DNA from: a virus
Taxonomy: Duplodnaviria; Heunggongvirae; Uroviricota; Caudoviricetes
Length of the DNA: 64,000 nucleotides
Reading direction: 5' to 3' (one strand)
IMG/VR virus record: IMGVR_UViG_2579778606_000002
Span: 1 to 64,000 of that record
In this document: one piece after another, positions 1 to 64,000 of the stretch
How the letters are laid out: each line of letters starts with the position of its first letter
Position numbering within the stretch: the stretch's first letter is position 1
The notes under the pieces: generated by a model
Seen by the model: only the letters and a program-made list of their open reading frames with translations
Database searches by the model: none
What the model was told of the DNA's origin: nothing
Position numbers and translations under genes: made by a program

Positions 1-699
1 GTTGCTTATATTTTCAAACATCCGGCCGGGAAATTATTCTGGGCTTTAACGGATGAAAGCAATAAAGAGCAAGCGGACGTTATTCCTGTTTATGCTGCCG
101 CGCCTGCGTCGGTTGTGCCGGATAATGCATCAGAGCCTCTTGCTTATGCTTACAAAGAGCTTACGCCTGAGATTATGCGCAACCATTTAGCTGTATTCGA
201 GCGATATGGAATAGCCCCAAACGATAGCTCTACCACAATTCAGGCACTGCGAATCGCGCTGGATGGCATAGAGCGGAGCGACGCCATGCTTCATGGTGCT
301 GAACCTGTAAGCCAAACTTACAAGTTGCCAATTAATACACCTTGCCAAGATGCGCCAGCCCATATCTGGCTGCAAACAGCTGGAGTATGGCCAGAAGATG
401 GCGAGTTAAGCGAATTAACGTGGTGCAGCCACAATCAGCACCATGATGACACACTATATGTTCGAGCTGACCTTGTGAATGGCAACTATCCGGTAACTCC
501 GGATGGTTGGATAAGCTGTAGTGAGCGAATGCCGGATAATAATCACGACGTACTTTTCTTCGATGTGTGGGGTTATATCAGGATTGGCTGGTTCAGTGCG
601 GACGACTGGTCGTGGTTTACGTCGGATGATGGGTGCTGCATGGAGGTGACCCACTGGATGCCGCTACCAGAACCGCCTCAGGAGGTTAACCGTGGCTAA
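1..699 (+). CDS. DUF551-domain phage protein, 5' partial (reading frame is open from window position 1; first Met at 115)
   Basis: Frame 1 has no stop from nt 1 to 699; C-terminal WISCSERMPD...WMPLPEPP resembles DUF551 domain common in enterobacterial prophages. Confidence 0.55.
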   Translation, partial: VAYIFKHPAGKLFWALTDESNKEQADVIPVYAAAPASVVPDNASEPLAYAYKELTPEIMRNHLAVFERYGIAPNDSSTTIQALRIALDGIERSDAMLHGAEPVSQTYKLPINTPCQDAPAHIWLQTAGVWPEDGELSELTWCSHNQHHDDTLYVRADLVNGNYPVTPDGWISCSERMPDNNHDVLFFDVWGYIRIGWFSADDWSWFTSDDGCCMEVTHWMPLPEPPQEVNRG

Positions 700-729
700 C
701 CTGCAACTTATCCTCAAAGGTGAAAAGAT

Positions 730-951
730 TTGAGGATTCGCATCATTAATAACACCGACAAGCATCCGGAAGATTATTTGGATTGCTCGTTAGCAGAGTG
801 TGGTATTTCCGTATGGGATGAGTTCGATGTGATGCGTAAAACCGCTTACGGCTATGTCGTAATTCATAACGGAGAAGAATTATTTGTTCGTCGGTCAGAA
901 TGCGTGGAATTGATAGAAGAGAATCACCGCACATCGGCAACACACAGCTAA
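730..951 (+). CDS. hypothetical small protein (TTG start in ORF track; no ATG nearby)
   Basis: 73-aa ORF with balanced charged composition; the overlapping minus-strand ORF 746..1159 looks like antisense noise. Confidence 0.3.
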   Translation: MRIRIINNTDKHPEDYLDCSLAECGISVWDEFDVMRKTAYGYVVIHNGEELFVRRSECVELIEENHRTSATHS

Positions 952-977
952 ATATGTTCGCAATAAAGGGTAAGTCA

Positions 978-1379
978 ATGGCTAAATTTCGGAGAACTAT
1001 TGTTTTTCTGGCAATGTTATCTGCCTGCCATTTATCACATGCATCGGTTATTGTTGCAACCGCCGCAACAACGGCAGCAATTAGCGCCTCAGCCGCAAGC
1101 GAGCAGGAGCAACGCACTGCAATCAATGCATCCGCAAATACTACCACTGTAGCAGTCACGCAAGATAAGCCAAATATAGGCTTTGTTACTTGCGGAAAAC
1201 GGCATGGAGAGACGGTCGGTTCTCTTGGTTGCGCAGTGTGGCATGACGAACGAGCAGAAATTCCGTGGAAATCATGGACTGGTTACATTCTTGGCGAAAA
1301 GATACCCACCAGCTATGAAGTAAATGCTATTTCGTTCGATCAATATAACAGAGTCGCAACGGTCTACTTTTCTTATTAA
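978..1379 (+). CDS. exported or membrane protein with N-terminal signal peptide (MAKFRRTIVFLAMLSACHLSHA)
   Basis: ATG at 978 with AAGGG 7 nt upstream; hydrophobic signal-like N-terminus followed by Ala/Thr-rich segment. Confidence 0.5.
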   Translation: MAKFRRTIVFLAMLSACHLSHASVIVATAATTAAISASAASEQEQRTAINASANTTTVAVTQDKPNIGFVTCGKRHGETVGSLGCAVWHDERAEIPWKSWTGYILGEKIPTSYEVNAISFDQYNRVATVYFSY

Positions 1380-1391
1380 CACGGAGTGATT

Positions 1392-1685
1392 ATGTGGCGC
1401 GGTAATAATCATGGCAGAAGCCATATGATACTTACCGAATATAAGCTAGACCACAAAACCAATAAATCGCGCTCAGTATATTTGCTCCGGCACAATAGCC
1501 GCGTAAGGAATACCGTGCTGGAGCAAAATCTGACCGTTGAAATGGATAATTTCGGGAATTTCAAGCCAACAATATCGCTTGATGATTTCCCTCGTGGTTT
1601 AAGCGAAAGAGAAGCAATGCTGAAGTTAGCAGAATGGCTACAAAGATTGAGCATTGTTATTGAAGATAACTGGAGTCAACCATAA
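1392..1685 (+). CDS. hypothetical protein
   Basis: ATG at 1392 preceded by GGAG 5 nt upstream; ORF track start 1386 is GTG. Confidence 0.4.
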   Translation: MWRGNNHGRSHMILTEYKLDHKTNKSRSVYLLRHNSRVRNTVLEQNLTVEMDNFGNFKPTISLDDFPRGLSEREAMLKLAEWLQRLSIVIEDNWSQP

Positions 1686-1861
1686 TGAAAAACAGAAAGA
1701 AATTTTGGATTACTTTTTTGTTTGTATGCCTTTGCGGTTTATTTGTTTTATTAGCTGGTGGTGTTAAATGGGGTACGGTGGGGTGTGGTTTTTGGAGTGG
1801 GCTTACTCTTTTCGCAGCTTGGCTTATCGCCAACTTTGAGTCAGGCGGAGGGTATTGGTAA
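1685..1861 (+). CDS. small hydrophobic membrane peptide, 58 aa (MKNRKKFWITFLFVCLCGLFVLLAGGVKWGTVGCGFWSGLTLFAAWLIANFESGGGYW)
   Basis: Below ORF-track size cutoff; ATG overlaps stop of upstream ORF (TAATG), two predicted TM segments. Confidence 0.4.
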   Translation: MKNRKKFWITFLFVCLCGLFVLLAGGVKWGTVGCGFWSGLTLFAAWLIANFESGGGYW

Positions 1862-1881
1862 GTGGTCTTATTCCCCACTTC

Positions 1882-1934
1882 ATAACGGATATCACGCTCG
1901 TGATAACGGATATTCCAATTTTGATAACGGATAA
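1882..1934 (+). promoter_or_regulatory. three direct repeats ATAACGGATA(T/A) with exact 21-bp phasing (starts 1882, 1903, 1924) upstream of CDS 1941..2150
   Basis: Seen directly in sequence; two-helical-turn spacing suggests cooperative binding site array. Confidence 0.4.
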
Positions 1935-1940
1935 AGCCAA

Positions 1941-2150
1941 ATGAGGCATTTTTTAAGGCTGGCATTTGTTCTGGCGCTATTTGCTCCTCCGGCTGCGATG
2001 GCTGGAGAACAGCAGCACTGTGTAACTGAATCAGAGAATCTTGTAATAGTCACTCAATGCGATGACGGAACGGTGACCGTGGTTAATGTACGAGATAACC
2101 GTGTAGCCGTGTGTCGTAAAGGCGAATCATGTAAGGAAATAAAACTATGA
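1941..2150 (+). CDS. small secreted protein (signal peptide MRHFLRLAFVLALFAPPAAMA, Cys-rich mature part)
   Basis: ATG start, signal-peptide-like N-terminus, 4 Cys in mature 48 aa. Confidence 0.45.
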   Translation: MRHFLRLAFVLALFAPPAAMAGEQQHCVTESENLVIVTQCDDGTVTVVNVRDNRVAVCRKGESCKEIKL

Positions 2151-2944
2151 CTAAAATCACTAAATTTCGCATATCAGAGATTATTGCACGCATCGAAATG
2201 TATGGATACGGCGCTGGATACACGGCAGATGAGGTATTGGAGCTTGCCCAAATAGCGTTAGCAACCTGCAAAGACGGTGAGAGTATAAAGCTGATTGACT
2301 TGTTGGTGCTGGAGCTGCCAAAGCGTGGAGGGTGGCCTGATGATGTGCTCGATTGTCGCATGGTTAGAGAGGACTGCTGTGAACCATCATATGGGTTCTT
2401 TGCTTTTGGCTCTGATCCAGCGAAAAGCCCGCGTGGGCGCAATTTTTGCCTTGAGGTCAGGCTTCCGATAAGTAACCTTGATCGCGAGGAATACACGGAA
2501 ATAATTTCGCGCAAACAATACGAAGAGGCTCTTGAAGCATCCAATAAGTTAAATTTTGAGCAATGGCTGGGACAACAACGCGAAAAAATCGACCTGGACT
2601 GCGGTTGTGTGTCTACTGAAACATTCATGCACTGGCTGCGGGTAGCCTATGAATCTGGCAACCGTCTGGATACTCATCCACAAGAGGTGCCGAAGCCAAG
2701 AGTAAGCACAACTCTGGAAAGGAGCTATCTTGAAACTGCATTAAAGATTAAGGCAGGCCATACGCTAGGCGTCATTGATGCCATGTTGGTTCATGAAATG
2801 GCGAAGGCTTTACTACCAGAAATTCCCGCGAATACGCCTACGCAAGTTCTGGCGCTAATGAACAAACACAATCTGCCCAGGGAAGCATTCTGGTGCTTTG
2901 ACCATGAACAGTGGAGATACTCATGCTATGAATGCCGGTATTAA
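2147..2944 (+). CDS. hypothetical phage protein, 265 aa
   Basis: ATG at 2147 with AAGGA upstream; ATGA overlap with preceding gene. Confidence 0.55.
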   Translation: MTKITKFRISEIIARIEMYGYGAGYTADEVLELAQIALATCKDGESIKLIDLLVLELPKRGGWPDDVLDCRMVREDCCEPSYGFFAFGSDPAKSPRGRNFCLEVRLPISNLDREEYTEIISRKQYEEALEASNKLNFEQWLGQQREKIDLDCGCVSTETFMHWLRVAYESGNRLDTHPQEVPKPRVSTTLERSYLETALKIKAGHTLGVIDAMLVHEMAKALLPEIPANTPTQVLALMNKHNLPREAFWCFDHEQWRYSCYECRY

Positions 2945-3000
2945 TGATGACTGGTGAGCTTGTAGTTCTGGCTACCCGCAGCCCCCCTGGTTACTACAAA

Positions 3001-3351
3001 TCATTGTAGTGGGTGGCATTTAACGAAATCGATCACCCTATCCTGAACTTCAGAAAGAAGGGCTTTTTCACGCGCCAGGACGTCAGGATATTGACGTTCT
3101 GGCCTTACCAGATGCCGGAGCTTCCCATTAAGCAGAATGGCCTCAGAAAACACTTTTACGCTGTGCTTTATCCCCTCTGTTTCACTTTTCAACGTCAAAA
3201 TAAAGCGCAATTGCTTATTAGCCTGATTCGGATTCAATACACGAATTTGCAGTTCGTCTATGCTGTTTCGCAATGGGATTGATGCCACCACACTGGTGCA
3301 GTCCCTGATTGTCTGAATTGAACGGCTAACATTGAGAACGTTATTGTGCAT
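3001..3351 (-). CDS. hypothetical protein, 116 aa, divergent from hot
   Basis: ORF with AGGAG about 15 nt upstream; overlaps a plus-strand ORF (3013..3282) so strand choice uncertain. Confidence 0.3.
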   Translation of the reverse strand: MHNNVLNVSRSIQTIRDCTSVVASIPLRNSIDELQIRVLNPNQANKQLRFILTLKSETEGIKHSVKVFSEAILLNGKLRHLVRPERQYPDVLAREKALLSEVQDRVIDFVKCHPLQ

Positions 3352-3383
3352 GTGCCTGATCCACTAACTCCTGGAGGTTTCTT

Positions 3384-3635
3384 GTGTCAGATCGAAATAT
3401 AGCAGCTAAAAGCCAGGAAGAGCGAGACAAGGTGAACGTAGACCTTGCCGCCAGCGGCGTTGCTTACAAAGAACGGCTGAATATACCTGTGATTGCAGAG
3501 CAGGTGGCCCGTGAGCAACCGGAAAACCTGCGCGCCTATTTCATGGAACGGCTACGGCACTACCGGCAGTTAAGCCTCCAGTTGCCAAAAGGGAGCGATC
3601 CGGTGTATCAGAACGAGGATGCACCAAAAAAATAA
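3384..3635 (+). CDS. hot: Hot, homolog of DNA polymerase III theta subunit (HolE)
   Basis: [43 protein letters not shown] closely parallels E. coli HolE as I recall it; GTG start with GGAGG 5 nt upstream; same position relative to humD-phd-doc as in P1. Confidence 0.8.
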
Positions 3636-3720
3636 CGGCAAGATGGGGGAGAAATGTGATTAGCCCCCAGCGTGGCGCGCCTACAAACCCCGCTTTCACA
3701 AACTATGCCTTTTCAATGTA

Positions 3721-3740
3721 TACTGTATGAATAAACAGTA
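3721..3740 (+). promoter_or_regulatory. LexA (SOS) box TACTGTATGAATAAACAGTA
   Basis: Perfect CTGT-N8-ACAG core with flanking TA/TA, 19 nt upstream of humD start. Confidence 0.75.
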
Positions 3741-3758
3741 TTGTTGAGGTAAAACGCT

Positions 3759-4148
3759 ATGGGCTTCCCTTCTCCTGCGGCGGATTATGTTGAAAGCCGA
3801 ATTTCTCTTGATCAGCAACTAATCAGGCATCCATCAGCAACCTACTTCATGCGGGCAGCTGATGGCCATCACCGTGAGGGAATATTGCAGGGTGCTTTGC
3901 TGGTGGTTGATTCCTCGCTTACTCCGGTTGATGGTTCTCTGCTTGTGTGCGCTATGGAGGGTGAATATCGCATAAAGAGATACAGGAAGTATCCGCGCCA
4001 GCACCTGGAGGATTTAAGCACCGGGAGGAAAGAGGCGTTACCAGTGGATGACGATGGATGCACGGGGAGTAATGCTGTTTTTGGTGTGATCACTCATGTC
4101 ATCAATGATGTCCGAAGTGGGGAATTTGATGATTGTCCGGTGATTTAA
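3759..4148 (+). CDS. humD: HumD, UmuD'-like S24 peptidase (translesion synthesis accessory)
   Basis: GFPSPAADYVE...LDQQLIRHPSATYF...GDLLVVD...VFGVITHVIN matches UmuD; lacks the UmuD N-terminal 24 aa like P1 HumD; LexA box upstream. Confidence 0.8.
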   Translation: MGFPSPAADYVESRISLDQQLIRHPSATYFMRAADGHHREGILQGALLVVDSSLTPVDGSLLVCAMEGEYRIKRYRKYPRQHLEDLSTGRKEALPVDDDGCTGSNAVFGVITHVINDVRSGEFDDCPVI

Positions 4149-4220
4149 GCTGCAAAGTGCTGGTGCTTTATACCTGTGAAGTTTATAGTTGTGTACACAT
4201 AACGAGTACATGAGGTGTTT

Positions 4221-4442
4221 ATGCAATCCATTAACTTCCGTACCGCGCGCGGCAACCTTTCTGAAGTGCTCAACAATGTTGAAGCCGGGGAAGAGGTTGA
4301 AATCACCCGCAGAGGCCGAGAGCCAGCAGTAATTGTCAGCAAGGCTACTTTTGAAGCCTACAAAAAAGCGGCGCTGGATGCTGAATTTGCATCCCTGTTT
4401 GACACCCTGGACTCCACCAACAAGGAACTGGTTAACCGATAA
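4221..4442 (+). CDS. phd: Phd antitoxin (prevent host death)
   Basis: [49 protein letters not shown]... matches P1 Phd as I recall it; ATG at 4221 with GAGG upstream (ORF track start 4215 is GTG). Confidence 0.85.
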
Positions 4443-4822
4443 TGAGGCATATATCACCGGAAGAACTTATTGCGCTTCATGATGCGAATATAAGCCGCTA
4501 CGGCGGCCTGCCGGGAATGTCAGATCCGGGTAGGGCAGAGGCCATTATCGGGAGAGTTCAGGCCAGAGTTGCCTACGAAGAGATCACCGACCTTTTCGAA
4601 GTCTCCGCCACCTACCTGGTGGCTACAGCGAGAGGGCATATATTCAATGATGCCAATAAGCGTACCGCGCTAAACAGTGCGCTGCTATTTCTACGCCGTA
4701 ACGGTATACAGGTATATGATTCTCCCGTGCTGGTGGAACTTGCGGTGGGGGCTGCAACTGGTGAAATCCCCGTATCTTCAGTAGCGGAAAAACTACGTGA
4801 ACTATATGGTTCCAATATTTGA
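4442..4822 (+). CDS. doc: Doc toxin (death on curing, Fic-fold kinase)
   Basis: 126 aa, [39 protein letters not shown]... matches P1 Doc; TAATG overlap with phd. Confidence 0.85.
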
Positions 4823-4827
4823 AAAGA

Positions 4828-4849
4828 AGCCCGCTCAACCAAGCGGGCT
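4828..4849. terminator. GC-rich hairpin AGCCCGC-N7-GCGGGCT between convergent genes (doc and 4903..5700); T-runs on both sides, likely bidirectional terminator
   Basis: Inverted repeat read directly; followed by TTCTTTTC on minus strand and TTTTTTC downstream on plus strand. Confidence 0.45.
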
Positions 4850-4902
4850 TCCTACTATCACTCAATGATTTTTTCTGCTGTCAGCCAGCTAATTTCTTGC
4901 TT

Positions 4903-5700
4903 TTAGGCGTCAGCATCAGCATCCTCTGCTTCCACATCTGCCGCGACTTCATCGGACTGTTCTTCTTTGGCCTGTTCTGCAATCGCCGCACGGCATTTCG
5001 CCCTGGCGGTAGCGATAGCCTCAACTTTCACGTCATTAGGAATACTTGAGGTGACATACATATCCAGTTCTTCAGCACGGAAGACTGTTTTGCCCAGGAA
5101 TTCATCAAGCATCCAGGTTAAGGAAAAGTCGCAGGAAATCAGGTCTACTTCGCCTTCCGCGCCGTTTGGGAAATGGATAAATATCTGTTTGCCCAGGCCA
5201 AGCACGCGACAAGCAGCCATCATTACTGCAAGTTCCAGGTCTTTGTTTTCACCTGCTACTGGTTGATCCACACCAGTAATAGTGCCGTTCAAATGGATAT
5301 TATATGGCTGATATTTAGAGATGCGTTCTACACGCCATGTGCCGGTTAAGGTTCCCTGGCGGAAGATTATTGGCGTGACCGAAAGCGACAGCTCTCGAAT
5401 GAGTTGTTGCGCTATGGCTGGGTCATACAGGGGATCTAACGCGATGCATCCATAAGACTGCGCCAGTTCAAACAATTCTTCCTGTGTGCGCTGAATGCCT
5501 CTTGCCGTAATAAAACGTCTGACTCCCGTTTTCCCATCACGCCAGATAGCAATGCCATTCTCACTATCTAACTCTTCGTCTAAGCCCAGGTATGTAAGGA
5601 TGGTTCGCTCAATGGTAGCAAAGGGCAGGGACATATCATCGTTTACATCCACCAGCAGGCCATTACGCAGGCGATATTGAATGTTTTTGGTATTTTCCAC
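4903..5700 (-). CDS. hypothetical protein with acidic C-terminal tail (…DVEAEDADADA)
   Basis: 265-aa ORF, first gene of a minus-strand block ending at convergent terminator. Confidence 0.5.
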   Translation of the reverse strand: MENTKNIQYRLRNGLLVDVNDDMSLPFATIERTILTYLGLDEELDSENGIAIWRDGKTGVRRFITARGIQRTQEELFELAQSYGCIALDPLYDPAIAQQLIRELSLSVTPIIFRQGTLTGTWRVERISKYQPYNIHLNGTITGVDQPVAGENKDLELAVMMAACRVLGLGKQIFIHFPNGAEGEVDLISCDFSLTWMLDEFLGKTVFRAEELDMYVTSSIPNDVKVEAIATARAKCRAAIAEQAKEEQSDEVAADVEAEDADADA

Positions 5701-5706
5701 GTTAAA

Positions 5707-6369
5707 TCACTCCACAACAAACCAGTCACAGGCCAGCAGGTCGCCAACTGAAGGCACCCACGGAACAACTACACCTTGTGCATTTTTTAAGGCGAAATAA
5801 GCACCATACGGAACGAGGTCGCCGGGAAAATATCCCTTAATGGCTTCCATTCGTGCCGGGTACTGTCCTTCAGGAACCAGCCAGCAGAATTGGTTTTCGC
5901 CGTTCCACCCACGTCGGGCAACTTTCTTGCCATCCTTCAGCCACATCAGCGCGTCAGAAAAGTCGGCTGCTTCAAGGTCGATTTCTTCTTGTAGAGTAGC
6001 GATACCGCCAGCAGAAATAGTTACGTCCCTGGCTGTAATGAATGTCACCCCATTGTGACCTTCAATGCTGAGCGATACCCCATTTTCGGAGGCGTCGTTA
6101 ACCCGGCTATAGCATTTTTCAAATGCTTTCTCTGGCACATAGACCAGATAGCCATTTTCAGCAGTGACGAGATATCCTCCTATTTGCGGTCGGAATTTTT
6201 CCAAGAACACACCATCAACACGAAGCGTCATTCCTTTTGGCTCAACGACTTCGATACTGCCAAAAATGGGCGCATAAGCTTCGCCGACAATAACAATATC
6301 TTTGATTTTCGATGCCCGAATGATGCTGTGGCTTTTGTATTTGGGGAACACCTGAAAAGTGCTGGCCAT
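5707..6369 (-). CDS. two-domain protein with C-terminal DUF2829 (Tad2-like) domain
   Basis: C-terminal ALMWLKDGKKVARRGWNG...VPWVPSVGDLLACDWFVVE fits the DUF2829 signature (A..LK.GKKVAR.GWNG ... PW..S..DLLA.DW.V). Confidence 0.5.
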   Translation of the reverse strand: MASTFQVFPKYKSHSIIRASKIKDIVIVGEAYAPIFGSIEVVEPKGMTLRVDGVFLEKFRPQIGGYLVTAENGYLVYVPEKAFEKCYSRVNDASENGVSLSIEGHNGVTFITARDVTISAGGIATLQEEIDLEAADFSDALMWLKDGKKVARRGWNGENQFCWLVPEGQYPARMEAIKGYFPGDLVPYGAYFALKNAQGVVVPWVPSVGDLLACDWFVVE

Positions 6370-6383
6370 AATCTTTCCTCTAC

Positions 6384-6878
6384 TTAAAACTTTTCGTACT
6401 GAAGCGGTGTACGCTTGATTTCAATGCGGTCTTCCGATGTGCTACCAAAGCCACCAGCACCTCGCTCTGTTTCATCGAGTTCATCAACTTCTACCAGCGA
6501 TACCGGTTCAACACGCTCAAAAATGCCTTGCATGACCGCCATTCCAGGCTTGAGGCAAACACCTTCACCACCAGGATCTGTAATCAGTTTTGCCATGATT
6601 TCACCGCGATAATCGGAGTCGATAATTCCTACGCAGTTAGCCAGGCGCGTATGCTTTTTGCAGCGCAATCCGGAACGAGGATAGAGTTTCAGACACCAGC
6701 CAGGAGGGATCGCCATAGCGAGGCCGGTATGCACCCACCAGCTTGAGGAAATAGCGCCGTTGCTATCGATACCCGGCGTTATTTCAACAGCAACAAAATC
6801 CATCGCCGCCGATCCGGCGGTGGCGTAAACGGGGAGTTTTGCCGCCGGATGAAGGCGTTTCACTTTCACGTTAATCAT
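6384..6878 (-). CDS. dut: dUTP diphosphatase (dUTPase)
   Basis: Conserved dUTPase motifs PRSGL, GIIDSDYRGEI, RGAGGFGST; overall collinear with E. coli Dut. Confidence 0.75.
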   Translation of the reverse strand: MINVKVKRLHPAAKLPVYATAGSAAMDFVAVEITPGIDSNGAISSSWWVHTGLAMAIPPGWCLKLYPRSGLRCKKHTRLANCVGIIDSDYRGEIMAKLITDPGGEGVCLKPGMAVMQGIFERVEPVSLVEVDELDETERGAGGFGSTSEDRIEIKRTPLQYEKF

Positions 6879-7363
6879 TGCTTTTTAGCTCTCCGGGTAA
6901 ATGTATAAATCCGGCGTTTGATATGCGGAGCGGTCGGAACGGAGACGCAGGTATTCTCGATAACACCTTGTTCCTCCAGCGATCGCACAGCGCGCAAGAA
7001 CTGTGATGCATCACCACCGCCAGACAGCCAGAATTTGCGGGCATAGACGCTGCCATTACGGATAATTTCTGCGATCACCCGCGCTTGCGTCTGGCTTTCT
7101 CGATAGCCAAAGAGTTCTCTTGCCTCTCCTTGTGGGATAGCCAACTGATAGCCTTTCCCGCTACGGTGACGGACAAAACCGTGAGCAATGAGGTTCTTCA
7201 GCTCATTTCTGGTGCGGATACACCCGTACTCAGGGAACTGTGTGTTGATATCACCAGGCTTATGCCATTCATCAGGACTATCAGCCAGGAGGGACAGAAG
7301 TTTCCCTGACAGCTCAGGATTAGTGGTTGGATAGCAGTTCAGGGATGGGTAGTAAGTTTTCAT
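6875..7363 (-). CDS. hypothetical protein, 162 aa, basic C-terminus
   Basis: ORF in operon context, 4-nt overlaps with neighbours. Confidence 0.45.
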   Translation of the reverse strand: MKTYYPSLNCYPTTNPELSGKLLSLLADSPDEWHKPGDINTQFPEYGCIRTRNELKNLIAHGFVRHRSGKGYQLAIPQGEARELFGYRESQTQARVIAEIIRNGSVYARKFWLSGGGDASQFLRAVRSLEEQGVIENTCVSVPTAPHIKRRIYTFTRRAKKQ

Positions 7364-7704
7364 TTGCGCCCCCTTGCCGGATAGCGCCCGGCATTTGCAT
7401 CAGGGGCAATGAAGCCGCTGGTGGGGCGAGTGAAAACATGGTTAATTTTCTCGGTCATAGCGCGATAATTTTCCTGATAGTGGGCCAGGAGTTTTTCAGC
7501 AGCAATGACGGTTACTTTCCGGACGTAGCGTTCAGCTTCCTCCAGATTTCGCCAGTTTTTTTCGAGGGTAAACACGGGAACGGCATCAAGTCCGGTCATA
7601 ACACCGAACACCACGACCGCCTGGTCGCGCTTAACGCCCGCAGTGAAGGTTATGGTGTAACCGTCAACAGTGAAGCGTTTTGATTCCGTAATACGATTGT
7701 GCAA
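7360..7704 (-). CDS. hypothetical protein, 114 aa
   Basis: ORF downstream of operator-like motif at 7763..7772. Confidence 0.4.
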   Translation of the reverse strand: MHNRITESKRFTVDGYTITFTAGVKRDQAVVVFGVMTGLDAVPVFTLEKNWRNLEEAERYVRKVTVIAAEKLLAHYQENYRAMTEKINHVFTRPTSGFIAPDANAGRYPARGRK

Positions 7705-7762
7705 AGTACCCTCCGCAATAGGCGAGGGTACTTTACATTAAAATGCACTGTCTAAAAAGATT

Positions 7763-7772
7763 GTTAGAAAAT
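7763..7772 (+). promoter_or_regulatory. operator-like motif TGTTAGAAAA (followed by TTAATTT)
   Basis: Exact copy of dispersed 10-mer; intergenic between dre and 7360..7704. Confidence 0.45.
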
Positions 7773-7776
7773 TAAT

Positions 7777-8805
7777 TTATGAATCCATCAGGCGACTATT
7801 TGCACCAACGGATGCCCCGCTACGGCGCAAATATCGCATAAGTGTTTCGGGCTTTTTCCATGTGCCTTCCTGCATGATCTCGACCATTGACACCTGTTTC
7901 TCAGCCATATCAATTGCCGCACCAACACGCGCACTATGGCCTGTCCACGTCCGGTATCTTCCCTTGTTCGGCGTGGCATCTCGTTTGTTCAGCAACCCCC
8001 AGGCATCGCTGAATATTTTCTCCATTGCAGGTGCAGTAAGGGGCGTTGTCGTGATTCTGGCCTTATTACTGCGGTGTATTGGCGGGAATAGCACCGCGTC
8101 CGGATGTTCTCGAAGTCCGGACACCTCCAGCCAGTCGTTCAGTACGGCGGTAGTGTAACGAGAAAGCACCTTATCAAGTCCGGCGGCGGTCGTGATGGTC
8201 TTCGTGTGTGAAATATGCAGCGTTACAGTGTCACCTCTTTGGTCCAGATCTCCGACACGGATGCGCGAGATTTCTGACATACGCATCAGGGTATTGTATG
8301 CCACGAAGAGAAACGCCCGATTGCGCAGGTCCACCAGCCGCTCGGAACGGGACAGCAACACGTCGAGCAATTTCAGATCATCCCACCGCAACGGTATAGC
8401 CTGGCCTGTTCGCTCGCCTTTTTCCGTTGCCGCTTCGCGCCGGATGCGCCGCATGGCCAGAGACACACTTTTATCGTCCGACAGCGGCGGGAGGCCACAT
8501 TGCGAAAGCAGCATGTTAAGCATGGCATAGTGCTTATCAATGGTGGTCGAAGCCAGATCGGCCTCATGCAACTGGAGAAGATACTCGCGGGCCATTTCCG
8601 GCGTAATCGGGAACCAGGGGCGCTGGCGCGAGTTACACCACCGCGCCCAGGAATGAAACACCAGACGGAGATCACGAAGTGTATTTGGGGCATAAGCTCC
8701 CTGGTCGTTCATGAACTGCATAAAGTTTTTTGCAGCTTCCTGGTATTCGGTGCCAATATCGCGCAGAAAACCACCAGAACCGCCGGAGATAACTAGTTCA
8801 CCCAT
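7777..8805 (-). CDS. dre: Cre-family tyrosine site-specific recombinase (Dre-like)
   Basis: 342 aa; collinear with Cre (…WFP..PE..R.YLL.L....LA..TI..H...LNML...SGLP.PSD...VSL.MRRIR…HSARVGAA.DMA…) and near-identical to what I recall of D6 Dre; cognate rox site 150 bp upstream. Confidence 0.85.
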   Translation of the reverse strand: MGELVISGGSGGFLRDIGTEYQEAAKNFMQFMNDQGAYAPNTLRDLRLVFHSWARWCNSRQRPWFPITPEMAREYLLQLHEADLASTTIDKHYAMLNMLLSQCGLPPLSDDKSVSLAMRRIRREAATEKGERTGQAIPLRWDDLKLLDVLLSRSERLVDLRNRAFLFVAYNTLMRMSEISRIRVGDLDQRGDTVTLHISHTKTITTAAGLDKVLSRYTTAVLNDWLEVSGLREHPDAVLFPPIHRSNKARITTTPLTAPAMEKIFSDAWGLLNKRDATPNKGRYRTWTGHSARVGAAIDMAEKQVSMVEIMQEGTWKKPETLMRYLRRSGASVGANSRLMDS

Positions 8806-8957
8806 GAAACTATTAAACCTCTATATACAGATAACGCTACGTGAAAAATAGAAAACTGACAGGGTAGTTATAAGTTAATTTTCAAAATTCAAGCCTTTGA
8901 TTCGAGGCATGATTTTTCATCCTTGTCAATACTGCCTGTTTACTGGAGATTATAGCC

Positions 8958-8989
8958 TAACTTTAAATAATGCCAATTATTTAAAGTTA
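8958..8989. other. rox: rox-type recombination site: 14-bp inverted arms TAACTTTAAATAAT / ATTATTTAAAGTTA around a GCCA spacer
   Basis: Read directly; identical to the 32-bp rox site I recall for Dre; lox-like architecture upstream of the recombinase gene. Confidence 0.8.
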
Positions 8990-9074
8990 GAAATCGGGAC
9001 TTTTTTCCCAAAAAAACACCGACAAGATCACTTCGCAAATCTGTCAGCCATGCGGTAGCCGTTTCCTGGTTACA

Positions 9075-9084
9075 TTTTCTAATA
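9075..9084 (-). promoter_or_regulatory. operator-like motif variant (TTTTCTAATA on plus strand = TATTAGAAAA on minus)
   Basis: Between rox and gene 9187..10224. Confidence 0.35.
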
Positions 9085-9158
9085 GGAACAATCAAAAAAA
9101 AGCGGTTTTATCCTTTACTCACCTTGTTATTCAGCATAAATTTGTCACAGGACTTTTA

Positions 9159-9168
9159 TGTTAGAAAA
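9159..9168 (+). promoter_or_regulatory. operator-like motif TGTTAGAAAA (followed by CTAAATC), 19 nt upstream of ATG 9187
   Basis: Exact 10-mer copy overlapping the likely promoter/RBS region. Confidence 0.45.
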
Positions 9169-9186
9169 CTAAATCGAGTAGGAATA

Positions 9187-10224
9187 ATGAGTAAGAAGTC
9201 GATCGAGAATGAGTACAAACGGTTCCTGCAAACCGCTGAACGGTGGAAAGAGCTGGTGGTCGCAAACTCTGTTTTCCATGATACCAGTTACGTTGGCGAG
9301 GAATTTCGCCATGTTGCATTAACACATGATCCGGCTGTATTAGAAGAAGCTGAAAAATGCATAGCCGAATGGAAAGCCTTTGTTGATCTGTGTCGCAAGG
9401 ATGATGACAAAGCCTCAAACATTGTTGAGTCGGTTTATTTACCGATCCCATTCATTGTTGAGGATACTAATCAGAGTACGCATATCGTTATGCAAAGCGC
9501 AACCACAACGAGAACATTTACGCGCGAAGACCTGCTGAAAAAATACGATAAAACTATAAAGAAAAGCATGAAAAACAGGATCTTTTCACAGGTTGTCGGT
9601 GCGCTTGAAGAAGAACGCAGATTCTTCGCCGCAGAACGTGAGGGCGAGGTATACCGCGCAAGAAAAGAAGGTTATACCGATGTGGTGATTACCACCAATA
9701 TCGAGGGCAACAATGGACTTTCACGCTTCAGAGTGGGTACGCACGGTGCGCTGATCTTTGCAAAAAAAGCAAACACAGAGATTCCCGTTGTTAACAACGT
9801 TGGTGAGCGCCGCACCCTTACCATTTACACTGGCATTAAACCGCTTCCGTGCGGACTTCTCGGCGAATTTGACCTTTATCGGGTTCGTGACCTGGAAAAG
9901 CAGCAGCCAAGCTATGTCGTGAAGTCATATATCCTGAGAAACATTGATATCCGCAATCAGAGTTTAAAAAACAAATCAGAGAAAATGCTGTCCGAAGCCG
10001 ATCCAGCCATACACCAGATCGTTAGCCGGAAAATTCAAGAAGCTAAAGATGCAATGGCAAGGCTGGATAAAATGGACCTGGAACTACTGGAAGTTATGAT
10101 TGCCTCCGGCGATGACCTGACAGGCATCCGCCTTACTGAAGCCAGGAAAAAATACGGTAAAAGCGTTGAAGAACGCTATGGGTACACATTCACACAAACG
10201 ATGTACGCGGCAAAACTCTGGTAA
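9187..10224 (+). CDS. hypothetical 345-aa protein, AT-rich gene adjacent to rox; possible repressor-position or accessory gene
   Basis: ATG at 9187 with AGGAA upstream (ORF track start 9124 is TTG); lower GC than flanks; flanked upstream by two operator-like motifs. Confidence 0.45.
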   Translation: MSKKSIENEYKRFLQTAERWKELVVANSVFHDTSYVGEEFRHVALTHDPAVLEEAEKCIAEWKAFVDLCRKDDDKASNIVESVYLPIPFIVEDTNQSTHIVMQSATTTRTFTREDLLKKYDKTIKKSMKNRIFSQVVGALEEERRFFAAEREGEVYRARKEGYTDVVITTNIEGNNGLSRFRVGTHGALIFAKKANTEIPVVNNVGERRTLTIYTGIKPLPCGLLGEFDLYRVRDLEKQQPSYVVKSYILRNIDIRNQSLKNKSEKMLSEADPAIHQIVSRKIQEAKDAMARLDKMDLELLEVMIASGDDLTGIRLTEARKKYGKSVEERYGYTFTQTMYAAKLW

Positions 10225-10261
10225 TCGCAAGCCACCCACAAGCCCCGAATCGCCGGGGCTT

Positions 10262-11770
10262 TTAAATGTCAATATCAGGAATATCCACTTCTGCCAACAC
10301 CTGATCGCGGAATGTTGCTAGTTCTGCGCCAATGTCTTCATTAGCAGGCACGTAATCCACCAGCATAGTGAAGCAGTAGGTATCCCATCTGTCCGGCGAC
10401 TTGATGTTTAACTTCTGCCGCATGTGCTCCTTGCGCATCATCGCCACCTTCCCTTCTTCGTTAAGCATATACGGGATTTTTGATGCCTGATCGGCAGTTT
10501 TGGGGTCACTATCGATACGCATACGCCCTGATTTAATGGCATCCCCTGCCATAATATTGGCGTAAGCACGCTGATTGACAAAGCGTTCTCTGTCTCTTAG
10601 CGCAAACATAGGTTTACCCCAACGGATGCGAACGGGATTAGCACCACGGCGGACAAGCTGCGCACACGTATCTGAACCAAAGCCATCAGCATCCACAGCA
10701 ATGGTGATGTTCGGGTATTTATCAGGAGTGCATTCGTTATAGATAAAGTCGGCAAAAGCCAACGGGTCCATAGTGCCTGGCATCTCCAGTATCTTAAAGT
10801 TCACAACACGTCGTTTCTCACGATAACCGGATACTTTGCATATATTGAGCACCGATTTGTCGCGACCATTACCGACGTCAGCGGTCGCTACCCAGCCCCA
10901 ATCTTTCTCCAGCAACACTTTACGCCGTGCGGCGCGGTCGCACTCATCACGACCAAGCAAATACCCGTTAATTGCACGCGGGAACTGGCCCAGCACCTTA
11001 ACCATGTACTCCAGCGAATCCCTGCCGCCGTACTCCAGCAATTTCTCACGAATAAAGCTCGGTTCAACGAATGGAGATTCTTCAGAGTTAAGGACTATTG
11101 CCGTCCAGACTCCTTCCGGATTGCCTTCTGCCTTTGCCCTTGAATGGTGGGATTCATAAAAGTAACCGCTTGGACGCGTAGGCTGGGAAAGCATGAGCAT
11201 ACGGTTATCTTTCTGCGTTAACGCCCCCGTCATGACGTTAATCGCCTTATCTGATATGCCCGATGCTTCATCAAGGATTAGCAGTAAATGCTCCGCGTGC
11301 TCCCCCGCCAGTGCCTCTTCGTTACCGAGTCGATAACCTTTACAGAGCACTTCCCATATCCCTTTACGGGAACGCTCATAAAACATGGTGTCAGACAGGA
11401 CAAAATAGGTCTGTAACCAGCCGTGGCGCTTAACAGCATTCGCCCAAAACTGTTTCACGTATTTGAATACGCCTGTTTTTACCTGGCCTATTTTGTTCGC
11501 AACAATAATGACGCGGGCGTCGGGGAACAGGATCATAAAAATTAGTAGCAACATCGCGGTAAGGGACGACTTACCCGTTCCGTGTCCGGACGTAACGGTC
11601 GTCCTGCTCCCCGTCTCCTGCACTGACTGAATGATCTGCTGCTGCTGGTGGGAGGGGAACATCCCAAAAATATCGACAACCGCCTGGGTAAAGTTGTATC
11701 GATACCTGATAACCATATCGCGCCAACGTGGATCACTGGTGACGCACTTAATCTTACGACCACCAGCCAT
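10262..11770 (-). CDS. pacB: terminase large subunit (PacB-like)
   Basis: 502 aa, Walker A GHGTGKS, nuclease-like C-terminal half; immediately downstream of pacA-like gene as in P1. Confidence 0.75.
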   Translation of the reverse strand: MAGGRKIKCVTSDPRWRDMVIRYRYNFTQAVVDIFGMFPSHQQQQIIQSVQETGSRTTVTSGHGTGKSSLTAMLLLIFMILFPDARVIIVANKIGQVKTGVFKYVKQFWANAVKRHGWLQTYFVLSDTMFYERSRKGIWEVLCKGYRLGNEEALAGEHAEHLLLILDEASGISDKAINVMTGALTQKDNRMLMLSQPTRPSGYFYESHHSRAKAEGNPEGVWTAIVLNSEESPFVEPSFIREKLLEYGGRDSLEYMVKVLGQFPRAINGYLLGRDECDRAARRKVLLEKDWGWVATADVGNGRDKSVLNICKVSGYREKRRVVNFKILEMPGTMDPLAFADFIYNECTPDKYPNITIAVDADGFGSDTCAQLVRRGANPVRIRWGKPMFALRDRERFVNQRAYANIMAGDAIKSGRMRIDSDPKTADQASKIPYMLNEEGKVAMMRKEHMRQKLNIKSPDRWDTYCFTMLVDYVPANEDIGAELATFRDQVLAEVDIPDIDI

Positions 11771-13134
11771 TAGTCATCCTCCGGCTGGTCTATCGCAATC
11801 TCGTCATCTACAGCATCAAAACCGGTATCCCCCGCGTCATAATCACCGTAGATATCAGCCGTGGCGGAAGGGTCTATATTCAGGTCTTCATCATTGGCCT
11901 CAAATTCACCGGCTTTACGTTCTCCGTTCCGGTCGTAATCCCCCATCCCAAGCCTATCAACGATTTTCGCTACTTCAGCCCGGCGTTGTGCAAGCCATTG
12001 TGGGAGTCCAGCTTGTTGCTCGGCAAACTGCTTCGCCTCTTTATCCAGTTGCTCATCATCAACATCGTTAACGTCAGAAACCGGAGGCTCCAGAAGTGAG
12101 ATCGCTTTTGCCGCTCGTGCCGCCAGGATAGCCGGGACACTGACGCCCTGCCGCTCGATATATTCAGCAACGCCTATATCGTCCAGCTCCTCGCGCTCAC
12201 GCATACGTATAGCGGCGGCGATAACTCTGGCGGCGCGTGCGTCAGCGCCAATGCGATACTCAATCTCTTTGCCACGCTGCTCGGCTTGCAGGCGAGTAAT
12301 CGCCAGTTTTTCTCTGGCCTCAGCCTCTCTGAATGCCTGCTGGCGCGCGCCCTGCGCAAGTTTTTCATCCCCCTGGCGTAGCTTCTGCTCGGTCTGGTAG
12401 ATGGCAGCCAACCTACTGATAAAGTCATTCATGTAGTAGGCCGCATCGCTTATTAGGCCGAGAAGACGCTGCCCTGGGTGCATTCCCTCTGGCTGTGTAT
12501 CGCCGAGGGCGTCAATCTCTTCCTGTAGTCGTTCCGCTTCCTGGTCAACGATGGCCTGATACTGAATTGCTCGTTCCTGCGCCATCTGTATCGCAAGTCG
12601 TAAATGTTCAGTCGCGCCGTTCTTCATCATCTCACGGGCGACGTTGGTGGCAGGCAAAGTGGCGCTTTGAGCTGATGAGTCAGGGATCATTTGCAATGAT
12701 CCCTTGTTTCGTTGGGCTTTTTCGCTGCTTTTAGGGATCATTTCCCCCATTTCATCACAAAATGATCCCCTTACATCCTTGTGTATCTTATTGTTATTAC
12801 TTGGCTTTTCTTTGTGATCCGCATTTTGTTTTTGCGGCATGGCGCGGAATCGTCCACCAGCTAACGATTTGTCAGTTTTTGTAAATTCTGTGCTTTTATC
12901 AGCCTTTTTTTGCTCTTTTTTTGGGCTTGTGGCGCTACTTTTTGCGCGCTGTTTTGTACTTTTCCCGGCAGCCTTAGCTTTCGCTTTAACCTCGTTTTTT
13001 TTCATATTGAGATGCTTTCTGGCGGTGTTAAAGCTGAGGTCATGCTGCTCGCAATATTCTTTTATGGTGATCCCGGTTTCTTCTCTTAACTCCAGGAACT
13101 TAGCTCGATGCGCTTCCCAGTTAATTAACGTCAT
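11770..13134 (-). CDS. pacA: terminase small subunit / pac-recognition protein (PacA-like)
   Basis: 454 aa, N-terminal HTH-like region, Lys-rich linker, acidic C-terminus; contains GATC-rich pac-like cluster near 5' end. Confidence 0.6.
   Translation of the reverse strand: MTLINWEAHRAKFLELREETGITIKEYCEQHDLSFNTARKHLNMKKNEVKAKAKAAGKSTKQRAKSSATSPKKEQKKADKSTEFTKTDKSLAGGRFRAMPQKQNADHKEKPSNNNKIHKDVRGSFCDEMGEMIPKSSEKAQRNKGSLQMIPDSSAQSATLPATNVAREMMKNGATEHLRLAIQMAQERAIQYQAIVDQEAERLQEEIDALGDTQPEGMHPGQRLLGLISDAAYYMNDFISRLAAIYQTEQKLRQGDEKLAQGARQQAFREAEAREKLAITRLQAEQRGKEIEYRIGADARAARVIAAAIRMREREELDDIGVAEYIERQGVSVPAILAARAAKAISLLEPPVSDVNDVDDEQLDKEAKQFAEQQAGLPQWLAQRRAEVAKIVDRLGMGDYDRNGERKAGEFEANDEDLNIDPSATADIYGDYDAGDTGFDAVDDEIAIDQPEDD
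12685..12829. other. pac: candidate pac site: five GATC-containing hexamer elements (TGATC[C/A]) within 145 bp inside 5' part of pacA
   Basis: GATC at 12685, 12698, 12736, 12764, 12826 embedded in repeated GGGATCA / TGATCC elements; P1 pac is a Dam-methylated hexamer cluster inside pacA. Confidence 0.45.
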
Positions 13135-13523
13135 AGGGAAGCCTCACGTTTTTTCACAGCGGCGTTCCATAGCTGGTTAGTCATCGCCACCAACTGACGC
13201 TGCTCCTTTCGTAATTGAGCTTCTATCTTTCGGTTGGTGTTTTTCACCAACAGCCGACCGAATTCAGGAGTGCGCCCGCGCACCTTGAACTGGTATCCAT
13301 TCAGGCCATGTAGCCAATATTTCCGGGGGTATACGCGGTCGTCTATTTCGCAAATGGCACGACTGGAACGAACAAAAAAACGTATGATGTTATTTACGTT
13401 TACGCGCGACACATGAAGGTGAGGATATTGTGCTTTTGCACGGCTGGTGATTTCGGTGACCGTCAGATAGCAGTCAGCCCTGATCATGATATCCGCTATT
13501 TCGGCGCTACTGATTTGCTCCAT
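13131..13523 (-). CDS. lpa: possible late promoter activator (Lpa-like), 130 aa
   Basis: Position immediately upstream of pacA as in P1; operator-like motif just upstream; assignment by synteny only. Confidence 0.35.
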   Translation of the reverse strand: MEQISSAEIADIMIRADCYLTVTEITSRAKAQYPHLHVSRVNVNNIIRFFVRSSRAICEIDDRVYPRKYWLHGLNGYQFKVRGRTPEFGRLLVKNTNRKIEAQLRKEQRQLVAMTNQLWNAAVKKREASL

Positions 13524-13600
13524 TTATCCCCCGGATAGAAAAAGACCGAGGGGATGATAATCAGCTTGTTAATACTGAGAAGACTGTCAAAAACATGATG

Positions 13601-13610
13601 TATTAGAAAA
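13601..13610 (+). promoter_or_regulatory. operator-like motif variant TATTAGAAAA (followed by TTAATATT) upstream of lpa-like gene
   Basis: Intergenic 13524..13630. Confidence 0.4.
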
Positions 13611-13630
13611 TTAATATTAACTTACTAACA

Positions 13631-14014
13631 CTACCAGCGGGATAAACGAACAACATGCTTAACTTTTGCCTCCCACTTCCCTTTATGTTTGTTGATCACC
13701 GCCTGCGCCATCTTCAGACTGGCTTCAAAATCGGCTTTTCGACCACTATTGCCCACCAGCAACGCTCCGTCTATTTCGGGTAAGCATAAGTAATCCTGCT
13801 CGACGGTAAGCGGCATTGATGATGTAACCTGGCAGGCTTTCCATCTGAAGCGTATGCGCACACTCCTGACTGACATCACGACATAACCTGATATTGTGCT
13901 CTTGTGTCCGGCGTCTGTGCGTGTAGCCTTGCATGATGTTATCTTGCAGGTGATGATGTCCCAACCAATGTGCATCGCATCCTCAATGCGTAATTTAGTA
14001 GCCTCGTACATCAA
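13631..14014 (-). CDS. hypothetical protein, 127 aa
   Basis: ORF in minus-strand operon. Confidence 0.4.
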   Translation of the reverse strand: MMYEATKLRIEDAMHIGWDIITCKITSCKATRTDAGHKSTISGYVVMSVRSVRIRFRWKACQVTSSMPLTVEQDYLCLPEIDGALLVGNSGRKADFEASLKMAQAVINKHKGKWEAKVKHVVRLSRW

Positions 14015-14586
14015 AAAACCTCCCAGTCAGTAGCGATAATATCGACACCAGTTGCAAACCAGTCTGTCTGCGCCTGTAAATCCCCATTCATCATTACCAG
14101 GCGAGGCATAACCATCACATCACAACCTTCAACAATATCGAATGCCTCTTCCGGCAGGAATTCGACGAGCTTTTCTTTGCTGCCAACACTGCCACGGAGC
14201 ATCGATATATAGCTCCCTTTAGGCCATGATGTTCGCCGGGCATCAAGCCCCTTCATCATCCAGTAAAAGGCCGATGAGAACGGGATGTTCTTTTTGGCGA
14301 TGAGCACGTTATTCGCTTCTGTGTACTTCAGGAACTTAACTAACCTTACCATCGACTCGGATAACGCAATGTACGGCTCATGATTGATTGCTGACACGCT
14401 TACGCCGTGCAGTCCAACACTTACCACTGTCATATCACCGTTCTGTGCGGTTTCGATGTTGACGCCTTTACGAACTAACGCTGCATAAAGCTCCTCGCGC
14501 TTTTGCGTCCAGCATTCTCGTCGCCCTATAAAGTCACTCAAAACGAGATCATCTTCTGAATACGCGTTATCGTTCGCCGTTAACAT
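14011..14586 (-). CDS. protein with C-terminal DUF2829-like domain
   Basis: FYWMMKGLDARRTSWPKGSYI ... DWFATGVDIIATDWEVF resembles DUF2829 signature (weaker than 5707..6369). Confidence 0.45.
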   Translation of the reverse strand: MLTANDNAYSEDDLVLSDFIGRRECWTQKREELYAALVRKGVNIETAQNGDMTVVSVGLHGVSVSAINHEPYIALSESMVRLVKFLKYTEANNVLIAKKNIPFSSAFYWMMKGLDARRTSWPKGSYISMLRGSVGSKEKLVEFLPEEAFDIVEGCDVMVMPRLVMMNGDLQAQTDWFATGVDIIATDWEVF

Positions 14587-15040
14587 AACGTCTCCTTTTT
14601 TACACGCGCGACTATCCCCCGGCTGAACCGGTAGTGACGTCGTAAATTCGTATTAATTAAGGGTTACAGCCTGAGCGGCTATATGATGAATTGAAAGGAG
14701 TTGTGGCGGTGGTGCCTCCACCTGCCAGGTTAGCCACGCCCGGCGACGACACTTATCAGAACGTAGTGAATGAAAATGGCTTCGTCACGAGCGCATAGCC
14801 GCAATTACCACAACGGAGAAGGCGCTCGTATTAATTAAACACCTTTTCCTGTTGTACGCCGTGCTATTCCGGCTGTCACACCGAATCGCCAGGATGGTGA
14901 GTCCCTGAGTCCGCTACCCTACCAACGGTGACTTGCACATTCCGGCTACCTGATGTGCCCATGCAGTGTTAGTAAGGCACCTAACAGCTACACCAGACCG
15001 CTAACGACGCATGTGCCATACGCCGTGTTACAACCAAATG

Positions 15041-15117
15041 TGGTGGCCCCTACCGGACTTGAACCGGTGACCGTGCGATTATGAGTCGCCCGCTCTAACC
15101 ACTGAGCTAAAGGGCCA
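15041..15117 (-). tRNA. tRNA-Ile2-like (anticodon CAU; could be read as Met without lysidine modification)
   Basis: Reverse complement GGCCCTTTAGCTCAGTGGTTAGAGCGGGCGACTCATAATCGCACGGTCACCGGTTCAAGTCCGGTAGGGGCCACCA folds as cloverleaf; anticodon arm GGCGACTCATAATCGC like E. coli ileX. Confidence 0.7.
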
Positions 15118-15544
15118 GATTACTGTTAATTACGCTTACGCTTTTTGCCAGAACCGCGTAAGGCTTTTGCCGCTTGCTCTACCCCGTATGCAACCACCAG
15201 CAGAAACAATAATGTCCACTCCGGGTTTTTATCGGCAAACGCCCAAAAATCCATCACTTGCAGCCACCTTTTAAGACAAACGCCATTGCTGTTAGGTTGC
15301 GGTGCCGGGTGCCTCCCGGTGACGTTAACCAGTTAACAATTAACGCCGGATCACTTATGGATTCTCGTTACGCCAGTAAAAAGACCACCTTTACTGTTTT
15401 AACTGTTCCGCGTGCGCTTAGCCGCATTCACCGCAATGGTAAGAGCATTTGGCTGACTGGGCGGCGATGACGCCTGTACGCATTTGGTGATCCGGTTCTG
15501 CTTCCGGCATTCGCTTAATTAGCCAAATACTCTTAACGTTGCGA

Positions 15545-15631
15545 TGGCGGAGAGTAATGGAATCGAACCATCATCGCTTGGGCGACGGGACGGTTTTCAA
15601 GACCGCTTGAGCACCATGCTCCCTACTCTCC
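15545..15631 (-). tRNA. class II tRNA, probable tRNA-Ser (anticodon UGA); D-arm atypical
   Basis: 7-bp acceptor GGAGAGT/ACTCTCC, discriminator G, CCA, anticodon loop CTTGAAA, long variable arm, T-loop TTCGATT. Confidence 0.45.
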
Positions 15632-15872
15632 AGTGATTGTGGTGGTCGGTGCTGATCTCCGACTGCGCCTCTTTTTTTCATAGCCCATAAGGCCGGTCAG
15701 TGCGCTTGATGACTGAGGCATCGATATTTACTACGCCGCCTCGTTGCCATAGGGCGGACTTGCGCGCCAGCAACGCGCATTCACCACAACGGTAAGGGTA
15801 CTTCGTAGGGATTCGAACCCTCTGCCAAGCACGGCGATCTCCGACGTCGCAAAATACCCTTACCTGTTGTGT

Positions 15873-15948
15873 TGGTGCCGGTTAACGGACTCGAACCGCT
15901 GACATCCTGCTTACAAGGCAGGCGCTCTACCAACTGAGCTAAACCGGC
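15873..15948 (-). tRNA. tRNA-Thr (anticodon UGU)
   Basis: GCCGGTTTAGCTCAGTTGGTAGAGCGCCTGCCTTGTAAGCAGGATGTCAGCGGTTCGAGTCCGTTAACCGGCACCA; canonical cloverleaf. Confidence 0.8.
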
Positions 15949-15952
15949 AATT

Positions 15953-16039
15953 TGGTGGGGAGTGATGGAGTCGAACCATCCGAGTCGCAATGACAGTAGA
16001 TTTACAGTCTACCCCGCTACCCCTACGGACTAACTCCCC
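15953..16039 (-). tRNA. class II tRNA, probable tRNA-Tyr (anticodon GUA)
   Basis: Acceptor GGGGAGT/ACTCCCC, anticodon arm GTAGACTGTAAATCTAC and variable arm similar to E. coli tRNA-Tyr; D-arm imperfect. Confidence 0.55.
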
Positions 16040-16044
16040 TAAAT

Positions 16045-16121
16045 TGGCGATGGTGGGTGGATTCGAACCACCGACCGACAGCTTAGAAGGCTGCTGCTCT
16101 ATCCTACTGAGCTACACCATC
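16045..16121 (-). tRNA. tRNA-Arg (anticodon UCU, reads AGA)
   Basis: GATGGTGTAGCTCAGTAGGATAGAGCAGCAGCCTTCTAAGCTGTCGGTCGGTGGTTCGAATCCACCCACCATCGCCA; canonical cloverleaf. Confidence 0.75.
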
Positions 16122-16582
16122 ACTTGCCGGGTACGTCTCCGGCGAGGGCTTCCACCTCCGTATGCTTTTCGGCGCACCGCGCCCTGGCTGCAATTCGGTA
16201 ACAGGGGATACACAACCCTGGCTTCCAGCGTGATTAGCGCCTTCAGCATGACGGGATATACCCGTTACAAGACATTATTCCAGAAAGCCATTAACCAATG
16301 GCTGTTACGCGGGAAGGACGTAACAGGTAAGGGCGCTGACCAGAAAGACCTGACCCTTCTCATTCATCTGGTTAATCACACCAGCGCCCTTGCCTGTTAT
16401 GCCTCCCCGTTCCCTAATACACAGACGGGGACACTCTGCGGTCGATTTTTTGACGGGGGACGACTCATACCCCGTGGCGTCAGGCTTCTTAGGCCGCTAC
16501 CATCATCAGATCATCGTTTGCATTTACTTTAATGGTCGGGTTCTAAACCGCCGCAAAGTCGCTAACCATGACGAAAACACTG

Positions 16583-16606
16583 AAAAAACACCCACCCGAA
16601 GGTGGG
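16583..16606 (-). terminator. rho-independent terminator (minus strand): CCCACC-TTCG-GGTGGG then TGTTTTTT
   Basis: Stem-loop with tetraloop followed by T-tract when read on minus strand. Confidence 0.5.
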
Positions 16607-17305
16607 CAAATATCCCACTCGCGGTATTGCCACTTAGGCGTATGGTCAACCTGGCAACTCGGTGTCCTCAACGGGGAAGGAATAACCCCGCCATACTTAC
16701 CGCCGCGCCTGTCGCGGTTATCGCTACGTATCAACATAAAAGCCGACTGCCTGAGCAAGATTCACTTTCAAAGGCCCGCAGAAAGGAATCCATAGTCGGC
16801 TTTTATCTTGAAGCGGCTCTCTCTCCGCCCGTCACCGTCCTATCCCGGTTGTCGCGTTTGCCACGCCAGCCGTAACGAGGTTTAAAGTCTTTTCACGTTT
16901 TCATCACTCGACTGCCGTCTATGGCTGTTCGTTGCAGCGGGGGTGCCTCCCCCTGGGGATATCCCCGGCCTTACCCCCATTCTTTCAAAACACAATGCAA
17001 GGCCACATCCGCATAGGTGCATTACCGCAACGTTAAGGAGACTCAGAGTCAGCAAAATAAGAGGAAAACCCAACTCTGCGCCTCCTTAACGTTGAGGATG
17101 TGCACTGATGATGACCCGATGCAGCCTGGCCCACTTAACATACTCACTGCCAGATCATCATCAATGAACACCTTAAAAAGACCTTCCGTGGCTCAAGTCA
17201 CTGTCGTTTACTCCGTAAAATGCTCTCGCTGAAACCACTTTACGCACTAAACCTGCCGGGCATGTATTTGCACGGTGCCGGAGCTTTCCCTTACCTTAAA
17301 ATTTA

Positions 17306-17316
17306 CTTTCTAACAC
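17306..17316 (-). promoter_or_regulatory. operator-like motif (CTTTCTAACAC on plus strand)
   Basis: Partial copy of dispersed motif in ORF-poor region. Confidence 0.3.
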
Positions 17317-17434
17317 TTAAGTTTGTTTGATGCTGGTGGGGGAAGACAATGAAGTGACTATCAAACCCGCAAGCGACATGGGAAGCTCCCCACCAGCACG
17401 AAAAATTCTATGTTAAGTTAATTCCATAATCAAC

Positions 17435-17464
17435 ATGTTAGAAAGATAATTTTAGTTTTCTAAC
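17435..17464. promoter_or_regulatory. inverted pair of operator-like motifs TGTTAGAAAG-N10-TTTTCTAACA
   Basis: Two half copies in opposite orientation at the 3' end of gene 17468..18676. Confidence 0.4.
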
Positions 17465-17467
17465 ACA

Positions 17468-18676
17468 TTATTTCCCGTAAAGATTTTCAACTCCACCGTT
17501 CTTCTTATCCCACTCGTTCGCCCATACCCGGCAAGCATCAATTATTTCCTGACGTCGATCGCCCTGCATGAACGGAATGCTTTCATGAAAGCTGCTTGGA
17601 ATGCAGGCCACACTGAACACTGTATCAAACTCAGTCTGCTTGATTGCCTCCAACGTCTCTGGACGCATTTTCAATTCGTCGATCGGTGCATCCTTAGAGT
17701 CCATAATCCGGCGATGTAAGCGTGGAAAATCCGTTTCAAGGTACGCCATAATTTTATCTGCCAGACATTCGTCTATGTCGGTATTCCAGTCAGTTTCGAA
17801 GCCAGGAATTCGGTAGTAAAGCGGCGCTCCCCATACTGACGGGATCACATCCATCGTCAGCAGGCGGCTGGTTCTGATTTGCTGATGGTAATTTGCCGTC
17901 AGCAACGCTTCGCCACGTTGCCCAGTCTCCGCGACCAGACCATGCGGAAACTCATGGATATAGGCAATAGCTTCTCTTCCGTCATACATTAGCGGGAATG
18001 TCTCTGGCCTTTGCCCCATGCCACAGGCGCGATTCAGATCATGACCAAGCTCTGAGCACTCTCGTTTCAATGTTTCAATAATGCTCTGCGCCGCTGCTAA
18101 CTTTTTACGCAGTGTGACGAGTTCGCCTTGATACTCAACGCATTGCTGATTTAGCTTGGTTAAACGCTCTTTTAGTTCCCGACGCTCTCTTTTCAGCGTG
18201 CGGTTATCTTTCTCCGCAACATCCAGTCGTTTTGTCAGGCTTGGCGGATAGTCTTTTTTGTAACGACTCAAATCGACTTCAGCAGATTTGCGCAGTGTAT
18301 TTGCCTGCTCAAGACGCGCCTCCAGATTGCCGATCTCATTACGCATATTCGCGGCAAATTGATTAACAGCATCCCCCAGGCTTTCAACTGTCGCTGATAC
18401 ACCAGTGACTTGAGAAAAACGGATCAAGCCATCATTAACGGCTTGCTGATATTCCTCAAACTGATCCACCAGCTTATTGTAATCAACTGCCCCATCATCA
18501 AGGAGCTGGTTGATTTCCGCCACCAGGTTATCTGTAGTGGCAATGACGCTCTCATGCAGTCGCTTTGACAGGTCATCGCCCGGATTTCGTTTCTGTATAA
18601 GCGCGATTTGTGTCCGCAGCGTTTCAATTGCGGTTGAGATGATCTCCAGGCTTGATGATTCTACTTGCTGACTCAT
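17468..18676 (-). CDS. hypothetical protein, N-terminal coiled coil (approx residues 100-220) plus C-terminal globular domain
   Basis: 402-aa ORF with heptad-rich region (…LEARLEQANTLRKSAEVDLSRYKK…LKRERRELKERLTKLNQQ…); own operator-like motif upstream. Confidence 0.55.
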   Translation of the reverse strand: MSQQVESSSLEIISTAIETLRTQIALIQKRNPGDDLSKRLHESVIATTDNLVAEINQLLDDGAVDYNKLVDQFEEYQQAVNDGLIRFSQVTGVSATVESLGDAVNQFAANMRNEIGNLEARLEQANTLRKSAEVDLSRYKKDYPPSLTKRLDVAEKDNRTLKRERRELKERLTKLNQQCVEYQGELVTLRKKLAAAQSIIETLKRECSELGHDLNRACGMGQRPETFPLMYDGREAIAYIHEFPHGLVAETGQRGEALLTANYHQQIRTSRLLTMDVIPSVWGAPLYYRIPGFETDWNTDIDECLADKIMAYLETDFPRLHRRIMDSKDAPIDELKMRPETLEAIKQTEFDTVFSVACIPSSFHESIPFMQGDRRQEIIDACRVWANEWDKKNGGVENLYGK

Positions 18677-18700
18677 GTTTGTTCCCTTTCTTGAAATTAG

Positions 18701-18710
18701 TTTTCTAACA
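18701..18710 (-). promoter_or_regulatory. operator-like motif (TTTTCTAACA on plus strand) about 25 nt upstream of gene 17468..18676
   Basis: Exact 10-mer copy. Confidence 0.45.
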
Positions 18711-18752
18711 TATTTTATTAGTATGCAATTTCAATAAAAAGACTCAGGCAAC

Positions 18753-18774
18753 AAAAAACCCGCCAACTGGCGGG
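18753..18774 (-). terminator. rho-independent terminator (minus strand): CCCGCC-AGTT-GGCGGG followed by TTTTTTGTT
   Basis: Hairpin plus T-tract read on minus strand, directly after stop of gene 18786..19112. Confidence 0.55.
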
Positions 18775-18785
18775 TTTATGACCGT

Positions 18786-19112
18786 TTAGACGTGTTGGAG
18801 TAGCATGTATGCCATATAAATCAAAGCTATCAGTACGACAACTACCTCTGAAATTCTAAACGCGCGCTTTACTATCTGCCGCTCACCGTGGGGTATACCA
18901 TCCGAGTATTCCTGATCCGTCATTTTCCCCAGCCAGCTTACCGATAACAGAGCTGAATTCTCACTCATATCAAGTTCACTTACGGCCTCTCGTATAAGTG
19001 GCGCGGTTACTTTCCTGGAAGCAACTTTCATGGTTATGCTTCTGGTTCTTCCGGCGTCATCAGCAAACGTCAGATTTACGTGGTGTTTTCTGCTCAATGA
19101 ACAAACTCCCAA
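18786..19112 (-). CDS. small protein with C-terminal transmembrane segment
   Basis: 108-aa ORF ending …VVVLIALIYMAYMLLQHV. Confidence 0.4.
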   Translation of the reverse strand: MGVCSLSRKHHVNLTFADDAGRTRSITMKVASRKVTAPLIREAVSELDMSENSALLSVSWLGKMTDQEYSDGIPHGERQIVKRAFRISEVVVVLIALIYMAYMLLQHV

Positions 19113-19294
19113 TCATTGGCTTTCGCGCTTTCCGGGGTAATGCATACCTTGTCGCCGGTAACTATGTTTCGGGCTTCTAATGCCCCATCATCCATCTTTT
19201 TAAGCTCTATACAGAAAGAATGAGGCCATGAGCAGCGACGAGCAACAACGTTAGCACCGGCAGGGATAAGTTCAGCCACGTTAAGTAAACGCAA
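19094..19294 (-). CDS. hypothetical small protein, 66 aa
   Basis: ORF only. Confidence 0.3.
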   Translation of the reverse strand: MRLLNVAELIPAGANVVARRCSWPHSFCIELKKMDDGALEARNIVTGDKVCITPESAKANDWEFVH

Positions 19295-19308
19295 AACGAT
19301 TTCTCCGT

Positions 19309-19755
19309 TTAATCAAGATTTACATATTCCGTGATAGCTTTTATGGCTTCATCGGCACTGCGCGCCTCAAAGCAGTAATAGCCTGCTTCCGTGAGGCGAG
19401 TCATCCAGACGAGCTGTTCGGGAGTCAGACGGTTTCTCCCGTGCTTCATCTCAATGCGCATTCCGTGATACCCACCACGAGCAAGGTCAATAGAAAGGTC
19501 CGGATAGCCCTTCTTCTGACCTTCTGCCACCATCTTAATGGCTGTCCTTTTGCCTCTCAGGCCGCCGTTCGGTGTTGAGTGTGTGTGCTCATACACGTAT
19601 CGCATGTTGCGATACAGCCAATCCAGAACGCGAACCTGTTCGTAATGTTCGTAATTCCGTTTTAATAAGTCAGGATTTCTTTCTAACTCTCTCAGTGCAG
19701 CAGCGTGCGGGGATATTTCAGAATACGCACTATGATGCCTGCGTCTTCGCATCAA
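19309..19755 (-). CDS. VRR-NUC domain nuclease (PD-(D/E)xK fold)
   Basis: E..EQ..V..WL…PNGG.R…KKGYPDL…GGYHGMRIEMK.G…L.P.Q..W…L..AG pattern typical of VRR-NUC. Confidence 0.6.
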   Translation of the reverse strand: MMRRRRHHSAYSEISPHAAALRELERNPDLLKRNYEHYEQVRVLDWLYRNMRYVYEHTHSTPNGGLRGKRTAIKMVAEGQKKGYPDLSIDLARGGYHGMRIEMKHGRNRLTPEQLVWMTRLTEAGYYCFEARSADEAIKAITEYVNLD

Positions 19756-19765
19756 ATTTCTAACA
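19756..19765 (-). promoter_or_regulatory. operator-like motif variant (ATTTCTAACA on plus strand) abutting the ORF-track start of the VRR-NUC gene
   Basis: Motif copy; suggests the true start of the nuclease gene may be internal. Confidence 0.35.
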
Positions 19766-19941
19766 CATACTTACTGAAATCAGGAACACGATAATAACAA
19801 GAGCGTTATTTTTATCAAAACCGAGGGGAATACTACTGAAGAGATAGGCGGATGCAACAGGTCGGACTTGTTTTTAGAGTAAATGGTGATGCGGGTCAAC
19901 AAGCCGGGTAAATTGTATGTCATTTACCCAACTTGTTATTT

Positions 19942-20202
19942 TTAATGGTTTATTTTATCAGGCTCGTTAATTTCCATAACCGCCTTGTCGATAGCAATCA
20001 TCCATCCTTCATAGGATAAATCATCAACAAGTCCCACCAGCTTATCGTCAGTGTGCGGAAAATAAATCCATCCCCATTTCGAAGGGTTTTCTATATGCCG
20101 CAGGGTAAATACCCGCTTATAACGGTGGTATTCAAGGGCGTATCCCTTCCCTTGTGAGTACGCTTTTAAGTCGTCGATCGTAAACCTACGATTCTTCCGC
20201 AT
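19942..20202 (-). CDS. hypothetical protein, 86 aa
   Basis: ORF only. Confidence 0.35.
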   Translation of the reverse strand: MRKNRRFTIDDLKAYSQGKGYALEYHRYKRVFTLRHIENPSKWGWIYFPHTDDKLVGLVDDLSYEGWMIAIDKAVMEINEPDKINH

Positions 20203-20204
20203 GG

Positions 20205-20639
20205 CTACCCCACGATTCGATATTTCTCTATAGACTCGTCGTAACTTGTGTATACGTATGGCTCTGTATCATCAGCATAAGGCGCGACTTCCAGAGCATG
20301 AACGGGATTGTATACCGCGTCATTTTCCAGGCGATCGCTCGAATACAGATGCCCGGCTAAAACCGTAAGCGCCGGGCGACTCATTTTGTAGATTTCTGCC
20401 ACATCACTATCTACAACTTGTCCAAATGATATGTCGCCACGCTCCAGCAATAACGTTTTAAGCGCAGGCCACCACGGCCCATAAAGATGATAAAGCTGTG
20501 GATCTCTTTTCAGCCTTTCCGCCATGCCATCCAGATATGCATCCAGAAACGCCTCTTCACTCCTGCCATTGAGCGCCTGCGGCAAAATGTCCTCAAGGTA
20601 GGATTCCGTCGGTTTTACAGTGTCAATTAATGTCGTCAT
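20205..20639 (-). CDS. hypothetical protein, 144 aa
   Basis: ORF directly downstream of darB-like gene. Confidence 0.4.
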   Translation of the reverse strand: MTTLIDTVKPTESYLEDILPQALNGRSEEAFLDAYLDGMAERLKRDPQLYHLYGPWWPALKTLLLERGDISFGQVVDSDVAEIYKMSRPALTVLAGHLYSSDRLENDAVYNPVHALEVAPYADDTEPYVYTSYDESIEKYRIVG

Positions 20640-20675
20640 TCAAATTCGGCCCCGGTTGGGGCCGCTCCTTATCTG

Positions 20676-23600
20676 TTAGGCCGCATCGGCGATTATTTTA
20701 CGCAGTTCATCTACCGAGTAACGCGTAGATACCATCCATGCAGGACGGTCAAAGTTCACATCAGCAACCGGGTTTGCTTCAAAATTCCAGAAACGCCCGC
20801 CAATCTTCTTAATCGCGTCTTTGGCGTTCCGTATTGTCGAGGAACCAGGTTGGTCGGCAATGAGATAAACCGCACCGACGTCCTCGCTGACACTCCACCA
20901 GCGCCCGCGAACACGCGCCTTAGCGCGAATCGGCTTATCATTAACCACAATGATATAGTCATCATTCGCCGCTTCATCAGCTCTGGCTTCAGCCACTGCC
21001 GCCTGCTCTTCTCTTTTGCTTTCAGCCTGTTCAAGCCTTTCCGCGATCTCTGATTCGGTGGCCCCGCCGTTTTTCAGCGATACATAGTCTTGCCACGTTG
21101 CTGATTTGAGCGCATCCGGCAACTCATTCACATAGTCACCGTCTTTCAACTCACGGGCGCGGCGGGTAGCCATTTCTACCAGGCGATTAACAGAAACAGC
21201 ATCAGCAAAATCGTCCTTACTAATGTGTTTTTCATCAAATGCATTGATGACAGCCCCCACCTTAATCCACTGTGCTGCCGGTGATTCCAGGGGGTTATCA
21301 GCCTTAACAATGGCGAGTTTCGCTCCATCTACCCCATTATTCGCCAGCTGTTCCAATGCCGCCCATCCATCTGCATCACTGAGTGATTTATATTGCTCAA
21401 ACAATGCATCGCGCCAGGCCACCAGCGCAGAACGTGTTTTTTCGATCTTCGCCTTAATTTTCGCGATCTTGACCTGATTAAACATCCGTTCAATATCATC
21501 GATATTGCTAAAGGCTTTCATCCTGCCCTGGAATAAACGGTATGCCAGCACGGTCCTCCAGAATGATTCCAGACCTTCTCCGGACGGTTTGCGGAACAAG
21601 CTAAGAATATCTTCAGAAGTGACTTTATTAAGCGAACGACCTGACAGACCACGCCCAGCCATCCAGTTTTCGAACTCCTGGGCAACATCATCCATCGTTG
21701 CCTGTGCGCCCCATGCCTGCATTCCCTGGGTGTAATCATACCCATACAATGCCTGGAGGAATCCCTCGCCGTCCACGATATTCAGCGGGTTATCACTGGC
21801 TTGTATTTTTGCCACTTCACGCTTCAGCGCCTCGTCGTTGCCATCAGGATATATCCATCGCTCAGGTGCTATATCCGATGCTCGCCCGATTTTTTGGCCT
21901 ATCACGCCATCATAGGCCGATGACAGCGCGATCTGACCATCATCTGTGCGATATGCCCAGTATTTAATAGCTGACCCACCGCCCCATGCATTACCAGGTT
22001 TACCAGCAATAACATTCATTACCCCATTGCGAATAGCATCATAGAACTGATCGCGAGTAAGTATTGTTGATAGCTGGTGGCACTGAACACCACGCGCAGC
22101 CGTTGCGCGCGATTCAGCTACCCCCTCTTCAAAAGTTACCGCCTCAATCACAGAGTCAAACGGCAATGTAACGATTGACCCCGGTGCTCGAGCGTAACGA
22201 CTTGCTCTATCCAGCCAGGCGATACGGCAGAGGTATTGTGCTTTTTCACCGTCAATTTTTTCCACCCGGACAATCGCTGTTGTTTCGCGATCATCAATGA
22301 CTGCACGGTAATAACTACCTTTATGCAACAGGATATTCTTGTCAGTGCGCATATATTCCTGTGGGTTCTGAATAACATCGATACTGATATCCAGCACACC
22401 AGACTTAATAGCGCGCTCCACATCACCACGAGAGCGTTTCATTATGGTATCCGCGTCTTTTGCCCTGGTGATCGCAAACCGCAGCACCCGCGCACGTTTT
22501 CTGTAGCTACTCAACTGCTCAAGCGCGTATTTTTGCCCATTCCTGTTCGTACCCGCTTTTATCAGGTCGTCAAGATTGCGCTGGTAATACTCTATCTGTT
22601 CCATCGCGCTTTTCAGTTCTGTCTCCATCATGCCGATATCTTTTCCGGCGGCGTTTGCCGCTTTCAGGTAGATATCGAGAGCATTGTTGGCCTCGCGCTG
22701 TGCTTTCAGTTTCAGACGTTCTTCACGCTCTTGCGCCTGGCGAGCCATGATTGCGCGGCGTTCTTCCGGGTTTGCCGCCAGCATAATGGCGCGTTCATCA
22801 GCATCATCCGCATCACCATTGGCGATCTCTGACATGTCGGATGTCATCACCATCTTGATCCAGTCTTTCTTACGTTTCAGCGTATCCAGACGGAAGTCGT
22901 CGAATGTGCCTTTGCCACAATAGTAGTGAACATTGACCTTTTCTTGCGGTGAACCTACGCGCGCACCGCGCCCATTTCGTTGGTCGATACTGGCTGGTGT
23001 CCAGGGTAGTGTCAGGTGGTGGATATCGGTTGTCCCGATGTGCAGGTTAATACCTACTTCAGCCTTCTTGTTACAGATTATGATGCGCGTGCGACCTTCG
23101 TTATAGTCGGCGGCAATACCTTCCATGCCCTCAAGGCCAGCATCATTTTTAGCGGAGAGATAATCCTCATATTGGGCAAGTTTGCTGTAGTAGGTTTCCC
23201 ATGCCCCTTCTTTGTATTCACCGTTTTTGTTTGGAGTAGGTTCGGTCGGCTTATTCACCTTCTTCAGCTTGATGCCACCAGCCTGGCTAACTGTCGTCGC
23301 ATTGATAATGCCAATCTCCTGCTCCGGCATTTGCAGTGCACTGGCGATAATACGGCGCAGCTTCTGGTGCTGGGCTTTTTCATCAATAAAGACGATCTGC
23401 TTACCGTTCTTCAGACCTTCACGAAGATTTTCGATCAGCGCGGCATACTTCGGCGGGATGGGGTGCGATACCTGCTGCATATCAATGCCGGCAGCCGCAA
23501 TGGCCTTCAGTATTTCAGCTTCCAGTTCAATGCTGGCACGTATTTCAACATGCGTCGGATGTTCACTAAAAGCGGTCTTCACTACCTTGCTGGTACGCGT

Positions 23601-26600
23601 ACTGACCAGCCCGCCAGCGCCGTCTTCCTCGGCCTCATCAACATCATCTGCCACTTTACCGCCAGCTACTTTTGGCAAGGCATCAGCAATAGCTTTTACC
23701 TGGTCTGCAAGCTCAACGGGGAACTGGAATGTAATCGCACTGGCATACAGATCCGGGTCTATAGCAACCTTATCCATGTCACGGATGATGGAGAAGATGA
23801 AATCATCCGGTTTGTCGTTAGTGATATGCCCGTTTTCATCGACTGTCAGCTCATCATTGCGACTTAACTCCTGAGCACGCTTACGAAGCTCTTCATAAGC
23901 AGTCTCCTGCTCCCCTGTCATCGGGATCTGCAAGGTGTTCTCGATGATGTCGGGAATTTTAACCGTCGCTCCGACATCTGCAGCAGTCTTCAGAGTGGTC
24001 CACCGATGGAAAATACCACGCAGGCCGTCAAGGTTCTGGAAGCCCACCAGCCCCTGCTTCTCTTCCACTTCCCCGGAAATTTTCTGGACCTGAACTGTGG
24101 CTGTTTTGCCAAACACACGAACGAAATCATCAGGCGTAATGATGCCCATGCGCATCCACTCTTCCTGCGGAATGACAGTAGACAGCATGTTGAAGGCATC
24201 AATCGGACTGTTCACCAGCGGAGTTGCCGTCAGCATGACTACACCACGCCCGTTGTTGCGTTTCATCATGTACGCAGCTTTTACAGCCATGTCGCGGGCC
24301 ATCTTGGATACTGCCGGGTTAGGCAAATATGCCAGTTGTCCCGCTTCACGCCCGGCATTAAAGGAGTTGCGGTAGTTATGCCCCTCGTCGGCAATCACGC
24401 TATCGAAGTTCATATCCTCAAAGTACGGGATATTCTGCTTCTTCGTTGTACCGGTATTCGCGGCCTGATCCTTAATCTTGTTCTTCTTCTGCGCATCACG
24501 GTGTTTACCGGACGCCAGGTCAAGACGCCCCATTTCCACAGCATTAAAGACAGCTTGCTGTGAGTTCTCCTCGATGGTTTTTTCTCGTAGCGGGATAGAC
24601 GCGAATTGTTCTTTTGTCATGATGACCGTTCGCCAATTTGACGACGGGATCATGTTCATACGCTGAACGATAACGGCGCTGGAGGACTCTTTCACAACAT
24701 TTCTGGTAAGAGGCTGCCCGTTACTGTCGAGGCGTGGTTCGCCATTTTCATCAAGCACCGGCGCGGTCAGAATATTTCCGCTGTCATCACGAACTTCATC
24801 CAAACCGATAAACATCATATTGGCGAAGGCATCAGCACTGTAGAAACTCTGTGCCTCGTGATACCAGTTCTGATAAACCGCCTTCGGAACAACAATACAC
24901 GTGCGTTTAGTGCGACCTGTTTCGAAGTTATACGCCTCAAGCGCAAGCGCGGTCGTGGTTTTACCCAGCCCGGTACCAAATCCCATGATGCCACGCCCAT
25001 CTTCTGACAAGCGCCGAACTTCTTCATTCTGATAAGTCAGAGGAATGCGCTTTCCACTAATCCCTTCCAGGCCAAGCGGTGCGTCAGAATGTGTGAACGG
25101 AATGAAACCATTGAATGCGTCGTTATAGTCACGGGCTATCTGATCCGCCTGCGGGTGGGTGCGTAACCAGTCGTTAAAGCTAACTTCCAGTTGAGCAATT
25201 TTATCCAGGTACTCGTTAGCGTTCTGCCCACGCGGTTTAACACCGTTCAGGTAGTTTTCTAACTGGTTCAGGAAGCCGTCTTTATTGTTGGCCTTCTTGA
25301 ACTCATTCCCGTTTTTGCCGTTTACGGTTCGTAGCTGATAGCCGGTAAATACCCCGTCCTTACCTTCGTAATCGTCCGGAGATACCAGAATGCCATCGAC
25401 GACCTTCAGATCAGGTTCAGTGTACTTAAACTCGTCATAGCCCTGCTCTGCCAGGAACTCTTTTATCAAGCGGCGATCCAGCCAGCGGGCATTCAGATTA
25501 ACGGTGACTTTATTTAGTGGCGTGAAAATACGTTTCTCTTCGATTTTCGCCAACTGACGCTCAAAGTTCGCTTTCTGCTCACCTGTTGACGCATCACGCC
25601 AGCCCATCAGCAATGCTGTTTTGGTTGCAATATCGCCGCTGGTGGCGCGGTCCATCGGCAGCAGGCAGCCATACCCATCAATAGCGATATCATCAAATTT
25701 CGCCAAGTATTCAAGGGCCGCGTCGTCGTCCTCTGGCAGTTCACCAGCAAACGCCTCACGAAAGTCTCCCAGCGTTATAGGATTAAGGGCTACATCACTG
25801 AAAAGATGTGCTATCACTTGTTCAGGACGTGTAAAGTCAATACCGGCAGCACCATCTGTTACATCAAGTCGCCCTGCCAGAAGGTCAGAAGTGGAACCAT
25901 CCTGTTTCACATTGCCAGTGAACGTCATCCAGTTTTTAGCGCCAGCTTCAGCAAGCCCATTCAGCTTAATAGCGTGCGGTGGTCCATACTTCGCAACTTC
26001 TGCTGCCGCCAGGCGGGATGCATCTGCCAGTTTGTCATCAACGTTCACACCCAGGTTACGCAAATCAAGTGCCTTGTTGATCAACTGACCTATCAGCGCA
26101 CCGCGCATAACGCGCTCCCTGTCTTTTTCTCGCTGCTTGCCAGCAAAGCGAATCATTGCTGCCACTTCATCACTGACAACCGATGGATAGTCGGACGCGA
26201 TCGCCGATATCTGGTCCCATGACAAAGCCAGAATCCCGTTTGTTGACTGGAACGCGATCTGCAGATCGCCAAACGTCGAAACACCATATCGACTTACATC
26301 AAGTACGGAGGATTTGGTTGTCGCATCTTTAACCCATTGCAGGCCATCAAACTCGTGCCAGATGCCACCTACAAGGCGCTTGTCTCCTACTTTGGCGCCC
26401 TGCCATGCCTGAGTAGTTACGCCAAGCAAATCCCAATTAATGCGGCTTTCAAAGCGGCGCGATAGAGCGGTTTTCATCGACTCATTGGATACACGACCGT
26501 CCTTTTTCACCACCAGAGTATTGCGGAAGCTGGTACGTTCCATGTCGCCGTAAACAAATCGTTTCCCTTCGGTTGTAAACCATTTTCCTTTGAGGAAGGT

Positions 26601-27527
26601 ATCCCAAAGGACGTTTGCCGATTTGAGTGTTGAATCATCCGTGTCGGGGATCATCTCCTGGAAGGTTTCCGGGTGTTTACGCAATACCCATACGTCCACC
26701 ACGGTATCTGTACCGGATTCGCTGAACGTACCAGAAGGCATACGATGCGCGCCCAAAAATTCCGCTTTACGGCTGACTTTATCGCGCAATTTTTTGTATT
26801 TCGTACCATCGGTCATGCCATTCGGCACCACCAATACAATTAGTCCACCAGGCTTAACCTTGTCGATCGTGCGCAGCACAAAATAATTGCCAACGTTCTT
26901 CTCGTTTGCATATACCGGATCAAGCCCGGCGACGCCGGAACGCCCTTCGCCAAACGGTACGTTACCAACTGCGTGGTCATACATTGCATCTTTCGCCGCC
27001 AGCGCCTCAAACGCCCCGATATTCACATCATCTTCCGGGTGCAAAAGCTGGTTTATTCGACCGGAGATCGGAGACAGTTCGGCGCTGGTCATTATCATGC
27101 CCTGCCGTTTTGTCTCCTGGAAAATACCTGTGCCTGCTGACGGTTCCAGTATGTGACCGCTATCAATACCGTAGTCGCCGAAGAGATCCCATATACCTTC
27201 TGCCATAAACTGTGGCGTGTAGTATTCGTATTGGCTGCCCTCACCATCTGTCAGGCCGCCTTCACCGGTATACCCGGCAAGAATCTGACGCTGTTCGTCA
27301 GTTAATTTCGCTCCATCGAAGCCGGGCGGAAGGGAATTAAGAAGATCTACTGCGGCGTTGTTTGCTGTCCGGCGTGTTTTCTGAATACTGACGCCATCGA
27401 CTTTCTTAACGCCAAAGGTCACTACAGCTCGCGGTTTATGCAACCGACTAACAATTTCAATCAGCGCCCCAATGCTGGTGGCCTGGCTAATTGAATCAAT
27501 TATTTTGTCCAAAGGAAGCCCCCTCAA
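20676..27527 (-). CDS. darB: DarB-like antirestriction protein: N6-adenine methyltransferase plus SF2 helicase fusion
   Basis: 2283 aa; MTase motif I LEPSAGTGIF and motif IV-like GNVPFG; helicase Walker A GFGTGLGKTTT and DEGH box; size matches P1 DarB (about 2255 aa); start codon at 27527 is TTG. Confidence 0.75.
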   Translation of the reverse strand: MRGLPLDKIIDSISQATSIGALIEIVSRLHKPRAVVTFGVKKVDGVSIQKTRRTANNAAVDLLNSLPPGFDGAKLTDEQRQILAGYTGEGGLTDGEGSQYEYYTPQFMAEGIWDLFGDYGIDSGHILEPSAGTGIFQETKRQGMIMTSAELSPISGRINQLLHPEDDVNIGAFEALAAKDAMYDHAVGNVPFGEGRSGVAGLDPVYANEKNVGNYFVLRTIDKVKPGGLIVLVVPNGMTDGTKYKKLRDKVSRKAEFLGAHRMPSGTFSESGTDTVVDVWVLRKHPETFQEMIPDTDDSTLKSANVLWDTFLKGKWFTTEGKRFVYGDMERTSFRNTLVVKKDGRVSNESMKTALSRRFESRINWDLLGVTTQAWQGAKVGDKRLVGGIWHEFDGLQWVKDATTKSSVLDVSRYGVSTFGDLQIAFQSTNGILALSWDQISAIASDYPSVVSDEVAAMIRFAGKQREKDRERVMRGALIGQLINKALDLRNLGVNVDDKLADASRLAAAEVAKYGPPHAIKLNGLAEAGAKNWMTFTGNVKQDGSTSDLLAGRLDVTDGAAGIDFTRPEQVIAHLFSDVALNPITLGDFREAFAGELPEDDDAALEYLAKFDDIAIDGYGCLLPMDRATSGDIATKTALLMGWRDASTGEQKANFERQLAKIEEKRIFTPLNKVTVNLNARWLDRRLIKEFLAEQGYDEFKYTEPDLKVVDGILVSPDDYEGKDGVFTGYQLRTVNGKNGNEFKKANNKDGFLNQLENYLNGVKPRGQNANEYLDKIAQLEVSFNDWLRTHPQADQIARDYNDAFNGFIPFTHSDAPLGLEGISGKRIPLTYQNEEVRRLSEDGRGIMGFGTGLGKTTTALALEAYNFETGRTKRTCIVVPKAVYQNWYHEAQSFYSADAFANMMFIGLDEVRDDSGNILTAPVLDENGEPRLDSNGQPLTRNVVKESSSAVIVQRMNMIPSSNWRTVIMTKEQFASIPLREKTIEENSQQAVFNAVEMGRLDLASGKHRDAQKKNKIKDQAANTGTTKKQNIPYFEDMNFDSVIADEGHNYRNSFNAGREAGQLAYLPNPAVSKMARDMAVKAAYMMKRNNGRGVVMLTATPLVNSPIDAFNMLSTVIPQEEWMRMGIITPDDFVRVFGKTATVQVQKISGEVEEKQGLVGFQNLDGLRGIFHRWTTLKTAADVGATVKIPDIIENTLQIPMTGEQETAYEELRKRAQELSRNDELTVDENGHITNDKPDDFIFSIIRDMDKVAIDPDLYASAITFQFPVELADQVKAIADALPKVAGGKVADDVDEAEEDGAGGLVSTRTSKVVKTAFSEHPTHVEIRASIELEAEILKAIAAAGIDMQQVSHPIPPKYAALIENLREGLKNGKQIVFIDEKAQHQKLRRIIASALQMPEQEIGIINATTVSQAGGIKLKKVNKPTEPTPNKNGEYKEGAWETYYSKLAQYEDYLSAKNDAGLEGMEGIAADYNEGRTRIIICNKKAEVGINLHIGTTDIHHLTLPWTPASIDQRNGRGARVGSPQEKVNVHYYCGKGTFDDFRLDTLKRKKDWIKMVMTSDMSEIANGDADDADERAIMLAANPEERRAIMARQAQEREERLKLKAQREANNALDIYLKAANAAGKDIGMMETELKSAMEQIEYYQRNLDDLIKAGTNRNGQKYALEQLSSYRKRARVLRFAITRAKDADTIMKRSRGDVERAIKSGVLDISIDVIQNPQEYMRTDKNILLHKGSYYRAVIDDRETTAIVRVEKIDGEKAQYLCRIAWLDRASRYARAPGSIVTLPFDSVIEAVTFEEGVAESRATAARGVQCHQLSTILTRDQFYDAIRNGVMNVIAGKPGNAWGGGSAIKYWAYRTDDGQIALSSAYDGVIGQKIGRASDIAPERWIYPDGNDEALKREVAKIQASDNPLNIVDGEGFLQALYGYDYTQGMQAWGAQATMDDVAQEFENWMAGRGLSGRSLNKVTSEDILSLFRKPSGEGLESFWRTVLAYRLFQGRMKAFSNIDDIERMFNQVKIAKIKAKIEKTRSALVAWRDALFEQYKSLSDADGWAALEQLANNGVDGAKLAIVKADNPLESPAAQWIKVGAVINAFDEKHISKDDFADAVSVNRLVEMATRRARELKDGDYVNELPDALKSATWQDYVSLKNGGATESEIAERLEQAESKREEQAAVAEARADEAANDDYIIVVNDKPIRAKARVRGRWWSVSEDVGAVYLIADQPGSSTIRNAKDAIKKIGGRFWNFEANPVADVNFDRPAWMVSTRYSVDELRKIIADAA

Positions 27528-27623
27528 AACCGTTAAATCCGCCTTAAGCGGTACGGTTTGAGAGGGTATGGAGTGTGTTAATTTCGCAGAATCACACCCC
27601 GAAGGTTCTTACTCAAAAGGGGA

Positions 27624-28121
27624 TCATGGTTGAACCTGGATAACATCACCGTTCTTAACGGTAATGATTTTGTTCAGAAGAACGATTTGCGGGAAATGTC
27701 CAGCATACCAACTGAACGAACCAATCACTTCATACTGGCCTGGTGGTACGTTTTCGAACTCAAATTTGCCTTGAGCATCAGTCAGGACAGTTCTGTCATA
27801 TTCCGCAACCCTGCCGTCGATTATTTCTAAGGTCTGAGTGTCGTAATCAATTTTGGGGGTATTTTTGATATATGAAGTATACGGACGCAGTATGATATTG
27901 GAGCCAGCACCAATCTTCACATCCCCTCCGCGAGTTACTCCAAATAATTCCCCCTTAACCTTACCTGTGCCTTTTTTCGGCAATGCCTGATATTCCTCTA
28001 CAGGGAATGCTGGGCGTTTAACAAACTGTTTTACTTGCTGAGGCTTGTTGTATGTCTGAACCGGAGCGCATCCTGATAATGCAAATGCACAAACAATAGT
28101 CGCTAATATTGCTTTTTTCAT
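27624..28121 (-). CDS. lipoprotein with carboxypeptidase-regulatory-like (transthyretin-fold) domain
   Basis: Start ATG at 28121 (MKKAILATIVCAFALSGC lipobox); TDAQGKFEFENVPPGQYEV motif. Confidence 0.55.
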   Translation of the reverse strand: MKKAILATIVCAFALSGCAPVQTYNKPQQVKQFVKRPAFPVEEYQALPKKGTGKVKGELFGVTRGGDVKIGAGSNIILRPYTSYIKNTPKIDYDTQTLEIIDGRVAEYDRTVLTDAQGKFEFENVPPGQYEVIGSFSWYAGHFPQIVLLNKIITVKNGDVIQVQP

Positions 28122-28314
28122 AACTTTCTCTTTTCTCAAATAAATAACGCAAACCAATAATAACCAGTGTTATCATTAACTTAGCGCAACTTAACTTTTC
28201 TGTTAGATAATACATTGAATAAAGTTAAAGATGAATGCCGTTTAATAATGTTTGGTGTAATAGAAATCACATTCTCAACATAGTTATTGCTCTTTTTTCA
28301 TTCGGAGCATGATT

Positions 28315-28800
28315 ATGATCAATAATGAACCTCGCTGGCTTATTGAAGCCCGTAAAAATATTGGAGTCACCGAAATAAAAGGAGCGAAACACAATCCTGA
28401 GATCGTCCAGTTCTGGCGGGATATTAAGCGCGGTGGAATTAAAGACGATGAAACGCCGTGGTGCGCAGCATTTGTCGGTGCAATGCTGGAACGTGTAGGC
28501 ATCCGCTCAACAAGATTTGAGTCGGCAAAATCCTATCTGGATTGGGGCGAGAAATTAGATACACCGGCATACGGATGTATCGTTGTATTTACTCGCGCAG
28601 GCGGTGGGCATGTAGGCTTTGTTGTCGGACGCCGCGCCAATGGCGATCTGCTTGTCTTGGGTGGGAACCAGGGGGATGCTGTTAATATTCGCGCATTCCC
28701 AACATCAAGAGTGTCTGGCTATCGCTGGCCTGCTGGCGAACCACGCAATACAGCTCTGTTACCTGTCGGCGACGCAGCAACCTCAACTAATGAGGCATGA
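28315..28800 (+). CDS. TIGR02594-family / CHAP-like putative peptidoglycan hydrolase
   Basis: Conserved Cys (PWCAAFVG) and His (GGGHVGFVVG) catalytic-pair pattern; GGAG 7 nt upstream of ATG 28315. Confidence 0.55.
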   Translation: MINNEPRWLIEARKNIGVTEIKGAKHNPEIVQFWRDIKRGGIKDDETPWCAAFVGAMLERVGIRSTRFESAKSYLDWGEKLDTPAYGCIVVFTRAGGGHVGFVVGRRANGDLLVLGGNQGDAVNIRAFPTSRVSGYRWPAGEPRNTALLPVGDAATSTNEA

Positions 28801-29028
28801 AAAAGCCCCGGCCAGGCCGGGGCATCACACTTCAAGTTACGATCCAATCATTACCGACTGCATCCGCCGTCGATAAATCGACTTCCCGGATCTGGCATCC
28901 ATTAATACAAAACCATCCGGTAGTAGAGCAATTATCAGGCCAGATCCATATACCAACACTCCATGCTTTACGGCAGCACACTTCAGCCTGTCCTTCCCTG
29001 ATTTTTTTTACCGCCTGCATGATGTCCA

Positions 29029-29736
29029 TCACTCGCCTCCCCAACCGATCACCTGGAATTGTCCCATCCTTGGGTGATACCAGCGTTTTCCTCGGTGTTC
29101 AGCCTCCGACATCATCAGGGTAAAGGCATTCATGAAGGGAGATAAGGCCACAATAGTACGACGCGACAATACCCCCTCTGGCGTCAAAAACTCATGCGTA
29201 TCTGTGGGAATCCGGTAAGCGTTGACCAGGTTACGGCATTTGGCTTCAGTCAGGCCACATTTCGCCGCTAACTGGCGATAGCCAATGTAACCTTCTGGCA
29301 TGTTGCCCTTCTTGATCTGCTCGACGGTTTCAGCAACCTGGCTAACCTTTGACTCAACAACATGAAGCCGCTTTTGCTGCTGAACTGCATTTGCAGCCAT
29401 TGCAGCGATCATCTCTATTTCGGTCAACGGCTGGCGTACTTGTTCTTCCAGTTCGCGCCAGCGGTCCACCAGCCGGGCGGTGAATTCGGGAGAGAGCTGC
29501 GCAACGACGATAATGCTATCGCGCTTGCCTTGCTCGCCTTCGAAGACGTAAGCCTCAACACTACGTCGTAGTCCTAAGTTATTGATTTTTTCGAAAACCT
29601 CAATTTGAGGACGAACAATAACGCCACCTTTGTCTAATGTCTCAATAGTGCGTTTCACATTGTCATGACGTTTTCCCACCAGCTCCGCGATCTCAATGCT
29701 GGTCATTGATGGCTTTTCGAGAATGCAGATATCCAT
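29029..29736 (-). CDS. ant: Rha-family regulator / putative antirepressor (Ant-like)
   Basis: N-terminal TSIEIAELVGKRHDNVKRTIETL matches phage Rha domain; ATGA translational coupling with upstream icd-like ORF as described for P1 immI. Confidence 0.5.
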   Translation of the reverse strand: MDICILEKPSMTSIEIAELVGKRHDNVKRTIETLDKGGVIVRPQIEVFEKINNLGLRRSVEAYVFEGEQGKRDSIIVVAQLSPEFTARLVDRWRELEEQVRQPLTEIEMIAAMAANAVQQQKRLHVVESKVSQVAETVEQIKKGNMPEGYIGYRQLAAKCGLTEAKCRNLVNAYRIPTDTHEFLTPEGVLSRRTIVALSPFMNAFTLMMSEAEHRGKRWYHPRMGQFQVIGWGGE

Positions 29737-29960
29737 CAGTGAGACTCCGCAATGCCGGGATTGGTAATATTGCGATACCAGGGATTGGTGTTTGGTTGTG
29801 GGGAAGTAGAGAAACGACCAGTGAGAACGCCATACTGATCAGGGATCAGAGAACGGGCTTCTTTTTCAGTTGCGGCAATTGCGAAGTGATCGCAGTGTTT
29901 TTGCAGGGAGTGAAAACGCCAGATGAATTCTGGACGTGAGCAAGGATTGGCATTAACCAT
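29736..29960 (-). CDS. icd: small ORF in icd position (74 aa), translationally coupled to ant
   Basis: GAGG 8 nt upstream of ATG; stop overlaps ant start; size equals P1 Icd (73 aa); assignment by architecture not sequence. Confidence 0.35.
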   Translation of the reverse strand: MVNANPCSRPEFIWRFHSLQKHCDHFAIAATEKEARSLIPDQYGVLTGRFSTSPQPNTNPWYRNITNPGIAESH

Positions 29961-30019
29961 AGTTACGGCCTCACTAACAGGTTTAACAACCTGCTACCCG
30001 CTGCTAAACAGGTGGCAGG

Positions 30020-30110
30020 ACGTGACGGGGTTAGCAGACTGGCGTTAGTGAAACCAGCAGGCCGAAGCCTCCCCATCACGCCCCACCATAATTTGGGCGT
30101 AACGCGGTTT
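30020..30110 (-). ncRNA. c4: candidate C4-like antisense RNA (contains a'/b' elements CACTAAC … CTGCTAAC complementary to two flanking target pairs)
   Basis: Minus-strand RNA would carry CACTAAC and CTGCTAAC (30030..30050) complementary to GTTAGTG / GTTTAGCAG copies at 30156..30183 and 29972..30013 (the latter just upstream of icd RBS); boundaries approximate. Confidence 0.4.
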
Positions 30111-30290
30111 TACGGACACAAAAATACCGCAATATCGGATATCTGCGGTTGTCCGCACTAACATTCAGGCTGCTAAACCCGGTCGCAGAATTTGCTACGA
30201 CGGCATGAATATAAGCCTGAACATTAGAAAGATCAACAGAATTTTTATCAGATGCTGTTTTTTAGTGACGATATAAATCATACATTCTTG

Positions 30291-30319
30291 ATTAGAAACA
30301 TCAATTTAATTTTCTAACA
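30291..30319. promoter_or_regulatory. operator-like motifs (ATTAGAAACA and TTTTCTAACA, inverted pair) upstream of the immI-like region
   Basis: Motif copies in intergenic 29961..30376. Confidence 0.45.
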
Positions 30320-30376
30320 TACATTTTCGAGCGATGAAATTCCCGCCGCACGGTTATTGTACAGTCAATCGCAACA

Positions 30377-31339
30377 TCATCCCCGAAAGCCCTCCGGAAT
30401 TGACCAGTCTTCCCGGTCAAATTCAGACCGATAGCCACGCTGTTTCATCAGGTCAAAGGCTTCACCAATGGTTGCACACCCCTGGGAGCCAGAATAATCC
30501 ATTGAGAAATCCAGGGCACTGGATTGTTTAGGCTTATTCACTGCTGTAGCGGCACTACGTATCCATGCAAATTTTTTTGCCAGCTTTTCAGCGGTACGAT
30601 ACAGAGCCTGCCGTTTTGCGTGCCCCTCATCTGAACGACGCTTTGCAGCTCTCGCTTTTGCCGCCGCCAGGCAGTGGTTGGTATGTTCTTCCCTGATTAC
30701 TGGTTTTTTATCCAGACCCCCATTATCCGCTTGAGAACTATCTGCTGGTGAAGCCTTTGGCTGAACCGCGCATGATCTTTCTCTTCTTTTGGCTATAGAG
30801 TGACTCTTATTTTCTATTGGCTGTTCATTTTGAACATGGGGGGACTTGTTCAATTTGAACAGGGGGTTCCCAGTTTCAAAAAAATAACGAACCTTTGAAA
30901 TCAACTGCTTAACCAGTTTTGTGGCGTTGGCAAATTTGATGCCCTGCTTACTCCCTATCTCCATTGCTACATGAATGAAGTGGAGAAATTGTGTTGTAAA
31001 CCGGTACACGTTACACACCTGAGCATTGTTATTCGCTACCTGATGCTGCTTAACAAGCATTCCGCACTTCGTCGCTTCGGCAAATGCCCGGCGCACAGTA
31101 GAAATACTGCGTCCTGTAATCTCGGACATATCCGCATATGAGCGACGGATCATGTATTCATCGGTAGCTCCTGCCAGGTTGGCGAACTCGGCAATAATGG
31201 CGCTATGTGAAGGGGAAAGAAAACCGCTATGACGAGCAAAAAAACTCAACTGATGACCTTTGATTTTTTTGTGGTATTCAGTGTTGTTTTTATACTCAGA
31301 AGTGTTGAAAGTAACTGAAACTGAATTTAAAATACTCAC
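30377..31339 (-). CDS. HTH DNA-binding protein, 320 aa (function unknown; replication or regulatory)
   Basis: HTH-like MSEITGRSISTVRRAFAEATKCGML; basic Lys/Arg/Ala-rich middle region. Confidence 0.5.
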   Translation of the reverse strand: MSILNSVSVTFNTSEYKNNTEYHKKIKGHQLSFFARHSGFLSPSHSAIIAEFANLAGATDEYMIRRSYADMSEITGRSISTVRRAFAEATKCGMLVKQHQVANNNAQVCNVYRFTTQFLHFIHVAMEIGSKQGIKFANATKLVKQLISKVRYFFETGNPLFKLNKSPHVQNEQPIENKSHSIAKRRERSCAVQPKASPADSSQADNGGLDKKPVIREEHTNHCLAAAKARAAKRRSDEGHAKRQALYRTAEKLAKKFAWIRSAATAVNKPKQSSALDFSMDYSGSQGCATIGEAFDLMKQRGYRSEFDREDWSIPEGFRG

Positions 31340-31511
31340 CAGATAGTTCCGTGAAAAATCTATCTACCGTATAAATCTATGCCAGTGGATTTATACACCC
31401 AAAAGCCGCTACTCAGCGGCTTTTGCTTTTTTTGGCAGTCGCTACCGGAGCAGTGACCGCGATCCTACTCGATCACGTGCCGTCGGATCAACAGTGTATA
31501 AAAACACACTG

Positions 31512-31521
31512 TGTTAGAAAA
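31512..31521 (+). promoter_or_regulatory. operator-like motif TGTTAGAAAA (followed by TTAAGCT) upstream of gene 30377..31339
   Basis: Exact 10-mer copy in intergenic 31340..31538. Confidence 0.45.
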
Positions 31522-31538
31522 TTAAGCTAGCTTTTAGC

Positions 31539-32537
31539 TCACATCCTCTTAGACACAAAGATCAGCGGAGTCACCGTCTTGTTCTCTTTCACCGGTATTT
31601 CTTGTTGTTTATTGGCTGATATTGGCAGACCATAAGTGGCATTAGCCCCCAGGGATTCAAGCATCGCTGCGACAATGCGTGCATCATCCTCTGACTGCAT
31701 ACGGCAGAGCGCCCGGCGCTGTTCTGCGCTGATAAAAACAGGCATTTCCTGGATAGCATCACGCAAAATACGGCGGCATTTCTTCGCGTTCTCCCCCTGG
31801 CTTTCCATCATCGCGGCCTGGTCGCGTAGTTTGTCGCGAAGCTGCATATTTTCCACTTCAAGATGTATCAGTTCCGACTCCAGAACTTCACGTTGTGCTG
31901 ATTCGAATATGGCTTGCTGACTCTTCATTGCTGAAAAGTGGTGAACCAGATCCGTAGCAGCATTATCGGTAAAACCTTGTTCGATAAGTGCCGCATGAAT
32001 CGCCGCGTCGCGTTCTTCTGCTGATTCAAGCATCAGGCTTTTCTTGTCGAGGCTGATATAGTTAGGCACAGTTACGTAATCAAAACCGTGAAAAGACTTT
32101 ACCAGGGATACAGAGTAATCTGGACCAGATGTAGCCCATGACCAACCACCTGCGCCAGAATTAATCATACCCTGAACAATACGTCCGGTGTCCGTATCCA
32201 GTATTTCCTGTGTATGGGTAACAATGCCGTTGTCGTCAATTGAAATGTCGATAGTCCTGTTTGACGGCACGTTCTCCAATACAACAGGCTTCCCATCTAC
32301 CATCACAACAGAGACTTCCGGCAAGTCCAGGCTTTTCGTTTTGTTATAGTGCATCGCCCGGCGACCATGACCGTAATAACCATACATCTCACCCAGTGCG
32401 ATACGCTCTTTTGTTTCTGGCGAGTTGAATGTGTCTCGTACCGACTGGATAACGTAATTGCGATTGTTCTGAGGTGTGTGTTTGCGGATTTTCTCTACCA
32501 GGGAGAAGCGATCCGTAACGGTATTCAGTGATTGCAT
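31539..32537 (-). CDS. hypothetical head-morphogenesis protein (possibly Pro-like protease/scaffold), 332 aa
   Basis: Follows a portal-sized gene; central coiled-coil segment; assignment by size and order only. Confidence 0.35.
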   Translation of the reverse strand: MQSLNTVTDRFSLVEKIRKHTPQNNRNYVIQSVRDTFNSPETKERIALGEMYGYYGHGRRAMHYNKTKSLDLPEVSVVMVDGKPVVLENVPSNRTIDISIDDNGIVTHTQEILDTDTGRIVQGMINSGAGGWSWATSGPDYSVSLVKSFHGFDYVTVPNYISLDKKSLMLESAEERDAAIHAALIEQGFTDNAATDLVHHFSAMKSQQAIFESAQREVLESELIHLEVENMQLRDKLRDQAAMMESQGENAKKCRRILRDAIQEMPVFISAEQRRALCRMQSEDDARIVAAMLESLGANATYGLPISANKQQEIPVKENKTVTPLIFVSKRM

Positions 32538-32550
32538 TATTTCCCTCCGG

Positions 32551-34236
32551 TTAATTATTGCTCATCACAAATTTTGCAAAGTTGATTAATTGTTCTTGCG
32601 TCCAGTTTTCCGGATCGTCACCGGACGACAACGGCGCGGATTCGTACATACCATGCTCGTTGTTTTGCTCTGATTCATTCGCTTTAAACTCTTTGATCAT
32701 TACGTTGAGAGTGTCATCGTCGATACAAAGCTGTTCGGTGAACAGATAACGCATAAACGCGTCGCTACCCGCCAGTTTCGGGTTGTTCTGGATCTGGTCC
32801 ATTATTTGCGAGATGACAGCTACGAAGTTGGCGCGCGCATCCAGCTCTCGGTTTTCCTCTTCCTGGATAGCTGTGTTCATTGAGTTGAATTGCACGTCAT
32901 AAGGACGGTTTTTTTCGGTGTAAACCTTCCCGTATTTATAAGCGAGGTGAATGTCATGAAGCCGATAAATAGTCCGCTGGGCGGCCTGTCTGATCCAGTT
33001 CGCGCGTAAGGCGGCCTGGATAGCTGTTTGCTGCCAACCGCCTTCTCCAAGTCCACCACTCATCTGATCAGCCCAGCCAAGCATTGTTGCGTCAATACCG
33101 AGGCTTGCCGCGAGCTGTCGGAGATGAAACATAACGTCTTCGATACCACTGATATCTGCGGGTATAGATTGCGTATCAATGGTGATCCCGTTCTTCCCAT
33201 CCCCCATGACGGGTATCAGATGGTTAAGTACAGATGGGAGAGCATTAGAATTAATCGACCGTTGCGCTACGAGGTCGCTATGACGCTTCAGTGCCTGGCT
33301 GACCCCGCGCGTATAATTCGCCGCATTTACCGGATCTATCGTGTTCGTTGTGAGTGCAATCAGGCGATCAATTTTTGCAGCGTTGTTTCGCGTTGCTTTC
33401 AGCGCAGCAAGCGCGGCACATAAATTCAGGTAGGGTTCATAACTGTATTCAAGAAATGACGTACCGTAGTTCTGCGTCTCCATTAACGGCTTGTCCTGCT
33501 GTTCACTAAGCAAGGAATAGCCTTTAGTGCCGTAAGTTACTGGCATTACATTATGCTGAGGCGTCCAGTACGGGTTTTTCATGGAAACCAGATTCCATGG
33601 TTCGGTTATAACTCTGCGCAAAGTATGCGTATCCAGAATGTAATCACCGCTGAATCCGACAAGTTGGCTACCGCGATAAAACTCCTGAACGAAATGAGGG
33701 AGCGTGTAATAGCTCGACTCAATTCCAGTTATCCCCTTCCCTTGCTCTGCATATGGACGGATATACGACACACCGAAAATAGCCATGATCATGGCCCACG
33801 ATGGCAGGCCATCATTAATCATTGAGCTTAAATCAGCGGTCAATTCCTCACATCGACTTACAGCCTCCTTATCTGCCCCATTTTTCGGAGCGAGAATAAA
33901 TGCGAGGCCTGTTTTTTTTGATGGAGCCAGAGAATGCGCAATGTGAATGTTTAATGCTGTGGAGACAGTCGGACTTTTCGCCATCGTCTCCAGTATGTTG
34001 TATTTTTGCAGGCGGTCGCCGGGCAGTTCTGCCGAAATTGATACTGTATCTGCCGCGCTTGTCATGCCATCGCTATTGCCACCCAGGATACCCGGACGTA
34101 AAGCAGACAGACCAGAACGCGCAACGACACTATGACCGCTTGTAAAAACGACCGGATCAGCAGGCGTGACATCGCCACTGTTGAAGGCTTTCTTCAATGC
34201 CGACAGAAAGCCTTTGTTTTTGTCTTTCGTTGCCAT
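32551..34236 (-). CDS. hypothetical 561-aa protein, portal-sized (possibly Prt-like)
   Basis: Size and position only; no diagnostic motif recognised. Confidence 0.35.
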   Translation of the reverse strand: MATKDKNKGFLSALKKAFNSGDVTPADPVVFTSGHSVVARSGLSALRPGILGGNSDGMTSAADTVSISAELPGDRLQKYNILETMAKSPTVSTALNIHIAHSLAPSKKTGLAFILAPKNGADKEAVSRCEELTADLSSMINDGLPSWAMIMAIFGVSYIRPYAEQGKGITGIESSYYTLPHFVQEFYRGSQLVGFSGDYILDTHTLRRVITEPWNLVSMKNPYWTPQHNVMPVTYGTKGYSLLSEQQDKPLMETQNYGTSFLEYSYEPYLNLCAALAALKATRNNAAKIDRLIALTTNTIDPVNAANYTRGVSQALKRHSDLVAQRSINSNALPSVLNHLIPVMGDGKNGITIDTQSIPADISGIEDVMFHLRQLAASLGIDATMLGWADQMSGGLGEGGWQQTAIQAALRANWIRQAAQRTIYRLHDIHLAYKYGKVYTEKNRPYDVQFNSMNTAIQEEENRELDARANFVAVISQIMDQIQNNPKLAGSDAFMRYLFTEQLCIDDDTLNVMIKEFKANESEQNNEHGMYESAPLSSGDDPENWTQEQLINFAKFVMSNN

Positions 34237-34419
34237 GAGTCACCGCGAAATGTTTTCAGTTTGCGGCAGCATAGTCAGTATGTGATTTTTGATGATGGAT
34301 CTTTTCAACTAGAAATATTGGCTGGCCCCTCTCGTAACAAAGTGAAGAATAAAACTTGAATATGCACATTGTGCGTATTAAGATTAAAAAAGTTGACCAC
34401 TTTGCTGCGGAGAAATTCC

Positions 34420-34722
34420 ATGAAAAGCTCTTTAATTAACTCCAAATTACACCAACTTGCTATCAAAAATCGAGTTCCTGCATGGTCGGTTTACATGCAT
34501 ATCAGCCACGCATGTCTGAGCAATGAAAACATTTACAATCTGCAAATTCTAAGCCGGGAAGGCAGGACTTTGTTTAGCGTTGCAGAGGATTCCTATAAGG
34601 CCTGGGATATGCTGGATGACGCGTTAAGCCAATACGCGCAAACAGAAGAATGCCAAAAAGAATGGGCCAGGTACTGTGATGAAGGGATGCCATGCTGCGG
34701 TCTGTTCGGCGCAGCTCTGTGA
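34420..34722 (+). CDS. hypothetical 100-aa protein upstream of HTH gene (candidate toxin partner)
   Basis: ATG at 34420 with GGAG 7 nt upstream (ORF track start 34369 is TTG). Confidence 0.4.
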   Translation: MKSSLINSKLHQLAIKNRVPAWSVYMHISHACLSNENIYNLQILSREGRTLFSVAEDSYKAWDMLDDALSQYAQTEECQKEWARYCDEGMPCCGLFGAAL

Positions 34723-34734
34723 ATCGATTCAACG

Positions 34735-34998
34735 ATGATATACTTCGTTGCGAATCACAGCATTGGCAAAGGGCATATTGTGAAACAACTCCCACCAAAC
34801 ACCCCGGAAACCATAATTGAAATCCGCCAGCGAATGGGGCTAACGCAAACGGAGTTAGCCCACAAAATGGGGTATCAACTCCGGGCTTGGCAATTCAAAG
34901 AAGATAGAAATAAACCGAGACGCCTTATGGCTGGTGAATTTGAGTACCTGTTATTGCTTGCTGGAGAGCATCCTGAATTTATTCTTACACCACGCTAA
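34735..34998 (+). CDS. XRE-family HTH DNA-binding protein, 87 aa
   Basis: HTH motif MGLTQTELAHKMG; small size typical of antitoxin/regulator. Confidence 0.5.
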   Translation: MIYFVANHSIGKGHIVKQLPPNTPETIIEIRQRMGLTQTELAHKMGYQLRAWQFKEDRNKPRRLMAGEFEYLLLLAGEHPEFILTPR

Positions 34999-35032
34999 AA
35001 AAACCCGCCTGACGGCGGGATTATCAATCATA

Positions 35033-35326
35033 TCAATTCACATCAATGTCTTGATATGATTCGCCAGTATCGTCTTCGTCGTCAGGATCTCCTTCCACCT
35101 CTGGCCACTCAACCTCCCAGCCAACAGTTTCCAGGCTCCGCAGAACAAACACCCCATCGGCATGAATGGTATTCACGATCCCCATTGCGGAATTTGTGTT
35201 GATAAAGCGTAAATCTTGCGCAATATTTTCTTCCGAAATATCGCCTTCAAATATACGCAATGTGCCGTCATCAGAGCATTCAACAATCCCTCTAATCCCA
35301 GCGGGACTCACAATGCTATACTTCAT
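35033..35326 (-). CDS. hypothetical acidic protein, 97 aa
   Basis: Last gene of Dar-like operon; acidic C-terminus. Confidence 0.4.
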   Translation of the reverse strand: MKYSIVSPAGIRGIVECSDDGTLRIFEGDISEENIAQDLRFINTNSAMGIVNTIHADGVFVLRSLETVGWEVEWPEVEGDPDDEDDTGESYQDIDVN

Positions 35327-38300
35327 TTTGCAACTCCTTCATACATCCCAAGAAAAATTCCAGCACGCCGTCATTGTTTAATACAGAGTTAGTCGCCTGC
35401 TCAGGATCGGCATACATCTGCAAGGCCATAGAAAAAATCTCAGTCGCCCTGCAATTGCTTAATGCAGGTGGCTTTGATATAAATCTGCCGCTGACAGAAC
35501 TTACCGTATTTTCCATATAAATTTTAGACATATATCCATGACTTAGGTCGGTTCGCACCAAATACTCAGCACTGCCACGGCTACCAATATTATGATAAAA
35601 AACTTTACCGTTAGTTTTTGATTTAATGAAGGCTTTGGCCCTCTCCAATAGATGGGGATTTGAATGTTCTATATGGTGACCTATTTCATGCCATAATACA
35701 CGCTCGTGATCACTATTAGCATCAATTGTTATATTCCCATTTCGACTTGCAAAAGCACGAACATTGTTCTTGTGGTTAATATTTTTTAATGTAGATAAAG
35801 TCCCTCCTGAAATAATATAGGCTTTTTCAATTGTCTCGCGAATACTGTATGCTTTACGGGAGAAAGTTTCATTATCGTGACCACTTAACTGCTCTGCTTC
35901 ATCAGAAATAGCAATCCCACGACTCCATTCCTTAGACTGGTCATGTGACACATTTGACGATTCAAGAATCATGTCAAATGCGGCTCTGACTTTTTTATGT
36001 ACTACATTTTCAAGCGCATTAGGATAGGCTTTTTGTCCACGTGTTAATGAAGCTATTTCATATAATTCTGCTTGCAAGTCTTCCGGTATGTCCAGATTAA
36101 AAACAAGCATTTTTTTCAGTTCATATCCAATCCCATGATCATTCTGGTGCAAAACCTCAGCAAGGTAGTCAGTGAGTTTTTCCTTATTTGACCTAACTTT
36201 ATTGATTTGTTCTATAGTAAAGTCAACGCGCTCCTTGATTCCGTAATATGAGGAATGCTCTGCTAATTCCACTATCTCCTTAAGCCTGACAAGTGTCTCA
36301 ATATACGCATCAGCGATCTCCTCTGCCGTTAGTTCGGAGCTAACTCCGACGCTGGCTGTTATTTCCCTACCAGCCGCCATAATATCGTTGATATTATGCA
36401 AGCTCTTTTTGAATAACTTCAAAGTATTTTGGATTATGCGCACCATCTCTTCTGCGCTTCCAGCTTTATTCATTTCCTTTCTAAATCTTAAAGCTGTTTT
36501 CTCTGCAATAGACGCTGGAGATTTTAAATAGTTACCTAACCAAACAAGACAACCATTGCGCAATTCATCAATGCTAAAGTCATCAGGAATATGTTTTGCT
36601 GCATTATGTAAAACACGTATAAATTGTTCAGCGGGCACGCCTTCTTCTGACATATTGCAAAACGTTTCAATGTCACAATCAATATTTCTTTCATCTGCGA
36701 GTGAAGGAGCTTCATCTCCTTTTTCAATCGCGTCACGCAGTGCGTTAGCATAAAAATTGCTGCGTTGATAAGACAATAACATCGTTGTTAACACAGCGTT
36801 GCTGTATCCATAACGTTTAGCCCACGCCTTAATCTCATTAACGGTGACATTGCGAATATAAAAACCAAGTTCCAAAAATACATTGCGCTTTATTTTTTTT
36901 GCGGACTCCTTAATTTTTTCTGACGCCTTCACGATTCGGATCAAGTCCTCCACGCTGGTCGCATCAGCAATTAGCTTTGAAATGTATGGTTCGACATCTC
37001 CCGAAACCGATTCGAACATGGCGAAATTAAGCCCTTTACCTTCGCCATACTCAGCCTCAATTTCATCAGAAACGGCAGATAAAATGCTACGCAGATCGAC
37101 ATCTCCGCCGCCGAACATATCGCCTAACGCTTGTTGCTGGTGAATAAGTTCATCGTTAATTTTTTGCGCCAGTTTCTTGAAAGCTGCCCCCATTCGCTTA
37201 GCGCTTCGGTTGTTGGCAACAATAAACAGAGCAAGCGCTTCTGCTTCCGGAGTGCTATCTCCAAACAATCCACGCTGTGCGATCACCTCTTCTACTGCCT
37301 GACCGTTATCTTTTGCTTCACGAACAAGGTTAATTGCTTCCTGTAGCGCGGCAATAGCCTGTTTATCCAGACCATTCAATTGCTCTATACCGTCTACCAG
37401 TCCGGTTACCGTGTCATGGTGAACATCACCTGAAAGCGACTGCATTTGCGCAAAATCGCTGGCTGCCGTATTTAATGCGGTAAGGATGTTACGCATTTCC
37501 GGATCTGGCTCTTCCGCCACCAACCGAACAAGCCTTTCATCCTTGTACGCTTTGGCAAAAATTGCATTCTGGATGCGGTCGATAAGTTGTTTCGTTGGAC
37601 GCCCATCGGCTGTAAGCAAACCTGCCGTCGCCGTATCACCTATTTCGCGCAAAAACGCACGAATAAACGCATCATTGGACCGCGCCAGTAGATTCCCATC
37701 ATCTGAAGGATTAAATAGCGCCATGACGCTCTCAGTGAGAAATTGCGCATCCGCATACGCTTTTTCACTTGCAGCCATCTCTTGCAGATCGCTGATGTTT
37801 GAATCGCGGGCGAACTGCGCACGATCAACATCAGTGAGTCTTTCGCGCACCAATACGGGCATAGACATTTGTGAAATGTCGTCAGGATTCAGACCAAACT
37901 CTTTTGCATGATCGATCAGGTACTGGCGATATTCATCCGCCTGCCCTTGCTCATAGGCACGCCAGATACCCATGCTCCTTCCGTTGCCGGATTCAACAAC
38001 GTTGTCCGGACCAACTATCGGCGCTCCGTGGCTGCTCATGCCGGAATCCGTTAATTGTGCCGGGCGTAAATTGGAGGCAATACGGTTAACCTGGAGTTTG
38101 CTGGATAGCCGTGTACGGTCACGTGGCTGGAGTTCTTCCGGGAAGGCCGGATTAATCGTACCGTCAAGGTTGTTCGAAATGATCAGACTGCTGGCATCAA
38201 CGACCTTAAAAGCCGTCTTTACCTCTGCCCCTTTACTGGTGACTACGTAACTACTGCGCCCCTGGCGTGTTTCTCGCCTCTCTAATGAAGAAACCAGCGC

Positions 38301-38357
38301 AATAACACTGTTAATGTCTGCTGCTTCGGATAGCGCGGAAGTAACTGACTTGTTCAA
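35316..38357 (-). CDS. ddrB: large Dar-cluster protein (DdrB-like) with C-terminal HExxH zinc-metallopeptidase motif
   Basis: 1013 aa; LWHEIGHHIEH about 124 aa from C-terminus (nt approx 35672..35695); position after darA/ddrA-like genes. Confidence 0.5.
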   Translation of the reverse strand: MNKSVTSALSEAADINSVIALVSSLERRETRQGRSSYVVTSKGAEVKTAFKVVDASSLIISNNLDGTINPAFPEELQPRDRTRLSSKLQVNRIASNLRPAQLTDSGMSSHGAPIVGPDNVVESGNGRSMGIWRAYEQGQADEYRQYLIDHAKEFGLNPDDISQMSMPVLVRERLTDVDRAQFARDSNISDLQEMAASEKAYADAQFLTESVMALFNPSDDGNLLARSNDAFIRAFLREIGDTATAGLLTADGRPTKQLIDRIQNAIFAKAYKDERLVRLVAEEPDPEMRNILTALNTAASDFAQMQSLSGDVHHDTVTGLVDGIEQLNGLDKQAIAALQEAINLVREAKDNGQAVEEVIAQRGLFGDSTPEAEALALFIVANNRSAKRMGAAFKKLAQKINDELIHQQQALGDMFGGGDVDLRSILSAVSDEIEAEYGEGKGLNFAMFESVSGDVEPYISKLIADATSVEDLIRIVKASEKIKESAKKIKRNVFLELGFYIRNVTVNEIKAWAKRYGYSNAVLTTMLLSYQRSNFYANALRDAIEKGDEAPSLADERNIDCDIETFCNMSEEGVPAEQFIRVLHNAAKHIPDDFSIDELRNGCLVWLGNYLKSPASIAEKTALRFRKEMNKAGSAEEMVRIIQNTLKLFKKSLHNINDIMAAGREITASVGVSSELTAEEIADAYIETLVRLKEIVELAEHSSYYGIKERVDFTIEQINKVRSNKEKLTDYLAEVLHQNDHGIGYELKKMLVFNLDIPEDLQAELYEIASLTRGQKAYPNALENVVHKKVRAAFDMILESSNVSHDQSKEWSRGIAISDEAEQLSGHDNETFSRKAYSIRETIEKAYIISGGTLSTLKNINHKNNVRAFASRNGNITIDANSDHERVLWHEIGHHIEHSNPHLLERAKAFIKSKTNGKVFYHNIGSRGSAEYLVRTDLSHGYMSKIYMENTVSSVSGRFISKPPALSNCRATEIFSMALQMYADPEQATNSVLNNDGVLEFFLGCMKELQNEV

Positions 38358-38450
38358 AATACACTCCCCTTACATAGAAAGCAGGAAGTGTAAAAAGTGT
38401 GTGATTTATGGACTTACAGGAAAGTGAAAGGGGCATTTCAGCCCCTTTGA

Positions 38451-38819
38451 TTACCCTGCATAACCGTTGGCTTTCACCCAGCTTATGGTCTGCTCTTTAG
38501 CCTGTTCCAACGTAAGGAACTCGCCTACATAGTTTGAGATCCCACGTAGCGCATCAATAAATTCCATTTGCGTGGACTTTGTGAATGCACCTCCAAGGAA
38601 GTCTGTCACTATCTTAGGAATGTCACCTGCAACAGTATCTGGCTGCGCCTGCGGATCCGATACTGATTGGGCCGCAGCCCCAAGCCCCAGTTTAAGCATC
38701 ACATCAACAATCTGCTTACCAATTGAGACGCGTTGCAATACTGGCGCGGTTTTCTGCGCCTGCATTAAATCTGATAGCTCTTTACCCAATTTCAGACGGT
38801 CTAAAACAGAGATAGTCAT
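38451..38819 (-). CDS. ddrA: small Dar-cluster protein (DdrA-like), 122 aa
   Basis: Position between darA-like and ddrB-like genes. Confidence 0.35.
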   Translation of the reverse strand: MTISVLDRLKLGKELSDLMQAQKTAPVLQRVSIGKQIVDVMLKLGLGAAAQSVSDPQAQPDTVAGDIPKIVTDFLGGAFTKSTQMEFIDALRGISNYVGEFLTLEQAKEQTISWVKANGYAG

Positions 38820-40744
38820 TAAGCACCTCCCTGCTGAATTTCAGCCAGAATGTTGATCAGGTAGTCAACTGCTGCGCCAACCGTTGCTTCGTTCTCGTCA
38901 TATCGACCAGCACTGATAAGAGCGTTTGCAGCTTCCTGCACATGATCAAGTTCAGCACTTATGACCGTCAGATCGCGGGATGTGAACTGCTCCGGAACGG
39001 ATTTCAGGTACTCAAGCGCTTTATCTGCTTCCTGGTCAGCTTCGCTTGCTGATTCACCCGCTTCTTCTGGCTCCGGCTCCTGTTCTGGTGCTGGTGCAGG
39101 TTGCGATTCTGGCTCAACTACAGGATCTGTTTTTACTTCGCTTGAATGATTTTGAAGGGCGTTATACACGTCCATAATGAAAAGGTTCTCCCCATCACCA
39201 AGTGGATATGCCACGTTCGGGAACGCTTTGCGGAAAAGAATTTTAACTTGCGCCTTGAATGTTTTCAGGTCACTTCCAAACAGATCTACATAGCCATCAA
39301 TATGTTTTACCATGCTGGACGCAACCAGCTCGTTCGCCATCCCTCTCAGTTCATCGTCATCAGGCAGATAGCGTAATTCGTACTGACTGACTTCTTCGTC
39401 TGTCAGTTTGCGGTCATACGTAATGATTCCGTGACGAGCATATTCGTAATACGGATCAGCCTGATCAGGACGGTCAAGTACAGCTTTATTTCCTTCAGGA
39501 ACCGCACCAACACCCGCCGGGCGAGATTGTAGCGCATAGCGATATTTACCAACCTCCAGGGGATCAGGATGTGATGCTGGTTGTGGCTCCTGTTCAGGCT
39601 GCGGCTGATCAGTTGGCTCAGGCTGGCCCGGCAACACATCCACTTTGTATTGATCAGCATTATGTTCACGATAGGCTTTAAGTAATTTGGTTGCAGCGTC
39701 CGCTGAACTCCCACCTTTAACAGCACTGACATCAATACTGAAATTGCCTTCTGGTGCCTCAATCGTGACAAAGCTATCACTGCCTGACGTGACATACTTA
39801 ACTACAGCACCATTATCCAGCGTTGTTTGGCCTTCTGTAGCAAGATTATGTTTTATGTGTCGCAGTTGATCATTGAAGGCACGCTCTTTAGTTCCTTGGC
39901 TCTTAGCTGACAATAAATTATCGCGCTTAGCCTGCAATTCCGCGTTAAGGGCTTTTTGTGCGTCTAATTTATTCTGCATATCATTGAGTGTTGAGCGTTT
40001 CTCTGCCAGCCCCCGCTGTGCGTCTTCAACCTGCTCAATCAGCACAGAACGTTCTTCTGCCAGCTTGTCGGCTTCATTGAGATACCCCTCAATATCAGCC
40101 TTCATTTTGTCCTGGCGCTCCTTTGCTTTTTTGAATTTTGCACTGTTACGCTCAATGAGGTTAGAAAGCGCCTGACACACCTGGCTCAGAGATACATCAC
40201 GCCCACCGATTGGCGCAACAACATGCGTAACGTTTCTTTTGTTAAGAAGAAACTGAAACGCAACCAGCTCGTCATCCCCTTTAATTCTTGTGCCGTCTGC
40301 GGTTGGAGAATGGAAAATTATGCTTGTCGTTTGTCCATCGGTTAGAGGTATTTGTGCTGTTACAACAGGGATATTAGCAACCCGGCGCACGCGCCCAATG
40401 ATTGCCCCACCGATACTATTACGTCCGTCTTCATATTCACCTGCCTCATCCGTACCCGCAGCAATGTCAGTGCCATTCAGGCCGCGATTAAGCGCCCGGA
40501 CAAATGCTCGCATTGTTTGCGCTAACCGCAATTTTGTTGTGGTTAAAGCTTCGAACATTGCCTCATTGGTAGTTACCAAAATTTCGTTGCCCATATAGGC
40601 CAGCTCGATATCTTCCAGCGTCGCAGGCTCGATAAGTAAATCATCCTCGGTGATATCTTCCGCCACCCAACGATTAGGCGTATATCCAGTGAGCGTATCT
40701 GCAAAAGTGGACTGGATATTTATTCGAATAGGTTTCTTTATCAT
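38819..40744 (-). CDS. darA: DarA-like antirestriction/capsid-internal protein precursor
   Basis: 641 aa (P1 DarA precursor about 639 aa); coiled-coil centre, Pro/Glu/Gln-rich linkers; operon order hdf-darA-ddrA-ddrB. Confidence 0.5.
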   Translation of the reverse strand: MIKKPIRINIQSTFADTLTGYTPNRWVAEDITEDDLLIEPATLEDIELAYMGNEILVTTNEAMFEALTTTKLRLAQTMRAFVRALNRGLNGTDIAAGTDEAGEYEDGRNSIGGAIIGRVRRVANIPVVTAQIPLTDGQTTSIIFHSPTADGTRIKGDDELVAFQFLLNKRNVTHVVAPIGGRDVSLSQVCQALSNLIERNSAKFKKAKERQDKMKADIEGYLNEADKLAEERSVLIEQVEDAQRGLAEKRSTLNDMQNKLDAQKALNAELQAKRDNLLSAKSQGTKERAFNDQLRHIKHNLATEGQTTLDNGAVVKYVTSGSDSFVTIEAPEGNFSIDVSAVKGGSSADAATKLLKAYREHNADQYKVDVLPGQPEPTDQPQPEQEPQPASHPDPLEVGKYRYALQSRPAGVGAVPEGNKAVLDRPDQADPYYEYARHGIITYDRKLTDEEVSQYELRYLPDDDELRGMANELVASSMVKHIDGYVDLFGSDLKTFKAQVKILFRKAFPNVAYPLGDGENLFIMDVYNALQNHSSEVKTDPVVEPESQPAPAPEQEPEPEEAGESASEADQEADKALEYLKSVPEQFTSRDLTVISAELDHVQEAANALISAGRYDENEATVGAAVDYLINILAEIQQGGA

Positions 40745-41382
40745 GCATCTTCCTCCAGGCGCGCTATTTCTTCTTTCAATACGCGAGTTTTCGCCAGTTC
40801 CTGCGCCATCTCGGTTCTAATGATTTCAGTTTCTCTTGTTGCGCGGTCTGAATTACCTTGCACCTGATTTAATTTTTCTTTGGCCCTTTCAATATCCTCG
40901 CTGATCGCATCGCGAGATTCCTTTGCCTCTGCTAGTTTCTGCGCATTGGACTTAACGCCTTTTATTTTCTTATTCCCATCATCAATATCTTTCGCCGCAC
41001 GAGCTAACTTACGCGCCAATGATTTCTGAAATGATGATGCGCCTTTATTAAATAAAGCAGCCAGTGATTGCCCTAAAGCCATCAGCGTTTTAACTGGCTT
41101 GAAAGGAACAATTTTTCCGTTCAGTTTTACACCAGAAATATCACCAGTATCATTAACCTGAACGTCCATCGTCTGCTCATCGATTCCGATAAGGGTAAAC
41201 GTGCGCGTCATGATCCCGTCTTTCTTCCTGCCATTACTGGCGGGGATCACCCTCGCTATCTTGTAGCCTCCTTTACCGATTTCTTTGACGAGTTTTGCCA
41301 GCCCCTTTTCGTTTAACTCATCATAATTAAGAAGAACATAATTAGATTTATTTGACATTCCAGTCTCCTTCACACTTTTCAA
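40741..41382 (-). CDS. hdf: Hdf-like protein, 213 aa
   Basis: Position immediately upstream of darA-like gene; coiled-coil C-terminus. Confidence 0.35.
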   Translation of the reverse strand: MKSVKETGMSNKSNYVLLNYDELNEKGLAKLVKEIGKGGYKIARVIPASNGRKKDGIMTRTFTLIGIDEQTMDVQVNDTGDISGVKLNGKIVPFKPVKTLMALGQSLAALFNKGASSFQKSLARKLARAAKDIDDGNKKIKGVKSNAQKLAEAKESRDAISEDIERAKEKLNQVQGNSDRATRETEIIRTEMAQELAKTRVLKEEIARLEEDA

Positions 41383-41794
41383 TCATAAACTGACGTTCTA
41401 TGCAGTCATTGATAGGGAAAATGCGATAAAGCGGATTCAGGCGGCAATTACCGTTAGTCAATGTGACCTTTAGATCCCACTTCGCTGGCTCAAGATATTT
41501 CGTGTCGATGAGCAAATATTCTTCTCTCTCACCGCGTTTTGATGCGTCAACTGGTCTTGTTTTCCCCGAAATAACCACAGATGGATTTTTCAAGTCCTGC
41601 AACCAATATTCGATTTGTGCATTGCTTACCCAGCTTCGCTTAACGCGAAGCGACACGGGAAACGCTATAGCAGACTCTTTCACTACAGCTTCGCCAATGC
41701 TCAAAATATCAACACTCTTGCGACGAAATAAGAAACGGTCAATAACGGCAACAAATGCCATGATAAAAATGAAATAATTTCCAAAGTCACCCAT
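41348..41794 (-). CDS. lydB: LydB-like antiholin candidate, 148 aa
   Basis: Size and position after holin-like gene match P1 lydA-lydB. Confidence 0.35.
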   Translation of the reverse strand: MGDFGNYFIFIMAFVAVIDRFLFRRKSVDILSIGEAVVKESAIAFPVSLRVKRSWVSNAQIEYWLQDLKNPSVVISGKTRPVDASKRGEREEYLLIDTKYLEPAKWDLKVTLTNGNCRLNPLYRIFPINDCIERQFMIEKCEGDWNVK

Positions 41795-42120
41795 TACTTC
41801 TCTCCACCTTTTCCCCCACTCGCTATTACGCTTAAGAGATTCAAGACGTTACTAGCTCTGGACTTCAAGCCCTGTAAAATTTCACTTCCGTTGTTACTGG
41901 CAATCAGAACAACGCAGTAAATGATGCCTTCCGGCCATTCATAGCTATCAGCCACCCAAAACCCCGCAAGCCCGGCAGTTACTGCAGTAAACAATTCACT
42001 CGCGAGGTTGAGCAGTGACGCAGAAATGCGCCCGTCTCTAACTCCGAGAAGGAATACGCCGGTTCCACTCAGCAGGGATGTTATGACTGCTACAGCCAGA
42101 TTTTCATAATCTGCAAACAT
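41794..42120 (-). CDS. lydA: holin-like membrane protein (LydA-like), 108 aa
   Basis: Multiple hydrophobic segments, Lys-rich C-terminus; size matches P1 LydA. Confidence 0.45.
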   Translation of the reverse strand: MFADYENLAVAVITSLLSGTGVFLLGVRDGRISASLLNLASELFTAVTAGLAGFWVADSYEWPEGIIYCVVLIASNNGSEILQGLKSRASNVLNLLSVIASGGKGGEK

Positions 42121-42202
42121 ACCCCTCCAGAAATGACGTTTAACGCGGCTTCAACTTATCCAGTTTGTTATTTCCCGACTAAATGCCATTCACACAAAAT
42201 GG

Positions 42203-42421
42203 ATGCATATGATGGCCCGGTGGTCCGTAAACCTCGTCACTCAGAGCGTGGAGGATGCCAAATTCGCGTATCAACAAAATGGTCCAAACACGGCTTTAAA
42301 GAGAAATACGCTTGAATGCGCAAGATGTGAGCTGATTCTTGAGGACAAAATGATGACATGTGAGTCTTCACAAGCGTCATTCAGTGAATATAATGCCCCC
42401 CTCTCAGATACCACTAACTGA
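42203..42421 (+). CDS. small plus-strand ORF (72 aa) with its own terminator, embedded between minus-strand operons
   Basis: Followed by strong terminator at 42434..42466; alternative frame ORF 42133..42315 also possible. Confidence 0.3.
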   Translation: MHMMARWSVNLVTQSVEDAKFAYQQNGPNTALKRNTLECARCELILEDKMMTCESSQASFSEYNAPLSDTTN

Positions 42422-42433
42422 GTGTTCATTTTG

Positions 42434-42466
42434 CCCGCCGTCATTGACTGGACGGCGGCTTTTTTG
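42434..42466 (+). terminator. rho-independent terminator: CCGCCGTC-N8-GACGGCGG followed by CTTTTTTG
   Basis: Hairpin plus T-tract read on plus strand. Confidence 0.55.
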
Positions 42467-42580
42467 TACCAAAGGATTGTATTACTAAAAAAGGTCACAA
42501 AAGCACTCACTAATAAAGCCCTCAACAAAAGAGGGCTTGAAATATCAAAAAAGCAGTGCTGATTGGATTGTTATGATTGT

Positions 42581-43003
42581 TTATACAGGCATCTCAGGCC
42601 ATGAGATATCTGCATCAACAGAAGTGTCAACTCTATTAAGAAGAACTCTATACCTCTTTAACTTTGTCAACATTTCTATTTCCTCATCAGTGGCAATATC
42701 CATATCAACAGCATCCTGAAGCGTTGATATTTTTATGCTCACATCATTCATAAGACTACTTTTGGTGTTTTCAGCAATGCTGACTCTATCCTCTAAGCTC
42801 ATAGGTTGTGGGTCAGATAACATTGGATAACCATCGCCATTTGCAATTATTATTTTCCCATTGCCATACCCTGATAACAATTCATCATATAAGTCATCAG
42901 GTATATGTACAGTATCGGACGGCCATGAACCGTTTTTATCGTAATCTTCTTTTAGTCTGTCGTCGTAGAAACCACCAGTCTCTTTGCTGTAATACTTTGC
43001 CAT
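42581..43003 (-). CDS. tail fibre assembly protein (Tfa family; P1 gene U-like)
   Basis: C-terminal SLM…LQDAVDMDIATDEEIEMLTKLKRYRVLLNRVDTSVDADISWPEMPV matches lambda Tfa / P2 G family. Confidence 0.8.
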   Translation of the reverse strand: MAKYYSKETGGFYDDRLKEDYDKNGSWPSDTVHIPDDLYDELLSGYGNGKIIIANGDGYPMLSDPQPMSLEDRVSIAENTKSSLMNDVSIKISTLQDAVDMDIATDEEIEMLTKLKRYRVLLNRVDTSVDADISWPEMPV

Positions 43004-43034
43004 TTAAGCACCTTCATTCTAATTAACTATATTT

Positions 43035-46000
43035 TTAATACCCATAAGCAACATACTGTGCATATATTTTATCAGTGGAGCTACTTTTCACTGTAAAACC
43101 AGTGGCTGAGTGGTTGTATGTATAAAGAATTGAATTGACAGCATTCCCGCTGTGAGGCGAAATCACAACTACCGCACACGCCTCAGGAAAAGCAGTCGGA
43201 AATTTAACCACGCTTCCTGGAGTTAAATTTGTTATAAACCCCCACTGCATCATCACCTTAGTTGATGTATCCTTATGCCATCCATGAATGTTGGCATATG
43301 CTGTGTTTTTAGCCTGATATTTCGTGTTGAAATTACTATAGTTACCAGGGGTAATCTGACCAGCGGCAGATAAATTCCCCATAACCCTTACATGACCATC
43401 AGCACGTCCTAATTCTACGCGACCATCACCGCCATCTATCTTTAATGGAGTGTAAACGACATCACCATTAACATTTTGCCCAGTGGTTGATATCTGGAAA
43501 CTATATCCAGTATTAGTTATTAGGAATCCATAGTTATTATTATAAGTTAGGCGTATAGCATTTTGGCTGCTGGATATAATTTCACCGGTAACAGTACCAC
43601 CTGTTGTTGGTAACGCACCAACATGACTTGCCGTTAATCTGATGTCTGCAGAACCATCAAAAGCCACTCCACTTATTTTTCTGGCAGTTTTTAACTTTGT
43701 CGCTGTAGCTGCATTACCACTTGTATTTTGATTTCCGGCAATATTAACGCCCGGAAGATTGATGTTTGCTGTACCATCAAACGAAACCCCGCCGATTGTG
43801 CGTGCCGTCTGAAGTTTCGTTGCAGTTGCAGCATTGCCGGTAGTGCTCTGATTACCTGTTTTATTCACGCCCGGCAGGTCGATATTGGCACTACCATCAA
43901 ATGACACCCCGCCGATTGTGCGTACTGTTTGCAGTTTTGTTGCAGTTGCAGCATTACCGTTCAAACTACCATTGATGCCGCCAGTAACATTGAGTCCATT
44001 ACCGATCGTAACAGCACCATTGGCATTGTTAATGATAAGCGGCCTTAACCTATTATAGGTTCCAAGATTGTCACCCGAGGCGGTCAACATGAAATATGTG
44101 TTTGAACCATCGTTTCGGATAAAGAATCCGTAGTTTCCGTAGGCAATGCGCAGACCATTCACCGATCTTGAAATGATCTCACCAGTAGCCGTTAAACCGC
44201 CGTTGAGATTTCCTCCGGTTATTGGTAATGCGCCGACATCCGTGGCGGTCGGTTTAATGTGCGAACTGTAAATTACATATACAGTTCCATCTGTCAGACC
44301 TGTTGGTTTATTCGCTGTATAAGATGGTGATGTATGAATCGTTACGCTGGCGTTACTGGTATAATCCCACTGAATATTAACACGTGTGGTGAAATTACCT
44401 ATTTCAACATAAACATCATAGGTATCACCGGATGTATTCACCCATGCAAAATTAGTAAATCCAACCGATGTCCGTCGCCATAACGCACCAGAAAGACCTT
44501 TTGGATTCCCATTTCCCGCACGAAGAACAAGTTCAGATATACCAGCCTGCATAGGGGAGTTAACATTATATCCAGAACCACCAATCAGGCTTATGTAAAC
44601 CACGGAACTGGACTGTGGCATGGTTACAGTTGCCAGCTTGAACCATCCAGTACCACCACTAAAAGACATTGTTGTTGAGTTGATCGTGCCTATAGACCTT
44701 GGAGTTAGCTCAATGTTTTTAGAACCGTCAAACAACACCCCATTTATAGTTCTAGCGGTTTGTAACTTGGTCGCTGTCGCTGCATTACCGGATGTATTCT
44801 GATTACCCGCAACGTTAACACCAGGTAAATTAATATTCGCAGTACCATCAAAGCTAACTCCGCCGATAGTTCTTGCCGTCTGTAGTTTTGTAGCAGTTGC
44901 TGCATTGCCAGTTGTATTCTGATTGCCAGTGGCATTCACACCAGGAATGGAGTCCCTTGATGTATATACCTGCGCCCACGCTGACCATGCCGCATCAGTG
45001 TGATCTCTTCGGGAGCGAATGAAAACCGGCGCATGTGCACCGCTCGTACCACTCCAGCCAATAAGCAACTCGCCCTCACCAGCAGCACTCGCACCTTTCA
45101 TGTGCAATACGTTGCCATACGCGGTCGGGTAGCTATTGTTGTACGCCTCATACATCTGCAATCCAGTAGCAGCACCTTGTGTTGTATCGGTGAGCGCAGT
45201 AACACGCCCTCTGGACGTAATTGTTGGTATCGAAATGTTCGCAGAGCCATCAAACTTAACACCGTTGATTGTGCGTGCTGTTTGCAGTTTTGTTGCAGTT
45301 GCAGCATTGCCGGTAGTGCTCTGATTACCTGCTTTATTCACGCCCGGCAGGTCGATATTGGCACTACCATCAAATGACACCCCGCCGATTGTGCGTACTG
45401 TTTGCAGTTTCGTAGCGGTTGCAGCATTGCCGGTAGTGCTCTGATTACCTGCTTTATTCACGCCCGGCAGGTCGATATTGGCACTACCATCGAACGACAC
45501 TCCGCCGATCGTTCGAGCTGTCTTGAGCTTTGTGGCAGTATCTGCGTTTCCCGTCAAATTACCAGTAATACCACCGCCAACTTTTACGCCGTTACCGATG
45601 GACACCAACCCAGTTCTTAAGTTTATAGAAAATGGTCTTAATGGCCCGATGTCACCATTTTCACCCTCCCCTTCATTTGTCGGGATAAGATGAAGAGATT
45701 CCTCGGATCTCCTGAAGATAAGGCCAAAGTCCTGGTTAAATATTCGAAGCGCATTTATTGTGCCAATTTTTAGCTGCCCCCCCATTGTGTCGCCAGAACG
45801 CTGAACTGCGTTACCAGCTTGAGAAGCAATATCCGTTAAGCCAAGATCTTCCGGAGTCAGAGTAATATCTGCCGACCCATCAAATGCCACACCGTTAATC
45901 TTTCTGGCTGTTTTTAATTTCGTCGCAGTATCGGCGTTCCCGGTCAGCGTACCAGTGATCCCCGCGCTGAAAGTCTGGCGTGCACTCCAGGTATTAGCTG

Positions 46001-47255
46001 TGCTCAACAGGGGGAGCTTTTCTCCGCTGGTTCCGAGTTCTCTTAAACCAAGGTATTGGATAACAGCCAGCGTGCTTGTTTTAGCAAGAATATCGCGACC
46101 GACTGACGTTAAATCAGTCTGGGCTACAGTGTCTGTTCCGGTAAAGTACGGTAATTTATTTGCCCCCGTCGCCAGGCCAGCGAGCGCGGTTAAGGTTGCG
46201 TCGAGAGGCTGCTTACCTGCCAGGGCATTTGTCATTGTAGTCGCAAAGTTCGGGTCATTGCCCAGCGCCGCAGCAAGCTCATTAAGAGTATCAAGAGCTT
46301 CTGGTGATGAGCCGACCAATGCAGAAATAGCGGCACGAACATAAGCGGTTGTTGCAATCTGAGTGTTGTTCGTACCTTGTGACGCCGTAGGAGCTGTTGG
46401 AACCCCCGTAAATGCCGGGCTTAATAACGGCGCTTTAAGAGCTAAAGCATCATTAATCGTCTGGCTAAACTGGGGATCATTGTTTATTGCATCTGCAATT
46501 TTTTTCAGCGTATCCAACGCTGAAGGAGAACCATCAATAAGGGCGGTTATAGCGGCCTGAACAAAGGCAGCGTTTGCGATTTGTGTACTGTTTGTACCTT
46601 GTTCCGGAGTTGGAGATGTAGGGACACCTATAAATTCCGGGCTATCAACCGGAGCTTTAAGTTTATTTAACGTGCTGATAGCAAGTGGGGTTGCAGCTTT
46701 ATATTCTTCGTCACTATCCAAAGCACTGGAGAACTCAACACCTACAGCACGATTAGCGCGATATTTAGTGCTAATCATATCTGCGGTGACGGCTTGAGCA
46801 TTGTCAGGCACGATCACTCGGCATAGCTCAATCTGGTTAGATGCTATGCCCTCATCAACGAGAGCTATAATTCTCGCTGCGCTAATATCCGATGAACTAT
46901 CTACCTGGCTGGTTTTCACTCCATGTTCGTAATTAGCTTCAAGAACGATGATTGTCGTTACACCTGCTTCTACAGGAACAACAACATCACTGACTTGCTG
47001 CACGGATATCTGACATTTACCCACGTCAACTGAAGCCGCCCCTCTTCCCTCTGTTTTCTCGGATGTAATCCGCACAAACAGGCCATCCCCTGGCACCGGT
47101 TCAAACCCACAGTACACACCGGGCAGAACGATATTTTTCATCTTCCTGTTTAGAGCTTCGGTGCTATACAGCTCAAAGTATTGCATGTCTGCAATTAGTG
47201 GAGCGGAAATGTCCGAAGATAAGGTGACAATGTTCTTTACTTTATCTGCGCACAT
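43035..47255 (-). CDS. tail fibre protein (S-like), 1406 aa, with at least 7 internal ~40-aa repeats
   Basis: Repeated NxTGNQxTxGNAATATKLQTARTIGGVSFDGSANI units; followed by Tfa gene. Confidence 0.75.
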   Translation of the reverse strand: MCADKVKNIVTLSSDISAPLIADMQYFELYSTEALNRKMKNIVLPGVYCGFEPVPGDGLFVRITSEKTEGRGAASVDVGKCQISVQQVSDVVVPVEAGVTTIIVLEANYEHGVKTSQVDSSSDISAARIIALVDEGIASNQIELCRVIVPDNAQAVTADMISTKYRANRAVGVEFSSALDSDEEYKAATPLAISTLNKLKAPVDSPEFIGVPTSPTPEQGTNSTQIANAAFVQAAITALIDGSPSALDTLKKIADAINNDPQFSQTINDALALKAPLLSPAFTGVPTAPTASQGTNNTQIATTAYVRAAISALVGSSPEALDTLNELAAALGNDPNFATTMTNALAGKQPLDATLTALAGLATGANKLPYFTGTDTVAQTDLTSVGRDILAKTSTLAVIQYLGLRELGTSGEKLPLLSTANTWSARQTFSAGITGTLTGNADTATKLKTARKINGVAFDGSADITLTPEDLGLTDIASQAGNAVQRSGDTMGGQLKIGTINALRIFNQDFGLIFRRSEESLHLIPTNEGEGENGDIGPLRPFSINLRTGLVSIGNGVKVGGGITGNLTGNADTATKLKTARTIGGVSFDGSANIDLPGVNKAGNQSTTGNAATATKLQTVRTIGGVSFDGSANIDLPGVNKAGNQSTTGNAATATKLQTARTINGVKFDGSANISIPTITSRGRVTALTDTTQGAATGLQMYEAYNNSYPTAYGNVLHMKGASAAGEGELLIGWSGTSGAHAPVFIRSRRDHTDAAWSAWAQVYTSRDSIPGVNATGNQNTTGNAATATKLQTARTIGGVSFDGTANINLPGVNVAGNQNTSGNAATATKLQTARTINGVLFDGSKNIELTPRSIGTINSTTMSFSGGTGWFKLATVTMPQSSSVVYISLIGGSGYNVNSPMQAGISELVLRAGNGNPKGLSGALWRRTSVGFTNFAWVNTSGDTYDVYVEIGNFTTRVNIQWDYTSNASVTIHTSPSYTANKPTGLTDGTVYVIYSSHIKPTATDVGALPITGGNLNGGLTATGEIISRSVNGLRIAYGNYGFFIRNDGSNTYFMLTASGDNLGTYNRLRPLIINNANGAVTIGNGLNVTGGINGSLNGNAATATKLQTVRTIGGVSFDGSANIDLPGVNKTGNQSTTGNAATATKLQTARTIGGVSFDGTANINLPGVNIAGNQNTSGNAATATKLKTARKISGVAFDGSADIRLTASHVGALPTTGGTVTGEIISSSQNAIRLTYNNNYGFLITNTGYSFQISTTGQNVNGDVVYTPLKIDGGDGRVELGRADGHVRVMGNLSAAGQITPGNYSNFNTKYQAKNTAYANIHGWHKDTSTKVMMQWGFITNLTPGSVVKFPTAFPEACAVVVISPHSGNAVNSILYTYNHSATGFTVKSSSTDKIYAQYVAYGY
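45301..45540. repeat. tandem 120-bp direct repeat inside tail fibre gene (45301..45360 identical to 45421..45480); further diverged copies near 43820..43950, 44770..44900, 45850..45950
   Basis: Exact 60-nt identity read directly from sequence. Confidence 0.8.
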
Positions 47256-47257
47256 AA

Positions 47258-47704
47258 TTATCCCTCGACCTGTTCAATGGTCATGAGCAAGCTGTATCGC
47301 TTACCTTTGAATAAGGTGTCCTGTTGAGTACAAACAACCCCAAAAGCCTGATCCTCTGCATCTACGAGAACCAGCGTATTGAAATCGTAAGGTGTATCGT
47401 CCGGCATCGTTTCTTGTGGAAAAGCGGCATTAATCGTAATGACACCATCGAGGCTGGAAAGAATGAGATTGGATTCAGCAAAATGCTGTGCATCACTTAA
47501 CTTGAAGTCGAGCGGAATATCAGAAATAGTCCAGCCACCAGCACTATTTACAGTCACAAGATCGGACTTGCACCAATAAGCCTTTGTCATAACAAAACGC
47601 TCACCTCTGCCGATTGCAGACTCTGCACGGCGAGAGTAGTAGTAAGAAAGGAGTTGCGCCTTGTAAATACTGGAATCGCTTTGGGATTTTAAAGTTTCAG
47701 CCAT
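47258..47704 (-). CDS. hypothetical tail protein, 148 aa (upstream of tail fibre; P1 R-like position)
   Basis: ORF, 3-nt gap to tail fibre start. Confidence 0.4.
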   Translation of the reverse strand: MAETLKSQSDSSIYKAQLLSYYYSRRAESAIGRGERFVMTKAYWCKSDLVTVNSAGGWTISDIPLDFKLSDAQHFAESNLILSSLDGVITINAAFPQETMPDDTPYDFNTLVLVDAEDQAFGVVCTQQDTLFKGKRYSLLMTIEQVEG

Positions 47705-47820
47705 ACGAACATAGCCCCTTTAACAAGCAATAAATCGAAGGGCAGTATGTTCAGTTTGTGATTTCCAGTGGTCTTTTGTTTTGAGAAATGGCCCCACCTA
47801 GGTTGGCGGGGCCTGGTTTG

Positions 47821-48663
47821 CTAAGGTGCAAAATTATAATCCAGCGCCCAGGCGTCGAGCGGGAGTTCATCGAGATGAAGCACTCTTTCCCTCGTTCGGT
47901 CTGGCCTTCCTGCGAACTGGATGCCGCCTATTTGAATGATCGTATCGCTAATAGATAGCTCATCGACCATCTCTTGCGTCGTGTACACCCCCTCAATAAA
48001 GGACACTTCCGCAGATAAGCAATTCAGGATCTCCGCCATTTCCGGCAATGTTGCGCTTAACTGGAAAGAAACACCATCAAACACGATATGCAATGGCAAT
48101 AGCGGCGCTATAACCGTATCAAAATCAGCAAGTAGCTTCTGTACAGCAACGTCTCGGTCACCGCTATCATAAGCTCGATACAGCTTATTTTGGTTGACGA
48201 CAACCAGCCCTCTGGATGTCAGGAAAAACTCACCATATTGTGCCTGAGCGGTCGGTATTTCATTTGCGGTCGCGAAGAATGAACCATAGGGATGTTTTTC
48301 TGTATCGACAGGCGCATACAAAGGTTCCCATGAGACGGGGATTGTGCCAAATTCACGCCAGAACGTTTGCTCTATCGGCCTTACTGTTCCTTTGAAGTGC
48401 ACCTCATCCAGTCGTTGAGCTAATAGCATTGGCCTGCGTGTTTTGTCCGTTTCTGTGATAACAAAGAAACGACCATATTCAGCAATGCGAGTGTCCATAT
48501 CCTCCCTTGCCATTGTGAAAAACGATTTACGGTTGCTTATTCGCGTGAGAATAGGTTCAACCGATTCATTCCACACGTCCTGAATCGTATCAACAAAGGC
48601 GGCCCACAATTTAGAATCCTGTTTAAATTGCGTCAGACGCTCTTTTAGCCAGTTATTCTGCAT
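47821..48663 (-). CDS. hypothetical baseplate/tail protein, 280 aa
   Basis: Operon context between baseplate J-like and tail fibre genes. Confidence 0.4.
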   Translation of the reverse strand: MQNNWLKERLTQFKQDSKLWAAFVDTIQDVWNESVEPILTRISNRKSFFTMAREDMDTRIAEYGRFFVITETDKTRRPMLLAQRLDEVHFKGTVRPIEQTFWREFGTIPVSWEPLYAPVDTEKHPYGSFFATANEIPTAQAQYGEFFLTSRGLVVVNQNKLYRAYDSGDRDVAVQKLLADFDTVIAPLLPLHIVFDGVSFQLSATLPEMAEILNCLSAEVSFIEGVYTTQEMVDELSISDTIIQIGGIQFAGRPDRTRERVLHLDELPLDAWALDYNFAP

Positions 48664-48672
48664 TGTGACCTC

Positions 48673-50103
48673 TTACGGATAGGTTATGCTGAACGTTGAT
48701 GATTCCACGTCCAGATAAACAAAATCATTAAAGTACACAGCTTCTTTCATGTTCTGCGTAGCCACGTCATAAGACAGGAACATATCCAGCGATTCGATTA
48801 CTCGCCAGATATCTTTTACTTTGACCTGTGCATAACATTGCTGTGAATCGTCATCACTCTGCAATAGCTGGCTAAATGACATGGAGTCTTTACCGAAGTT
48901 CTCCTCCAGTGCCGCTTTAATTGCAGTTAGCGCGTCATCCACCAGCACACTCTTTTTTACGATACCGGTAAATTTGATGTTGAACGGCTGTTCATTGGTG
49001 GCGACGTATTCGAACTTCTTATTCAGCTCATTAGGGATACTCTCAAGGGCTGATAATATCTCTGTTTTCAGAGCTTCCTGTGTTACGCCGGGCTTGTGCC
49101 CACAAAAGAAAATTTTGTTGATATTACGCACATCAAAGCCCGTGATTTTCTCCTGTAGCGCCTCCCCCCACACGTTAAGCCATGACGTGCCACTGACCAC
49201 GTTCTGAATGAACTGGCGGTAATCACCGCCCCAAACAACCTGCTCATCGTAGGCCACATAATACTGCGCCCTGTTTCGGGTTTCCTCGGTAGTTTCCATG
49301 CCACCACCGCCAGAAATGATCGAATCGGTTTTTACTTCCAGTGATTCGACATACCCGGAGATGTTCCCTGCTGGTTCAAGTTTCTGGCCTTCAGCCAGCG
49401 TGTAATCACCGAGGCTTGCCATAATATCAATGCGTACCTGACTCCCTGCCGCTGGCATCATCCCCATTGATCCATCACCGAAGCGCACGCCGATCTGTTC
49501 TGTCGGCTTATAAACCAACACATAATGTTTACTGTTATCCCTGGACATGCGGAACAGGGGGTTATGTGTCCATTTTTCCTCGACACCATTAGTTATCACG
49601 ACAACTTCCAGGCTGGCGACTTCTGCTGTTAACTCACGGGAAAGTAACAGCGTCAAGAATGGTGTTTCTTGCACCACGTCGAACGTTACGCTGACTGCTT
49701 CATGCTGTTTTACTTCTATGCCGGGTACTGTTTCACCAGCAGGGATAACAACACTACTGCTGGTTGCAATTGGTGTCTGGTCACTTGTCAGTAATTCAGC
49801 CCCTCCGGGTAGCGTAATATCCCTGTCGGTTTTGTTGGTGATGGAAACAGTGCCGTATGACGCATCGACCAAACGACCGACATAGCCACGGTCTTCCGCT
49901 GCCGCGAGAATACTTGCTCTACGCGTCGCGGTGGAAATGAATCCTTCTGTAAGTGCACGGCTTGCAAATGTACGCGCAATATAAACAATCTGCGCGCCCA
50001 AAACGGACTGCATTTGAATAAACTGGCTGTTTACAAATCGCGCCCACCAGGGGTTTTCGTTCAGCTTGGCATTAAACTTGTCCAGTAATTCGGTAATACT
50101 CAC
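48673..50103 (-). CDS. baseplate J-like protein
   Basis: 476 aa; overall resemblance to gpJ/T4 gp6 family; operon context with gp25-like gene. Confidence 0.5.
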   Translation of the reverse strand: MSITELLDKFNAKLNENPWWARFVNSQFIQMQSVLGAQIVYIARTFASRALTEGFISTATRRASILAAAEDRGYVGRLVDASYGTVSITNKTDRDITLPGGAELLTSDQTPIATSSSVVIPAGETVPGIEVKQHEAVSVTFDVVQETPFLTLLLSRELTAEVASLEVVVITNGVEEKWTHNPLFRMSRDNSKHYVLVYKPTEQIGVRFGDGSMGMMPAAGSQVRIDIMASLGDYTLAEGQKLEPAGNISGYVESLEVKTDSIISGGGGMETTEETRNRAQYYVAYDEQVVWGGDYRQFIQNVVSGTSWLNVWGEALQEKITGFDVRNINKIFFCGHKPGVTQEALKTEILSALESIPNELNKKFEYVATNEQPFNIKFTGIVKKSVLVDDALTAIKAALEENFGKDSMSFSQLLQSDDDSQQCYAQVKVKDIWRVIESLDMFLSYDVATQNMKEAVYFNDFVYLDVESSTFSITYP

Positions 50104-50474
50104 GCTGTATCTCCGCTATCTTTCTGCATAACAACATTCACGGTGCCTCCTTTTGCCTGGAAGCTAATTAGTAACTGGTCTTCAGAGACAGTCGCGCAGC
50201 GGATCGCCTGGAGTCCAAGCCCTGGTAAGTCCTGCTGTAGCTTCGTCATCATTCGCGCTTCAATCGCCACTTCAACAATGTGTGACGTATCAGAACCGAA
50301 GGGTTCGTGTTTGAACTCCTCCATCGGATTCCCCCATGACGGCAATCCGTAAACGCTGCCATTTGGTGTCCGTAGCCATTCATCGAGTCGGGCTATCCAG
50401 GCGTTTGTGTCGCCTTCAGCGATCACCACCCCGCTCTCGTTTGTCTGAAGGCGGGCATCAATCTCATAAAGCAT
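50100..50474 (-). CDS. baseplate wedge protein (GPW/gp25-like), 124 aa
   Basis: Size and position upstream of baseplate J-like gene; weak motif resemblance. Confidence 0.45.
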   Translation of the reverse strand: MLYEIDARLQTNESGVVIAEGDTNAWIARLDEWLRTPNGSVYGLPSWGNPMEEFKHEPFGSDTSHIVEVAIEARMMTKLQQDLPGLGLQAIRCATVSEDQLLISFQAKGGTVNVVMQKDSGDTA

Positions 50475-50479
50475 CAGTC

Positions 50480-53400
50480 TTAATCCTCCAGTAATTTGTC
50501 AAGAGATGGGTCATTGATAGTCGTGCTGGCACGCTGACGAGGTTGTGGTTGTGATGTGTTCACAACTTTGTCCTGATCGCCTTTGCGGTTGTCTTTGCTT
50601 ACGCCAAGAATCTCTTTGAGAACGGAATAAACGTTCTCCAGTGCTTTCAACATAGCCGGATCGTTATTTGCGGTATCTGTTGTTAGCATCTGCCTTATTC
50701 CGCTTCGTGCGAGGTCCGTGACGGTTGGTAGCTGAGGAGGCATTGCAAGGAACGGTTCTTTAGCAGCCACGCCCGAAGCAAACAGGCTTTGATTGATTGC
50801 GCCAGTCGTGTCCCTGATCGTATCCGCCGTTTTCTGTATGCCACCATTCAGCCAACCGCCAACACTCCTTGTTAACGGACTAATAGCGCGAGCAACATCG
50901 GTATTCTGTCCAGAGGACTGCAATACAAAGTCATTTAACATTCCGGTGCTATCAATACCGCCCACAAGTCGCGAGAGGTTATCTCCAACGGCGGGGAGGA
51001 CGGCGGAGCCTACCTGGTTAAGCCCTGACACAGTTGAATCAAATAGCGAGCCAAAGAAGCCCCTGTCCTCACCTTCAACCACCTTGTAGCCGTTGTCGTA
51101 AATCTGCACACCCGCCGGTGTCGATGTGGCACGCTTCTCGCTGATGGTTGCCGGACTCTCCGGAAGCAGGTCAATGGTTTCTGTATCGCGGTTAACGTTG
51201 CGCTTTTGCTGTATAGCCGTAGTGATATCGGCGATCGGTTCCGCCTTCTGGAAACTAAAGTTTTTGCCCGTTGCTCTGGATATTTTTTCAACAAGAAACT
51301 TATCCAATTGCTTGGCTTTTGCTGCTAACGAGGACATCTCTTCCGGAGAACTGGCAGGGCCGAGATTTAGCCCCATATTGGGATCTCCCCCAACTATCCC
51401 GGCGATGACGCCCCCAACACCGTCTGCACTCATTAACCGCTCCGTCAATCCGGCTGCGGCGGAAGAATTGCCACTAGCTTTCGCGTGGCTGATCGCTTGG
51501 GCATTTTCCTGTTGAGCTGCCTTCGGTTTTTTAGCTGCCTGTGCGTGTTGAACCACGTCAGTAGGGCTAGGCATTACAGCCTGGGCTACGCTTGACGCAG
51601 GAATAGCAGAAGATGAGCCGTTGGCGTATTTGACTTTGCTACCGACACTATATTGGGAGTTGCGAGCGATTAGAGGACCGCCCTTTTCCTTCTGGATTTT
51701 ATTAATGTGTTCCAGCGTTTCATTATTGAATTGCCCTTCCCAACGCCCAGTTTTAGCGTTGAATGAACCAAGAGCTGTTTTGATGAAATTGTTGTTAACC
51801 GCCGGGTTACCCCCCTCCTTCGTCGCAATAGCGCGAACAAGGTGCGTCATAACTTCAGGGTTGCTAACGTCTATTTTATCGTTGGGGGATACCCCTAGAT
51901 ATTTGCTGACGTTTTCAATGTACTGATTGGTGTTGTTCTCTGTTGGTGGTGCCCATTTTGAAATGATGCTGGATACTGTTTGCAGCTTCTGATACCCAGC
52001 GGCAGCACTTGTACCGTTGTAATAACTCGATACCTGGTTTGCCAATGCCCGAATCCCTTCTTCGGGCGTATTAAACCGCGCAAAACGCTGTTCGCCTTTC
52101 GCGTTCGGCGCTTCCAGTACCGCCCCCTCCTGATTTGCAAAAACCAGGTTCCCCAGGTTGTTATTCCGGTAATTCCTGTTCTTGGCGTTGCTTCCGCCTA
52201 TATTCAGATCAGTCGTTATTGTATTTTTTTCAGGCGCTTTAAATTCGTCTGGCGATTTGTAGCCGTGTTCACCCACGCCATCCTCACCTCTGCGCCCGCC
52301 CTGTAGCTGTCGGGCCAGATCATTAATTGCGGCTACCGTTTGCTTGGTGCCATCTTCAACGGCTTTCTTAACCTGCGCAGTGCCTTCGCTGCTTGATGAG
52401 AACGATTCTTTTAGGCTGCTGAATGCGTTCTTCGACGCGTCGATAGAACTATTTATGCCGCGAGCAATATTGCTGGTATCAAGACTCTGAAGTTTTTGTC
52501 CGACACCTTCAAAGCCTAGCGCGGACATCCCCTCGCCAATGAGGTTAGCCGCTCCCGTCACCAGACCGCCCATATCCAGGACGTTAGCAGCGGCATAGGC
52601 GCTCTTTTGCTGTGTTGTAACGTCCTGCCCTTCCTTCAGGTTATAAGTCGCCCTCTGCGCTTCTGTGTCGCTGTAGCCGTCTACGGCATCATAACCAACC
52701 ATAGCCACCTGGCCGATGACTGGAATCGCCCTGAATCCGGCCCTTGCGGCAACACCTCCGGCAGCTTTGAGAGCCACTTTTCCAGCTTCTTTTTTCGCGA
52801 TGTTTTCACCAGTGACAACGGCAACCTTACCCGCCTCTTTCCTGGTAAGGCTTTCCCCTGCGGAAGTTGCCGCTTTACCAGCGTCTTTCCCTGCCGCTCC
52901 ACCAGCCGCCGTTTTGGCTACACTTTCTTCAGTGACCTTACCTGCTCTGGTTTTAACTGAAGATTTATCACCCGATGATTTTGGTGAGGTACTACCCTCG
53001 TTCCCACCAGCATTTTTTGTCCGATTTTTTTCCTCGCCCGCACTGTTGTTTTTGCCTGGCTGATTTTTTTTCCCCTCTTTGCCTTCCTGACTCCTGCCCG
53101 TCTCAGTAGGTTTGCTGGTGTTTTTTCCCTTCTTGCCCTTGTTTTCTTTACTGTCTCCAGTGCGGCCCGTGTTGCCACCACGTGCACTGCTACGACCGCG
53201 TGTAGGGGATATTTTGGTACGTAATCTGCCACCGCCGAGGAGGTCGCTCAGTTTTAGCCCACTCTCCTGCGACTTTCGTAGTTTCCGGATCTCTTCGGAT
53301 ACAGTTTCCAGCTCATCAATTATCTGGCTGTCGTTGCGTTGAAGAACTTTCGTTTGTTCTTCGATCGCACGTACAGATTTTTCTTTAACGGCTTCAGTAA

Positions 53401-54343
53401 ATGCCTTTGCTGAACCGGGCGCGTTATCTGGAGTCTTCCTTTCATTGTCAGGTGCCGGGTAAGTAATGGCGGGGGCTTTCGCGACCACCGGTGCGCCAGC
53501 CGCCTTGTCGTTGCCATTATCTATCCATTCTTTCAATGATTTAGCCTTGCCTGTAATCTCGCGGCTGATATCAAATACGCCCCGTGCTGCCATCCATAGT
53601 GGACCACCAGCCCCTACCCCGGCAACATCGGTTACAGCTCCATCGTCGGCTTTCCCTGAACCATCAACCCCCATAATGGAACCGAGTTTTCGCAGGAACC
53701 CAACCTGTAGTTTTGCCTGTGCGCGTAGCTCATTCTGGCGTGCGAGATCCTCGTTTTTTTTCTGAGAGGCAAATCGTCCGTTGCTATCCCGTAACGGTGC
53801 ACCAGCGATGCTCTGGTTTTCTCTAACTGGTTGTTCTTGCCTTGCAGGCTGAATGTCAGGAGTGAGCGATTGAATGCGCTCAGGTGATGACTTCGTGGCT
53901 TTGCCTTCAGCCATCGGTGCTGTTTTTGATTCCGAATGAGCGGTGCGGTGATCTGCTGCTGCTTTTTGCGGATTATCTATCTCGCTAGTGTTGTTTATAC
54001 GTAATCTCTGTTTCTTGGTAGGCAGCCGGTCTTTATACGGCCCCTGAATGAAACTGTTGCGTTGCGCCCCTGCTTTCTCTGTTCGGGACAGGCGACGACT
54101 TACGCGTCCTTGTGGTGCGTCGCTGGTTTCAGGATTGCGTCCGTAAGACTCAAGTGCTTTTATTATTTCTGAAAGCGCAGCTAGCTCTTTCGCGTTTGCC
54201 GTTTGTATTGCGTCGATTATCGCTATTCGGTCTTTTTTATCGTTCAAAATAACCTCACTTACATCGGCGGTGATCACCCTGTTTTTTTGGCGTGGGCTTT
54301 GTATTTCTCTTCCAGTGCTTTTTCCATATGGAGTGCCCGCCAC
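50480..54343 (-). CDS. sit: tape-measure-like protein (P1 Sit-like), 1287 aa, with low-complexity Gly/Lys-rich segment and possible C-terminal glycosidase-like region
   Basis: Very large tail-operon protein upstream of baseplate genes; KGKKGKNTSKP… low-complexity block. Confidence 0.55.
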   Translation of the reverse strand: MAGTPYGKSTGREIQSPRQKNRVITADVSEVILNDKKDRIAIIDAIQTANAKELAALSEIIKALESYGRNPETSDAPQGRVSRRLSRTEKAGAQRNSFIQGPYKDRLPTKKQRLRINNTSEIDNPQKAAADHRTAHSESKTAPMAEGKATKSSPERIQSLTPDIQPARQEQPVRENQSIAGAPLRDSNGRFASQKKNEDLARQNELRAQAKLQVGFLRKLGSIMGVDGSGKADDGAVTDVAGVGAGGPLWMAARGVFDISREITGKAKSLKEWIDNGNDKAAGAPVVAKAPAITYPAPDNERKTPDNAPGSAKAFTEAVKEKSVRAIEEQTKVLQRNDSQIIDELETVSEEIRKLRKSQESGLKLSDLLGGGRLRTKISPTRGRSSARGGNTGRTGDSKENKGKKGKNTSKPTETGRSQEGKEGKKNQPGKNNSAGEEKNRTKNAGGNEGSTSPKSSGDKSSVKTRAGKVTEESVAKTAAGGAAGKDAGKAATSAGESLTRKEAGKVAVVTGENIAKKEAGKVALKAAGGVAARAGFRAIPVIGQVAMVGYDAVDGYSDTEAQRATYNLKEGQDVTTQQKSAYAAANVLDMGGLVTGAANLIGEGMSALGFEGVGQKLQSLDTSNIARGINSSIDASKNAFSSLKESFSSSSEGTAQVKKAVEDGTKQTVAAINDLARQLQGGRRGEDGVGEHGYKSPDEFKAPEKNTITTDLNIGGSNAKNRNYRNNNLGNLVFANQEGAVLEAPNAKGEQRFARFNTPEEGIRALANQVSSYYNGTSAAAGYQKLQTVSSIISKWAPPTENNTNQYIENVSKYLGVSPNDKIDVSNPEVMTHLVRAIATKEGGNPAVNNNFIKTALGSFNAKTGRWEGQFNNETLEHINKIQKEKGGPLIARNSQYSVGSKVKYANGSSSAIPASSVAQAVMPSPTDVVQHAQAAKKPKAAQQENAQAISHAKASGNSSAAAGLTERLMSADGVGGVIAGIVGGDPNMGLNLGPASSPEEMSSLAAKAKQLDKFLVEKISRATGKNFSFQKAEPIADITTAIQQKRNVNRDTETIDLLPESPATISEKRATSTPAGVQIYDNGYKVVEGEDRGFFGSLFDSTVSGLNQVGSAVLPAVGDNLSRLVGGIDSTGMLNDFVLQSSGQNTDVARAISPLTRSVGGWLNGGIQKTADTIRDTTGAINQSLFASGVAAKEPFLAMPPQLPTVTDLARSGIRQMLTTDTANNDPAMLKALENVYSVLKEILGVSKDNRKGDQDKVVNTSQPQPRQRASTTINDPSLDKLLED

Positions 54344-54394
54344 TGCGGTAATTGTTCAACGTCACTAACTGGCTGGTAGCCGTATAACGTCAGG

Positions 54395-55345
54395 TTATTG
54401 ATAATGGTTAGCCATCCATTCAGATCTAATTGATGGGATAAACTCTCTATTGAGAAATGGGGCGTACAGCGTGGTAGTCACGTCTGCACCCTCCTTAGCG
54501 TTTTTGCAGCGTTGTGGCGGTAGGATCAGGCGGCTTGTGCCTCGTTCAATAGCCATTTTTAAGCCGTGGCGAAGGTCTTTCTGCATGAGCTGAATGCGAG
54601 CTACCAGAGGGGTAAACTCGGTTTCCAGTGCCATGTTTTCAATGATATCGAATCGTCTGTTTGCAGCTTGTGTGAAGTCTTCTGGATCGTCGTTCAGAGA
54701 TGTACACAAGGCCAACTCAGCTATGCGGAGACGAGCAACCTCAGCACTGTACTCTGGAGTTTTCATATCAGGCAAAGTGGCGCGCATACGTTCAAGCAAT
54801 TCAGCGCCTTTCCCTGTTAGCGGTTTAAGCGTCCACTCGGTTGGTACTCCGTTTATAGGGACCATAGTTTTAACAAACGGCGGGACAGTCAGGATTTCTA
54901 CCGTTTCGGCAAGGTCTGAAAGGTTAATATCTGCGTGATGAACGTTTCCACAGTGACCACACTCATATGAGTAAGTCATGACGGCATCAGGCCTGGAATT
55001 AACAAAGATCCACCAAAGCGCGGTTCTGCGATCCTGAACTGTCCAGTTTGAGCTGTCGCTAATTTCGCCATCTTGCATAGCGTTGAGGTATTCTGTTGTG
55101 GTTGCCTCGTCTTCTGCCGGATTGATGTCTGAATATTTCAGGGCATCTTTCACAGTAGGTGCATGAAACTGAATTTCTATTTCAGGCTGTGAAGGCAATG
55201 GGAATTTGGGAATGTTCAAGGATTCCTCCAGAAAAGTCGGTACTCGTTTGGCTGGAGGATAGGGAGTGTGTGATTTTGACTTTAACCTATTTATCCACAG
55301 GGTAGATCCAATAAATAGATCCCAAAGAGAACCAGTAAGATCCAA
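54395..55345 (-). CDS. hypothetical protein with CGHCG zinc-ribbon-like motif; annotated N-terminus overlaps origin elements so true start is probably internal
   Basis: 316-aa ORF; ECGHCGNVHH; 5' end overlaps DnaA box/GATC cluster. Confidence 0.35.
   Translation of the reverse strand: MDLTGSLWDLFIGSTLWINRLKSKSHTPYPPAKRVPTFLEESLNIPKFPLPSQPEIEIQFHAPTVKDALKYSDINPAEDEATTTEYLNAMQDGEISDSSNWTVQDRRTALWWIFVNSRPDAVMTYSYECGHCGNVHHADINLSDLAETVEILTVPPFVKTMVPINGVPTEWTLKPLTGKGAELLERMRATLPDMKTPEYSAEVARLRIAELALCTSLNDDPEDFTQAANRRFDIIENMALETEFTPLVARIQLMQKDLRHGLKMAIERGTSRLILPPQRCKNAKEGADVTTTLYAPFLNREFIPSIRSEWMANHYQ
55291..55299 (+). promoter_or_regulatory. DnaA box TTATCCACA
   Basis: Exact consensus 9-mer adjacent to GATC heptamer cluster and iterons. 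Confidence 0.6.
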
Positions 55346-55360
55346 AGAAGATCCCGGATC
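55305..55360. repeat. five GATC-containing heptamer repeats (AGATCCA/AGATCCC/GGATCGC), Dam-methylation cluster of replication origin
   Basis: GATC at 55305, 55318, 55339, 55350, 55357. Confidence 0.6.
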
Positions 55361-55397
55361 GCTGCGAGCCGCGCCATCACTGGCCTAAATGGCGATC

Positions 55398-55502
55398 AAC
55401 ATTGACTATGTGCGATTTAATGTTGACTATGTGCGATTTAATATTGACTGTACGCGATTTAATGTTGACTATATGCGATATAAACATTGACTGTATGCGA
55501 TA
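55398..55502 (+). repeat. five tandem ~21-bp iterons (consensus AATGTTGACTATGTGCGATTT), incC/oriR-like
   Basis: Direct repeats read from sequence, immediately upstream of repA. Confidence 0.8.
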
Positions 55503-55581
55503 ATTCTCTCAGCCGTCAGACGGCTGTGGATAAGTATCTTTCATTTGGCTATAAAGCCCCGTCAATCAAGGAAATAACAGG

Positions 55582-56466
55582 ATGGTAGATGACAAAAAAG
55601 GCTTTCTGAATGTTGAGGAAATATCAGGGAATACCGGAGAAATCCACAGCTTAAAGCCTAACAATAATAGTACTATTCAGCCGATAGCTTTGTTGCGGCT
55701 TGGGGTGTTTGTTCCCACATTGAAATCTACCAGTGTTGCTTTACGTCGCAAGAACGCCGGTTTAACTAACTCCACTGATGCGACAGAAGAGCTGTCCAGC
55801 CTGAAGATTGTAGAGCAGGAAGGGTATCAGGGTATTGAGATTCATGGTCCACGCCTGGATATGGATACTGATTTTAAGGTGTGGATAGGCATTACATCTG
55901 CATTGTTTGACTATAAACCAGATAATGATGGTGTGATCACCCTGACATTCTCTGAATTTGTGGATCGTTGCGGTTATCCAAGGAAGCGGCTGTCCAAGGC
56001 TTTTCGCAAGAGCATTGGCGACTCTCTAACGCGTATTCAGCAGACGTTGCTGAAGTTCAACTTGCCCACCAGCAAAGAACATGTTCGTTATATCCAGATG
56101 AATTTATTGGCATTTAGTGAACTTGATACTGAAAATGACATTATAAGAATCCAACCGCAGAAGCAGTTGTCTGAGTTGTACTACGTTGACTATAAGCGAA
56201 TATTGAAGCTCAAAATGCTCGATAAACTTGGCAGGAAAGAGACAGCCAAGGTGCTTTATACGTTTTTCGAAGCGTTACCTTCAAACCCTGCGCCAGTGAG
56301 TATTGAGCGCCTTCGTGCCAGATTGAACCTCAAGTCCTCGGTTAGCGTTCAGAACAGTGTGATTCGTAAAGCCATGAAAGACTTAGAAGCTGTTGAATAT
56401 CTTAAATTTTCAGAGATAAAGAATGGTCGGAAAATAGGTTTCCAGATCCATAAACGAAATCCATAA
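55582..56466 (+). CDS. repA: plasmid replication initiator RepA (iteron-binding, Rep_3-like)
   Basis: 294 aa (P1 RepA 286 aa); flanked on both sides by iteron arrays. Confidence 0.7.
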   Translation: MVDDKKGFLNVEEISGNTGEIHSLKPNNNSTIQPIALLRLGVFVPTLKSTSVALRRKNAGLTNSTDATEELSSLKIVEQEGYQGIEIHGPRLDMDTDFKVWIGITSALFDYKPDNDGVITLTFSEFVDRCGYPRKRLSKAFRKSIGDSLTRIQQTLLKFNLPTSKEHVRYIQMNLLAFSELDTENDIIRIQPQKQLSELYYVDYKRILKLKMLDKLGRKETAKVLYTFFEALPSNPAPVSIERLRARLNLKSSVSVQNSVIRKAMKDLEAVEYLKFSEIKNGRKIGFQIHKRNP

Positions 56467-56697
56467 CGTTGACTGTGTGCGATTCTAAGCGTTGACTATA
56501 CGCGACAAACATTGGCGCAGGCGGATTTAGTTATTAGCTTTTTCACATGATCAATGGATAAACCAGCTATTTTATTGAGTATTTGTCGCTTATAGTCAAT
56601 CTTTTCTCATTTCTTGTCGCGTGTAGTCAATGTTTTGTGATCGGGATCGAGTACAGTCAACATTAGTTGTAGGCCATTTCGCCTATAGTCAACATTT
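56466..56697. repeat. second iteron array (incA-like): two direct copies then four inverted copies of TTGACT(A/G)T(A/G)(C/G)GCGA-type iteron
   Basis: Copies at about 56466, 56489 (direct) and 56586, 56617, 56647, 56679 (inverted). Confidence 0.7.
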
Positions 56698-56988
56698 CTC
56701 CATCAGCAGTCTTAAGGGCAATTCTTACATCATTAGTTAGTTGGTTGGATCTTTAACGGCTAACATTATTTGTAATTTATTGATTAATAAGGAATGTGTA
56801 AAAATCAACCTCAGATGGCATCGTATGCTATAGCTATTTTTATAGCACTACTGTTGAATGTTTTATGGTTGTAACGCGTTGATTTTGTTGTGATGTGTAA
56901 AAAATGCCATCATTGACGTAAACAGCAGGTGTAGATATTGCCCTCAAGTTTGCCCCTTCCCCACCTTCTCGCACTTTAATACTACATT

Positions 56989-57726
56989 TCAAAACTTGAT
57001 CACGTTGCTGGCGGCGCTTTTAAGTGCGCTTGTTGCTAAACCAGCAGCTCCATTGACTAATGCGGACAGGCCTGAACCAGCAGATGTGTATCGCTGGAAC
57101 GTGATCGGATAGGACAAGAATTCGGACACCTGATCACGTGAGCGGCTGATCTCTCCTATCTGAGTCGGAAATACACGCATTTCCTCTTCCAGCTCTTTCC
57201 CGCCTTCCTGTGTAACGCGGTATAGCCTGATATTCATGAGATAATCTGGCGGCAGGTTTAGCGTACCATCGCTATTGGTTACACGGGCGCGGCGCTCCTT
57301 GAACCAATTCATTATTTTGCCGTCTTCTGTGTCTCTGACCGTCATTGTTACCGGTCCGGCGGTTACGTGCGTTGGCTTATTGAACTCGACGCTACCAATG
57401 ATTTTGCTTTCTGTTTCAATATTCCCGCTACTGTAAGTTATGTCCTTAACGAACATATCAAAGCCGCTTAATCCGTCTACGTCTACCGTCCACTGCCAGC
57501 CCTGGGCATAGCGGATACGCATAGCCGTAGCAACTACGTTCTTTCCGTAAGCGATGTCATTGCCGTAGCTCCCACTAACGCCACTGCCAGACACCGCTCT
57601 ATCCAGAATGTCGCTGATAAGGTTGCTGGTGAACGATTTCGCGCTAAACGATACCGCACTGGATAGCGTTTGCGTTGCAGCACTAAAAATACTCACGTAG
57701 CCCTCCGTGTTAAAAAATGGTGGCAC
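56989..57726 (-). CDS. hypothetical phage protein, 245 aa
   Basis: ORF in minus-strand morphogenesis operon. Confidence 0.4.
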   Translation of the reverse strand: MPPFFNTEGYVSIFSAATQTLSSAVSFSAKSFTSNLISDILDRAVSGSGVSGSYGNDIAYGKNVVATAMRIRYAQGWQWTVDVDGLSGFDMFVKDITYSSGNIETESKIIGSVEFNKPTHVTAGPVTMTVRDTEDGKIMNWFKERRARVTNSDGTLNLPPDYLMNIRLYRVTQEGGKELEEEMRVFPTQIGEISRSRDQVSEFLSYPITFQRYTSAGSGLSALVNGAAGLATSALKSAASNVIKF

Positions 57727-58261
57727 CAGGGATAATGGCCCGGTTGGCTGCCATTTTTTCTTCTATCTCCTGAACACGCGCGTAGAGCGTCGCCTCATCA
57801 GGAAGATCGGAGTAATCAAACTTGCCATCAATTGACGCCCTTCGCTGGCGGGCAACGTTGCGGACATTGATTAGTGCTTCAAGATATTCCTCAAGCATTC
57901 CGATAATCGCAGGTGGAACTTGCCACTCATCCAGGTTGCGATCGCGGAGATTTACAAGGTATTGCATCTTGAAAGGCCAGCGTTCAGAACCGGTAAGCTC
58001 AAGTTCGACAAAACCGGCAATCTCGTCGGCGTAAACCAGAAGTCCGTTGTGGTCAGTGACGTGGACCAGAGACAGATAATCATCCGGAACAGGGATCGCC
58101 GTACCGTCTGCTTTCTCCAGCTTTAATGCCTTCACTACTCCCGCTCTGTCCTGGTAAGTAGTCAATGCTTTGATCAGGAATGCTTTCAGTGTCTCCTCTT
58201 CCCGTACAAGAAGAGGATTGAATCGCGCTTTAACGCTTTCTAATAGTTCAGAAGGTGTCAT
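57710..58261 (-). CDS. hypothetical phage protein, 183 aa
   Basis: ORF in operon. Confidence 0.4.
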   Translation of the reverse strand: MTPSELLESVKARFNPLLVREEETLKAFLIKALTTYQDRAGVVKALKLEKADGTAIPVPDDYLSLVHVTDHNGLLVYADEIAGFVELELTGSERWPFKMQYLVNLRDRNLDEWQVPPAIIGMLEEYLEALINVRNVARQRRASIDGKFDYSDLPDEATLYARVQEIEEKMAANRAIIPGATIF

Positions 58262-58312
58262 AGATGCTCCGGACGGAGGGGGATAACCCCGCTCTTTTGA
58301 GCGGGATCGGTA

Positions 58313-58804
58313 TTACTCAACCCAGTTGTACACAATACGCAGGGTCGGTCTGACAACCGCCGTTACATCTTCTGATGAGAAATCAACGGCATCGGAATAC
58401 ACTTTGCAGTGTGAGTAAGTACGTGACAGACCTTTGCTGTCACCGCTGTTAGATTCAGCGGCAGCCTGGAAAGAGATATCCAGATATTTCTTCTGATAAA
58501 CCATCTCTTTGACGGCAGCGAGTACAACACCTTCAATCGTCTCCGCACAGGTAACCTGAAATTCACCTGAGTTACGCAGCGGACCGTGTTGGTTGAACTT
58601 CATACCGCCTGGTGCGTAATCTTCTACGTCTTCACGCGTCATTTCCGGTAACTGCGCAGTGCGGATCAGCACTGACAGATTTTCGTATCCCTTAATGGTC
58701 ATCCAGTATTCAGTGCCAATTAATTTTTCGCCTGCTGCCAAGTTCTTGTTGAATCTGGCTTTCAGGAAGGCGAGATCGGCTTTTGTGTTTGAAAAACCGG
58801 CCAT
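58313..58804 (-). CDS. hypothetical structural protein, 163 aa (possible tail tube)
   Basis: Size and position downstream of sheath gene; no diagnostic motif. Confidence 0.35.
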   Translation of the reverse strand: MAGFSNTKADLAFLKARFNKNLAAGEKLIGTEYWMTIKGYENLSVLIRTAQLPEMTREDVEDYAPGGMKFNQHGPLRNSGEFQVTCAETIEGVVLAAVKEMVYQKKYLDISFQAAAESNSGDSKGLSRTYSHCKVYSDAVDFSSEDVTAVVRPTLRIVYNWVE

Positions 58805-58812
58805 AATTACTC

Positions 58813-59430
58813 CTAAACAAAAACAGATGAGATATTGCTGCGGTTAATAGATGTGTTGCCACTGCATTGCAGAGTGACCGTGTTGTGGGTGAAATAGCCT
58901 TCCGATGTGCGCGGGGCGTCAAGCTGATAGCTGACGCTTTTGATCACAACGTTCGTTAACATCACGTTCCTGCCGATATTTATCGTTACGGCCTCCGGGA
59001 CTCGACCAAAAGGCGTAATGTCGTTTAGTTCTGGCGATGCCATTTTCAGCAACGTCGTGATGGCGTCATTCACCTCAATTTTTGCGCTGGATGTAGCTAA
59101 AAAATCCAGGACAAGGGTAAATTCCGGCGGTTGTTGCCCTTCCCACACGAGGGTGGAGTTGAACCGGCTTTTACTCGTGTACCCTGATAATGTCTGCACG
59201 ATGCCTGCAAGAGATGATGCAGCCTCGCTAATAGCGCCTAACATGCTGCCCATCGCTTTATCTTCAAATGGCGACTGCCACAGAGACGATAGTTCGGCAG
59301 AGGAACCTTCGCCGATATATCCGACTACCATATCCTCACTTGACTTGATGTAGGCTTTCATTAGCGGGCTTATGCCGTCTGCCATGATCGCGCCGCAAAT
59401 CACTGCTATTTCTCCCAAACAGGCCACCAT
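58813..59430 (-). CDS. hypothetical phage protein, 205 aa
   Basis: ORF in operon. Confidence 0.4.
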   Translation of the reverse strand: MVACLGEIAVICGAIMADGISPLMKAYIKSSEDMVVGYIGEGSSAELSSLWQSPFEDKAMGSMLGAISEAASSLAGIVQTLSGYTSKSRFNSTLVWEGQQPPEFTLVLDFLATSSAKIEVNDAITTLLKMASPELNDITPFGRVPEAVTINIGRNVMLTNVVIKSVSYQLDAPRTSEGYFTHNTVTLQCSGNTSINRSNISSVFV

Positions 59431-59448
59431 TACAGGTGGCTTACATCA

Positions 59449-60195
59449 TTACAGACCGCGTTTTTTGCGAATGCGGATAGACTTACGGCGGCGAGTGTTA
59501 GCTATCGACGTATGTGCCTTACGGCGAGCTTTTTTCAGCGCCTGCTTTTGTAAGGACGTCATGCGACGCGGGCGCGGGCGTTTGCGGATGATAGTAACCT
59601 TGCCATCACGAACGACTTTTTTGCTGACAGCTTCGAGCATTGCTGCATTGCCACCAGCAACGGTGTAAATCGCAATGGCTTCTTCCATCATTTCACTATC
59701 GCTTTCTGACAGTGCGTCAAATACGCGTTCTGCTGCCGCGTCATCTTCGTCATCGATCATCTCGGTGACGTCGTCCTGATCAGCGCCCAGGGCCACAGCC
59801 GCGTTAGCCAACGCCGCGAGTGCGTCGTTATATGCGTCAACCTGTTCGTCGGTCAGTTCCGTGTCTTCGTCAATGTCGGCCAGGCCAGCCATTGTGATTG
59901 CCAGCGCATCAAATGAATCCGCTTCAGGGTCGCCATCTTCTACCCAGCTCGCCAGCATTGAAGCTGCCAGACTGCGGATGTCACTTTGTGCACGGGATTC
60001 CACCGCTTCCATCATTGCGGCTTCGATATCCGCGCCATCTGTTCCATTCTTGGCACTTTCCAGGATGGCGTTATCGCCACTTTCAAAACAACCAGAATCT
60101 TTGGCGCTTTCCAGTATGGCTGTATCTGCGTTATCGGCTGTTTTGCCTGCAAATAGCGCGCGCATGAATGGATCAACAACAGAATAGTTTTTCAT
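59449..60195 (-). CDS. acidic Ala/Asp/Glu-rich protein with strongly basic C-terminal tail (RKRPRPRR…RRRKSIRIRKKRGL)
   Basis: Compositional bias read directly; internal short repeat TAILESAKD / NAILESAKN. Confidence 0.4.
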   Translation of the reverse strand: MKNYSVVDPFMRALFAGKTADNADTAILESAKDSGCFESGDNAILESAKNGTDGADIEAAMMEAVESRAQSDIRSLAASMLASWVEDGDPEADSFDALAITMAGLADIDEDTELTDEQVDAYNDALAALANAAVALGADQDDVTEMIDDEDDAAAERVFDALSESDSEMMEEAIAIYTVAGGNAAMLEAVSKKVVRDGKVTIIRKRPRPRRMTSLQKQALKKARRKAHTSIANTRRRKSIRIRKKRGL

Positions 60196-60238
60196 TAGGA
60201 AACCTCATTCATCCCCGCGTTTCAGCGGGGAAGATAAA

Positions 60239-61894
60239 TCAACGCATCAGGATTGGTTTGCCGAGGATTCGACGGGCAGTGCCTGTTGGGCACACGGACC
60301 ATTCCACTTCCCACAAGTCGATGTCTTTTTGAGTTACCTTGACCACATAAGGGTCAGAACCTTGAGATTCATCGCGTGGTGTAACCAGCGCACCAGCCGC
60401 ATAAAAACGGTCCAGAAGATCTGTCAGTGCGTTAGTCAGACTTTCCTGCGTAACGCCATCAGGTTCATGCTTGATTGCCTGAGCAACTTCATAGAAATTG
60501 CGGGCAATTGCATTCATCAGTGATGAAACGTGCTGGAATCGCAGATAGTTATTTTTGCTGTATGTCGTCAGGGAGTCGTCGATGTAGACAGAACCATCCG
60601 CTGCAACGCTTACAGGGTTAATACGAGCGGTCACATACGCTTCACGATCGATTGTGCCAATTCCGGAGAGTCTGGTGATGTTCTGGCGATCAATGATTGC
60701 CCGAGACAGACCAGCCGGGGCGTAATGCCAGCCGCCTACATCAGACACAAGCGCAACGCCTTTCGCTTTTGCCACGAACGCATCACAACTGATTCCGTAA
60801 ACCACATTCATACCGCTGAAAGTGTCACGGCATGAGTACGGGAAGTGATAACGTGCAGCCTGGTGGGATTTGCCGAAACCATGTGATTTAGCTTCTGCGA
60901 TAGCGTTTTCACCAGTCTGAGCACATTTCAGGTCGTAGAACATATCCACGCGAACGTCTTCTGCCAGCGTATTGATTTTTGCCAGCACGGATGCGTCGTA
61001 GCAGCCCAGAGAAAGCAGCGCGGTATAATTAACTTCTGACGCTTCGAGAACCTCTAACGCTTTCAGATAATCATCAGCGTCAATTGAGGACAGATCGCCA
61101 TCTGTACCGCCTTCAAACGCTACATCTTCGAAAGTCAGCAAGTGAGCGGAGTCTTCGGCACCATCAGCCAGTACAGCTCCAAGCCTGGAGGACTGACTTT
61201 CTAACAACGCAGGAATCCATGCTGGCTGGCCCATATCGTTCGTTGCATCCGGATCGAAAGAAACCTGGTAGCTTTCCAAAGTTTCTACAGAACCATCGGT
61301 CTGTGTCTCTTTCAGTTCCAGAGTGAACAGGTCATTTTCTTCGTCCTCACGGGTCAGTGATAACGTGCGGTTTGTCGAAGCATCACCGTCCTTTATGTAG
61401 AAAATAGCCAGTTCACTGCCGGAAATTTCAGGTGTTTCGCTTGCAGCGAAAGTTACCGGAGAAGTGGCTCCAGAAACGGCACGAACGGTCAGTGTATCGC
61501 CGATATTTACCGTTGCTTCGGTCGGAGCAATTTGCAGAGTTTTTGCTGACTTGGTGCTTTTCGACCTGGCCTGAACAGAAACGGCAATGCCCGGTACTTT
61601 CATGTCTTTTGCGCATACGCGAACCACATAACCGGTGCCGCCTTTTACTGCGCGTTCAACGTGGCGATATGGTTCAAATGCGGCCCCGGTGCGCGGGTGA
61701 AGAGGTGAACCTAACACGCTCTGATAGTTGGCTGCTGTAACCTGCAAAACCTTGCCTGGTGCTCCTCTGCGGGAAATCACCAGCCCGGCAAAGACGGAAG
61801 CACCGCCAGATGTGTTGGACAGAATAGCATCGGCGTTTACGTCCGCTACCGCAACGCCCGCCGCCTGACCAACAGAAAAACCAATTTTATTCAT
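60239..61894 (-). CDS. tail sheath protein (P1 gp22-like)
   Basis: 551 aa; C-terminal region resembles contractile sheath family; adjacent to capsid-like gene as in P1 22-23. Confidence 0.55.
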   Translation of the reverse strand: MNKIGFSVGQAAGVAVADVNADAILSNTSGGASVFAGLVISRRGAPGKVLQVTAANYQSVLGSPLHPRTGAAFEPYRHVERAVKGGTGYVVRVCAKDMKVPGIAVSVQARSKSTKSAKTLQIAPTEATVNIGDTLTVRAVSGATSPVTFAASETPEISGSELAIFYIKDGDASTNRTLSLTREDEENDLFTLELKETQTDGSVETLESYQVSFDPDATNDMGQPAWIPALLESQSSRLGAVLADGAEDSAHLLTFEDVAFEGGTDGDLSSIDADDYLKALEVLEASEVNYTALLSLGCYDASVLAKINTLAEDVRVDMFYDLKCAQTGENAIAEAKSHGFGKSHQAARYHFPYSCRDTFSGMNVVYGISCDAFVAKAKGVALVSDVGGWHYAPAGLSRAIIDRQNITRLSGIGTIDREAYVTARINPVSVAADGSVYIDDSLTTYSKNNYLRFQHVSSLMNAIARNFYEVAQAIKHEPDGVTQESLTNALTDLLDRFYAAGALVTPRDESQGSDPYVVKVTQKDIDLWEVEWSVCPTGTARRILGKPILMR

Positions 61895-61959
61895 GCTGCT
61901 CTTTTCCTCTTTATCGAGCGGATGAGAGAAGTCTCCCCATTAGCATGGGGAGACTTTTA

Positions 61960-62250
61960 TCAGGCTTCGCCGACCGTGAATCTGTCACCTACCGTCACTT
62001 CTTTGGTTGACGGTTCAACGCTGACGGCGCTTACCTTCTTTGTGGCTTCATTAACCGTTACGGTGCATGTTGCCGTTTTATTGCCATCGGTGGTCTTGAT
62101 AGTGAGCACAGCCTGACCTGCTTTAAGTGCGGTACAGGTTTTGCCATCTACGCTCACAATGTCCGGATGATCTGACTCGATAGTGAAAGATTTATCTGTC
62201 GCATCGGAAGGTGTAATAGTTACCTGAATATCAGCCATTTTTTCCTCCAT
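61960..62250 (-). CDS. Ig-like (Big_2-type) domain protein, 96 aa
   Basis: Thr/Val-rich beta-strand pattern SVDGKTCTALKAGQAVLTIKTTDGNKTATCTVTV. Confidence 0.4.
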   Translation of the reverse strand: MEEKMADIQVTITPSDATDKSFTIESDHPDIVSVDGKTCTALKAGQAVLTIKTTDGNKTATCTVTVNEATKKVSAVSVEPSTKEVTVGDRFTVGEA

Positions 62251-62379
62251 ATAGCCCCCTATTCAGGGGCTGGTCTTACTTCTTTTTGGGTGTTTTTCGT
62301 GTCTTTGAAGTGCTTGCGGCGATAGTTTCACCTTCGTTTACTTCAATTGCCGTTGGTGAAACTGACACGTTCGCCACTG

Positions 62380-63969
62380 CTACTTTTTTTCGTTGATTTG
62401 CCCGCTCAACATGTCAATCGCACCTTCTTTCGAACGTGTCAGGCGAAGGCGAGTGAAATAGTTCTCACCGTTGCGCGGATGCACATCGTTGATTGCTGTA
62501 CCCCAAAGAGTGGTGCGGTTTACCAGGGCTGGATTTGTTTCGTGGACATACGGAATAGCAGGCACAGCATCACCAGCGACCAGGCCAGCTTTACCAATGC
62601 CTTCGCCACGACCATAGAAGTAGATGTCGTCCAGGCCAAAGTCGTAGCCATGTTCCTGGAATTGTTTGCAGATAGGCTTCGGCACTTCGTAGATACGAAT
62701 GGAACCAAACAGGGTGCCGATGTATTGAATGTACGGCGACTGTACATAGCCCGGTGCCAACTGGAAGTGCTGCGGCGGTAAGGAACGCAGGAAGTTAGCA
62801 GCATCGCCACCAGCAAAGCCACCACGGATACCGGTAGTCAGGGTGCGGTCAGCCATGTCCTGTGACAGCGCGTTCACTACATGGCGAATTAAACCAACCC
62901 ACGATTCGTAGTTCTGCGCTTCTGGCAGTGCCACATCAAATTTACGACCGTAAACTGTGTGGAATACCAGAGTGCGCAGGCGCATCATATCGATTTCGTG
63001 GGAAATCCAGTTGCGCATTGCGGAGAATTGCAATGCTGCCAGTTCGAGTCCGTGTTCACGGCTCAGGTCAGATGCTGTCATAACCGTATGTTCGGATGCG
63101 ATCACGTACTGCGACGGGCGCAGGGCGTAATTGCGCATGGACTGGTTAATGACTGGTATCAGGCTCGGATTGCGTTCAATGTTGATTTCAACCTGAACAG
63201 CGATTTCTGTGCCTTCTGCTGGTGCTTCATTAAAGGTGATATCGATAACGCCGGTATCGTATTTAACTTTTGCTGTAGCAGAGAAAGAGTTGCCGTTGAC
63301 GTCTTTGTCGTTGAAATACAGGTTGCCGTCACCATCATCTACTTTGGACGGTTTGCGGTTAATCAGCAGTTTGTTGTAGCCCTGGCGCAGCGGGCAGGCC
63401 TGGCCTTCGAAGTTCTGGATATCAAACTGGAAGGTGGTTTTGCTGCCATCGCCTTTTTCGGTCAGGATGTACAGGCGTTTCATCTGCGAATACACGCCAG
63501 CAGACTGCATGTTCAGTTCATCGCCCTGCTCGAATGTACCGAATTTTGTACCAGCAACGTTGGTCAGCTCGTAAATATTGGTTTCATCACGATCACAAGG
63601 GATAAACGTACATGCGTCGCTGGTGGCTGCGCCGAGAGAAGCAGGCAGGATCAGTGCGGCATATTGTGCAACCTTCATTACACCATCGGAGGTGCGCATG
63701 TCCTTGGCTACTGATTCAAACATGGCTTTGCCAGCGCCTTCATGCGTCTCTTTAGCGGACTCCATCATCAGGCGCTCAAGTGCTACATGGGCGTTGGCTA
63801 ATACATCGCTTGCCGGATAATGCCCATGCTGGCGTTTGTATTCATGAATAGACATGGCCCAGCTACCAATAATCTGGCGAGCTGCTTCTGGTCCAACGCC
63901 TTCAAACATTGGCTCTTTCTGGATAGCTTTTTCCAGGTTAGCCATCATCACTTCGTTGTCGGTAATCAT
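62380..63969 (-). CDS. putative major capsid protein (P1 gp23-like), 529 aa
   Basis: Size and position next to sheath gene; assignment by synteny. Confidence 0.4.
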   Translation of the reverse strand: MITDNEVMMANLEKAIQKEPMFEGVGPEAARQIIGSWAMSIHEYKRQHGHYPASDVLANAHVALERLMMESAKETHEGAGKAMFESVAKDMRTSDGVMKVAQYAALILPASLGAATSDACTFIPCDRDETNIYELTNVAGTKFGTFEQGDELNMQSAGVYSQMKRLYILTEKGDGSKTTFQFDIQNFEGQACPLRQGYNKLLINRKPSKVDDGDGNLYFNDKDVNGNSFSATAKVKYDTGVIDITFNEAPAEGTEIAVQVEINIERNPSLIPVINQSMRNYALRPSQYVIASEHTVMTASDLSREHGLELAALQFSAMRNWISHEIDMMRLRTLVFHTVYGRKFDVALPEAQNYESWVGLIRHVVNALSQDMADRTLTTGIRGGFAGGDAANFLRSLPPQHFQLAPGYVQSPYIQYIGTLFGSIRIYEVPKPICKQFQEHGYDFGLDDIYFYGRGEGIGKAGLVAGDAVPAIPYVHETNPALVNRTTLWGTAINDVHPRNGENYFTRLRLTRSKEGAIDMLSGQINEKK

Positions 63970-64000
63970 GTTACCGGCAGCATCAGTGGTTGGATCGACG

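Follow-up and report, generated by a model that had tools for sequence, protein, structure and literature searches.

The locus considered here raises the question of what is encoded by a 220-aa ORF that joins a C-terminal DUF2829 domain to a larger N-terminal part and lies in an accessory block between an addiction module and a recombinase gene. The preliminary description took this block as a typical place for anti-defense cargo and the C-terminal domain as a Tad2-like sponge for immune signals, an overall interpretation that is partly supported by our results. The window, i.e., the whole 64,000-nt stretch of DNA that was analyzed, contains the ORF on its minus strand (Table 1). Over this region, E. 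coli plasmid pMUB-MIN14-1 shows 98.6% identity and phage D6 approximately 80%, and a second E. coli plasmid (NZ_AP019805.1) encodes a 100% identical copy of the 220-aa protein. Based on the identity of the recombinase to that of phage D6 and the exact rox site, which was matched with what we take to be the rox sequence (Sauer and McDermott 2004), the window is classified as a D6-like E. coli phage-plasmid.

The gene is part of a putative operon of six genes in the order Dre recombinase, ORF114, ORF162, dut, Tad2-fusion gene and isaA-like ORF. The genes downstream of the recombinase are separated by at most 14 nt or overlap, with stop/start codon overlaps at 7360-7363 and 6875-6878. A promoter-like site is found upstream of the recombinase gene and a terminator-like hairpin at the putative end of the operon; the region has no more terminator-like sites than expected from shuffling. 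Both the dUTPase neighbor and the position between an addiction module (Phd/Doc) and a tyrosine recombinase were recovered as first described. The downstream ORF at 4903-5700 is the counterpart of P1 IsaA in the window, as the translations of the two have motifs in common and D6 orf113 is annotated as 'similar to P1 gene isaA'. P1 IsaA and IsaB were also considered as homologs of the 220-aa protein itself, and were rejected since they show no similarity to it. In another phage-plasmid lineage, the 226-aa gene at the downstream position is not homologous to IsaA. No match to the P1 C1 operator consensus, allowing up to 3 mismatches, was found in the window. C1-type early control is therefore suggested for the P1-like relatives only, based on the C1 operator annotated for the corresponding P1 operon.

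Table 1. Features of the Tad2-fusion locus and its surroundings (positions in the window).
Feature	Position	Strand	Remarks
rox site, exact 32 bp	8958-8989	minus	0 matches expected by chance
Promoter-like site TTGGCA-16-TATAAT	8976..8949	minus	11/12 match in consensus scan; overlaps rox
Dre-type tyrosine recombinase	7777..8805	minus	PF00589 + PF02899; 94% identity to phage D6 recombinase; first gene of putative operon
ORF114 (114 aa)	7704-7360	minus	PHROG 1968, function unknown; same operon
ORF162 (162 aa)	7363-6875	minus	PHROG 6669, function unknown; same operon
dUTPase (dut)	6384-6878	minus	PF00692 E 3.7e-13; PHROG 135 dUTPase E 1.8e-59; upstream operon neighbor
Ribosome-binding site GAGGAAAG	6373-6380	minus	read from sequence; ends 3 nt upstream of ATG, right after dut stop
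Tad2-fusion gene (220 aa)	5707..6369	minus	start ATG at 6369; between dut and isaA-like ORF
OB-fold domain, Dec-like	6091..6369	minus	aa 1-93; PHROG 11049 family
Variable beta-rich linker SENGVSLSIEGHNGVTFITARDVTISAGGIATLQEEI	5980..6090	minus	aa 94-130
Tad2 (DUF2829) domain and stop codon	5707..5979	minus	aa 131-220
isaA-like ORF (265 aa)	4903..5700	minus	PHROG 2326 E 4.3e-124; acidic C-terminal tail; downstream operon gene
Terminator-like hairpin	4829..4844	minus	consensus scan; just 3' of isaA-like ORF; putative operon end
Doc	4442-4822		flanking side opposite recombinase
Phd	4215-4442		flanking side opposite recombinase

The C-terminal assignment of the preliminary description was borne out: the sequence it quoted is present in the translation, and both the profile search and the structure search it proposed gave significant matches. 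Over aa 136-219, the protein matches the Pfam family PF11195 'Tad2-like' (Thoeris anti-defense 2-like, formerly DUF2829) with an E-value of 1.6e-22 and 80.2 bits, where the cut-off is 25 bits, and the match covers positions 2-73 of the 73 in the profile. The entire protein also matches PHROG 872 (E 3.6e-52). RefSeq already names the gene 'DUF2829 domain-containing protein', so that the Tad2 half adds a new member to an already known family. When PDB sequences were searched with phmmer, the best match was ModTad2 (9EIB, 8V3E; E 6e-21), followed by HgmTad2/AcrIIA7 (E 9e-12), SPO1 Tad2 and SptTad2. The AlphaFold2 monomer model, for which 30 homologs were used as input, has a pLDDT of 75-91 in the C-terminal domain except for the loop at 177-185 (block means 50-51). 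The best 24 Foldseek matches to the predicted domain are all Tad2 structures (probability 1.0, target TM-scores 0.60-0.84), with ModTad2 bound to His-ADPR (9eib_B) at the top (E 1.7e-7, probability 1.0). The prediction thus agrees with the Tad2 fold, in which an N-terminal helix is combined with an antiparallel beta-sheet and with helices in the b2-b3 and b4-b5 loops.

The residues of the ligand pocket point in the same direction. Crystal structures show gcADPR held by W25, N26, W73, S76 and D79 in SPO1 Tad2 and by W21, N22, G23, W87, S90 and D93 in HgmTad2. In the alignment, the HgmTad2 residues correspond in this order to W155, N156, G157, W204, S207 and D210 of the window protein, where G157 has no SPO1 residue listed, and the five core pocket residues W155, N156, W204, S207 and D210 are all kept. 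Among 30 full-length homologs, W155, W204, P206, S207 and D210 are invariant, while N156 is not. Taken together, the sequence, the predicted fold, the conservation of pocket residues and the genomic context give strong support by homology to the signal-sponge reading, and the gene very probably encodes a Tad2-type signal sponge.

The identity of the signal is a separate matter. The adenine-contacting T78 of SPO1 Tad2 (S78 in ModTad2) is not conserved, as the equivalent residue is G209, and the second-shell positions L194, N196, Q198 and V202 in the window protein differ from I/L63, T65, D67 and H/A71. Due to G209 and these second-shell differences, the ligand of the Tad2 domain is not assignable from sequence. 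The ligands first proposed, gcADPR or cyclic oligonucleotides, need refining in light of ModTad2, the nearest characterized relative. ModTad2 binds His-ADPR and thereby blocks type II Thoeris (bioRxiv 10.1101/2024.01.03.573942), a second pocket binds cUMP/cCMP so that Pycsar is blocked (10.1101/2025.08.24.671296), and 2'cADPR is also bound (10.64898/2025.12.03.692087), but not 3'cADPR. Other Tad2 proteins have 3'cADPR, N7-cADPR or cyclic dinucleotides as ligands. Within the homologs on phage-plasmids, the beta2-beta3 insertion occurs in at least four types that differ in length and sequence, and GWNG is changed to EWKG in some alleles, which is consistent with diversifying specificity.

The N-terminal part had been described as an unrelated domain of about 135 aa. 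An additional N-terminal part is indeed present, but it consists of a 93-aa OB-fold and a 37-aa linker, and it is not simply unrelated since it is Dec-like and recurrently fused to four sponge Pfam families. The model of aa 1-93 is confident (pLDDT 90.7, pTM 0.80) and has the element order b0, b1-b3, helix, b4-b5, helix. A profile built from 15 N-terminal domains matches Dec of phage L (PDB 6E3C) over the entire OB-fold (E 1.7e-6). The possibility that the OB domain is Lockin was also rejected, since Lockin, a hexameric beta protein, is absent from INPHARED, where the OB domain is present in 37 records, and there is no Lockin entry among the PDB fold matches listed. In the monomer model the pLDDT falls below 50 over aa 92-131, and in homologs the linker segment is absent, helical or swapped for other modules. 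When aa 88-135 were compared with the PDB no significant match was obtained, the best being a VgrG beta-helix (E 0.23), and a trimeric stalk like those of Dec or tail fibers is thus unsupported for the linker.

Of the two halves, the N-terminal domain with its fusion pattern is of greater interest. What is new here is the identification of the domain and its family-wide link to sponges, while the Tad2 half was already in database annotation. With a threshold of E ≤1e-3, an exhaustive profile search for the OB family returned 4,464 cluster representatives, of which 1,686 also pass E ≤1e-10, and partner domains were counted in 143 of the top 150 representatives. All 143 have a match to PHROG 11049, a PHROG without assigned function, and many stand alone, as 41 of them are no longer than 110 aa. 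Eight Pfam families in all co-occur with the OB domain in these representatives: Sequestin (PF21825) in 13, Tad2 (PF11195) in 11, Acb4 (PF13876) in four, the Acb2/Tad1 hairpin (PF24729) in two, DUF4406 in one, and three further families with weak matches (E 1.6e-4 to 8.2e-4) in one each. The PHROG partners also include a MazG-like pyrophosphatase and a nucleoside 2-deoxyribosyltransferase. The OB family is hence fused almost only to sponge domains.

The arrangement of these fusions is flexible. Besides OB+Tad2, we found the reverse order Tad2+OB (P0093), the triple fusion OB+Tad2+Sequestin (P0079, P0099) and an extra domain between OB and Tad2 (P0059, P0096, P0102). In Klebsiella phages, one early-operon slot holds OB+Tad2 in SopranoGao and OB+Sequestin in vB_KpnP_ZX1, and the OB domain and linker of the two are nearly identical. 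The OB domain carries a near-invariant signature of polar and aromatic residues, HK.V.A..I ... P..GGY.V.Y.DGY.S.SP...FE.GY, which is common to phages of unrelated hosts and capsid types, including phages of E. coli, Klebsiella, Ralstonia, Pseudomonas and Caulobacter as well as jumbo phages. As the OB module exists in a stand-alone form of approximately 90 aa and is fused in either order with Tad2, Sequestin, Acb4 and Acb2/Tad1, it is most likely an independent module.

The gene and its neighborhood also vary between related elements. Relatives of any kind were found in 297 plasmid records, and full-length relatives on 232 plasmids. P1 itself does not carry the Tad2-fusion gene, and in the P1-like elements SJ46, Ro157c2YLVW and RCS47 it is located between ssb and isaA, being interrupted in RCS47. 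In Lastavirus, the gene is the third after the repressor switch, i.e., in an early operon. Syntenic slots in relatives hold Tad2+Sequestin (P0061) or the triple fusion (P0079, P0099), and in a separate lineage of contigs of approximately 91 kb, one slot is occupied either by Tad2+Sequestin or by Tad2 joined to a different N-terminal domain. The slot is thus variable among P1-like and D6-like elements, and the term 'accessory block' used at the outset is accurate. The OB domain is missing from two natural variants: phage D6 orf114 (146 aa) has an in-frame deletion of the OB core while the first 20 aa, the linker and Tad2 are kept, and P0053 is a dUTPase-Tad2 fusion. Together with the P1-like variants, these indicate that the Tad2 half is the consistently retained part.

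Collectively, we consider it probable that the gene encodes a modular anti-defense protein, in which a sponge of the ModTad2 clade is combined with an accessory Dec-type OB module and expressed from a D6-like phage-plasmid operon. The gene would be co-transcribed with the Dre recombinase, the two ORFs of unknown function, dUTPase and the isaA-like gene. By analogy with the solved Tad2 proteins, the C-terminal 90 aa may assemble as a homotetramer with pockets between the protomers, and these pockets would sequester TIR-derived signals of the ADP-ribose type (similar to His-ADPR or 2'cADPR). The ModTad2-like beta2-beta3 insertion might in addition allow the domain to bind cyclic pyrimidine mononucleotides. 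As a result of such sequestration, the Thoeris effector, and possibly that of Pycsar, would stay inactive. The N-terminal 93 aa would form a Dec-type OB-fold bead on a flexible and variable linker, and in the window protein this domain is partly eroded and would be dispensable for Tad2 function. The most likely role of the OB module is that of an independent accessory anti-defense module, because its partners are sponges or nucleotide enzymes, it is fused in either order, it has a stand-alone form, and it conserves H, K, Y, D and S residues. Our best guess is that it binds a further nucleotide-type small ligand.

This erosion raises the alternative that the OB domain in the window protein is an inert evolutionary remnant, and that the gene amounts to a plain Tad2 sponge with an N-terminal extension. 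The window protein keeps 15 of 22 OB signature positions, compared to 20 of 22 in the P1-like homolog and 22 of 22 in SopranoGao, and the seven replacements are K15S, V17I, Y70A, D72N, S76V, S78V and G86C. Given these losses and the deletion of the OB core in D6, the OB part may contribute nothing in the D6-like lineage, and the OB-less P0053 variant also fits such a reading. However, the OB fold is still predicted with confidence, the domain is full-length in the 232 plasmids, and the close P1-like relatives retain most of the signature, which suggests purifying selection, or at most a shift in specificity. We therefore regard an inert remnant as unlikely.

An accessory module could also act through proteins rather than small ligands. 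The OB module might bind a protein surface, either of the phage's own capsid or portal or of a host sensor or effector, and thereby mask the trigger of the signaling systems or place the sponge at the source of the signal. Such targeting or shielding would agree with the OB-fold homology to the capsid-binding Dec and with the flexible linkers of variable length, which suit a tether. The fusion partners also differ in symmetry (dimer, tetramer and hexamer), so the OB domain would act as a separately folding bead and not as part of the sponge oligomer. However, the near-invariant residues are common to phages with sequence-unrelated capsids, and Dec itself keeps only 11 of the 22 signature positions and lacks the HK motif. 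A universal small ligand accounts for this conservation better than diverse protein surfaces do, and the other partners include nucleotide enzymes. A targeting or shielding role is thus somewhat less probable than an inert remnant.

The homology to Dec might even indicate a structural role of the protein in capsid decoration, with DUF2829 as an exposed distal domain that does not act as a sponge. The Dec-like beta-rich segment after the OB-fold would fit this, and phages Dolphis and Jeremy have homologs with the annotation 'capsid decoration protein'. However, the genes are found in recombinase/dut, ssb and early-switch operons and not in head modules, the partners are intracellular signal sponges, the sponge pocket residues of the window protein are conserved, and the linker has no significant similarity to the Dec stalk and is missing in some homologs. 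A structural role is therefore highly improbable, and our results suggest that the 'capsid decoration protein' labels on relatives of the OB module may be wrong.

To our knowledge, the E. coli hosts are without type II CRISPR, which counts against an AcrIIA7-like anti-CRISPR function of the DUF2829 domain. Despite the homology to AcrIIA7 (HgmTad2), such a function, or any other role apart from signal sequestration, is scarcely credible, as Li et al. failed to reproduce Cas9 inhibition by HgmTad2 and its homologs and showed sponge activity.

Returning to the modular anti-defense protein, the OB module invites a broader, more tentative reading. The PHROG 11049 OB-fold could be a new and very widespread phage counter-defense family that sequesters, or acts enzymatically on, a nucleotide-type immune signal or the precursor of such a signal, with Dec as a derived member recruited to the capsid; this has some appeal, though the odds are rather against it. 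If it were true, the window protein would be a two-warhead inhibitor, or one that recently degenerated, and the family could be found through its fusions, as was Sequestin. Tal et al. (2025) reported frequent fusions of Tad2 to other sponges, a pattern that led to the discovery of Sequestin. The fusion of Dec-like domains to sponges has been noticed before in a published sponge survey and set aside there, as that survey explicitly filtered out proteins with the PDB 6E3C domain. The Methods sentence on that exclusion was the sole mention found in the literature on fusions of Dec-like/6E3C domains and sponges. Published surveys have left the OB module aside although it has links to all major sponge families, which makes it a concrete candidate for a new class of immune-signal antagonists. 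Phage-plasmids of the P1-like and D6-like kinds occur commonly in E. coli, Salmonella and Klebsiella from clinical and animal sources, and a built-in sponge against TIR or cyclase signaling would affect both the spread of the phage-plasmid and the resistance of the host to other phages.

Compared with known systems, the Tad2 domain is closest to ModTad2 (MoTad2, from a Myroides odoratus prophage), with 44.9% identity over 89 aa. The alignment has only one gap, of one residue, so the beta2-beta3 insertion is as long as in ModTad2, and it is also similar in sequence (P.G.Y....IK..F.G..V.Y..Y). The core pocket motif WNG...W.PS..D is common to both, while ModTad2 S78 is replaced by Gly, and T65, D67 and A71 by N, Q and V, in the window protein. 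ModTad2 is a stand-alone protein of 89 aa, whereas the window protein adds 130 aa of N-terminal OB-fold and linker. SPO1 Tad2 (gp34.65; 8SME/8SMF/8SMG) and HgmTad2/AcrIIA7 (8KBI-8KBM) share the Pfam family and fold at approximately 36% identity each, but the SPO1 insertion is different and occluded, and that of HgmTad2 is 17 residues longer and forms a cyclic-dinucleotide pocket. A typical Tad2 is a short stand-alone protein (approximately 90-105 aa), unlike the window protein with its extra OB-fold and linker, although this size is a typical and not a strict feature, as fusions are documented. AcrIIA7 was solved as a 158-aa chain with an N-terminal extension, and N- or C-terminal Tad2 fusions are functional, as for Acb4-Tad2 of Pasteurella phage Pm86 (10.1101/2025.07.12.664507).

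For the N-terminal half, phage L Dec has an OB-fold with an identical order of secondary-structure elements, followed in both proteins by a beta-rich segment, and the motif KPxxGGYL....G.L.Y.....FE..Y is also shared. However, Dec is part of the virion and has a trimeric stalk, while the gene of the window protein belongs to an early-type accessory operon and its product includes an intracellular sponge domain. The closest architectural parallels are the sponge-sponge fusions Acb4-Tad2, Tad2-Sequestin and Acb4-Sequestin, of which the first two likewise combine a Tad2 domain, a linker and a second small phage module. These fusions pair recognized sponges, whereas the partner in the window protein is a Dec-like OB-fold that is not a recognized sponge. 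In its pattern of fused and stand-alone forms, the PHROG 11049 OB-fold resembles Sequestin.

The sister Klebsiella phages vB_KpnP_ZX1 (L004:3986-4510) and SopranoGao (L005:3986-4582) carry a common OB domain and linker in the same early-operon slot. However, while the C-terminal domain at this position is Sequestin (PF21825) in vB_KpnP_ZX1, it is Tad2 in SopranoGao, and this difference is a clean swap of sponge cassettes. In orf114 of the type phage D6 (L008:2483-2923) an in-frame deletion, which joins MNNMATKELFKFLPKYKAHK to KNGTTVIITDD..., has removed the OB-fold core, and the linker and Tad2 domain are intact. The E. coli protein P0053 (241 aa) has no OB domain and combines dUTPase and Tad2 in a single polypeptide, with 98% identity in the Tad2 half. 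DUF2829 genes also adjoin dUTPase genes in the Bacillus phages JL and Shanette.

The Tad2 domain itself varies among the phage-plasmid homologs. When these were aligned to the Tad2-fusion protein of the window (alignment A1, query aa 153-210), the beta2-beta3 insertion fell into at least four alleles, which are ModTad2-like, very short, short, and long ('ELEINFDSP'). In some alleles the pocket motif is changed as well, with GWNG replaced by EWKG and VPWVPSVGD by SVWLPSVDD.

Different N-terminal or middle modules are joined to the same Tad2 domain in P0059, P0068, P0072, P0076, P0078 and P0096. These modules, which match PHROGs 419, 4502 and 1810 and partly a 'nucleotide pyrophosphohydrolase' PHROG, terminate in a common motif, PGDWI.K..DG.F......FE..Y, similar to the b4-b5/helix signature of the OB family. 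Additionally, the giant proteins P0123 (4559 aa), P0127 (3748 aa) and P0141 (2182 aa) each contain 8-18 stretches that partially match the OB profile in its b3-b5 part, where GGY...DGY lies, which suggests that the OB motif has a repeat form beyond small phage proteins. The OB relatives in Pseudomonas phage Dolphis (gp96, L007:3486-3980) and phage AhaGv are labelled 'capsid decoration protein' or 'head-tail adaptor'. As both lie among small hypothetical genes of early type, these labels are probably due to homology transfer from Dec, the decoration protein of phage L.

Features near the Tad2-fusion gene of the window
Feature	Position	Strand	Remarks
UmuD/HumD-like Peptidase_S24 ORF	3759-4148	+	just upstream of phd/doc
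isaA-like ORF, 265 aa	4903-5700	-	PHROG 2326
Dre-type recombinase	7777-8805		94% identity to phage D6 recombinase (Dre); adjoins rox
rox site, 32 bp	8958-8989		exact match

The isaA-like ORF ends in a strongly acidic C-terminal tail (EEQSDEVAADVEAEDADADA) and, in D6-like elements as in P1-like ones, comes after the gene for the Tad2 fusion. Its homolog in P1 is the gene named isaA, found immediately after ssb. The Peptidase_S24 ORF has the same placement relative to phd/doc in P1 and D6. The 32-bp rox site is overlapped by a predicted sigma-70-like promoter (11/12 match, strong by consensus), resembling the cre promoters that lie over loxP in P1.

Follow-up and report, generated by a model that had tools for sequence, protein, structure and literature searches.

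Dispersed asymmetric sites in a D6-like phage-plasmid as predicted operators of a P1-type C1 repressor

Introduction

Lambdoid CI/Cro operators are dyad-symmetric, bound by dimers and clustered at one or two loci, and phages P1 and P7 have a common C1 specificity. For P1, 22 operators have been reported (PMC8546580). Operators annotated in the P1 record are found at c1, lpa, c4-icd-ant, repL, pmgR/S, the tRNA operon, ref and hrdC-dmt, and the P1/P7 operator consensus is ATTGCTCTAATAAATTT. The late promoters of P1 have a different make-up: they read AAGTGACTT-N-TANNNT, with a 9-bp element at −22, and stand before late operons (11 are annotated in P1).

Here we analyze a stretch of 64,000 nucleotides, positions 1 to 64,000 of the IMG/VR virus record IMGVR_UViG_2579778606_000002 (hereafter the window), for which a preliminary description had proposed a set of asymmetric operators, scattered as in P1 and serving a master repressor whose specificity differs from that of P1. 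Our computational tests support both parts of the proposal. The element resembles P1 and P7 in several respects: a plasmid prophage of ~90 kb carries ~20 scattered copies of an asymmetric site of ~17 bp; single and overlapping inverted (“divalent”) predicted operators are both present; and the candidate repressor comes from the same protein family. It would have in common with the lambdoid CI/Cro systems a prophage master repressor, multiple operators and autoregulation, whereas its sites are asymmetric and scattered genome-wide.

Results

The window derives from a D6-like, P1-related phage-plasmid: it is 83% identical to phage D6 and 98.7% identical to the E. coli plasmid NZ_LR890273.1, and its genes follow the order dre, rox, c1, pacB, pacA, lpa. 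A 25-kb query taken from it is matched over at least 80% of its length by 90 plasmid records, and the close relatives that we examined (D6 and L006–L009) are all from E. coli or Salmonella.

The 10-mer TGTTAGAAAA or its complement occurs in six exact copies in the window (7762+, 9159+, 17456−, 18701−, 30310− and 31512+), against 0.16 expected from dinucleotide shuffles (0 of 100 reach six); with one mismatch or fewer, 17 matches compare with 5.4 expected. The recurrence far above chance that had been claimed is thus borne out, with six exact copies instead of seven; four of the reported positions (9159, 18701, 30310 and 31512) stand, and two (7763 and 17455) shift by one nucleotide to 7762 and 17456. 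Among the one-mismatch copies, 17435 likewise becomes 17436, and the copy placed at 30291 does not hold up, as GATTAGAAAC at 30290–30299 carries three mismatches and is recognizable solely because it pairs with an inverted copy.

The complete motif is 17 bp long, with the consensus TGTTAGAAAAyTAAwtT; its information profile extends over positions 1–17 and displays no self-complementarity, i.e. the site is asymmetric. A 17-bp matrix, which carries the ascertainment bias of its seed, finds 13 sites of at least 14 bits in the window, spread over 10 loci, versus 1.7 in shuffles. All 13 are intergenic (P ~9e-13, non-coding DNA making up 11.9% of the heuristic gene map used), which agrees with the earlier count of at least 11 copies and with their reported intergenic placement; the other one-mismatch matches, those in coding DNA (at 11, 25255, 28201, 57708, 58786 and 61197) score at most 12.9 bits and fit chance expectation. 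A matrix search of the late-gene half of the window (32–64 kb) returned no strong copy. In an unbiased enrichment scan TGTTAGAAA ranked second of all 9-mers; the top-ranked 9-mer, TTGACTATA, was rejected as a late promoter and proved to be plasmid iterons.

In D6, where the annotation is complete and 10.2% of the genome is non-coding, all 16 sites are intergenic (P ~1e-16), while shuffled intergenic DNA of D6 yields 0.4 sites; NZ_LR890273 holds ~22 sites of at least 14 bits. Both carry further sites at ref and hrdC-dam, outside the window's extent. The GenBank records of D6 contain no operator annotations, and full-text literature searches returned no paper with the motif, though D6 operators may have been described earlier.

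At three loci in the window the sites form inverted pairs, in which the 10-mers lie exactly 10 bp apart and the two copies together span exactly 30 bp, sharing a 4-bp overlap at their AT-rich ends; the pairs had been recognized before, with a looser spacing of 10–13 bp. The offset between the paired copies is always 13 nt (three pairs in the window, six in NZ_LR890273 and two in D6). Most sites point in the same direction as the downstream gene; the strong sites at 7762, 13601 and 31512 face away from the nearest gene, and no promoter is definable for them.

The first group surrounds dre, c1 and lpa. A predicted single operator, TGTTAGAAAATTAATTT (7762..7778, plus strand, 26.7 bits), directly follows the dre stop codon, upstream of a leftward operon starting at 7704, and is kept in D6, in L007–L009 and in the distant elements L010–L012. 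Beyond the rox recombination site (8958..8989, plus strand, an exact 32-nt match and the landmark between dre and c1), a weaker predicted operator, TATTAGAAAATGTAACC (9068..9084, minus strand, 16.5 bits), has a minus-strand counterpart at the equivalent relative position in L010–L012. The predicted operator TGTTAGAAAACTAAATC (9159..9175, plus strand, 23.9 bits) ends 11 nt before the ATG of c1 (9187..10224, plus strand), which encodes the candidate master repressor; it is invariant at 17 of 17 columns across five elements and is presumed to be the autoregulation site of c1. Upstream of lpa, the late promoter activator gene (13131..13523, minus strand; Pfam PF25716 BPP1_LPA, E 3.7e-50) and a presumed target of repression, lies a predicted 30-bp inverted pair (13601..13630) made up of a plus-strand site (13601–13617, 23.7 bits), which is conserved, and a minus-strand partner (13614–13630, 18.7 bits) that was absent from the earlier list.

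The leader of the leftward tRNA operon contains a predicted operator, TGTTAGAAAGTAAATTT (17299..17315, minus strand, 22.1 bits), with a counterpart of 15.6 bits in D6 and L007. Further upstream, a predicted 30-bp inverted pair (17436..17465; 23.3 and 23.8 bits) adjoins the −35 element of a promoter-like sequence, TTGATT-17-TAGAAT (17433 to 17405, minus strand), directed to five tRNA genes (16121–15041); a permissive Rfam search of the 1.3-kb leader between this pair and the tRNAs gave nothing credible. Directly after a terminator (18777–18756), the predicted operator TGTTAGAAAACTAATTT (18694..18710, minus strand, 25.6 bits) lies 18 nt before the start of a pmgS-like gene and overlaps the −10 element of TTGAAA-16-TATGTT (18734 to 18707); 17 of its 17 columns are invariant, versus 56% of flank columns. 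A weaker predicted operator, TGTTAGAAATTTGATGC (19749..19765, minus strand, 17.8 bits), stands upstream of a VRR-NUC/pmgM-like gene and is weakly kept in relatives (D6 site 11358, 13.0 bits).

The last group surrounds the immI-like module and repL. Upstream of c4-icd-antirepressor, a predicted 30-bp inverted pair (30290..30319; 15.3 and 26.4 bits) covers the −35 element of TTGATG-16-TATGAT (30304 to 30277); conservation extends to both halves even though the elements lack homology in the upstream flank. Downstream of the pair lie the a1b1 target element of C4 RNA (30162–30214, RF03163) and the C4 antisense RNA (30008..30093, minus strand; Rfam RF01695, 70 bits). The repL-like lytic replication gene (30377..31339, minus strand; assigned from the D6 and PGAP annotation of homologues) is another presumed target, and the predicted operator TGTTAGAAAATTAAGCT (31512..31528, plus strand, 23.0 bits), 173 bp upstream of it, keeps its position in D6 and L007–L009.

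The c1 product is 80% identical to D6 C1. Window C1 and P1 C1 both match phrog_1678 (E 1e-159 and 3e-140), and C1 homologues carry PF27008 Phage_P7_repressor_C1; as judged from these profiles, window C1 is a remote homologue of P1 C1 within the P1/P7 C1 family. Pairwise identity to P1 C1 is ~19% and the pairwise comparison is not significant. Because its score against NCBIfam phage_rep_C1 (E 1.7e-5, 24.5 bits) is far under the cut-off of 500, we regard it as a remote family member and not as an equivalog. At 345 aa, with a C-terminal extension of ~100 aa, it is longer than P1 C1 (283 aa). Searches by tblastn found no Coi homologue, and the interval from the operators to c1 contains no coi gene; Lxc gave a weak, non-significant match (41% over 39 aa, E 0.58) to ORF 19942–20202, which occupies the equivalent position and whose product belongs to a different PHROG from P1 Lxc.

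The window sites and the annotated P1 operators occupy the same operons: c1, lpa, c4-icd-ant, repL, pmgR/S and the tRNA operon. A site at pmgM is also listed among the loci matching annotated P1 operators, and the ref and hrdC-dam sites of D6 and NZ_LR890273 match the P1 operators at ref and hrdC-dmt. The recognition sequences differ, as had been suggested: a matrix of P1 operators, with 21 hits in P1 itself, returns no site from either the window or D6; P1 in turn contains nothing strong for the D6-type matrix, and the predicted window operators do not match the P1/P7 consensus. The similarity of the two matrices does not exceed that of column-shuffled controls (one P1 site had been entered in the wrong orientation, a minor matter), and the two operator types have at most a TTAG(A) core in common. 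The pair at 17436..17465 is the positional analogue of P1 Obanab, with a span of 30 bp and an offset of 13 nt compared to 28 bp and 11 nt in Obanab; such pairs are frequent in NZ_LR890273 (six loci), versus one divalent operator among the P1 operators compared here, those outside the c1-proximal rows of the P1 record. Nucleotide alignment of the tRNA-operon operator region with P1 Obanab found no homology, and a “natural operator swap” between P1 and the window is unsupported at that level.

Across five elements, 90% of columns inside sites are invariant versus 67% in 70-bp flanks (P 4e-8); relatives show poor conservation of the second halves of pairs and of the sites at 9068 and 19749. The motif core recurs at the same loci in elements whose C1 is 43–49% identical to that of the window (L010–L012), while TGTTAGAAA is absent from 8–21 kb of DNA sampled around c1 in elements with C1 of 23–34% identity. 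In these comparisons the motif tracks the C1 clade, being kept at C1 identities of at least 43% and absent at 34% or below. In one distant element (L015, C1 at most 34% identical), wTTAGAT takes the analogous positions, and 15 of its 18 copies are intergenic; de novo searches of distant elements gave a candidate operator only from L015 and, loosely, L018, the output for L016 and L018 consisting only of tandem repeats and terminator-like words.

Discussion

Our analysis suggests that the motif is very probably the operator recognized by the C1-family master repressor in a D6-like plasmid prophage; the arrangement most likely follows that of P1, with another sequence as the recognition site. Several lines of evidence favor this reading: the element is D6-like, and one site is immediately followed by its gene for a remote C1 homologue; the sites lie at operons that carry annotated C1 operators in P1; exact copies and matrix sites are enriched far beyond shuffles; the sites are conserved above their flanks and the motif follows the C1 clade; and sites overlap promoters at pmgS, c4 and the tRNA operon, with a constant pair offset. 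Against it count the low C1 identity to P1 together with the NCBIfam score and the dissimilar matrices; the missing Coi and the non-significant Lxc-like match; and the orientation of the 7762, 13601 and 31512 sites away from the nearest gene, together with the poorly kept second halves, 9068 and 19749. From this context we infer both the identity of C1 as the binder and the repressive effect of its binding.

In the mechanism that we propose, the operator unit would be an asymmetric site of ~17 bp, used alone or as two overlapping inverted copies (30 bp), and placed on or beside promoters. In the prophage state C1 would occupy ~20 sites around the element, 13 of them within the window, and would shut off lpa and, via lpa, all late genes, as well as repL and with it lytic replication, the c4-icd-antirepressor module, the tRNA operon, pmgS and c1 itself; beyond the window, ref and hrdC-dam would also be shut off. 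Inactivation of C1 by the antirepressor would lead to derepression.

Two other functional readings have to be considered, each with a low probability. There is a slender chance that a different protein binds the motif, be it Lpa at late promoters, a host nucleoid protein or another phage regulator, given that C1 is assigned as binder from context. The motif is, however, unlike the 11 annotated P1 late promoters, sits before lpa itself, c1, c4 and repL, and lacks strong copies throughout the late-gene half; a host-factor site would stay constant across phage C1 clades; and the site directly upstream of c1 is invariant in five elements, as autoregulation predicts. Slightly less probable still is direct recognition by RNA polymerase, with the motif serving as a promoter element (TGnTAGAAA as an extended −10-like sequence, or an early-promoter consensus) and not as a repressor site. 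In its favor, TATGTT or TGTTAGAAA coincides with −10 positions predicted at pmgS, a similar reading applies to the sequence upstream of c1 and c4, and most sites are co-oriented with the downstream gene. Given that P1 operators also overlap −10 or −35 elements, promoter overlap cannot separate this reading from that of an operator; what speaks against it is that strong, conserved sites (7762, 13601 and 31512) face away from any gene, that exact 30-bp inverted pairs exist, that the information spans 17 bp including A14 and T17, that the final T conserved in −10 hexamers is missing from TAGAAA, and that the motif varies with C1 clade while the close relatives are all from E. coli or Salmonella.

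It is extremely improbable that an AT-rich word has recurred by chance, or that the sites are the functionless remnant of a dispersed repeat: intergenic DNA is somewhat AT-rich (43.6% GC in D6), but shuffling that DNA does not reproduce the observed count, the sites are conserved above their flanks even where the flanks are unrelated, and the same loci are retained down to 43% C1 identity.

Tus, which is a monomer, binds an asymmetric site (PMC10331603). A structural prediction for C1 matches Tus and nothing else in the PDB. PDB searches found no solved structure of the C1 family, profile searches of PDB sequences with C1 found nothing, and a search of the BFVD structure library gave no match for C1. 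In hhalign the probability for C1 versus Tus is 0.2% with a 10-sequence profile and 6.4% (pairwise E 0.0057) with an 82-sequence profile; homology by sequence is not convincing. The predicted C1 operator also differs from Ter (TerB is AATAAGTATGTTGTAACTAAAGT), the role here would be transcriptional repression and not fork arrest, and window-type sites have no obvious polarity around the replicon. We tentatively consider, as a possibility somewhat short of even, that P1- and D6-like C1 are single-chain Tus-like proteins, which would explain asymmetric, non-dyad operators: a TTAG(A) core would be kept while adjoining bases set immunity specificity (TTAGAAAA in the D6 type, TTAGAT in L015, TTAGAG/TTAGTG-CAAT in P1), and the D6-specific C-terminal helical extension would pair two monomers on 30-bp inverted operators. 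This lead, if true, would offer a concrete structural model for C1-type repressors that read asymmetric sites.

D6-like phage-plasmids occur commonly in E. coli and Salmonella, and a known operator would define the regulon of the repressor and hence the genes silent in the prophage. Given that all elements with C1 of at least 43% identity have the same core, they probably have a common C1 specificity, and the operator may serve as a predictor of immunity groups. Together, the operator and C1 would also supply an orthogonal repressor/operator pair to complement the P1 and Dre/rox tools.

Results

The window carries a D6-like element related to the P1 plasmid prophage: Escherichia phage D6 (MF356679) is 83% identical to it across most of 7–20 kb, the E. 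coli plasmid NZ_LR890273.1 is 98.7% identical, and 90 plasmid records match a 25-kb query from it with coverage of 80% or more. Counted on both strands, the 10-mer TGTTAGAAAA has six copies (7762+, 9159+, 17456−, 18701−, 30310− and 31512+) vs. 0.16 expected from dinucleotide-preserving shuffles, and 17 matches with at most one mismatch compare with 5.4 expected. Alignment of the sites revealed a conserved block of ~17 bp, TGTTAGAAAAyTAAwtT; the 17-bp matrix finds 13 sites of at least 14 bits in the window vs. 1.7 in shuffles, and TGTTAGAAA ranks second among all 9-mers in an unbiased enrichment scan of the window. All 13 sites are intergenic, where the non-coding share, taken from a heuristic gene map, is 11.9% (P ~9e-13); in the fully annotated D6 genome, 10.2% non-coding, all 16 sites of at least 14 bits are intergenic (P ~1e-16). 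The preliminary description had located the copies correctly to within one base and rightly called them intergenic and far above chance; it counted seven exact 10-mers instead of six, its one-mismatch copy at 30291 is in fact GATTAGAAAC with three mismatches, and the site at 13614–13630(−), found with the 17-bp matrix, was absent from it.

The first word in the same 9-mer list belongs to the plasmid replication iterons, ~14 copies of TTGACTrTAyGCGA at 55276–56700, spaced ~21 bp apart on either side of a RepB/RepA-type initiator gene. Chi-containing 9-mers are enriched over the whole window, 11- to 16-fold above expectation (TGCTGGTGG, 17 copies; CCCACCAGC, 12 copies), and also flank the tRNA-operon leader at ~17340 and ~17390.

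We compared the placement of the sites with the operators and late promoters annotated in the P1 record, which lists C1 operators at c1/coi, lpa (Olpa), c4 (Oc4), kilA-repL (OrepL), pmgR-pmgS (OpmgRa/b), the tRNA-tciA-ban operon (divalent Obanab), ref (Oref) and uhr-hrdC-dmt (Odmt), around pmgL/pmgM (O26, Oppp), and at mat and others. In the window, site 9159 lies directly 5′ of c1 (9187–10224, +), with a second site at 9068; inverted pairs lie upstream of lpa (pair 13601–13630; lpa 13131–13523, −, with pacB and pacA between c1 and lpa), upstream of c4-icd-antirepressor (pair 30290–30319; C4 RNA 30008–30093, grouped with the antirepressor and icd) and, together with site 17299, upstream of the tRNA operon (pair 17436–17465; five tRNA genes, 16121–15041, −). 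Single sites lie upstream of repL (site 31512; repL 30377–31339, −), between pmgR and pmgS (site 18694; pmgS-like gene 17468–18676, −, followed in the gene order by a darB-like gene), upstream of the pmgM-like VRR-NUC gene (19749) and downstream of dre (site 7762; dre 7777–8805, −). In all three pairs, the AT-rich ends of two 17-mers share 4 bp, for a total length of exactly 30 bp. Outside the window, further copies in D6 and NZ_LR890273.1 precede ref, hrdC-dam, a second icd module and the capsid gene, or separate the ppp-like gene from the DUF968 gene; the whole plasmid NZ_LR890273.1 has ~22 sites of at least 14 bits, and 22 operators are reported for P1 (PMC8546580).

Several loci carry additional features. 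The rox site (8958–8989) is an exact match, and a near-consensus sigma-70-like promoter, TTGGCA-16-TATAAT (11/12; 8949–8976, −), reads towards dre with its −35 hexamer within the rox spacer. The tRNA cluster (15041–16121) comprises Arg(tct), Tyr(gta), Thr(tgt), Ser(tga) and Met(cat), vs. Asn, Thr, Ser and Met in D6, and 14857–16726 is 87% identical to the P1 ban-operon leader. ARAGORN places the D6 tRNA genes (6084–7850) on the minus strand, with an extra tRNA-Met at 6084–6159, whereas the GenBank record has three tRNAs on the plus strand.

Window C1 shares 80% identity with D6 C1 and ~19% with P1 C1, the latter in a pairwise comparison that is not significant. phrog_1678 nevertheless matches both window and P1 C1 over their full length, the NCBIfam C1 model gives a colinear match to window C1 below its cut-off (E 1.7e-5), and PF27008 (Phage_P7_repressor_C1) is found on homologues of window C1. 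Three metagenomic or assembled elements with C1 proteins 49, 48 and 43% identical carry TGTTAGAAAA in corresponding positions (past the recombinase gene, at two points ahead of c1, and ahead of lpa), whereas TGTTAGAAA has no copy in the 8–21 kb sampled around c1 in four elements with C1 34, 30, 25 and 23% identical. The element with the 34% identical C1 (L015) has instead wTTAGAT(T/A) at analogous places, inverted pairs included, and of its 18 NTTAGA hexamers (N = A, G or T), 15 fall in non-coding DNA, a fraction of 16%; wTTAGAT(T/A) is probably that element's own C1 operator. Thus, the motif differs from one repressor clade to another, as an operator should.

In two other distant C1-encoding elements, GTTAG(G/T)AAAAA-like words occur near c1 (L018), and L016 has an intergenic tandem array (17685–17790) of ~9 or more copies of the 8-bp unit AAAACTGA. 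In L015, the wTTAGAT(T/A) copies are dispersed and intergenic over 3274–8606, past the integrase gene and ahead of c1.

With the P1 operator matrix, P1 itself yields 21 sites and the window and D6 yield none; in the reverse search, the D6-type matrix detects nothing strong in P1. As the P1 operator read on the opposite strand is TTATTAGAGCAAT, a TTAG(A) core may be common to the clades; because formal comparison of the two matrices gave no significant similarity, it is a core that we infer. No Coi homologue was found by tblastn. An 86-aa ORF (19942–20202, −) occupies the place of P1 lxc, on the downstream side of ulx and darB. Its similarity to P1 Lxc is weak and not significant (41% over 39 aa, E 0.58) and its PHROG is a different one; it may encode a corepressor that has diverged.

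Discussion

Chance is excluded as an explanation of the motif pattern: shuffled D6 intergenic DNA yields 0.4 sites vs. 16 observed, and where seven loci were aligned in five elements (the window, D6, one Salmonella plasmid and two from E. coli), 90% of columns within sites are invariant vs. 67% in 70-bp flanks (P 4e-8). The second halves of the pairs and the weaker sites 9068 and 19749 are less well conserved. The c4 pair is retained though its upstream flank is unrelated among elements (30320–30390 has no homology to D6 or to elements L007–L009), which suggests a recombination junction at this pair.

Several sites overlap or adjoin promoter-like hexamers: the pmgS site overlaps the −10 of TTGAAA-16-TATGTT, a promoter-like sequence that directly follows a terminator; the −35 of TTGATG-16-TATGAT lies within the c4 pair; and the tRNA-operon pair adjoins the −35 of TTGATT-17-TAGAAT. 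A pure RNA-polymerase promoter element is unlikely: in three strong conserved sites the orientation is away from any gene, inverted pairs recur in one fixed form, and the motif differs by C1 clade. We reject a late promoter, as P1 late promoters differ in sequence, the motif sits before lpa, c1, c4 and repL, and the late-gene half of the window has no strong copy.

Placement, conservation and the link to the C1 clade agree with the preliminary proposal of P1-like dispersed asymmetric operators of different specificity. The kind of system is already known from P1 and P7. The D6 records contain no annotation of a D6-type operator sequence, regulon or 30-bp pair geometry, and the literature search, outside which the D6 genome paper lies, returned no mention of the three; an earlier description is possible.

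The model with the best support keeps the P1 scheme and gives it a new specificity: C1 would bind ~20 dispersed asymmetric operators and would repress lytic replication, the late activator and the antirepressor module, along with its own gene and several accessory operons. A 1987 paper by Eliason and Sternberg is titled “Evidence for multiple asymmetric sites”. D6-type C1 has an extra helical C-terminal region of ~100 aa that the 250–285-aa family members, including P1 C1, lack; a tie between this region and the frequent 30-bp pairs is speculation. The predicted C1 structure has a possible match to only one PDB fold, that of Tus, a monomer that binds its own site asymmetrically (PMC10331603). 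Sequence-level support is weak (probability 6.4% and pairwise E 0.0057 for an 82-sequence C1 profile against Tus), and PDB sequence searches with C1 found nothing. If real, the resemblance to Tus would account for asymmetric operators throughout the C1 family.

Follow-up and report, generated by a model that had tools for sequence, protein, structure and literature searches.

A 32-bp recombination site and the adjacent recombinase gene in the 64-kb stretch of viral DNA analyzed here (the window) very probably constitute a functional orthologue of the Dre/rox system, carried by a P1-like Escherichia phage-plasmid of the D6 group and presumably having roles similar to those of Cre/lox in phage P1. 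We take the module to be functional in view of an exact site that occurs only once, a recombinase with 94% identity to Dre, the retained catalytic and selectivity residues, the shared gene order and the purifying selection on the gene. On the basis of current results, every defining feature of Dre/rox that can be examined in sequence is present. The Dre/rox system of Escherichia phage D6 was described previously (Sauer and McDermott, 2004, as cited in PMC4777119 and PMC4957104; GenBank AY753669 and MF356679), and the initial annotation of the window was right to regard the module as already known: rox is exact, the protein is a close match to Dre, and public databases already contain the allele (99.7-99.8% identity), labelled only as 'tyrosine-type recombinase/integrase'. 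The module is real, and the understanding of the system is unchanged by it. Its main value is that of an annotation anchor, by which the window can be assigned to the D6 group and the immC/pac region oriented. The natural variation of rox and Dre and a possible overlap of promoter and operator are mildly new (minor mechanistic interest).

The positions of all features are listed in Table 1. The site at 8958-8989 reads TAACTTTAAATAATGCCAATTATTTAAAGTTA. Its arm TAACTTTAAATAAT was found without mismatch at 8958-8971 (plus strand) and at 8976-8989 (minus strand). The arms are exact reverse complements around GCCA, which makes the site a perfect inverted repeat of the 14-4-14 type. When both strands were searched with up to three mismatches, this was the single match in the window, and none of 100 dinucleotide-preserving shuffles contained a match. 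All 32 positions are identical to the rox annotated in the D6 immC region record AY753669 ('region of crossover (rox) site for Dre recombinase') and to the published wild-type roxP, which a study of rox-variant engineering (PMC4777119) gave as 5'-TAACTTTAAATAATGCCAATTATTTAAAGTTA-3', its inverted repeats being 14 bp and its asymmetric spacer 4 bp long. In a three-way alignment of the window, D6 and the closest plasmid, all 32 rox positions and 10 bases on the left were identical; the intergenic DNA flanking rox on both sides has diverged. The palindromic site reported in the initial annotation is present exactly as described there, and no difference from the published rox, which had been named as evidence against the assignment, could be observed. 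The annotation had also placed it 150 bp upstream of a Cre homolog; the distance between the site and the start codon of dre is 152 bp, the same as in D6.

Table 1. Features of the 64-kb window discussed in the text
Feature	Position	Strand	Remarks
rox	8958-8989		arm TAACTTTAAATAAT 8958-8971; asymmetric spacer GCCA 8972-8975; arm ATTATTTAAAGTTA 8976-8989
dre orthologue	7777-8805	minus	Cre-family tyrosine recombinase, 342 aa, ATG start
Shine-Dalgarno-like AGAGG	8818-8822	minus	precedes dre ATG; kept in 22 of 23 aligned loci, differs in the divergent L084
Conserved block in dre leader	~8835-8876		~42 bp, ACGCTACGTGAAAAATAGAAAACTGACAGGGTAGTTATAAGT
Sigma-70 promoter-like site toward dre	8949-8976	minus	-35 TTGGCA 8976-8971; 16-nt spacer; -10 TATAAT 8954-8949
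c1 prophage repressor homologue	9187-10224	plus	reads away from rox; 80% identical over 345 aa to D6 C1
pacB (large terminase subunit) homologue	10262-11770	minus	colinear with D6 pacB
pacA (small terminase subunit) homologue	11770-13134	minus	colinear with D6 pacA
GATC sites in pacA	~12735-12815		three sites in ~80 bp
dUTPase gene	6384-6878	minus	downstream of dre; Pfam dUTPase E = 3.7e-13; position as D6 dut
Tad2-like protein gene	5707-6369	minus	220 aa; C-terminal Tad2-like domain, E = 1.6e-22
DUF551 protein gene	115-699		in a segment absent from D6
tRNA genes	15041-16121	minus	Met-CAT, Ser-TGA, Thr-TGT, Tyr-GTA, Arg-TCT
Small protein gene	27624-28157		in a segment absent from D6
C4 antisense RNA and a1/b1 targets	30008-30093 and 30162-30214	minus	P1-type immI; Rfam, both above gathering score
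ddrB-like gene	35316-38357		1013 aa
cin remnant	42278-42349		24 aa
Tail-fibre assembly gene	42581-43003	minus	
Tail-fibre gene	43035-47255	minus	1406 aa
Rep3-type plasmid initiator	55582-56466		region different from that of D6

The recombinase is identical to Dre at 321 of 342 residues without gaps; for Cre, the identity is about 41%. Among PDB structures, it matched Cre chains over residues 22-341 (E = 1.6e-71), and Pfam matches to Phage_int_SAM_1 (a SAM-like N-terminal domain) and to the Phage_integrase catalytic domain indicated a two-domain architecture. The catalytic residues of Dre were reported to be R175, H290, R293, W316 and Y325 (PMC4777119); all of them, as well as K202, are retained in the window protein. 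It was also reported by Karimova et al. that K43, R259 and G263 of Cre (R, P and K in Dre and Panto) contribute to the selectivity between rox/pox and loxP (PMC4957104), and the corresponding residues R44, P259 and K263 are all present. Among the 21 substitutions relative to Dre, 15 fall in residues 1-102 and none at a catalytic or selectivity position. At the DNA level, dre is 87.0% identical to the D6 gene, and the codon differences comprise 104 synonymous and 21 non-synonymous changes, which argues for purifying selection on dre. Thus, the match of both site and protein to D6 Dre/rox, proposed in the initial annotation, is borne out (32 of 32 positions and 94% of residues, respectively), and the protein does not fall below the identity of about 90% under which that annotation would have been doubted.

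Dre is known to recombine rox efficiently and to be heterospecific with Cre/loxP (PMC4777119, PMC4957104). From the similarity of its sequence, we infer that the 94% variant in the window would also be active on rox. In such a reaction, two recombinase monomers would occupy the two 14-bp arms of each rox, and two rox sites would synapse to form a tetramer. Tyr325 would then cleave the DNA to give a 3'-phosphotyrosine intermediate, strand exchange would proceed via a Holliday junction within the central region, and the asymmetric GCCA spacer would set the direction of the site. The P1 record annotates cre as 'cyclization recombinase'. By analogy with P1 Cre/lox, the module may have two roles. 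First, incoming linear DNA, terminally redundant as a product of headful (pac) packaging, would be closed into a circle; second, dimers of the low-copy plasmid prophage would be resolved before partition, which would leave every daughter cell with a copy.

It could be argued that the recombinase has drifted in specificity or become inactive, and that rox, though intact, is now a relic or serves another protein. We consider this very unlikely. Such a drift could be suspected from the 21 amino acid differences, one of which (V270G) lies near the end of the equivalent of the DNA-contacting helix J (Cre R270); however, synonymous changes outnumber non-synonymous ones by 5:1, and the catalytic and known specificity residues are all kept. 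In addition, several plasmids and viral contigs, independent of one another, combine this protein variant with canonical rox, and a recombinase of a mere 70% identity keeps the same arms. With regard to use of the site by another protein, a tblastn search with D6 Cin as the sole query gave only a 24-aa remnant of cin. A functional Dre/rox orthologue is thus the reading that we retain.

Further investigation of the natural variation of the system was based on an alignment of 23 distinct D6-like intergenic regions. Of these, one each came from the window and D6, five from plasmid records and 16 from distinct IMG/VR sequences collected by the arm pattern. The rox arms were fixed across the 23 loci except for one recurrent right-arm variant, ATTATCTAAAGTTA, and the flanking intergenic DNA diverged. 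This variant was found at L102 (1748-1779) and at L103 and L104 (1760-1791 in both), which are plasmids with recombinases 98.8-100% identical to Dre. Two spacer variants were also observed: CCCC in L091 (12405-12436), with a recombinase 99.4% identical to Dre, and GCTA in L084 (3706-3737), where the arms are kept and the recombinase, at only 70% identity to Dre, retains R44, P259 and K263. The window-type protein (99.4-99.7% identical) occurred with canonical rox in three further loci. A scan of species-representative genomes with the recombinase found no Dre orthologue and revealed only Panto-like relatives of 42-48% identity in Pantoea, Erwinia, Rahnella and Mixta. Taken together, there is a natural series of Dre proteins (94%, 88% and 70% identical), all keeping the rox arms, as well as site variants in one arm position and two spacers. 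Such variants could inform the engineering of Dre/rox orthogonality.

The order of genes around the module, pacA-pacB-c1-rox-dre-orf-orf-dut, is the same in the window and D6 and mirrors the order pacB-c1-lox-cre of P1. The assignment of c1 is based on D6 C1; its match to NCBIfam phage_rep_C1 was weak and below the cutoff. A P1-type cluster of TGATCA/G pac hexamers was searched for in pacA and was absent, so that the P1 rule does not identify the pac of this lineage; pacA contains just three closely spaced GATC sites. On the other side of rox, three genes downstream of dre, lies the gene for a protein with a C-terminal domain similar to Tad2 (Thoeris anti-defence 2, DUF2829). The D6 homologue at this place is shorter.

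We also examined which replicons carry the dre-rox region. The closest relatives of the window are plasmids of E. coli and E. marmotae, about 90-95 kb in size and annotated as circular. Seven of these are present in PLSDB (NZ_CP085065, NZ_LR890273, NZ_CP104667, NZ_CP069647, NZ_AP027414, NZ_CP056699 and NZ_CP099353), with an identity to the window of 97.9-99.4% in the dre-rox region and 96.6-98.9% over the portions covered. No close plasmid spans the whole window, and the group is therefore mosaic. In PLSDB, the recombinase was found at an identity of at least 99% in 7 records, at 90-95% in 100, at 80-90% in 85 and at 60-80% in 2, so that Dre-type recombinases of at least 80% identity are present in 192 plasmids. 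The dre-rox region was present in 155 of 5,426 complete E. coli genomes, in which 158 matching places were identified (153 on plasmids and 5 on chromosomes). The five chromosomal matches could be integrated copies or assembly joins. The plasmid and phage genes of the window include a Rep3-type initiator, phd/doc, pacA, pacB, a ddrB-like gene and tail-fibre genes. Together, the Rep3 initiator, the terminase genes, the C4 antisense RNA and phd/doc support a plasmid-prophage lifestyle.

The possibility that the module is mainly an integrase/attP pair for chromosomal insertion, and not a system for plasmid maintenance, appears highly improbable in this light: the 5 chromosomal places among 158 are in its favor, but the other 153 are on plasmids of about 90-95 kb, the window has a Rep3 plasmid initiator, its closest relatives are annotated as circular plasmids, and the site is of the symmetric lox type rather than an attP with arm-type sites. 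Maintenance of a phage-plasmid by a Dre/rox orthologue agrees better with these data.

With regard to the identity of the element, the whole window was compared with the complete D6 genome (MF356679) by BLASTN. Colinear blocks amounted to 49,771 of 64,000 bases (78%), with a mean identity of 83.6%, and were spread over 3.0-64 kb of the window; ten segments of at least 200 bp had no counterpart in D6. In the phage collection, D6 was the only match to the dre-rox region (86-87% identity) and the only colinear phage. The window shows the gene order of the D6 group (pacAB, c1, a lox-type site with its recombinase, the immI C4 RNA, darB, head and tail genes, and the plasmid replication initiator). 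On the other hand, the window falls short of the roughly 95% identity and near-complete colinearity that would make it the same virus or species as D6. It has been reported that D6 belongs to a subgroup of phage-plasmids, 'P1 subgroup 2' (P1g2), which is typified by D6 and NZ_CP066033 (Pfeifer and Rocha, 2024; PMC10879196). Judged from gene order and alignment, the window is a member of this D6 group of P1-like phage-plasmids and is not D6. Accordingly worded, only one half of the earlier proposal that the element is probably phage D6 or a close relative stands: it is a relative at the level of the group, whereas D6 itself does not fit (78% aligned at 83.6% identity, C1 80%, and the dre region 87% in DNA). 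That the window is D6 itself and could be read straight from the D6 annotation was rejected on the whole-window BLASTN comparison and can practically be dismissed: D6 is the sole colinear phage in the phage collection and its rox is identical, but just 49.8 of 64 kb align, with the ten unmatched segments and the divergence of dre and C1 noted above, the tRNA set differs, only 24 aa are left of the cin module, and the seven PLSDB plasmids are far closer than D6 both in the dre-rox region and elsewhere where they cover the window.

Several observations were made on the parts of the window that differ from D6. Segments without a BLASTN counterpart include 1-3000, 27586-28325, 34289-37023 and 51103-57025. 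They hold a DUF551 protein, a small protein with a weak, below-cutoff match to CarboxypepD_reg, most of a longer ddrB-like gene, and the Rep3 initiator region. The remnant of the Cin invertase gene was detected by tblastn with D6 Cin, and the invertible tail-fibre segment of the D6/P1 type is absent at 42581-47255; a single tail-fibre gene and a tail-fibre assembly gene are found in its place. Five tRNA genes were found in the window, all on the minus strand, and the matching D6 locus has Met, Ser, Thr and Asn-GTT according to ARAGORN; the tRNA sets are therefore different. The D6 record annotates its own tRNAs on the plus strand.

Comparison with known systems places the module closest to D6 Dre/rox, with which it shares the 32-bp site, its orientation and its distance to the gene, the length of the protein (342 aa), and the catalytic and specificity residues. 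Its neighbors are likewise those of D6: c1, pacB and pacA on one side, and dut with two small ORFs on the opposite side. However, the interval between rox and c1 is 16 bp shorter in the window and otherwise heavily diverged, and the carrier element belongs to another lineage (78% of the window aligned, at 83.6% identity). Similar to P1 Cre/loxP, the module consists of a Cre-type tyrosine recombinase and an inverted-repeat site with an asymmetric center, which has the c1 immunity region on one side and the recombinase gene on the other, next to pacAB, and the presumed roles are the same. In contrast with P1, the layout is 14-4-14 instead of 13-8-13, the distance between site and gene is 152 bp instead of about 420 bp, and cra, coi and imcAB are lacking between the site and its neighbors. 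Panto/pox of Pantoea sp. aB is also a Cre-family system; pox differs from rox at one arm position, and Panto/pox cross-recombines rox (Karimova et al., 2016; PMC4957104), whereas its sequence is far more distant and it is found on large Pantoea/Erwiniaceae replicons and not on P1-like phage-plasmids. Within P1g2, the window is colinear with D6, and NZ_CP066033 was among its weaker plasmid matches; however, it belongs to a sub-lineage whose recombinase, at 99% identity or more, is limited to seven of the 192 PLSDB plasmids with a Dre-type recombinase at 80% or above.

Finally, a sigma-70 promoter-like site directed toward dre was found to overlap rox. A consensus scan showed agreement at 11 of 12 positions; the -35 TTGGCA lies inside rox (spacer and right arm), and the -10 TATAAT is 3 bp beyond the left arm. 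Two sites of this quality were found in the window versus about 1.0 expected by chance. The match is therefore not significant alone, and it carries weight only because of its position and conservation. The six -10 columns were invariant in all 23 D6-like loci, the divergent L084 included, and the three bases between the -10 and rox, as well as the DNA beyond the -10, varied. The invariant -10 at rox suggests autoregulation of dre: since the putative promoter overlaps rox, Dre bound at rox could repress its own promoter. It should be noted that in P1, the annotated cre promoters are located outside lox (in P4cre, 14 bp separate the end of the -10 from lox), and no promoter is annotated within lox, unlike the candidate in rox. 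A literature search for a promoter in rox, whose scope did not extend to the original D6 papers, returned nothing relevant. We tentatively propose, while holding it somewhat doubtful, that rox may be both a crossover site and an operator at which bound Dre represses dre. If true, the spacer variants GCTA and CCCC would alter both recombination compatibility and promoter strength. RNA folding of the putative dre leader (8800-8942, minus strand) gave a z-score of +1.05, with no sign of structure. The leader also contains the block ACGCTACGTGAAAAATAGAAAACTGACAGGGTAGTTATAAGT, which is conserved across D6-like loci, including the locus with the 70%-identical recombinase, and could be a binding site for a regulator.

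Follow-up and report, generated by a model that had tools for sequence, protein, structure and literature searches.

A probable D6-type C1 repressor gene in a P1-related plasmid prophage and the predicted Tus-like fold of its product

The C1 repressor of P1 is reported to bind as a monomer; it has been studied since the 1980s, yet to our knowledge no structure of it is available and no motif for DNA binding can be recognised in it. Its function as a repressor is experimentally established (PMC8546580 and works cited there), and in P1 it controls the c1, lpa, repL and c4-icd-ant units (PMC8546580). The P1 gene lies in the order lpa pacA pacB c1(-) coi imcB imcA lox cre. The C1 of D6 (AAV84948.1 / ASR76322.1), at 345 residues of the same length as the protein described here, is annotated as 'phage repressor protein' in GenBank, and D6-like elements are reported to lack Lxc, the co-repressor that partners C1 in P1 (PMC6799933).

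The window, that is, the whole stretch of 64,000 nucleotides that was analysed (~64 of ~92 kb), contains a locus of the same kind in the order dre(-) rox c1(+) pacB(-) pacA(-) lpa(-), with c1 in the immC position; it is flanked by pacB, with which it converges, on one side and by the lox-type site and the recombinase gene on the other. The features are:

7777..8805, minus strand: gene for a Dre-like tyrosine recombinase, 94% amino-acid identity to D6 Dre
8958..8989: rox recombination site TAACTTTAAATAATGCCAATTATTTAAAGTTA, 32 bp, identical to the annotated D6 rox
9180..9183, plus strand: Shine-Dalgarno AGGA, 3 nt before the ATG, invariant in five D6-like leaders
9187..10224, plus strand: c1 (putative D6-type C1 prophage repressor), ATG-started ORF of 345 aa
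9187-9921: part of c1 coding for the predicted C1/Tus-like core, residues 1 to ~245
9922-10221: part of c1 coding for the D6-type helical C-terminal extension, residues ~246-345
10240..10261: GC-rich hairpin, likely a terminator, between convergent c1 and pacB (MFE -14.9 kcal/mol, z -2.5)
10262..11770, minus strand: pacB (terminase large subunit), convergent with c1

The ORF at 9187..10224 is a real gene, with its ATG start and Shine-Dalgarno sequence, and it evolves under purifying selection (dN/dS 0.108 against the D6 allele; dN 0.125, dS 1.16). The first-pass annotation, which had placed a 345-aa gene of unknown function beside rox at the position of the c1 region of P1, had its extent and its surroundings right. 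A TTG start upstream at 9124 was dropped because O1 (see below) and the ribosome-binding site would then fall within the ORF and homologues begin MSKK. The terminator scan did not list the hairpin downstream of c1, since its T-run is just 4 long. We propose, with a probability of roughly 0.85, that the product of c1 is a master repressor of the C1 type and controls the lytic functions of a D6-like (P1-related) plasmid prophage; the assignment is made on homology and context, namely orthology to D6 C1, homology to P1 C1, the locus and the positions of a dispersed operator-like motif.

The protein is 80% identical to D6 C1 over 345/345 residues without a gap and matches phrog_1678, a family labelled 'unknown function', with an E-value of 1e-158 over the full profile. 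The neighbours dre-rox-c1-pacB-pacA-lpa are common to both elements; the rox site, the proximal operator, the ribosome-binding site and the first residues of C1 are all identical, and the operator motif is present at orthologous sites, whereas the protein itself, diverged at 20% of its residues, is a distinct allele. D6 was the sole match when the protein was searched against phages by tblastn (E 1e-3), and c1 is syntenic in ~150 D6-like plasmids. Alleles among the plasmid records fall into classes of at least 99% (n=7), ~80% (n=96) and 66-68% identity (n=26), the present one being the rarest; the seven plasmids with copies at least 99% identical are from Escherichia, and these copies are in part labelled 'phage repressor protein' (PGAP). 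The gene is already annotated as a repressor gene in close relatives, and the gene call alone matters little. Since the operator is the same as in D6, the element is predicted from sequence to be homoimmune with D6. What the analysis contributes for this element is confirmation that it is a D6-like plasmid prophage and that its immunity C region is of P1 style, together with an operator motif and a first regulon map for the putative repressor, which aids annotation of the ~150 related plasmids, where c1 is often labelled 'hypothetical protein'.

The protein had been described as not resembling P1 C1; this was wrong. BLASTP aligned it to P1 C1 at 21% identity over 241 aa (E 1e-7), and residues 9-244 matched positions 10-249 of 283 of the NCBIfam model NF041318 phage_rep_C1 collinearly (E 1.7e-5); the score of 24.5 bits lies far below the equivalog cut-off of 500, which marks the protein as a member of a distant subfamily and not as a P1 C1 equivalog. 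A family profile built from ten D6-type proteins and searched against 1.8 billion proteins returned 87 relatives, mostly of 250-290 aa and aligned solely at positions ~5-245, and it retrieved P0079, the P1 C1 cluster representative (53% identical to P1 C1), at E 9.4e-7. A search with a broad alignment returned 13 proteins, almost no gain. Long and short relatives all carry the precomputed Pfam family PF27008. These sequence comparisons identify the c1 protein as a genuine distant homologue of P1 C1, the similarity being weak but significant.

The homology covers the N-terminal core of ~245 residues, beyond which P1 C1 (283 aa) has a short basic tail and the present protein a helical C-terminal extension of ~100 aa. 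The locus and the orientation relative to pacB and the recombination site also match P1, as do asymmetric operators of ~17 bp that are dispersed over the genome, stand in part as inverted pairs and precede c1, lpa, repL and c4-icd-ant. The operator sequences differ, although the P1 operator on the opposite strand (AAATTTATTAGAGCAAT) and the present motif have a TTAGA core in common. Because the operator differs and no copy of the P1 operator consensus was found in the window, the element is predicted to be heteroimmune with P1. The leader is ~200 bp long here and is without coi, imcA or imcB ORFs; on the plus strand of the rox-c1 interval there is no ORF of at least 40 aa other than the upstream TTG extension of c1, and no coi-like ORF. 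With no coi-like ORF in the leader and Lxc reported absent, the circuit differs from that of P1.

The dispersed motif noticed in the first pass is well supported by counting. Its consensus TGTTAGAAAAYTAA, asymmetric and 14-17 bp long, has 12 matches at no more than 2 mismatches in the window against 1.21 expected, and none of 100 shuffles reached 12. When sites were scored with the operator motif, nine in the window exceeded 20 bits. The putative operators outside the c1 leader, with the features beside them, are:

7760..7776, plus strand: operator copy, 27.5 bits, abutting the dre stop codon, upstream of orf2-orf3-dut
13131..13523, minus strand: lpa
13597-13617, plus strand (26.2 bits), and 13614-13634, minus strand (17.4 bits): inverted pair of operator copies upstream of lpa
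15041-16121, minus strand: tRNAs
17299..17319, minus strand: operator copy, 21.1 bits, upstream of the tRNA cluster
17432-17452, plus strand (25.9 bits), and 17449-17469, minus strand (30.2 bits): abutting inverted pair of operator copies directly after the pmgS-like stop codon
17468..18676, minus strand: pmgS-like gene, ATG at 18676
18694..18714, minus strand: operator copy, 32.1 bits, ending 19 nt before the ATG of the pmgS-like gene, identical in D6 at 10315-10335
29029..29736, minus strand: anti-repressor gene (D6 annotation)
30008-30093: C4 antisense RNA (Rfam; RF01695 and RF03163 matches in the c4 region)
30162-30214: c4-a1b1 (Rfam; same matches)
30303..30323, minus strand: operator copy, 29.9 bits, upstream of c4-a1b1, C4, icd and the anti-repressor gene
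30377..31339, minus strand: repL (D6 repL annotation)
31508..31528, plus strand: operator copy, 26.8 bits, upstream of repL

A counterpart of the pair upstream of lpa, Olpa, is annotated upstream of P1 lpa. The motif copies are kept at orthologous positions in D6 and in the 68%-identity allele, and alleles down to 66% identity retain the same operator; a comparison of protein-operator covariation fell short of contrast, the operator of the 68%-identity allele being unchanged. In a Pantoea relative at 30% identity, neither leader-seeded nor k-mer counting found a dispersed motif, and only Chi sites were prominent.

Two of the operator-like motifs had been placed in the ~200-bp leader of c1 and were found there, one strong and one weaker. 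They do not flank the gene as had been stated: both are upstream, and downstream there is only the terminator-like hairpin. The elements of the leader are:

9069..9086, minus strand: putative weak operator O2, inverted relative to O1, core TTAGAAAA at 9075-9082
9114..9170, plus strand: conserved block with two candidate c1 promoters, proposed from sequence and near-invariance
9114-9119 and 9137-9142: candidate c1 promoter 1, TTTACT-17-TAAATT
9142-9147 and 9165-9170: candidate c1 promoter 2, TTGTCA-17-AAAACT, which O1 would overlap
9157..9173, plus strand: putative strong operator O1 TATGTTAGAAAACTAAA, 26.3 bits

O1 is oriented with c1, ends 13 nt before the ATG and is identical in the D6, Salmonella, Shigella and E. 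fergusonii elements. The 8-bp core of O2 is the sole invariant island in a divergent stretch of five aligned D6-like leaders, and its D6 counterpart lies at 112-125(-). The scan for consensus sigma-70 promoters found none for c1 and reported neither candidate promoter; the geometry of autoregulation is therefore inferred.

As a repressor, C1 would bind the motif sites through its N-terminal core of ~245 residues. In the lysogen it would silence lpa (late activator), repL (lytic replication) and the c4-icd-anti-repressor operon, along with several further units. It would regulate its own synthesis through O1, placed between or over the promoter and the ribosome-binding site, and O2, ~80 bp upstream, may assist, DNA looping as in P1 being one way. 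The D6-specific extension of ~100 residues is modelled as two long antiparallel helices (~35 residues each) and a small helical module; many of its positions are invariant among D6-type proteins, and it is absent from P1-type proteins. It probably makes protein-protein contacts, which could serve self-association at paired operators or docking of the anti-repressor, and it may take the place of Coi and Lxc, the P1 partners, neither of which is evident in the window.

The alternative that survives best keeps the repressor function and changes its stoichiometry: C1 would act as a dimer or oligomer held together by the C-terminal helical hairpin, and the functional operators would be paired or inverted sites, or O1 and O2 brought together in a loop. 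The long helix pair, confined to D6-type proteins and rich in invariant positions, is consistent with this, as are inverted or neighbouring sites at three loci (13597/13614, 17432/17449 and O1/O2). Several strong sites are single, however (those at 7760, 18696, 30305 and 31510), and P1 too has 'bivalent' operators, yet its C1 lacks the extension; we regard the oligomeric form as possible but unlikely.

How a C1-type repressor would read such sites is suggested by its predicted structure. The AlphaFold2 model of the protein has a pLDDT of 94.4, and structure comparison of the model gave the core the fold of Tus, the only significant structural match. We know of no relatives of Tus reported outside its own family. 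Tus is the Enterobacterales protein that binds replication terminus sites (Pfam PF05472; PDB 1ECR, 4XR0). The structure prediction that had been called for to find a DNA-binding domain points, unexpectedly, to a Tus-like alpha+beta fold, that of a sequence-specific binder of asymmetric DNA sites. With such a core, an asymmetric site would be bound without a helix-turn-helix. Against Pfam-A the protein had no hit beyond a sub-threshold coiled-coil match, and neither an HTH nor an S24 peptidase domain; PDB sequence searches with it and with P1 C1 gave nothing useful. With Lambda CI and other HTH_3 plus S24-peptidase repressors it would share the role in the life cycle, lysogeny maintenance and autoregulation, but it has no HTH or S24 peptidase detected by Pfam, its predicted core is alpha+beta with long strands, and the fold is unrelated; Lambda CI-type operators are symmetric and clustered at one switch, whereas the sites here are asymmetric and dispersed.

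The likeness to Tus extends to the DNA. Both proteins have an asymmetric site of ~15-23 bp (binding by C1 being predicted), and each gene is preceded by a same-strand copy of the site whose end lies 12-13 nt from the start codon of that gene. The blocks TATGTT and AACTAAA are common to O1 and TerB, although the spacer between them is 4 nt in O1 and 2 nt in TerB. Tus represses its own gene through TerB (PMC8707476). The two proteins differ in that Tus forms a polar fork barrier and the c1 protein would be a prophage repressor, and in the C-terminal extension, which is absent from Tus.

These parallels could also be read to mean that the DNA binder with the C1/Tus fold acts mainly as a polar block to forks or helicases, in the manner of Tus at Ter, and that another protein is the true immunity repressor. 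Tus as the sole significant structural match, the resemblance of O1 to TerB and its equal placement before the gene, and the asymmetry and orientation of the sites would all fit; yet for P1 C1, a homologue, repression has been established experimentally (PMC8546580), the sites fall in promoter and leader regions of the expected regulon and not around a replication terminus, and the window is without a canonical Ter core, so we consider such a role highly improbable. A scan of the window that allowed 1 mismatch did not find the canonical Ter core GNRNGTTGTAAYKA; on this result the idea of the operators as real Ter sites for a host Tus was rejected too.

No significant sequence similarity was found between the c1 family and Tus: hhalign gave a probability of 11.6% with a shallow Tus profile, and this profile-profile test is weak because the Tus homologues returned were all >80% identical. 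HMMER gave 5-7 bits in both directions with a consistent register. The c1 protein had no hit to the Pfam Ter family (PF05472), which 2/85 relatives matched at E 0.012 or weaker. That P1/D6-type C1 repressors and Tus have their fold and origin in common is a tentative proposal, to which we give a little less than even odds. Under it, the ancestral module would be a DNA-binding protein with an oriented asymmetric site 12-13 nt before its own start codon, and tus/TerB would have arisen by domestication from, or be a sibling of, an immunity repressor of a phage-plasmid together with its operator. The tus gene is thought to have been domesticated from a 'plasmid gene' (PMC6549158, which also covers plasmid-borne 'mobile' tus genes), for which a common origin, if true, would offer a concrete source; such an origin would further account for the ability of C1 to recognise asymmetric operators without a helix-turn-helix. 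A literature search found no paper linking C1 and Tus. A link through fold, sites and autoregulatory layout would bring the origin of the enterobacterial fork trap within reach of experiment, and this structural side result could outweigh the gene call in importance.

The remaining alternative, raised in the first-pass annotation, of an acquired accessory or defence gene at the c1 locus under a repressor encoded elsewhere, could draw on a GC content below both immediate neighbours, the lack of a Pfam-A hit, the uninformative phrog_1678 label and the operator copies within the leader, but it deserves hardly any credence given homology to P1 C1, the same position in ~150 D6-like plasmids, no match to any PADLOC-DB family at E up to 1, a dS to D6 in line with the backbone and a GC content within 1 sd of the window.

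The c1 dS against D6 (~1.2) equals that of pacA and pacB, so the gene has diverged along with the backbone, with no recent import. Its GC content of 45.5% is indeed below that of dre (54.4%) and pacB (50.0%), as had been noted, but the description of the gene as AT-rich does not hold: the comparison with the element that had been proposed puts it only 2.5 points under the mean of the window (48.0%); among stretches of its size it ranks at the 20th percentile and deviates by less than 1 sd, which is no anomaly. Low GC as a mark of horizontal acquisition was rejected on this value and on the backbone-like dS. The c1 leader alone is truly AT-rich, at 33.6% GC.

The 345-residue ORF at 9187..10224(+) starts with an ATG that follows a Shine-Dalgarno sequence, AGGA, readable at 9180-9183. 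A longer reading from TTG 9124 was rejected because it would take in both this ribosome-binding site and the operator-like site in front of the gene, and because the homologues all begin with MSKK. The region is ~80% identical in nucleotide sequence to phage D6, and the encoded protein aligns without gaps to the D6 orthologue (345 aa; 80% identity), which is labelled 'c1, phage repressor protein, similar to the C1 repressor of phage P1' in AY753669 and 'prophage repressor' in MF356679. In seven Escherichia plasmid records the region is 98.8-99.0% identical in nucleotide sequence and the protein at least 99%, and alleles in the plasmid collection fall into classes of at least 99% (7 records), ~80% (about 96) and 66-68% (26) relative to the window. 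All these plasmids are non-mobilizable and about 80-95 kb, that is, D6-like phage-plasmids, and PGAP names their copies 'phage repressor protein' in some records and 'hypothetical protein' in others. PHROGs places the protein in phrog_1678 (E 1e-158), labelled unknown function, and searches of Pfam-A, PADLOC and PDB sequences with it returned no match. The gene is c1, encoding the predicted immunity repressor of a D6-like plasmid prophage, accompanied by its putative operators. As such it is ordinary and already annotated elsewhere; what is added here is the operator consensus with its site map, the two-part architecture of the C1 protein, and a connection to the replication-terminator protein Tus that is unexpected and testable.

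The neighbours of c1 are as follows.

7777..8805 (-), Dre-like tyrosine recombinase (Pfam Phage_integrase), left of c1
8958-8989, 32-bp rox site, identical to the rox annotated in phage D6, left of c1
10240-10261, GC-rich hairpin (-14.9 kcal/mol, z -2.5) between the convergent c1 and pacB
10262..13134 (-), pacB and pacA, right of c1
13131..13523 (-), lpa, right of c1

Read from the other strand, this is the annotated P1 order pacA-pacB-c1-(coi imcB imcA)-lox-cre, so the first-pass annotation was right to put the gene where P1 carries c1. P1 has coi, imcA and imcB beside c1, whereas the D6-like leader leaves no room for them; Lxc is reported absent from D6-like elements (PMC6799933). A near-consensus sigma-70 promoter (TTGGCA-16-TATAAT, 11/12) at 8949-8976 (-), within rox, is directed at the dre-like gene.

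The same annotation had described the gene as AT-rich and weighed two alternatives, a repressor or an acquired accessory or defence gene. The GC content of c1 (45.5%) is indeed below that of both dre (54.4%) and pacB (50.0%), but the whole window has 48.0%, and among 1038-bp windows c1 ranks at the 20th percentile, falling short of the mean by less than one standard deviation; the content of repL is the same (45.9%), and only the 381-bp intergenic leader (33.6%) is truly AT-rich. Compared with D6, c1 has a dN of 0.125 and a dS of 1.16 (dN/dS 0.108), the latter equal to those of pacB (1.21) and pacA (1.25); purifying selection thus acts on c1, its divergence has kept pace with that of the backbone, and nothing points to its recent acquisition. 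The accessory or defence alternative thus finds no support in GC content, dS or PADLOC. The repressor alternative is supported by D6 orthology, similarity to P1 C1, the c1 locus, and the statistics and positions of the motif; what is established for c1 is its orthology, its locus and these two properties of the motif.

The initial impression was of no resemblance to P1 C1; three results instead reveal a weak but significant likeness. Direct BLASTP aligned the two collinearly from residue 7/8 to 237/242 (E 1e-7, 21% identity over 241 residues). Residues 9-244 align to positions 10-249 of 283 in the NCBIfam phage_rep_C1 model (E 1.7e-5, with a score far under the model's equivalog cut-off). When 1.8 billion cluster representatives were searched with a profile built from ten D6-type proteins, 87 proteins were retrieved, including P0079, which is 53% identical to P1 C1, at E 9.4e-7. 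Most of these matches are 250-290 aa long and cover only profile positions about 5-245, which points to a family core of ~245 residues common to P1- and D6-type proteins. P1-type proteins end soon after this core, whereas D6-type proteins (344-380 aa) continue for ~100 further residues that are well conserved among them (e.g. SGDDLTG...AR..YG..IEE..G.TF); we speculate that this extension has taken over partner or self-association functions.

A search seeded from the leader of c1 picks out TATGTTAGAAAACTAAA at 9157-9173(+), its 3' end 13 nt before the ATG (O1). With two mismatches or fewer, the window holds 12 copies of the pattern TGTTAGAAAAYTAA against 1.21 expected, a count reached in none of 100 shuffles. 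With a weight matrix, nine sites in the window score more than 20 bits and two score less, every one of them within 7.7-31.5 kb. The copies are placed as follows.

7758 (+), directly 3' of the dre stop codon
9155 (+), O1, before c1
13597 (+) and 13614 (-), inverted pair upstream of lpa
17299-17319 (-), upstream of the five-tRNA cluster
17432 (+) and 17449 (-), abutting inverted pair (17432-17469) upstream of the five-tRNA cluster
18694-18714 (-), ending 19 nt before the pmgS-like ATG (18676)
30303-30323 (-), upstream of c4-a1b1, the C4 antisense RNA and the icd and anti-repressor genes
31508 (+), upstream of repL

The second leader site, 9069-9086 (-), is degenerate, but its core TTAGAAAA alone stays invariant in the poorly conserved mid-leader across five D6-like elements, and the two leader motifs noted initially are thus both present. 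D6 carries the motif at orthologous places, as does the Escherichia fergusonii element with a 68%-identity allele, in which the proximal operator is unchanged (7919-7935 of L010), so the allele classes may not correspond to distinct immunity types.

P1 C1 acts through 22 dispersed, asymmetric 17-bp operators, ATTGCTCTAATAAATTT (PMC8546580); its targets include repL, lpa and its own gene, and it is modulated by c4 RNA, Ant, Coi and Lxc (PMC8546580; P1 annotation). Even with three mismatches allowed, the window contains no copy of the P1 consensus, and the two motifs have a TTAGA core in common when P1's is read on the other strand. With a P1-like target set and a different motif, the layout reproduces that of the P1 C1 regulon with another operator specificity, and the element is predicted to be heteroimmune with P1 but homoimmune with D6. 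The alleles compared offer no contrast for protein-operator covariation, since they share one operator, and no operator was found in the 30%-identity Pantoea relative.

Two units downstream of operator copies are composed as follows.

15041-16121 (-), tRNA cluster of five genes (Met, Ser-tga, Thr, Tyr, Arg-tct)
30008-30214 (-), C4 antisense RNA (Rfam RF01695, 70 bits) and a1/b1 target element (RF03163)
29029..29736, anti-repressor gene of Rha/Roi type, with icd, downstream of C4/a1b1

By Rfam and the D6 annotation, the C4-a1b1-icd-anti-repressor set resembles the P1 immI module. Given the copies at 17432-17469 and 17299-17319, the tRNA genes may be under C1 control. The D6 cluster (L004 6084-7850) differs in comprising Met, Ser, Thr and Asn. 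In the GenBank record of D6 the tRNAs are on the + strand and tRNA-Met is left out, whereas ARAGORN puts them on the - strand.

In the proposed mechanism, C1 would bind the motif and, in the lysogen, silence lpa, repL, the immI-like c4-icd-ant operon and several further units, while limiting its own synthesis through O1. From ATCCTTTACTCAC to the ATG the leader hardly varies, O1 included, and two weak c1 promoter candidates fit this block, neither detected by a consensus promoter scan. With TTTACT-17-TAAATT, O1 would lie just downstream of the transcription start; with TTGTCA-17-AAAACT, it would cover the -10 element. Two of the strongest copies, 18694-18714(-) and 9155-9175(+), are oriented like the downstream gene, and since they end 19 nt (pmgS-like) and 13 nt (c1) before the start codon, they lie in the 5' leader and not over an obvious promoter.

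Modelling with AlphaFold2 gave a pLDDT of 81.6 and pTM of 0.50 from ten sequences, and 94.4 and 0.80 from 85 family members (all five models >93). The predicted core has an alpha+beta fold in which long helices flank very long strands (99-112 and 155-171); R41, W62, P88, R159 and G187, nearly invariant in the wider family, lie in or beside the long strands. In the C-terminal part, the model pairs two long helices (233-270, 273-307) into a hairpin, after which come three short helices. Foldseek matched the first model to four Tus entries in the PDB (E 2e-8 to 9e-7, probability 1.00, about 300 columns), the next match having an E of 0.17. Sequence comparisons point weakly in the same direction: no Pfam family but Ter is matched by two or more of the 85 relatives (two members, best E 0.012), hhalign paired C1 60-196 with Tus 122-268 (probability 11.6%, E 0.0026; the Tus alignment is shallow), and HMMER gave 5-7 bits in both directions in that register. 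Together these make a Tus-like fold well supported for a prediction, and homology plausible but unproven.

The sites are also alike. TerB of E. coli K-12 (L006 1227-1249), AATAAGTATGTTGTAACTAAAGT, lies on the coding strand and stops 12 nt short of the tus ATG, and Tus represses tus through it (PMC8707476); O1 stops 13 nt short of the c1 ATG, likewise on the coding strand, each site preceding the gene of its known (Tus) or predicted (C1) binding protein. Both sites contain the blocks TATGTT and AACTAAA, spaced 2 nt apart in TerB and 4 nt apart in O1. In random AT-rich 21-mers, ATGTT-N(0-6)-AACTAA on either strand has a frequency of ~2e-4, and the consensus-level TGTT...AAYTAA ~1.5-3e-3. The operators are not simply host Ter sites, as the window contains no canonical Ter core. 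We give slightly less than even odds to a single ancestral protein-plus-site module for Tus and the C1-type repressors of phage-plasmids. Among the papers searched, none names both the C1 repressor and Tus, and phages go unmentioned in PMC6549158.

In 41 kb of the Pantoea agglomerans plasmid pPA-MXU-90 (L011) around its c1 homologue (19992-21074), a k-mer count detected no C1-operator-like repeat; the Chi sequence GCTGGTGG is strongly over-represented, and the top k-mer, the 9-mer GCCACCAGC or its complement, occurs 25 times. Within the window's darB-like gene (20676..27527), AGTTAGAAAACTAC at 25251-25264(-) matches the motif at two mismatches and is identical in D6 (L004 16858-16871); as it lies inside coding sequence, its conservation may be coding only.
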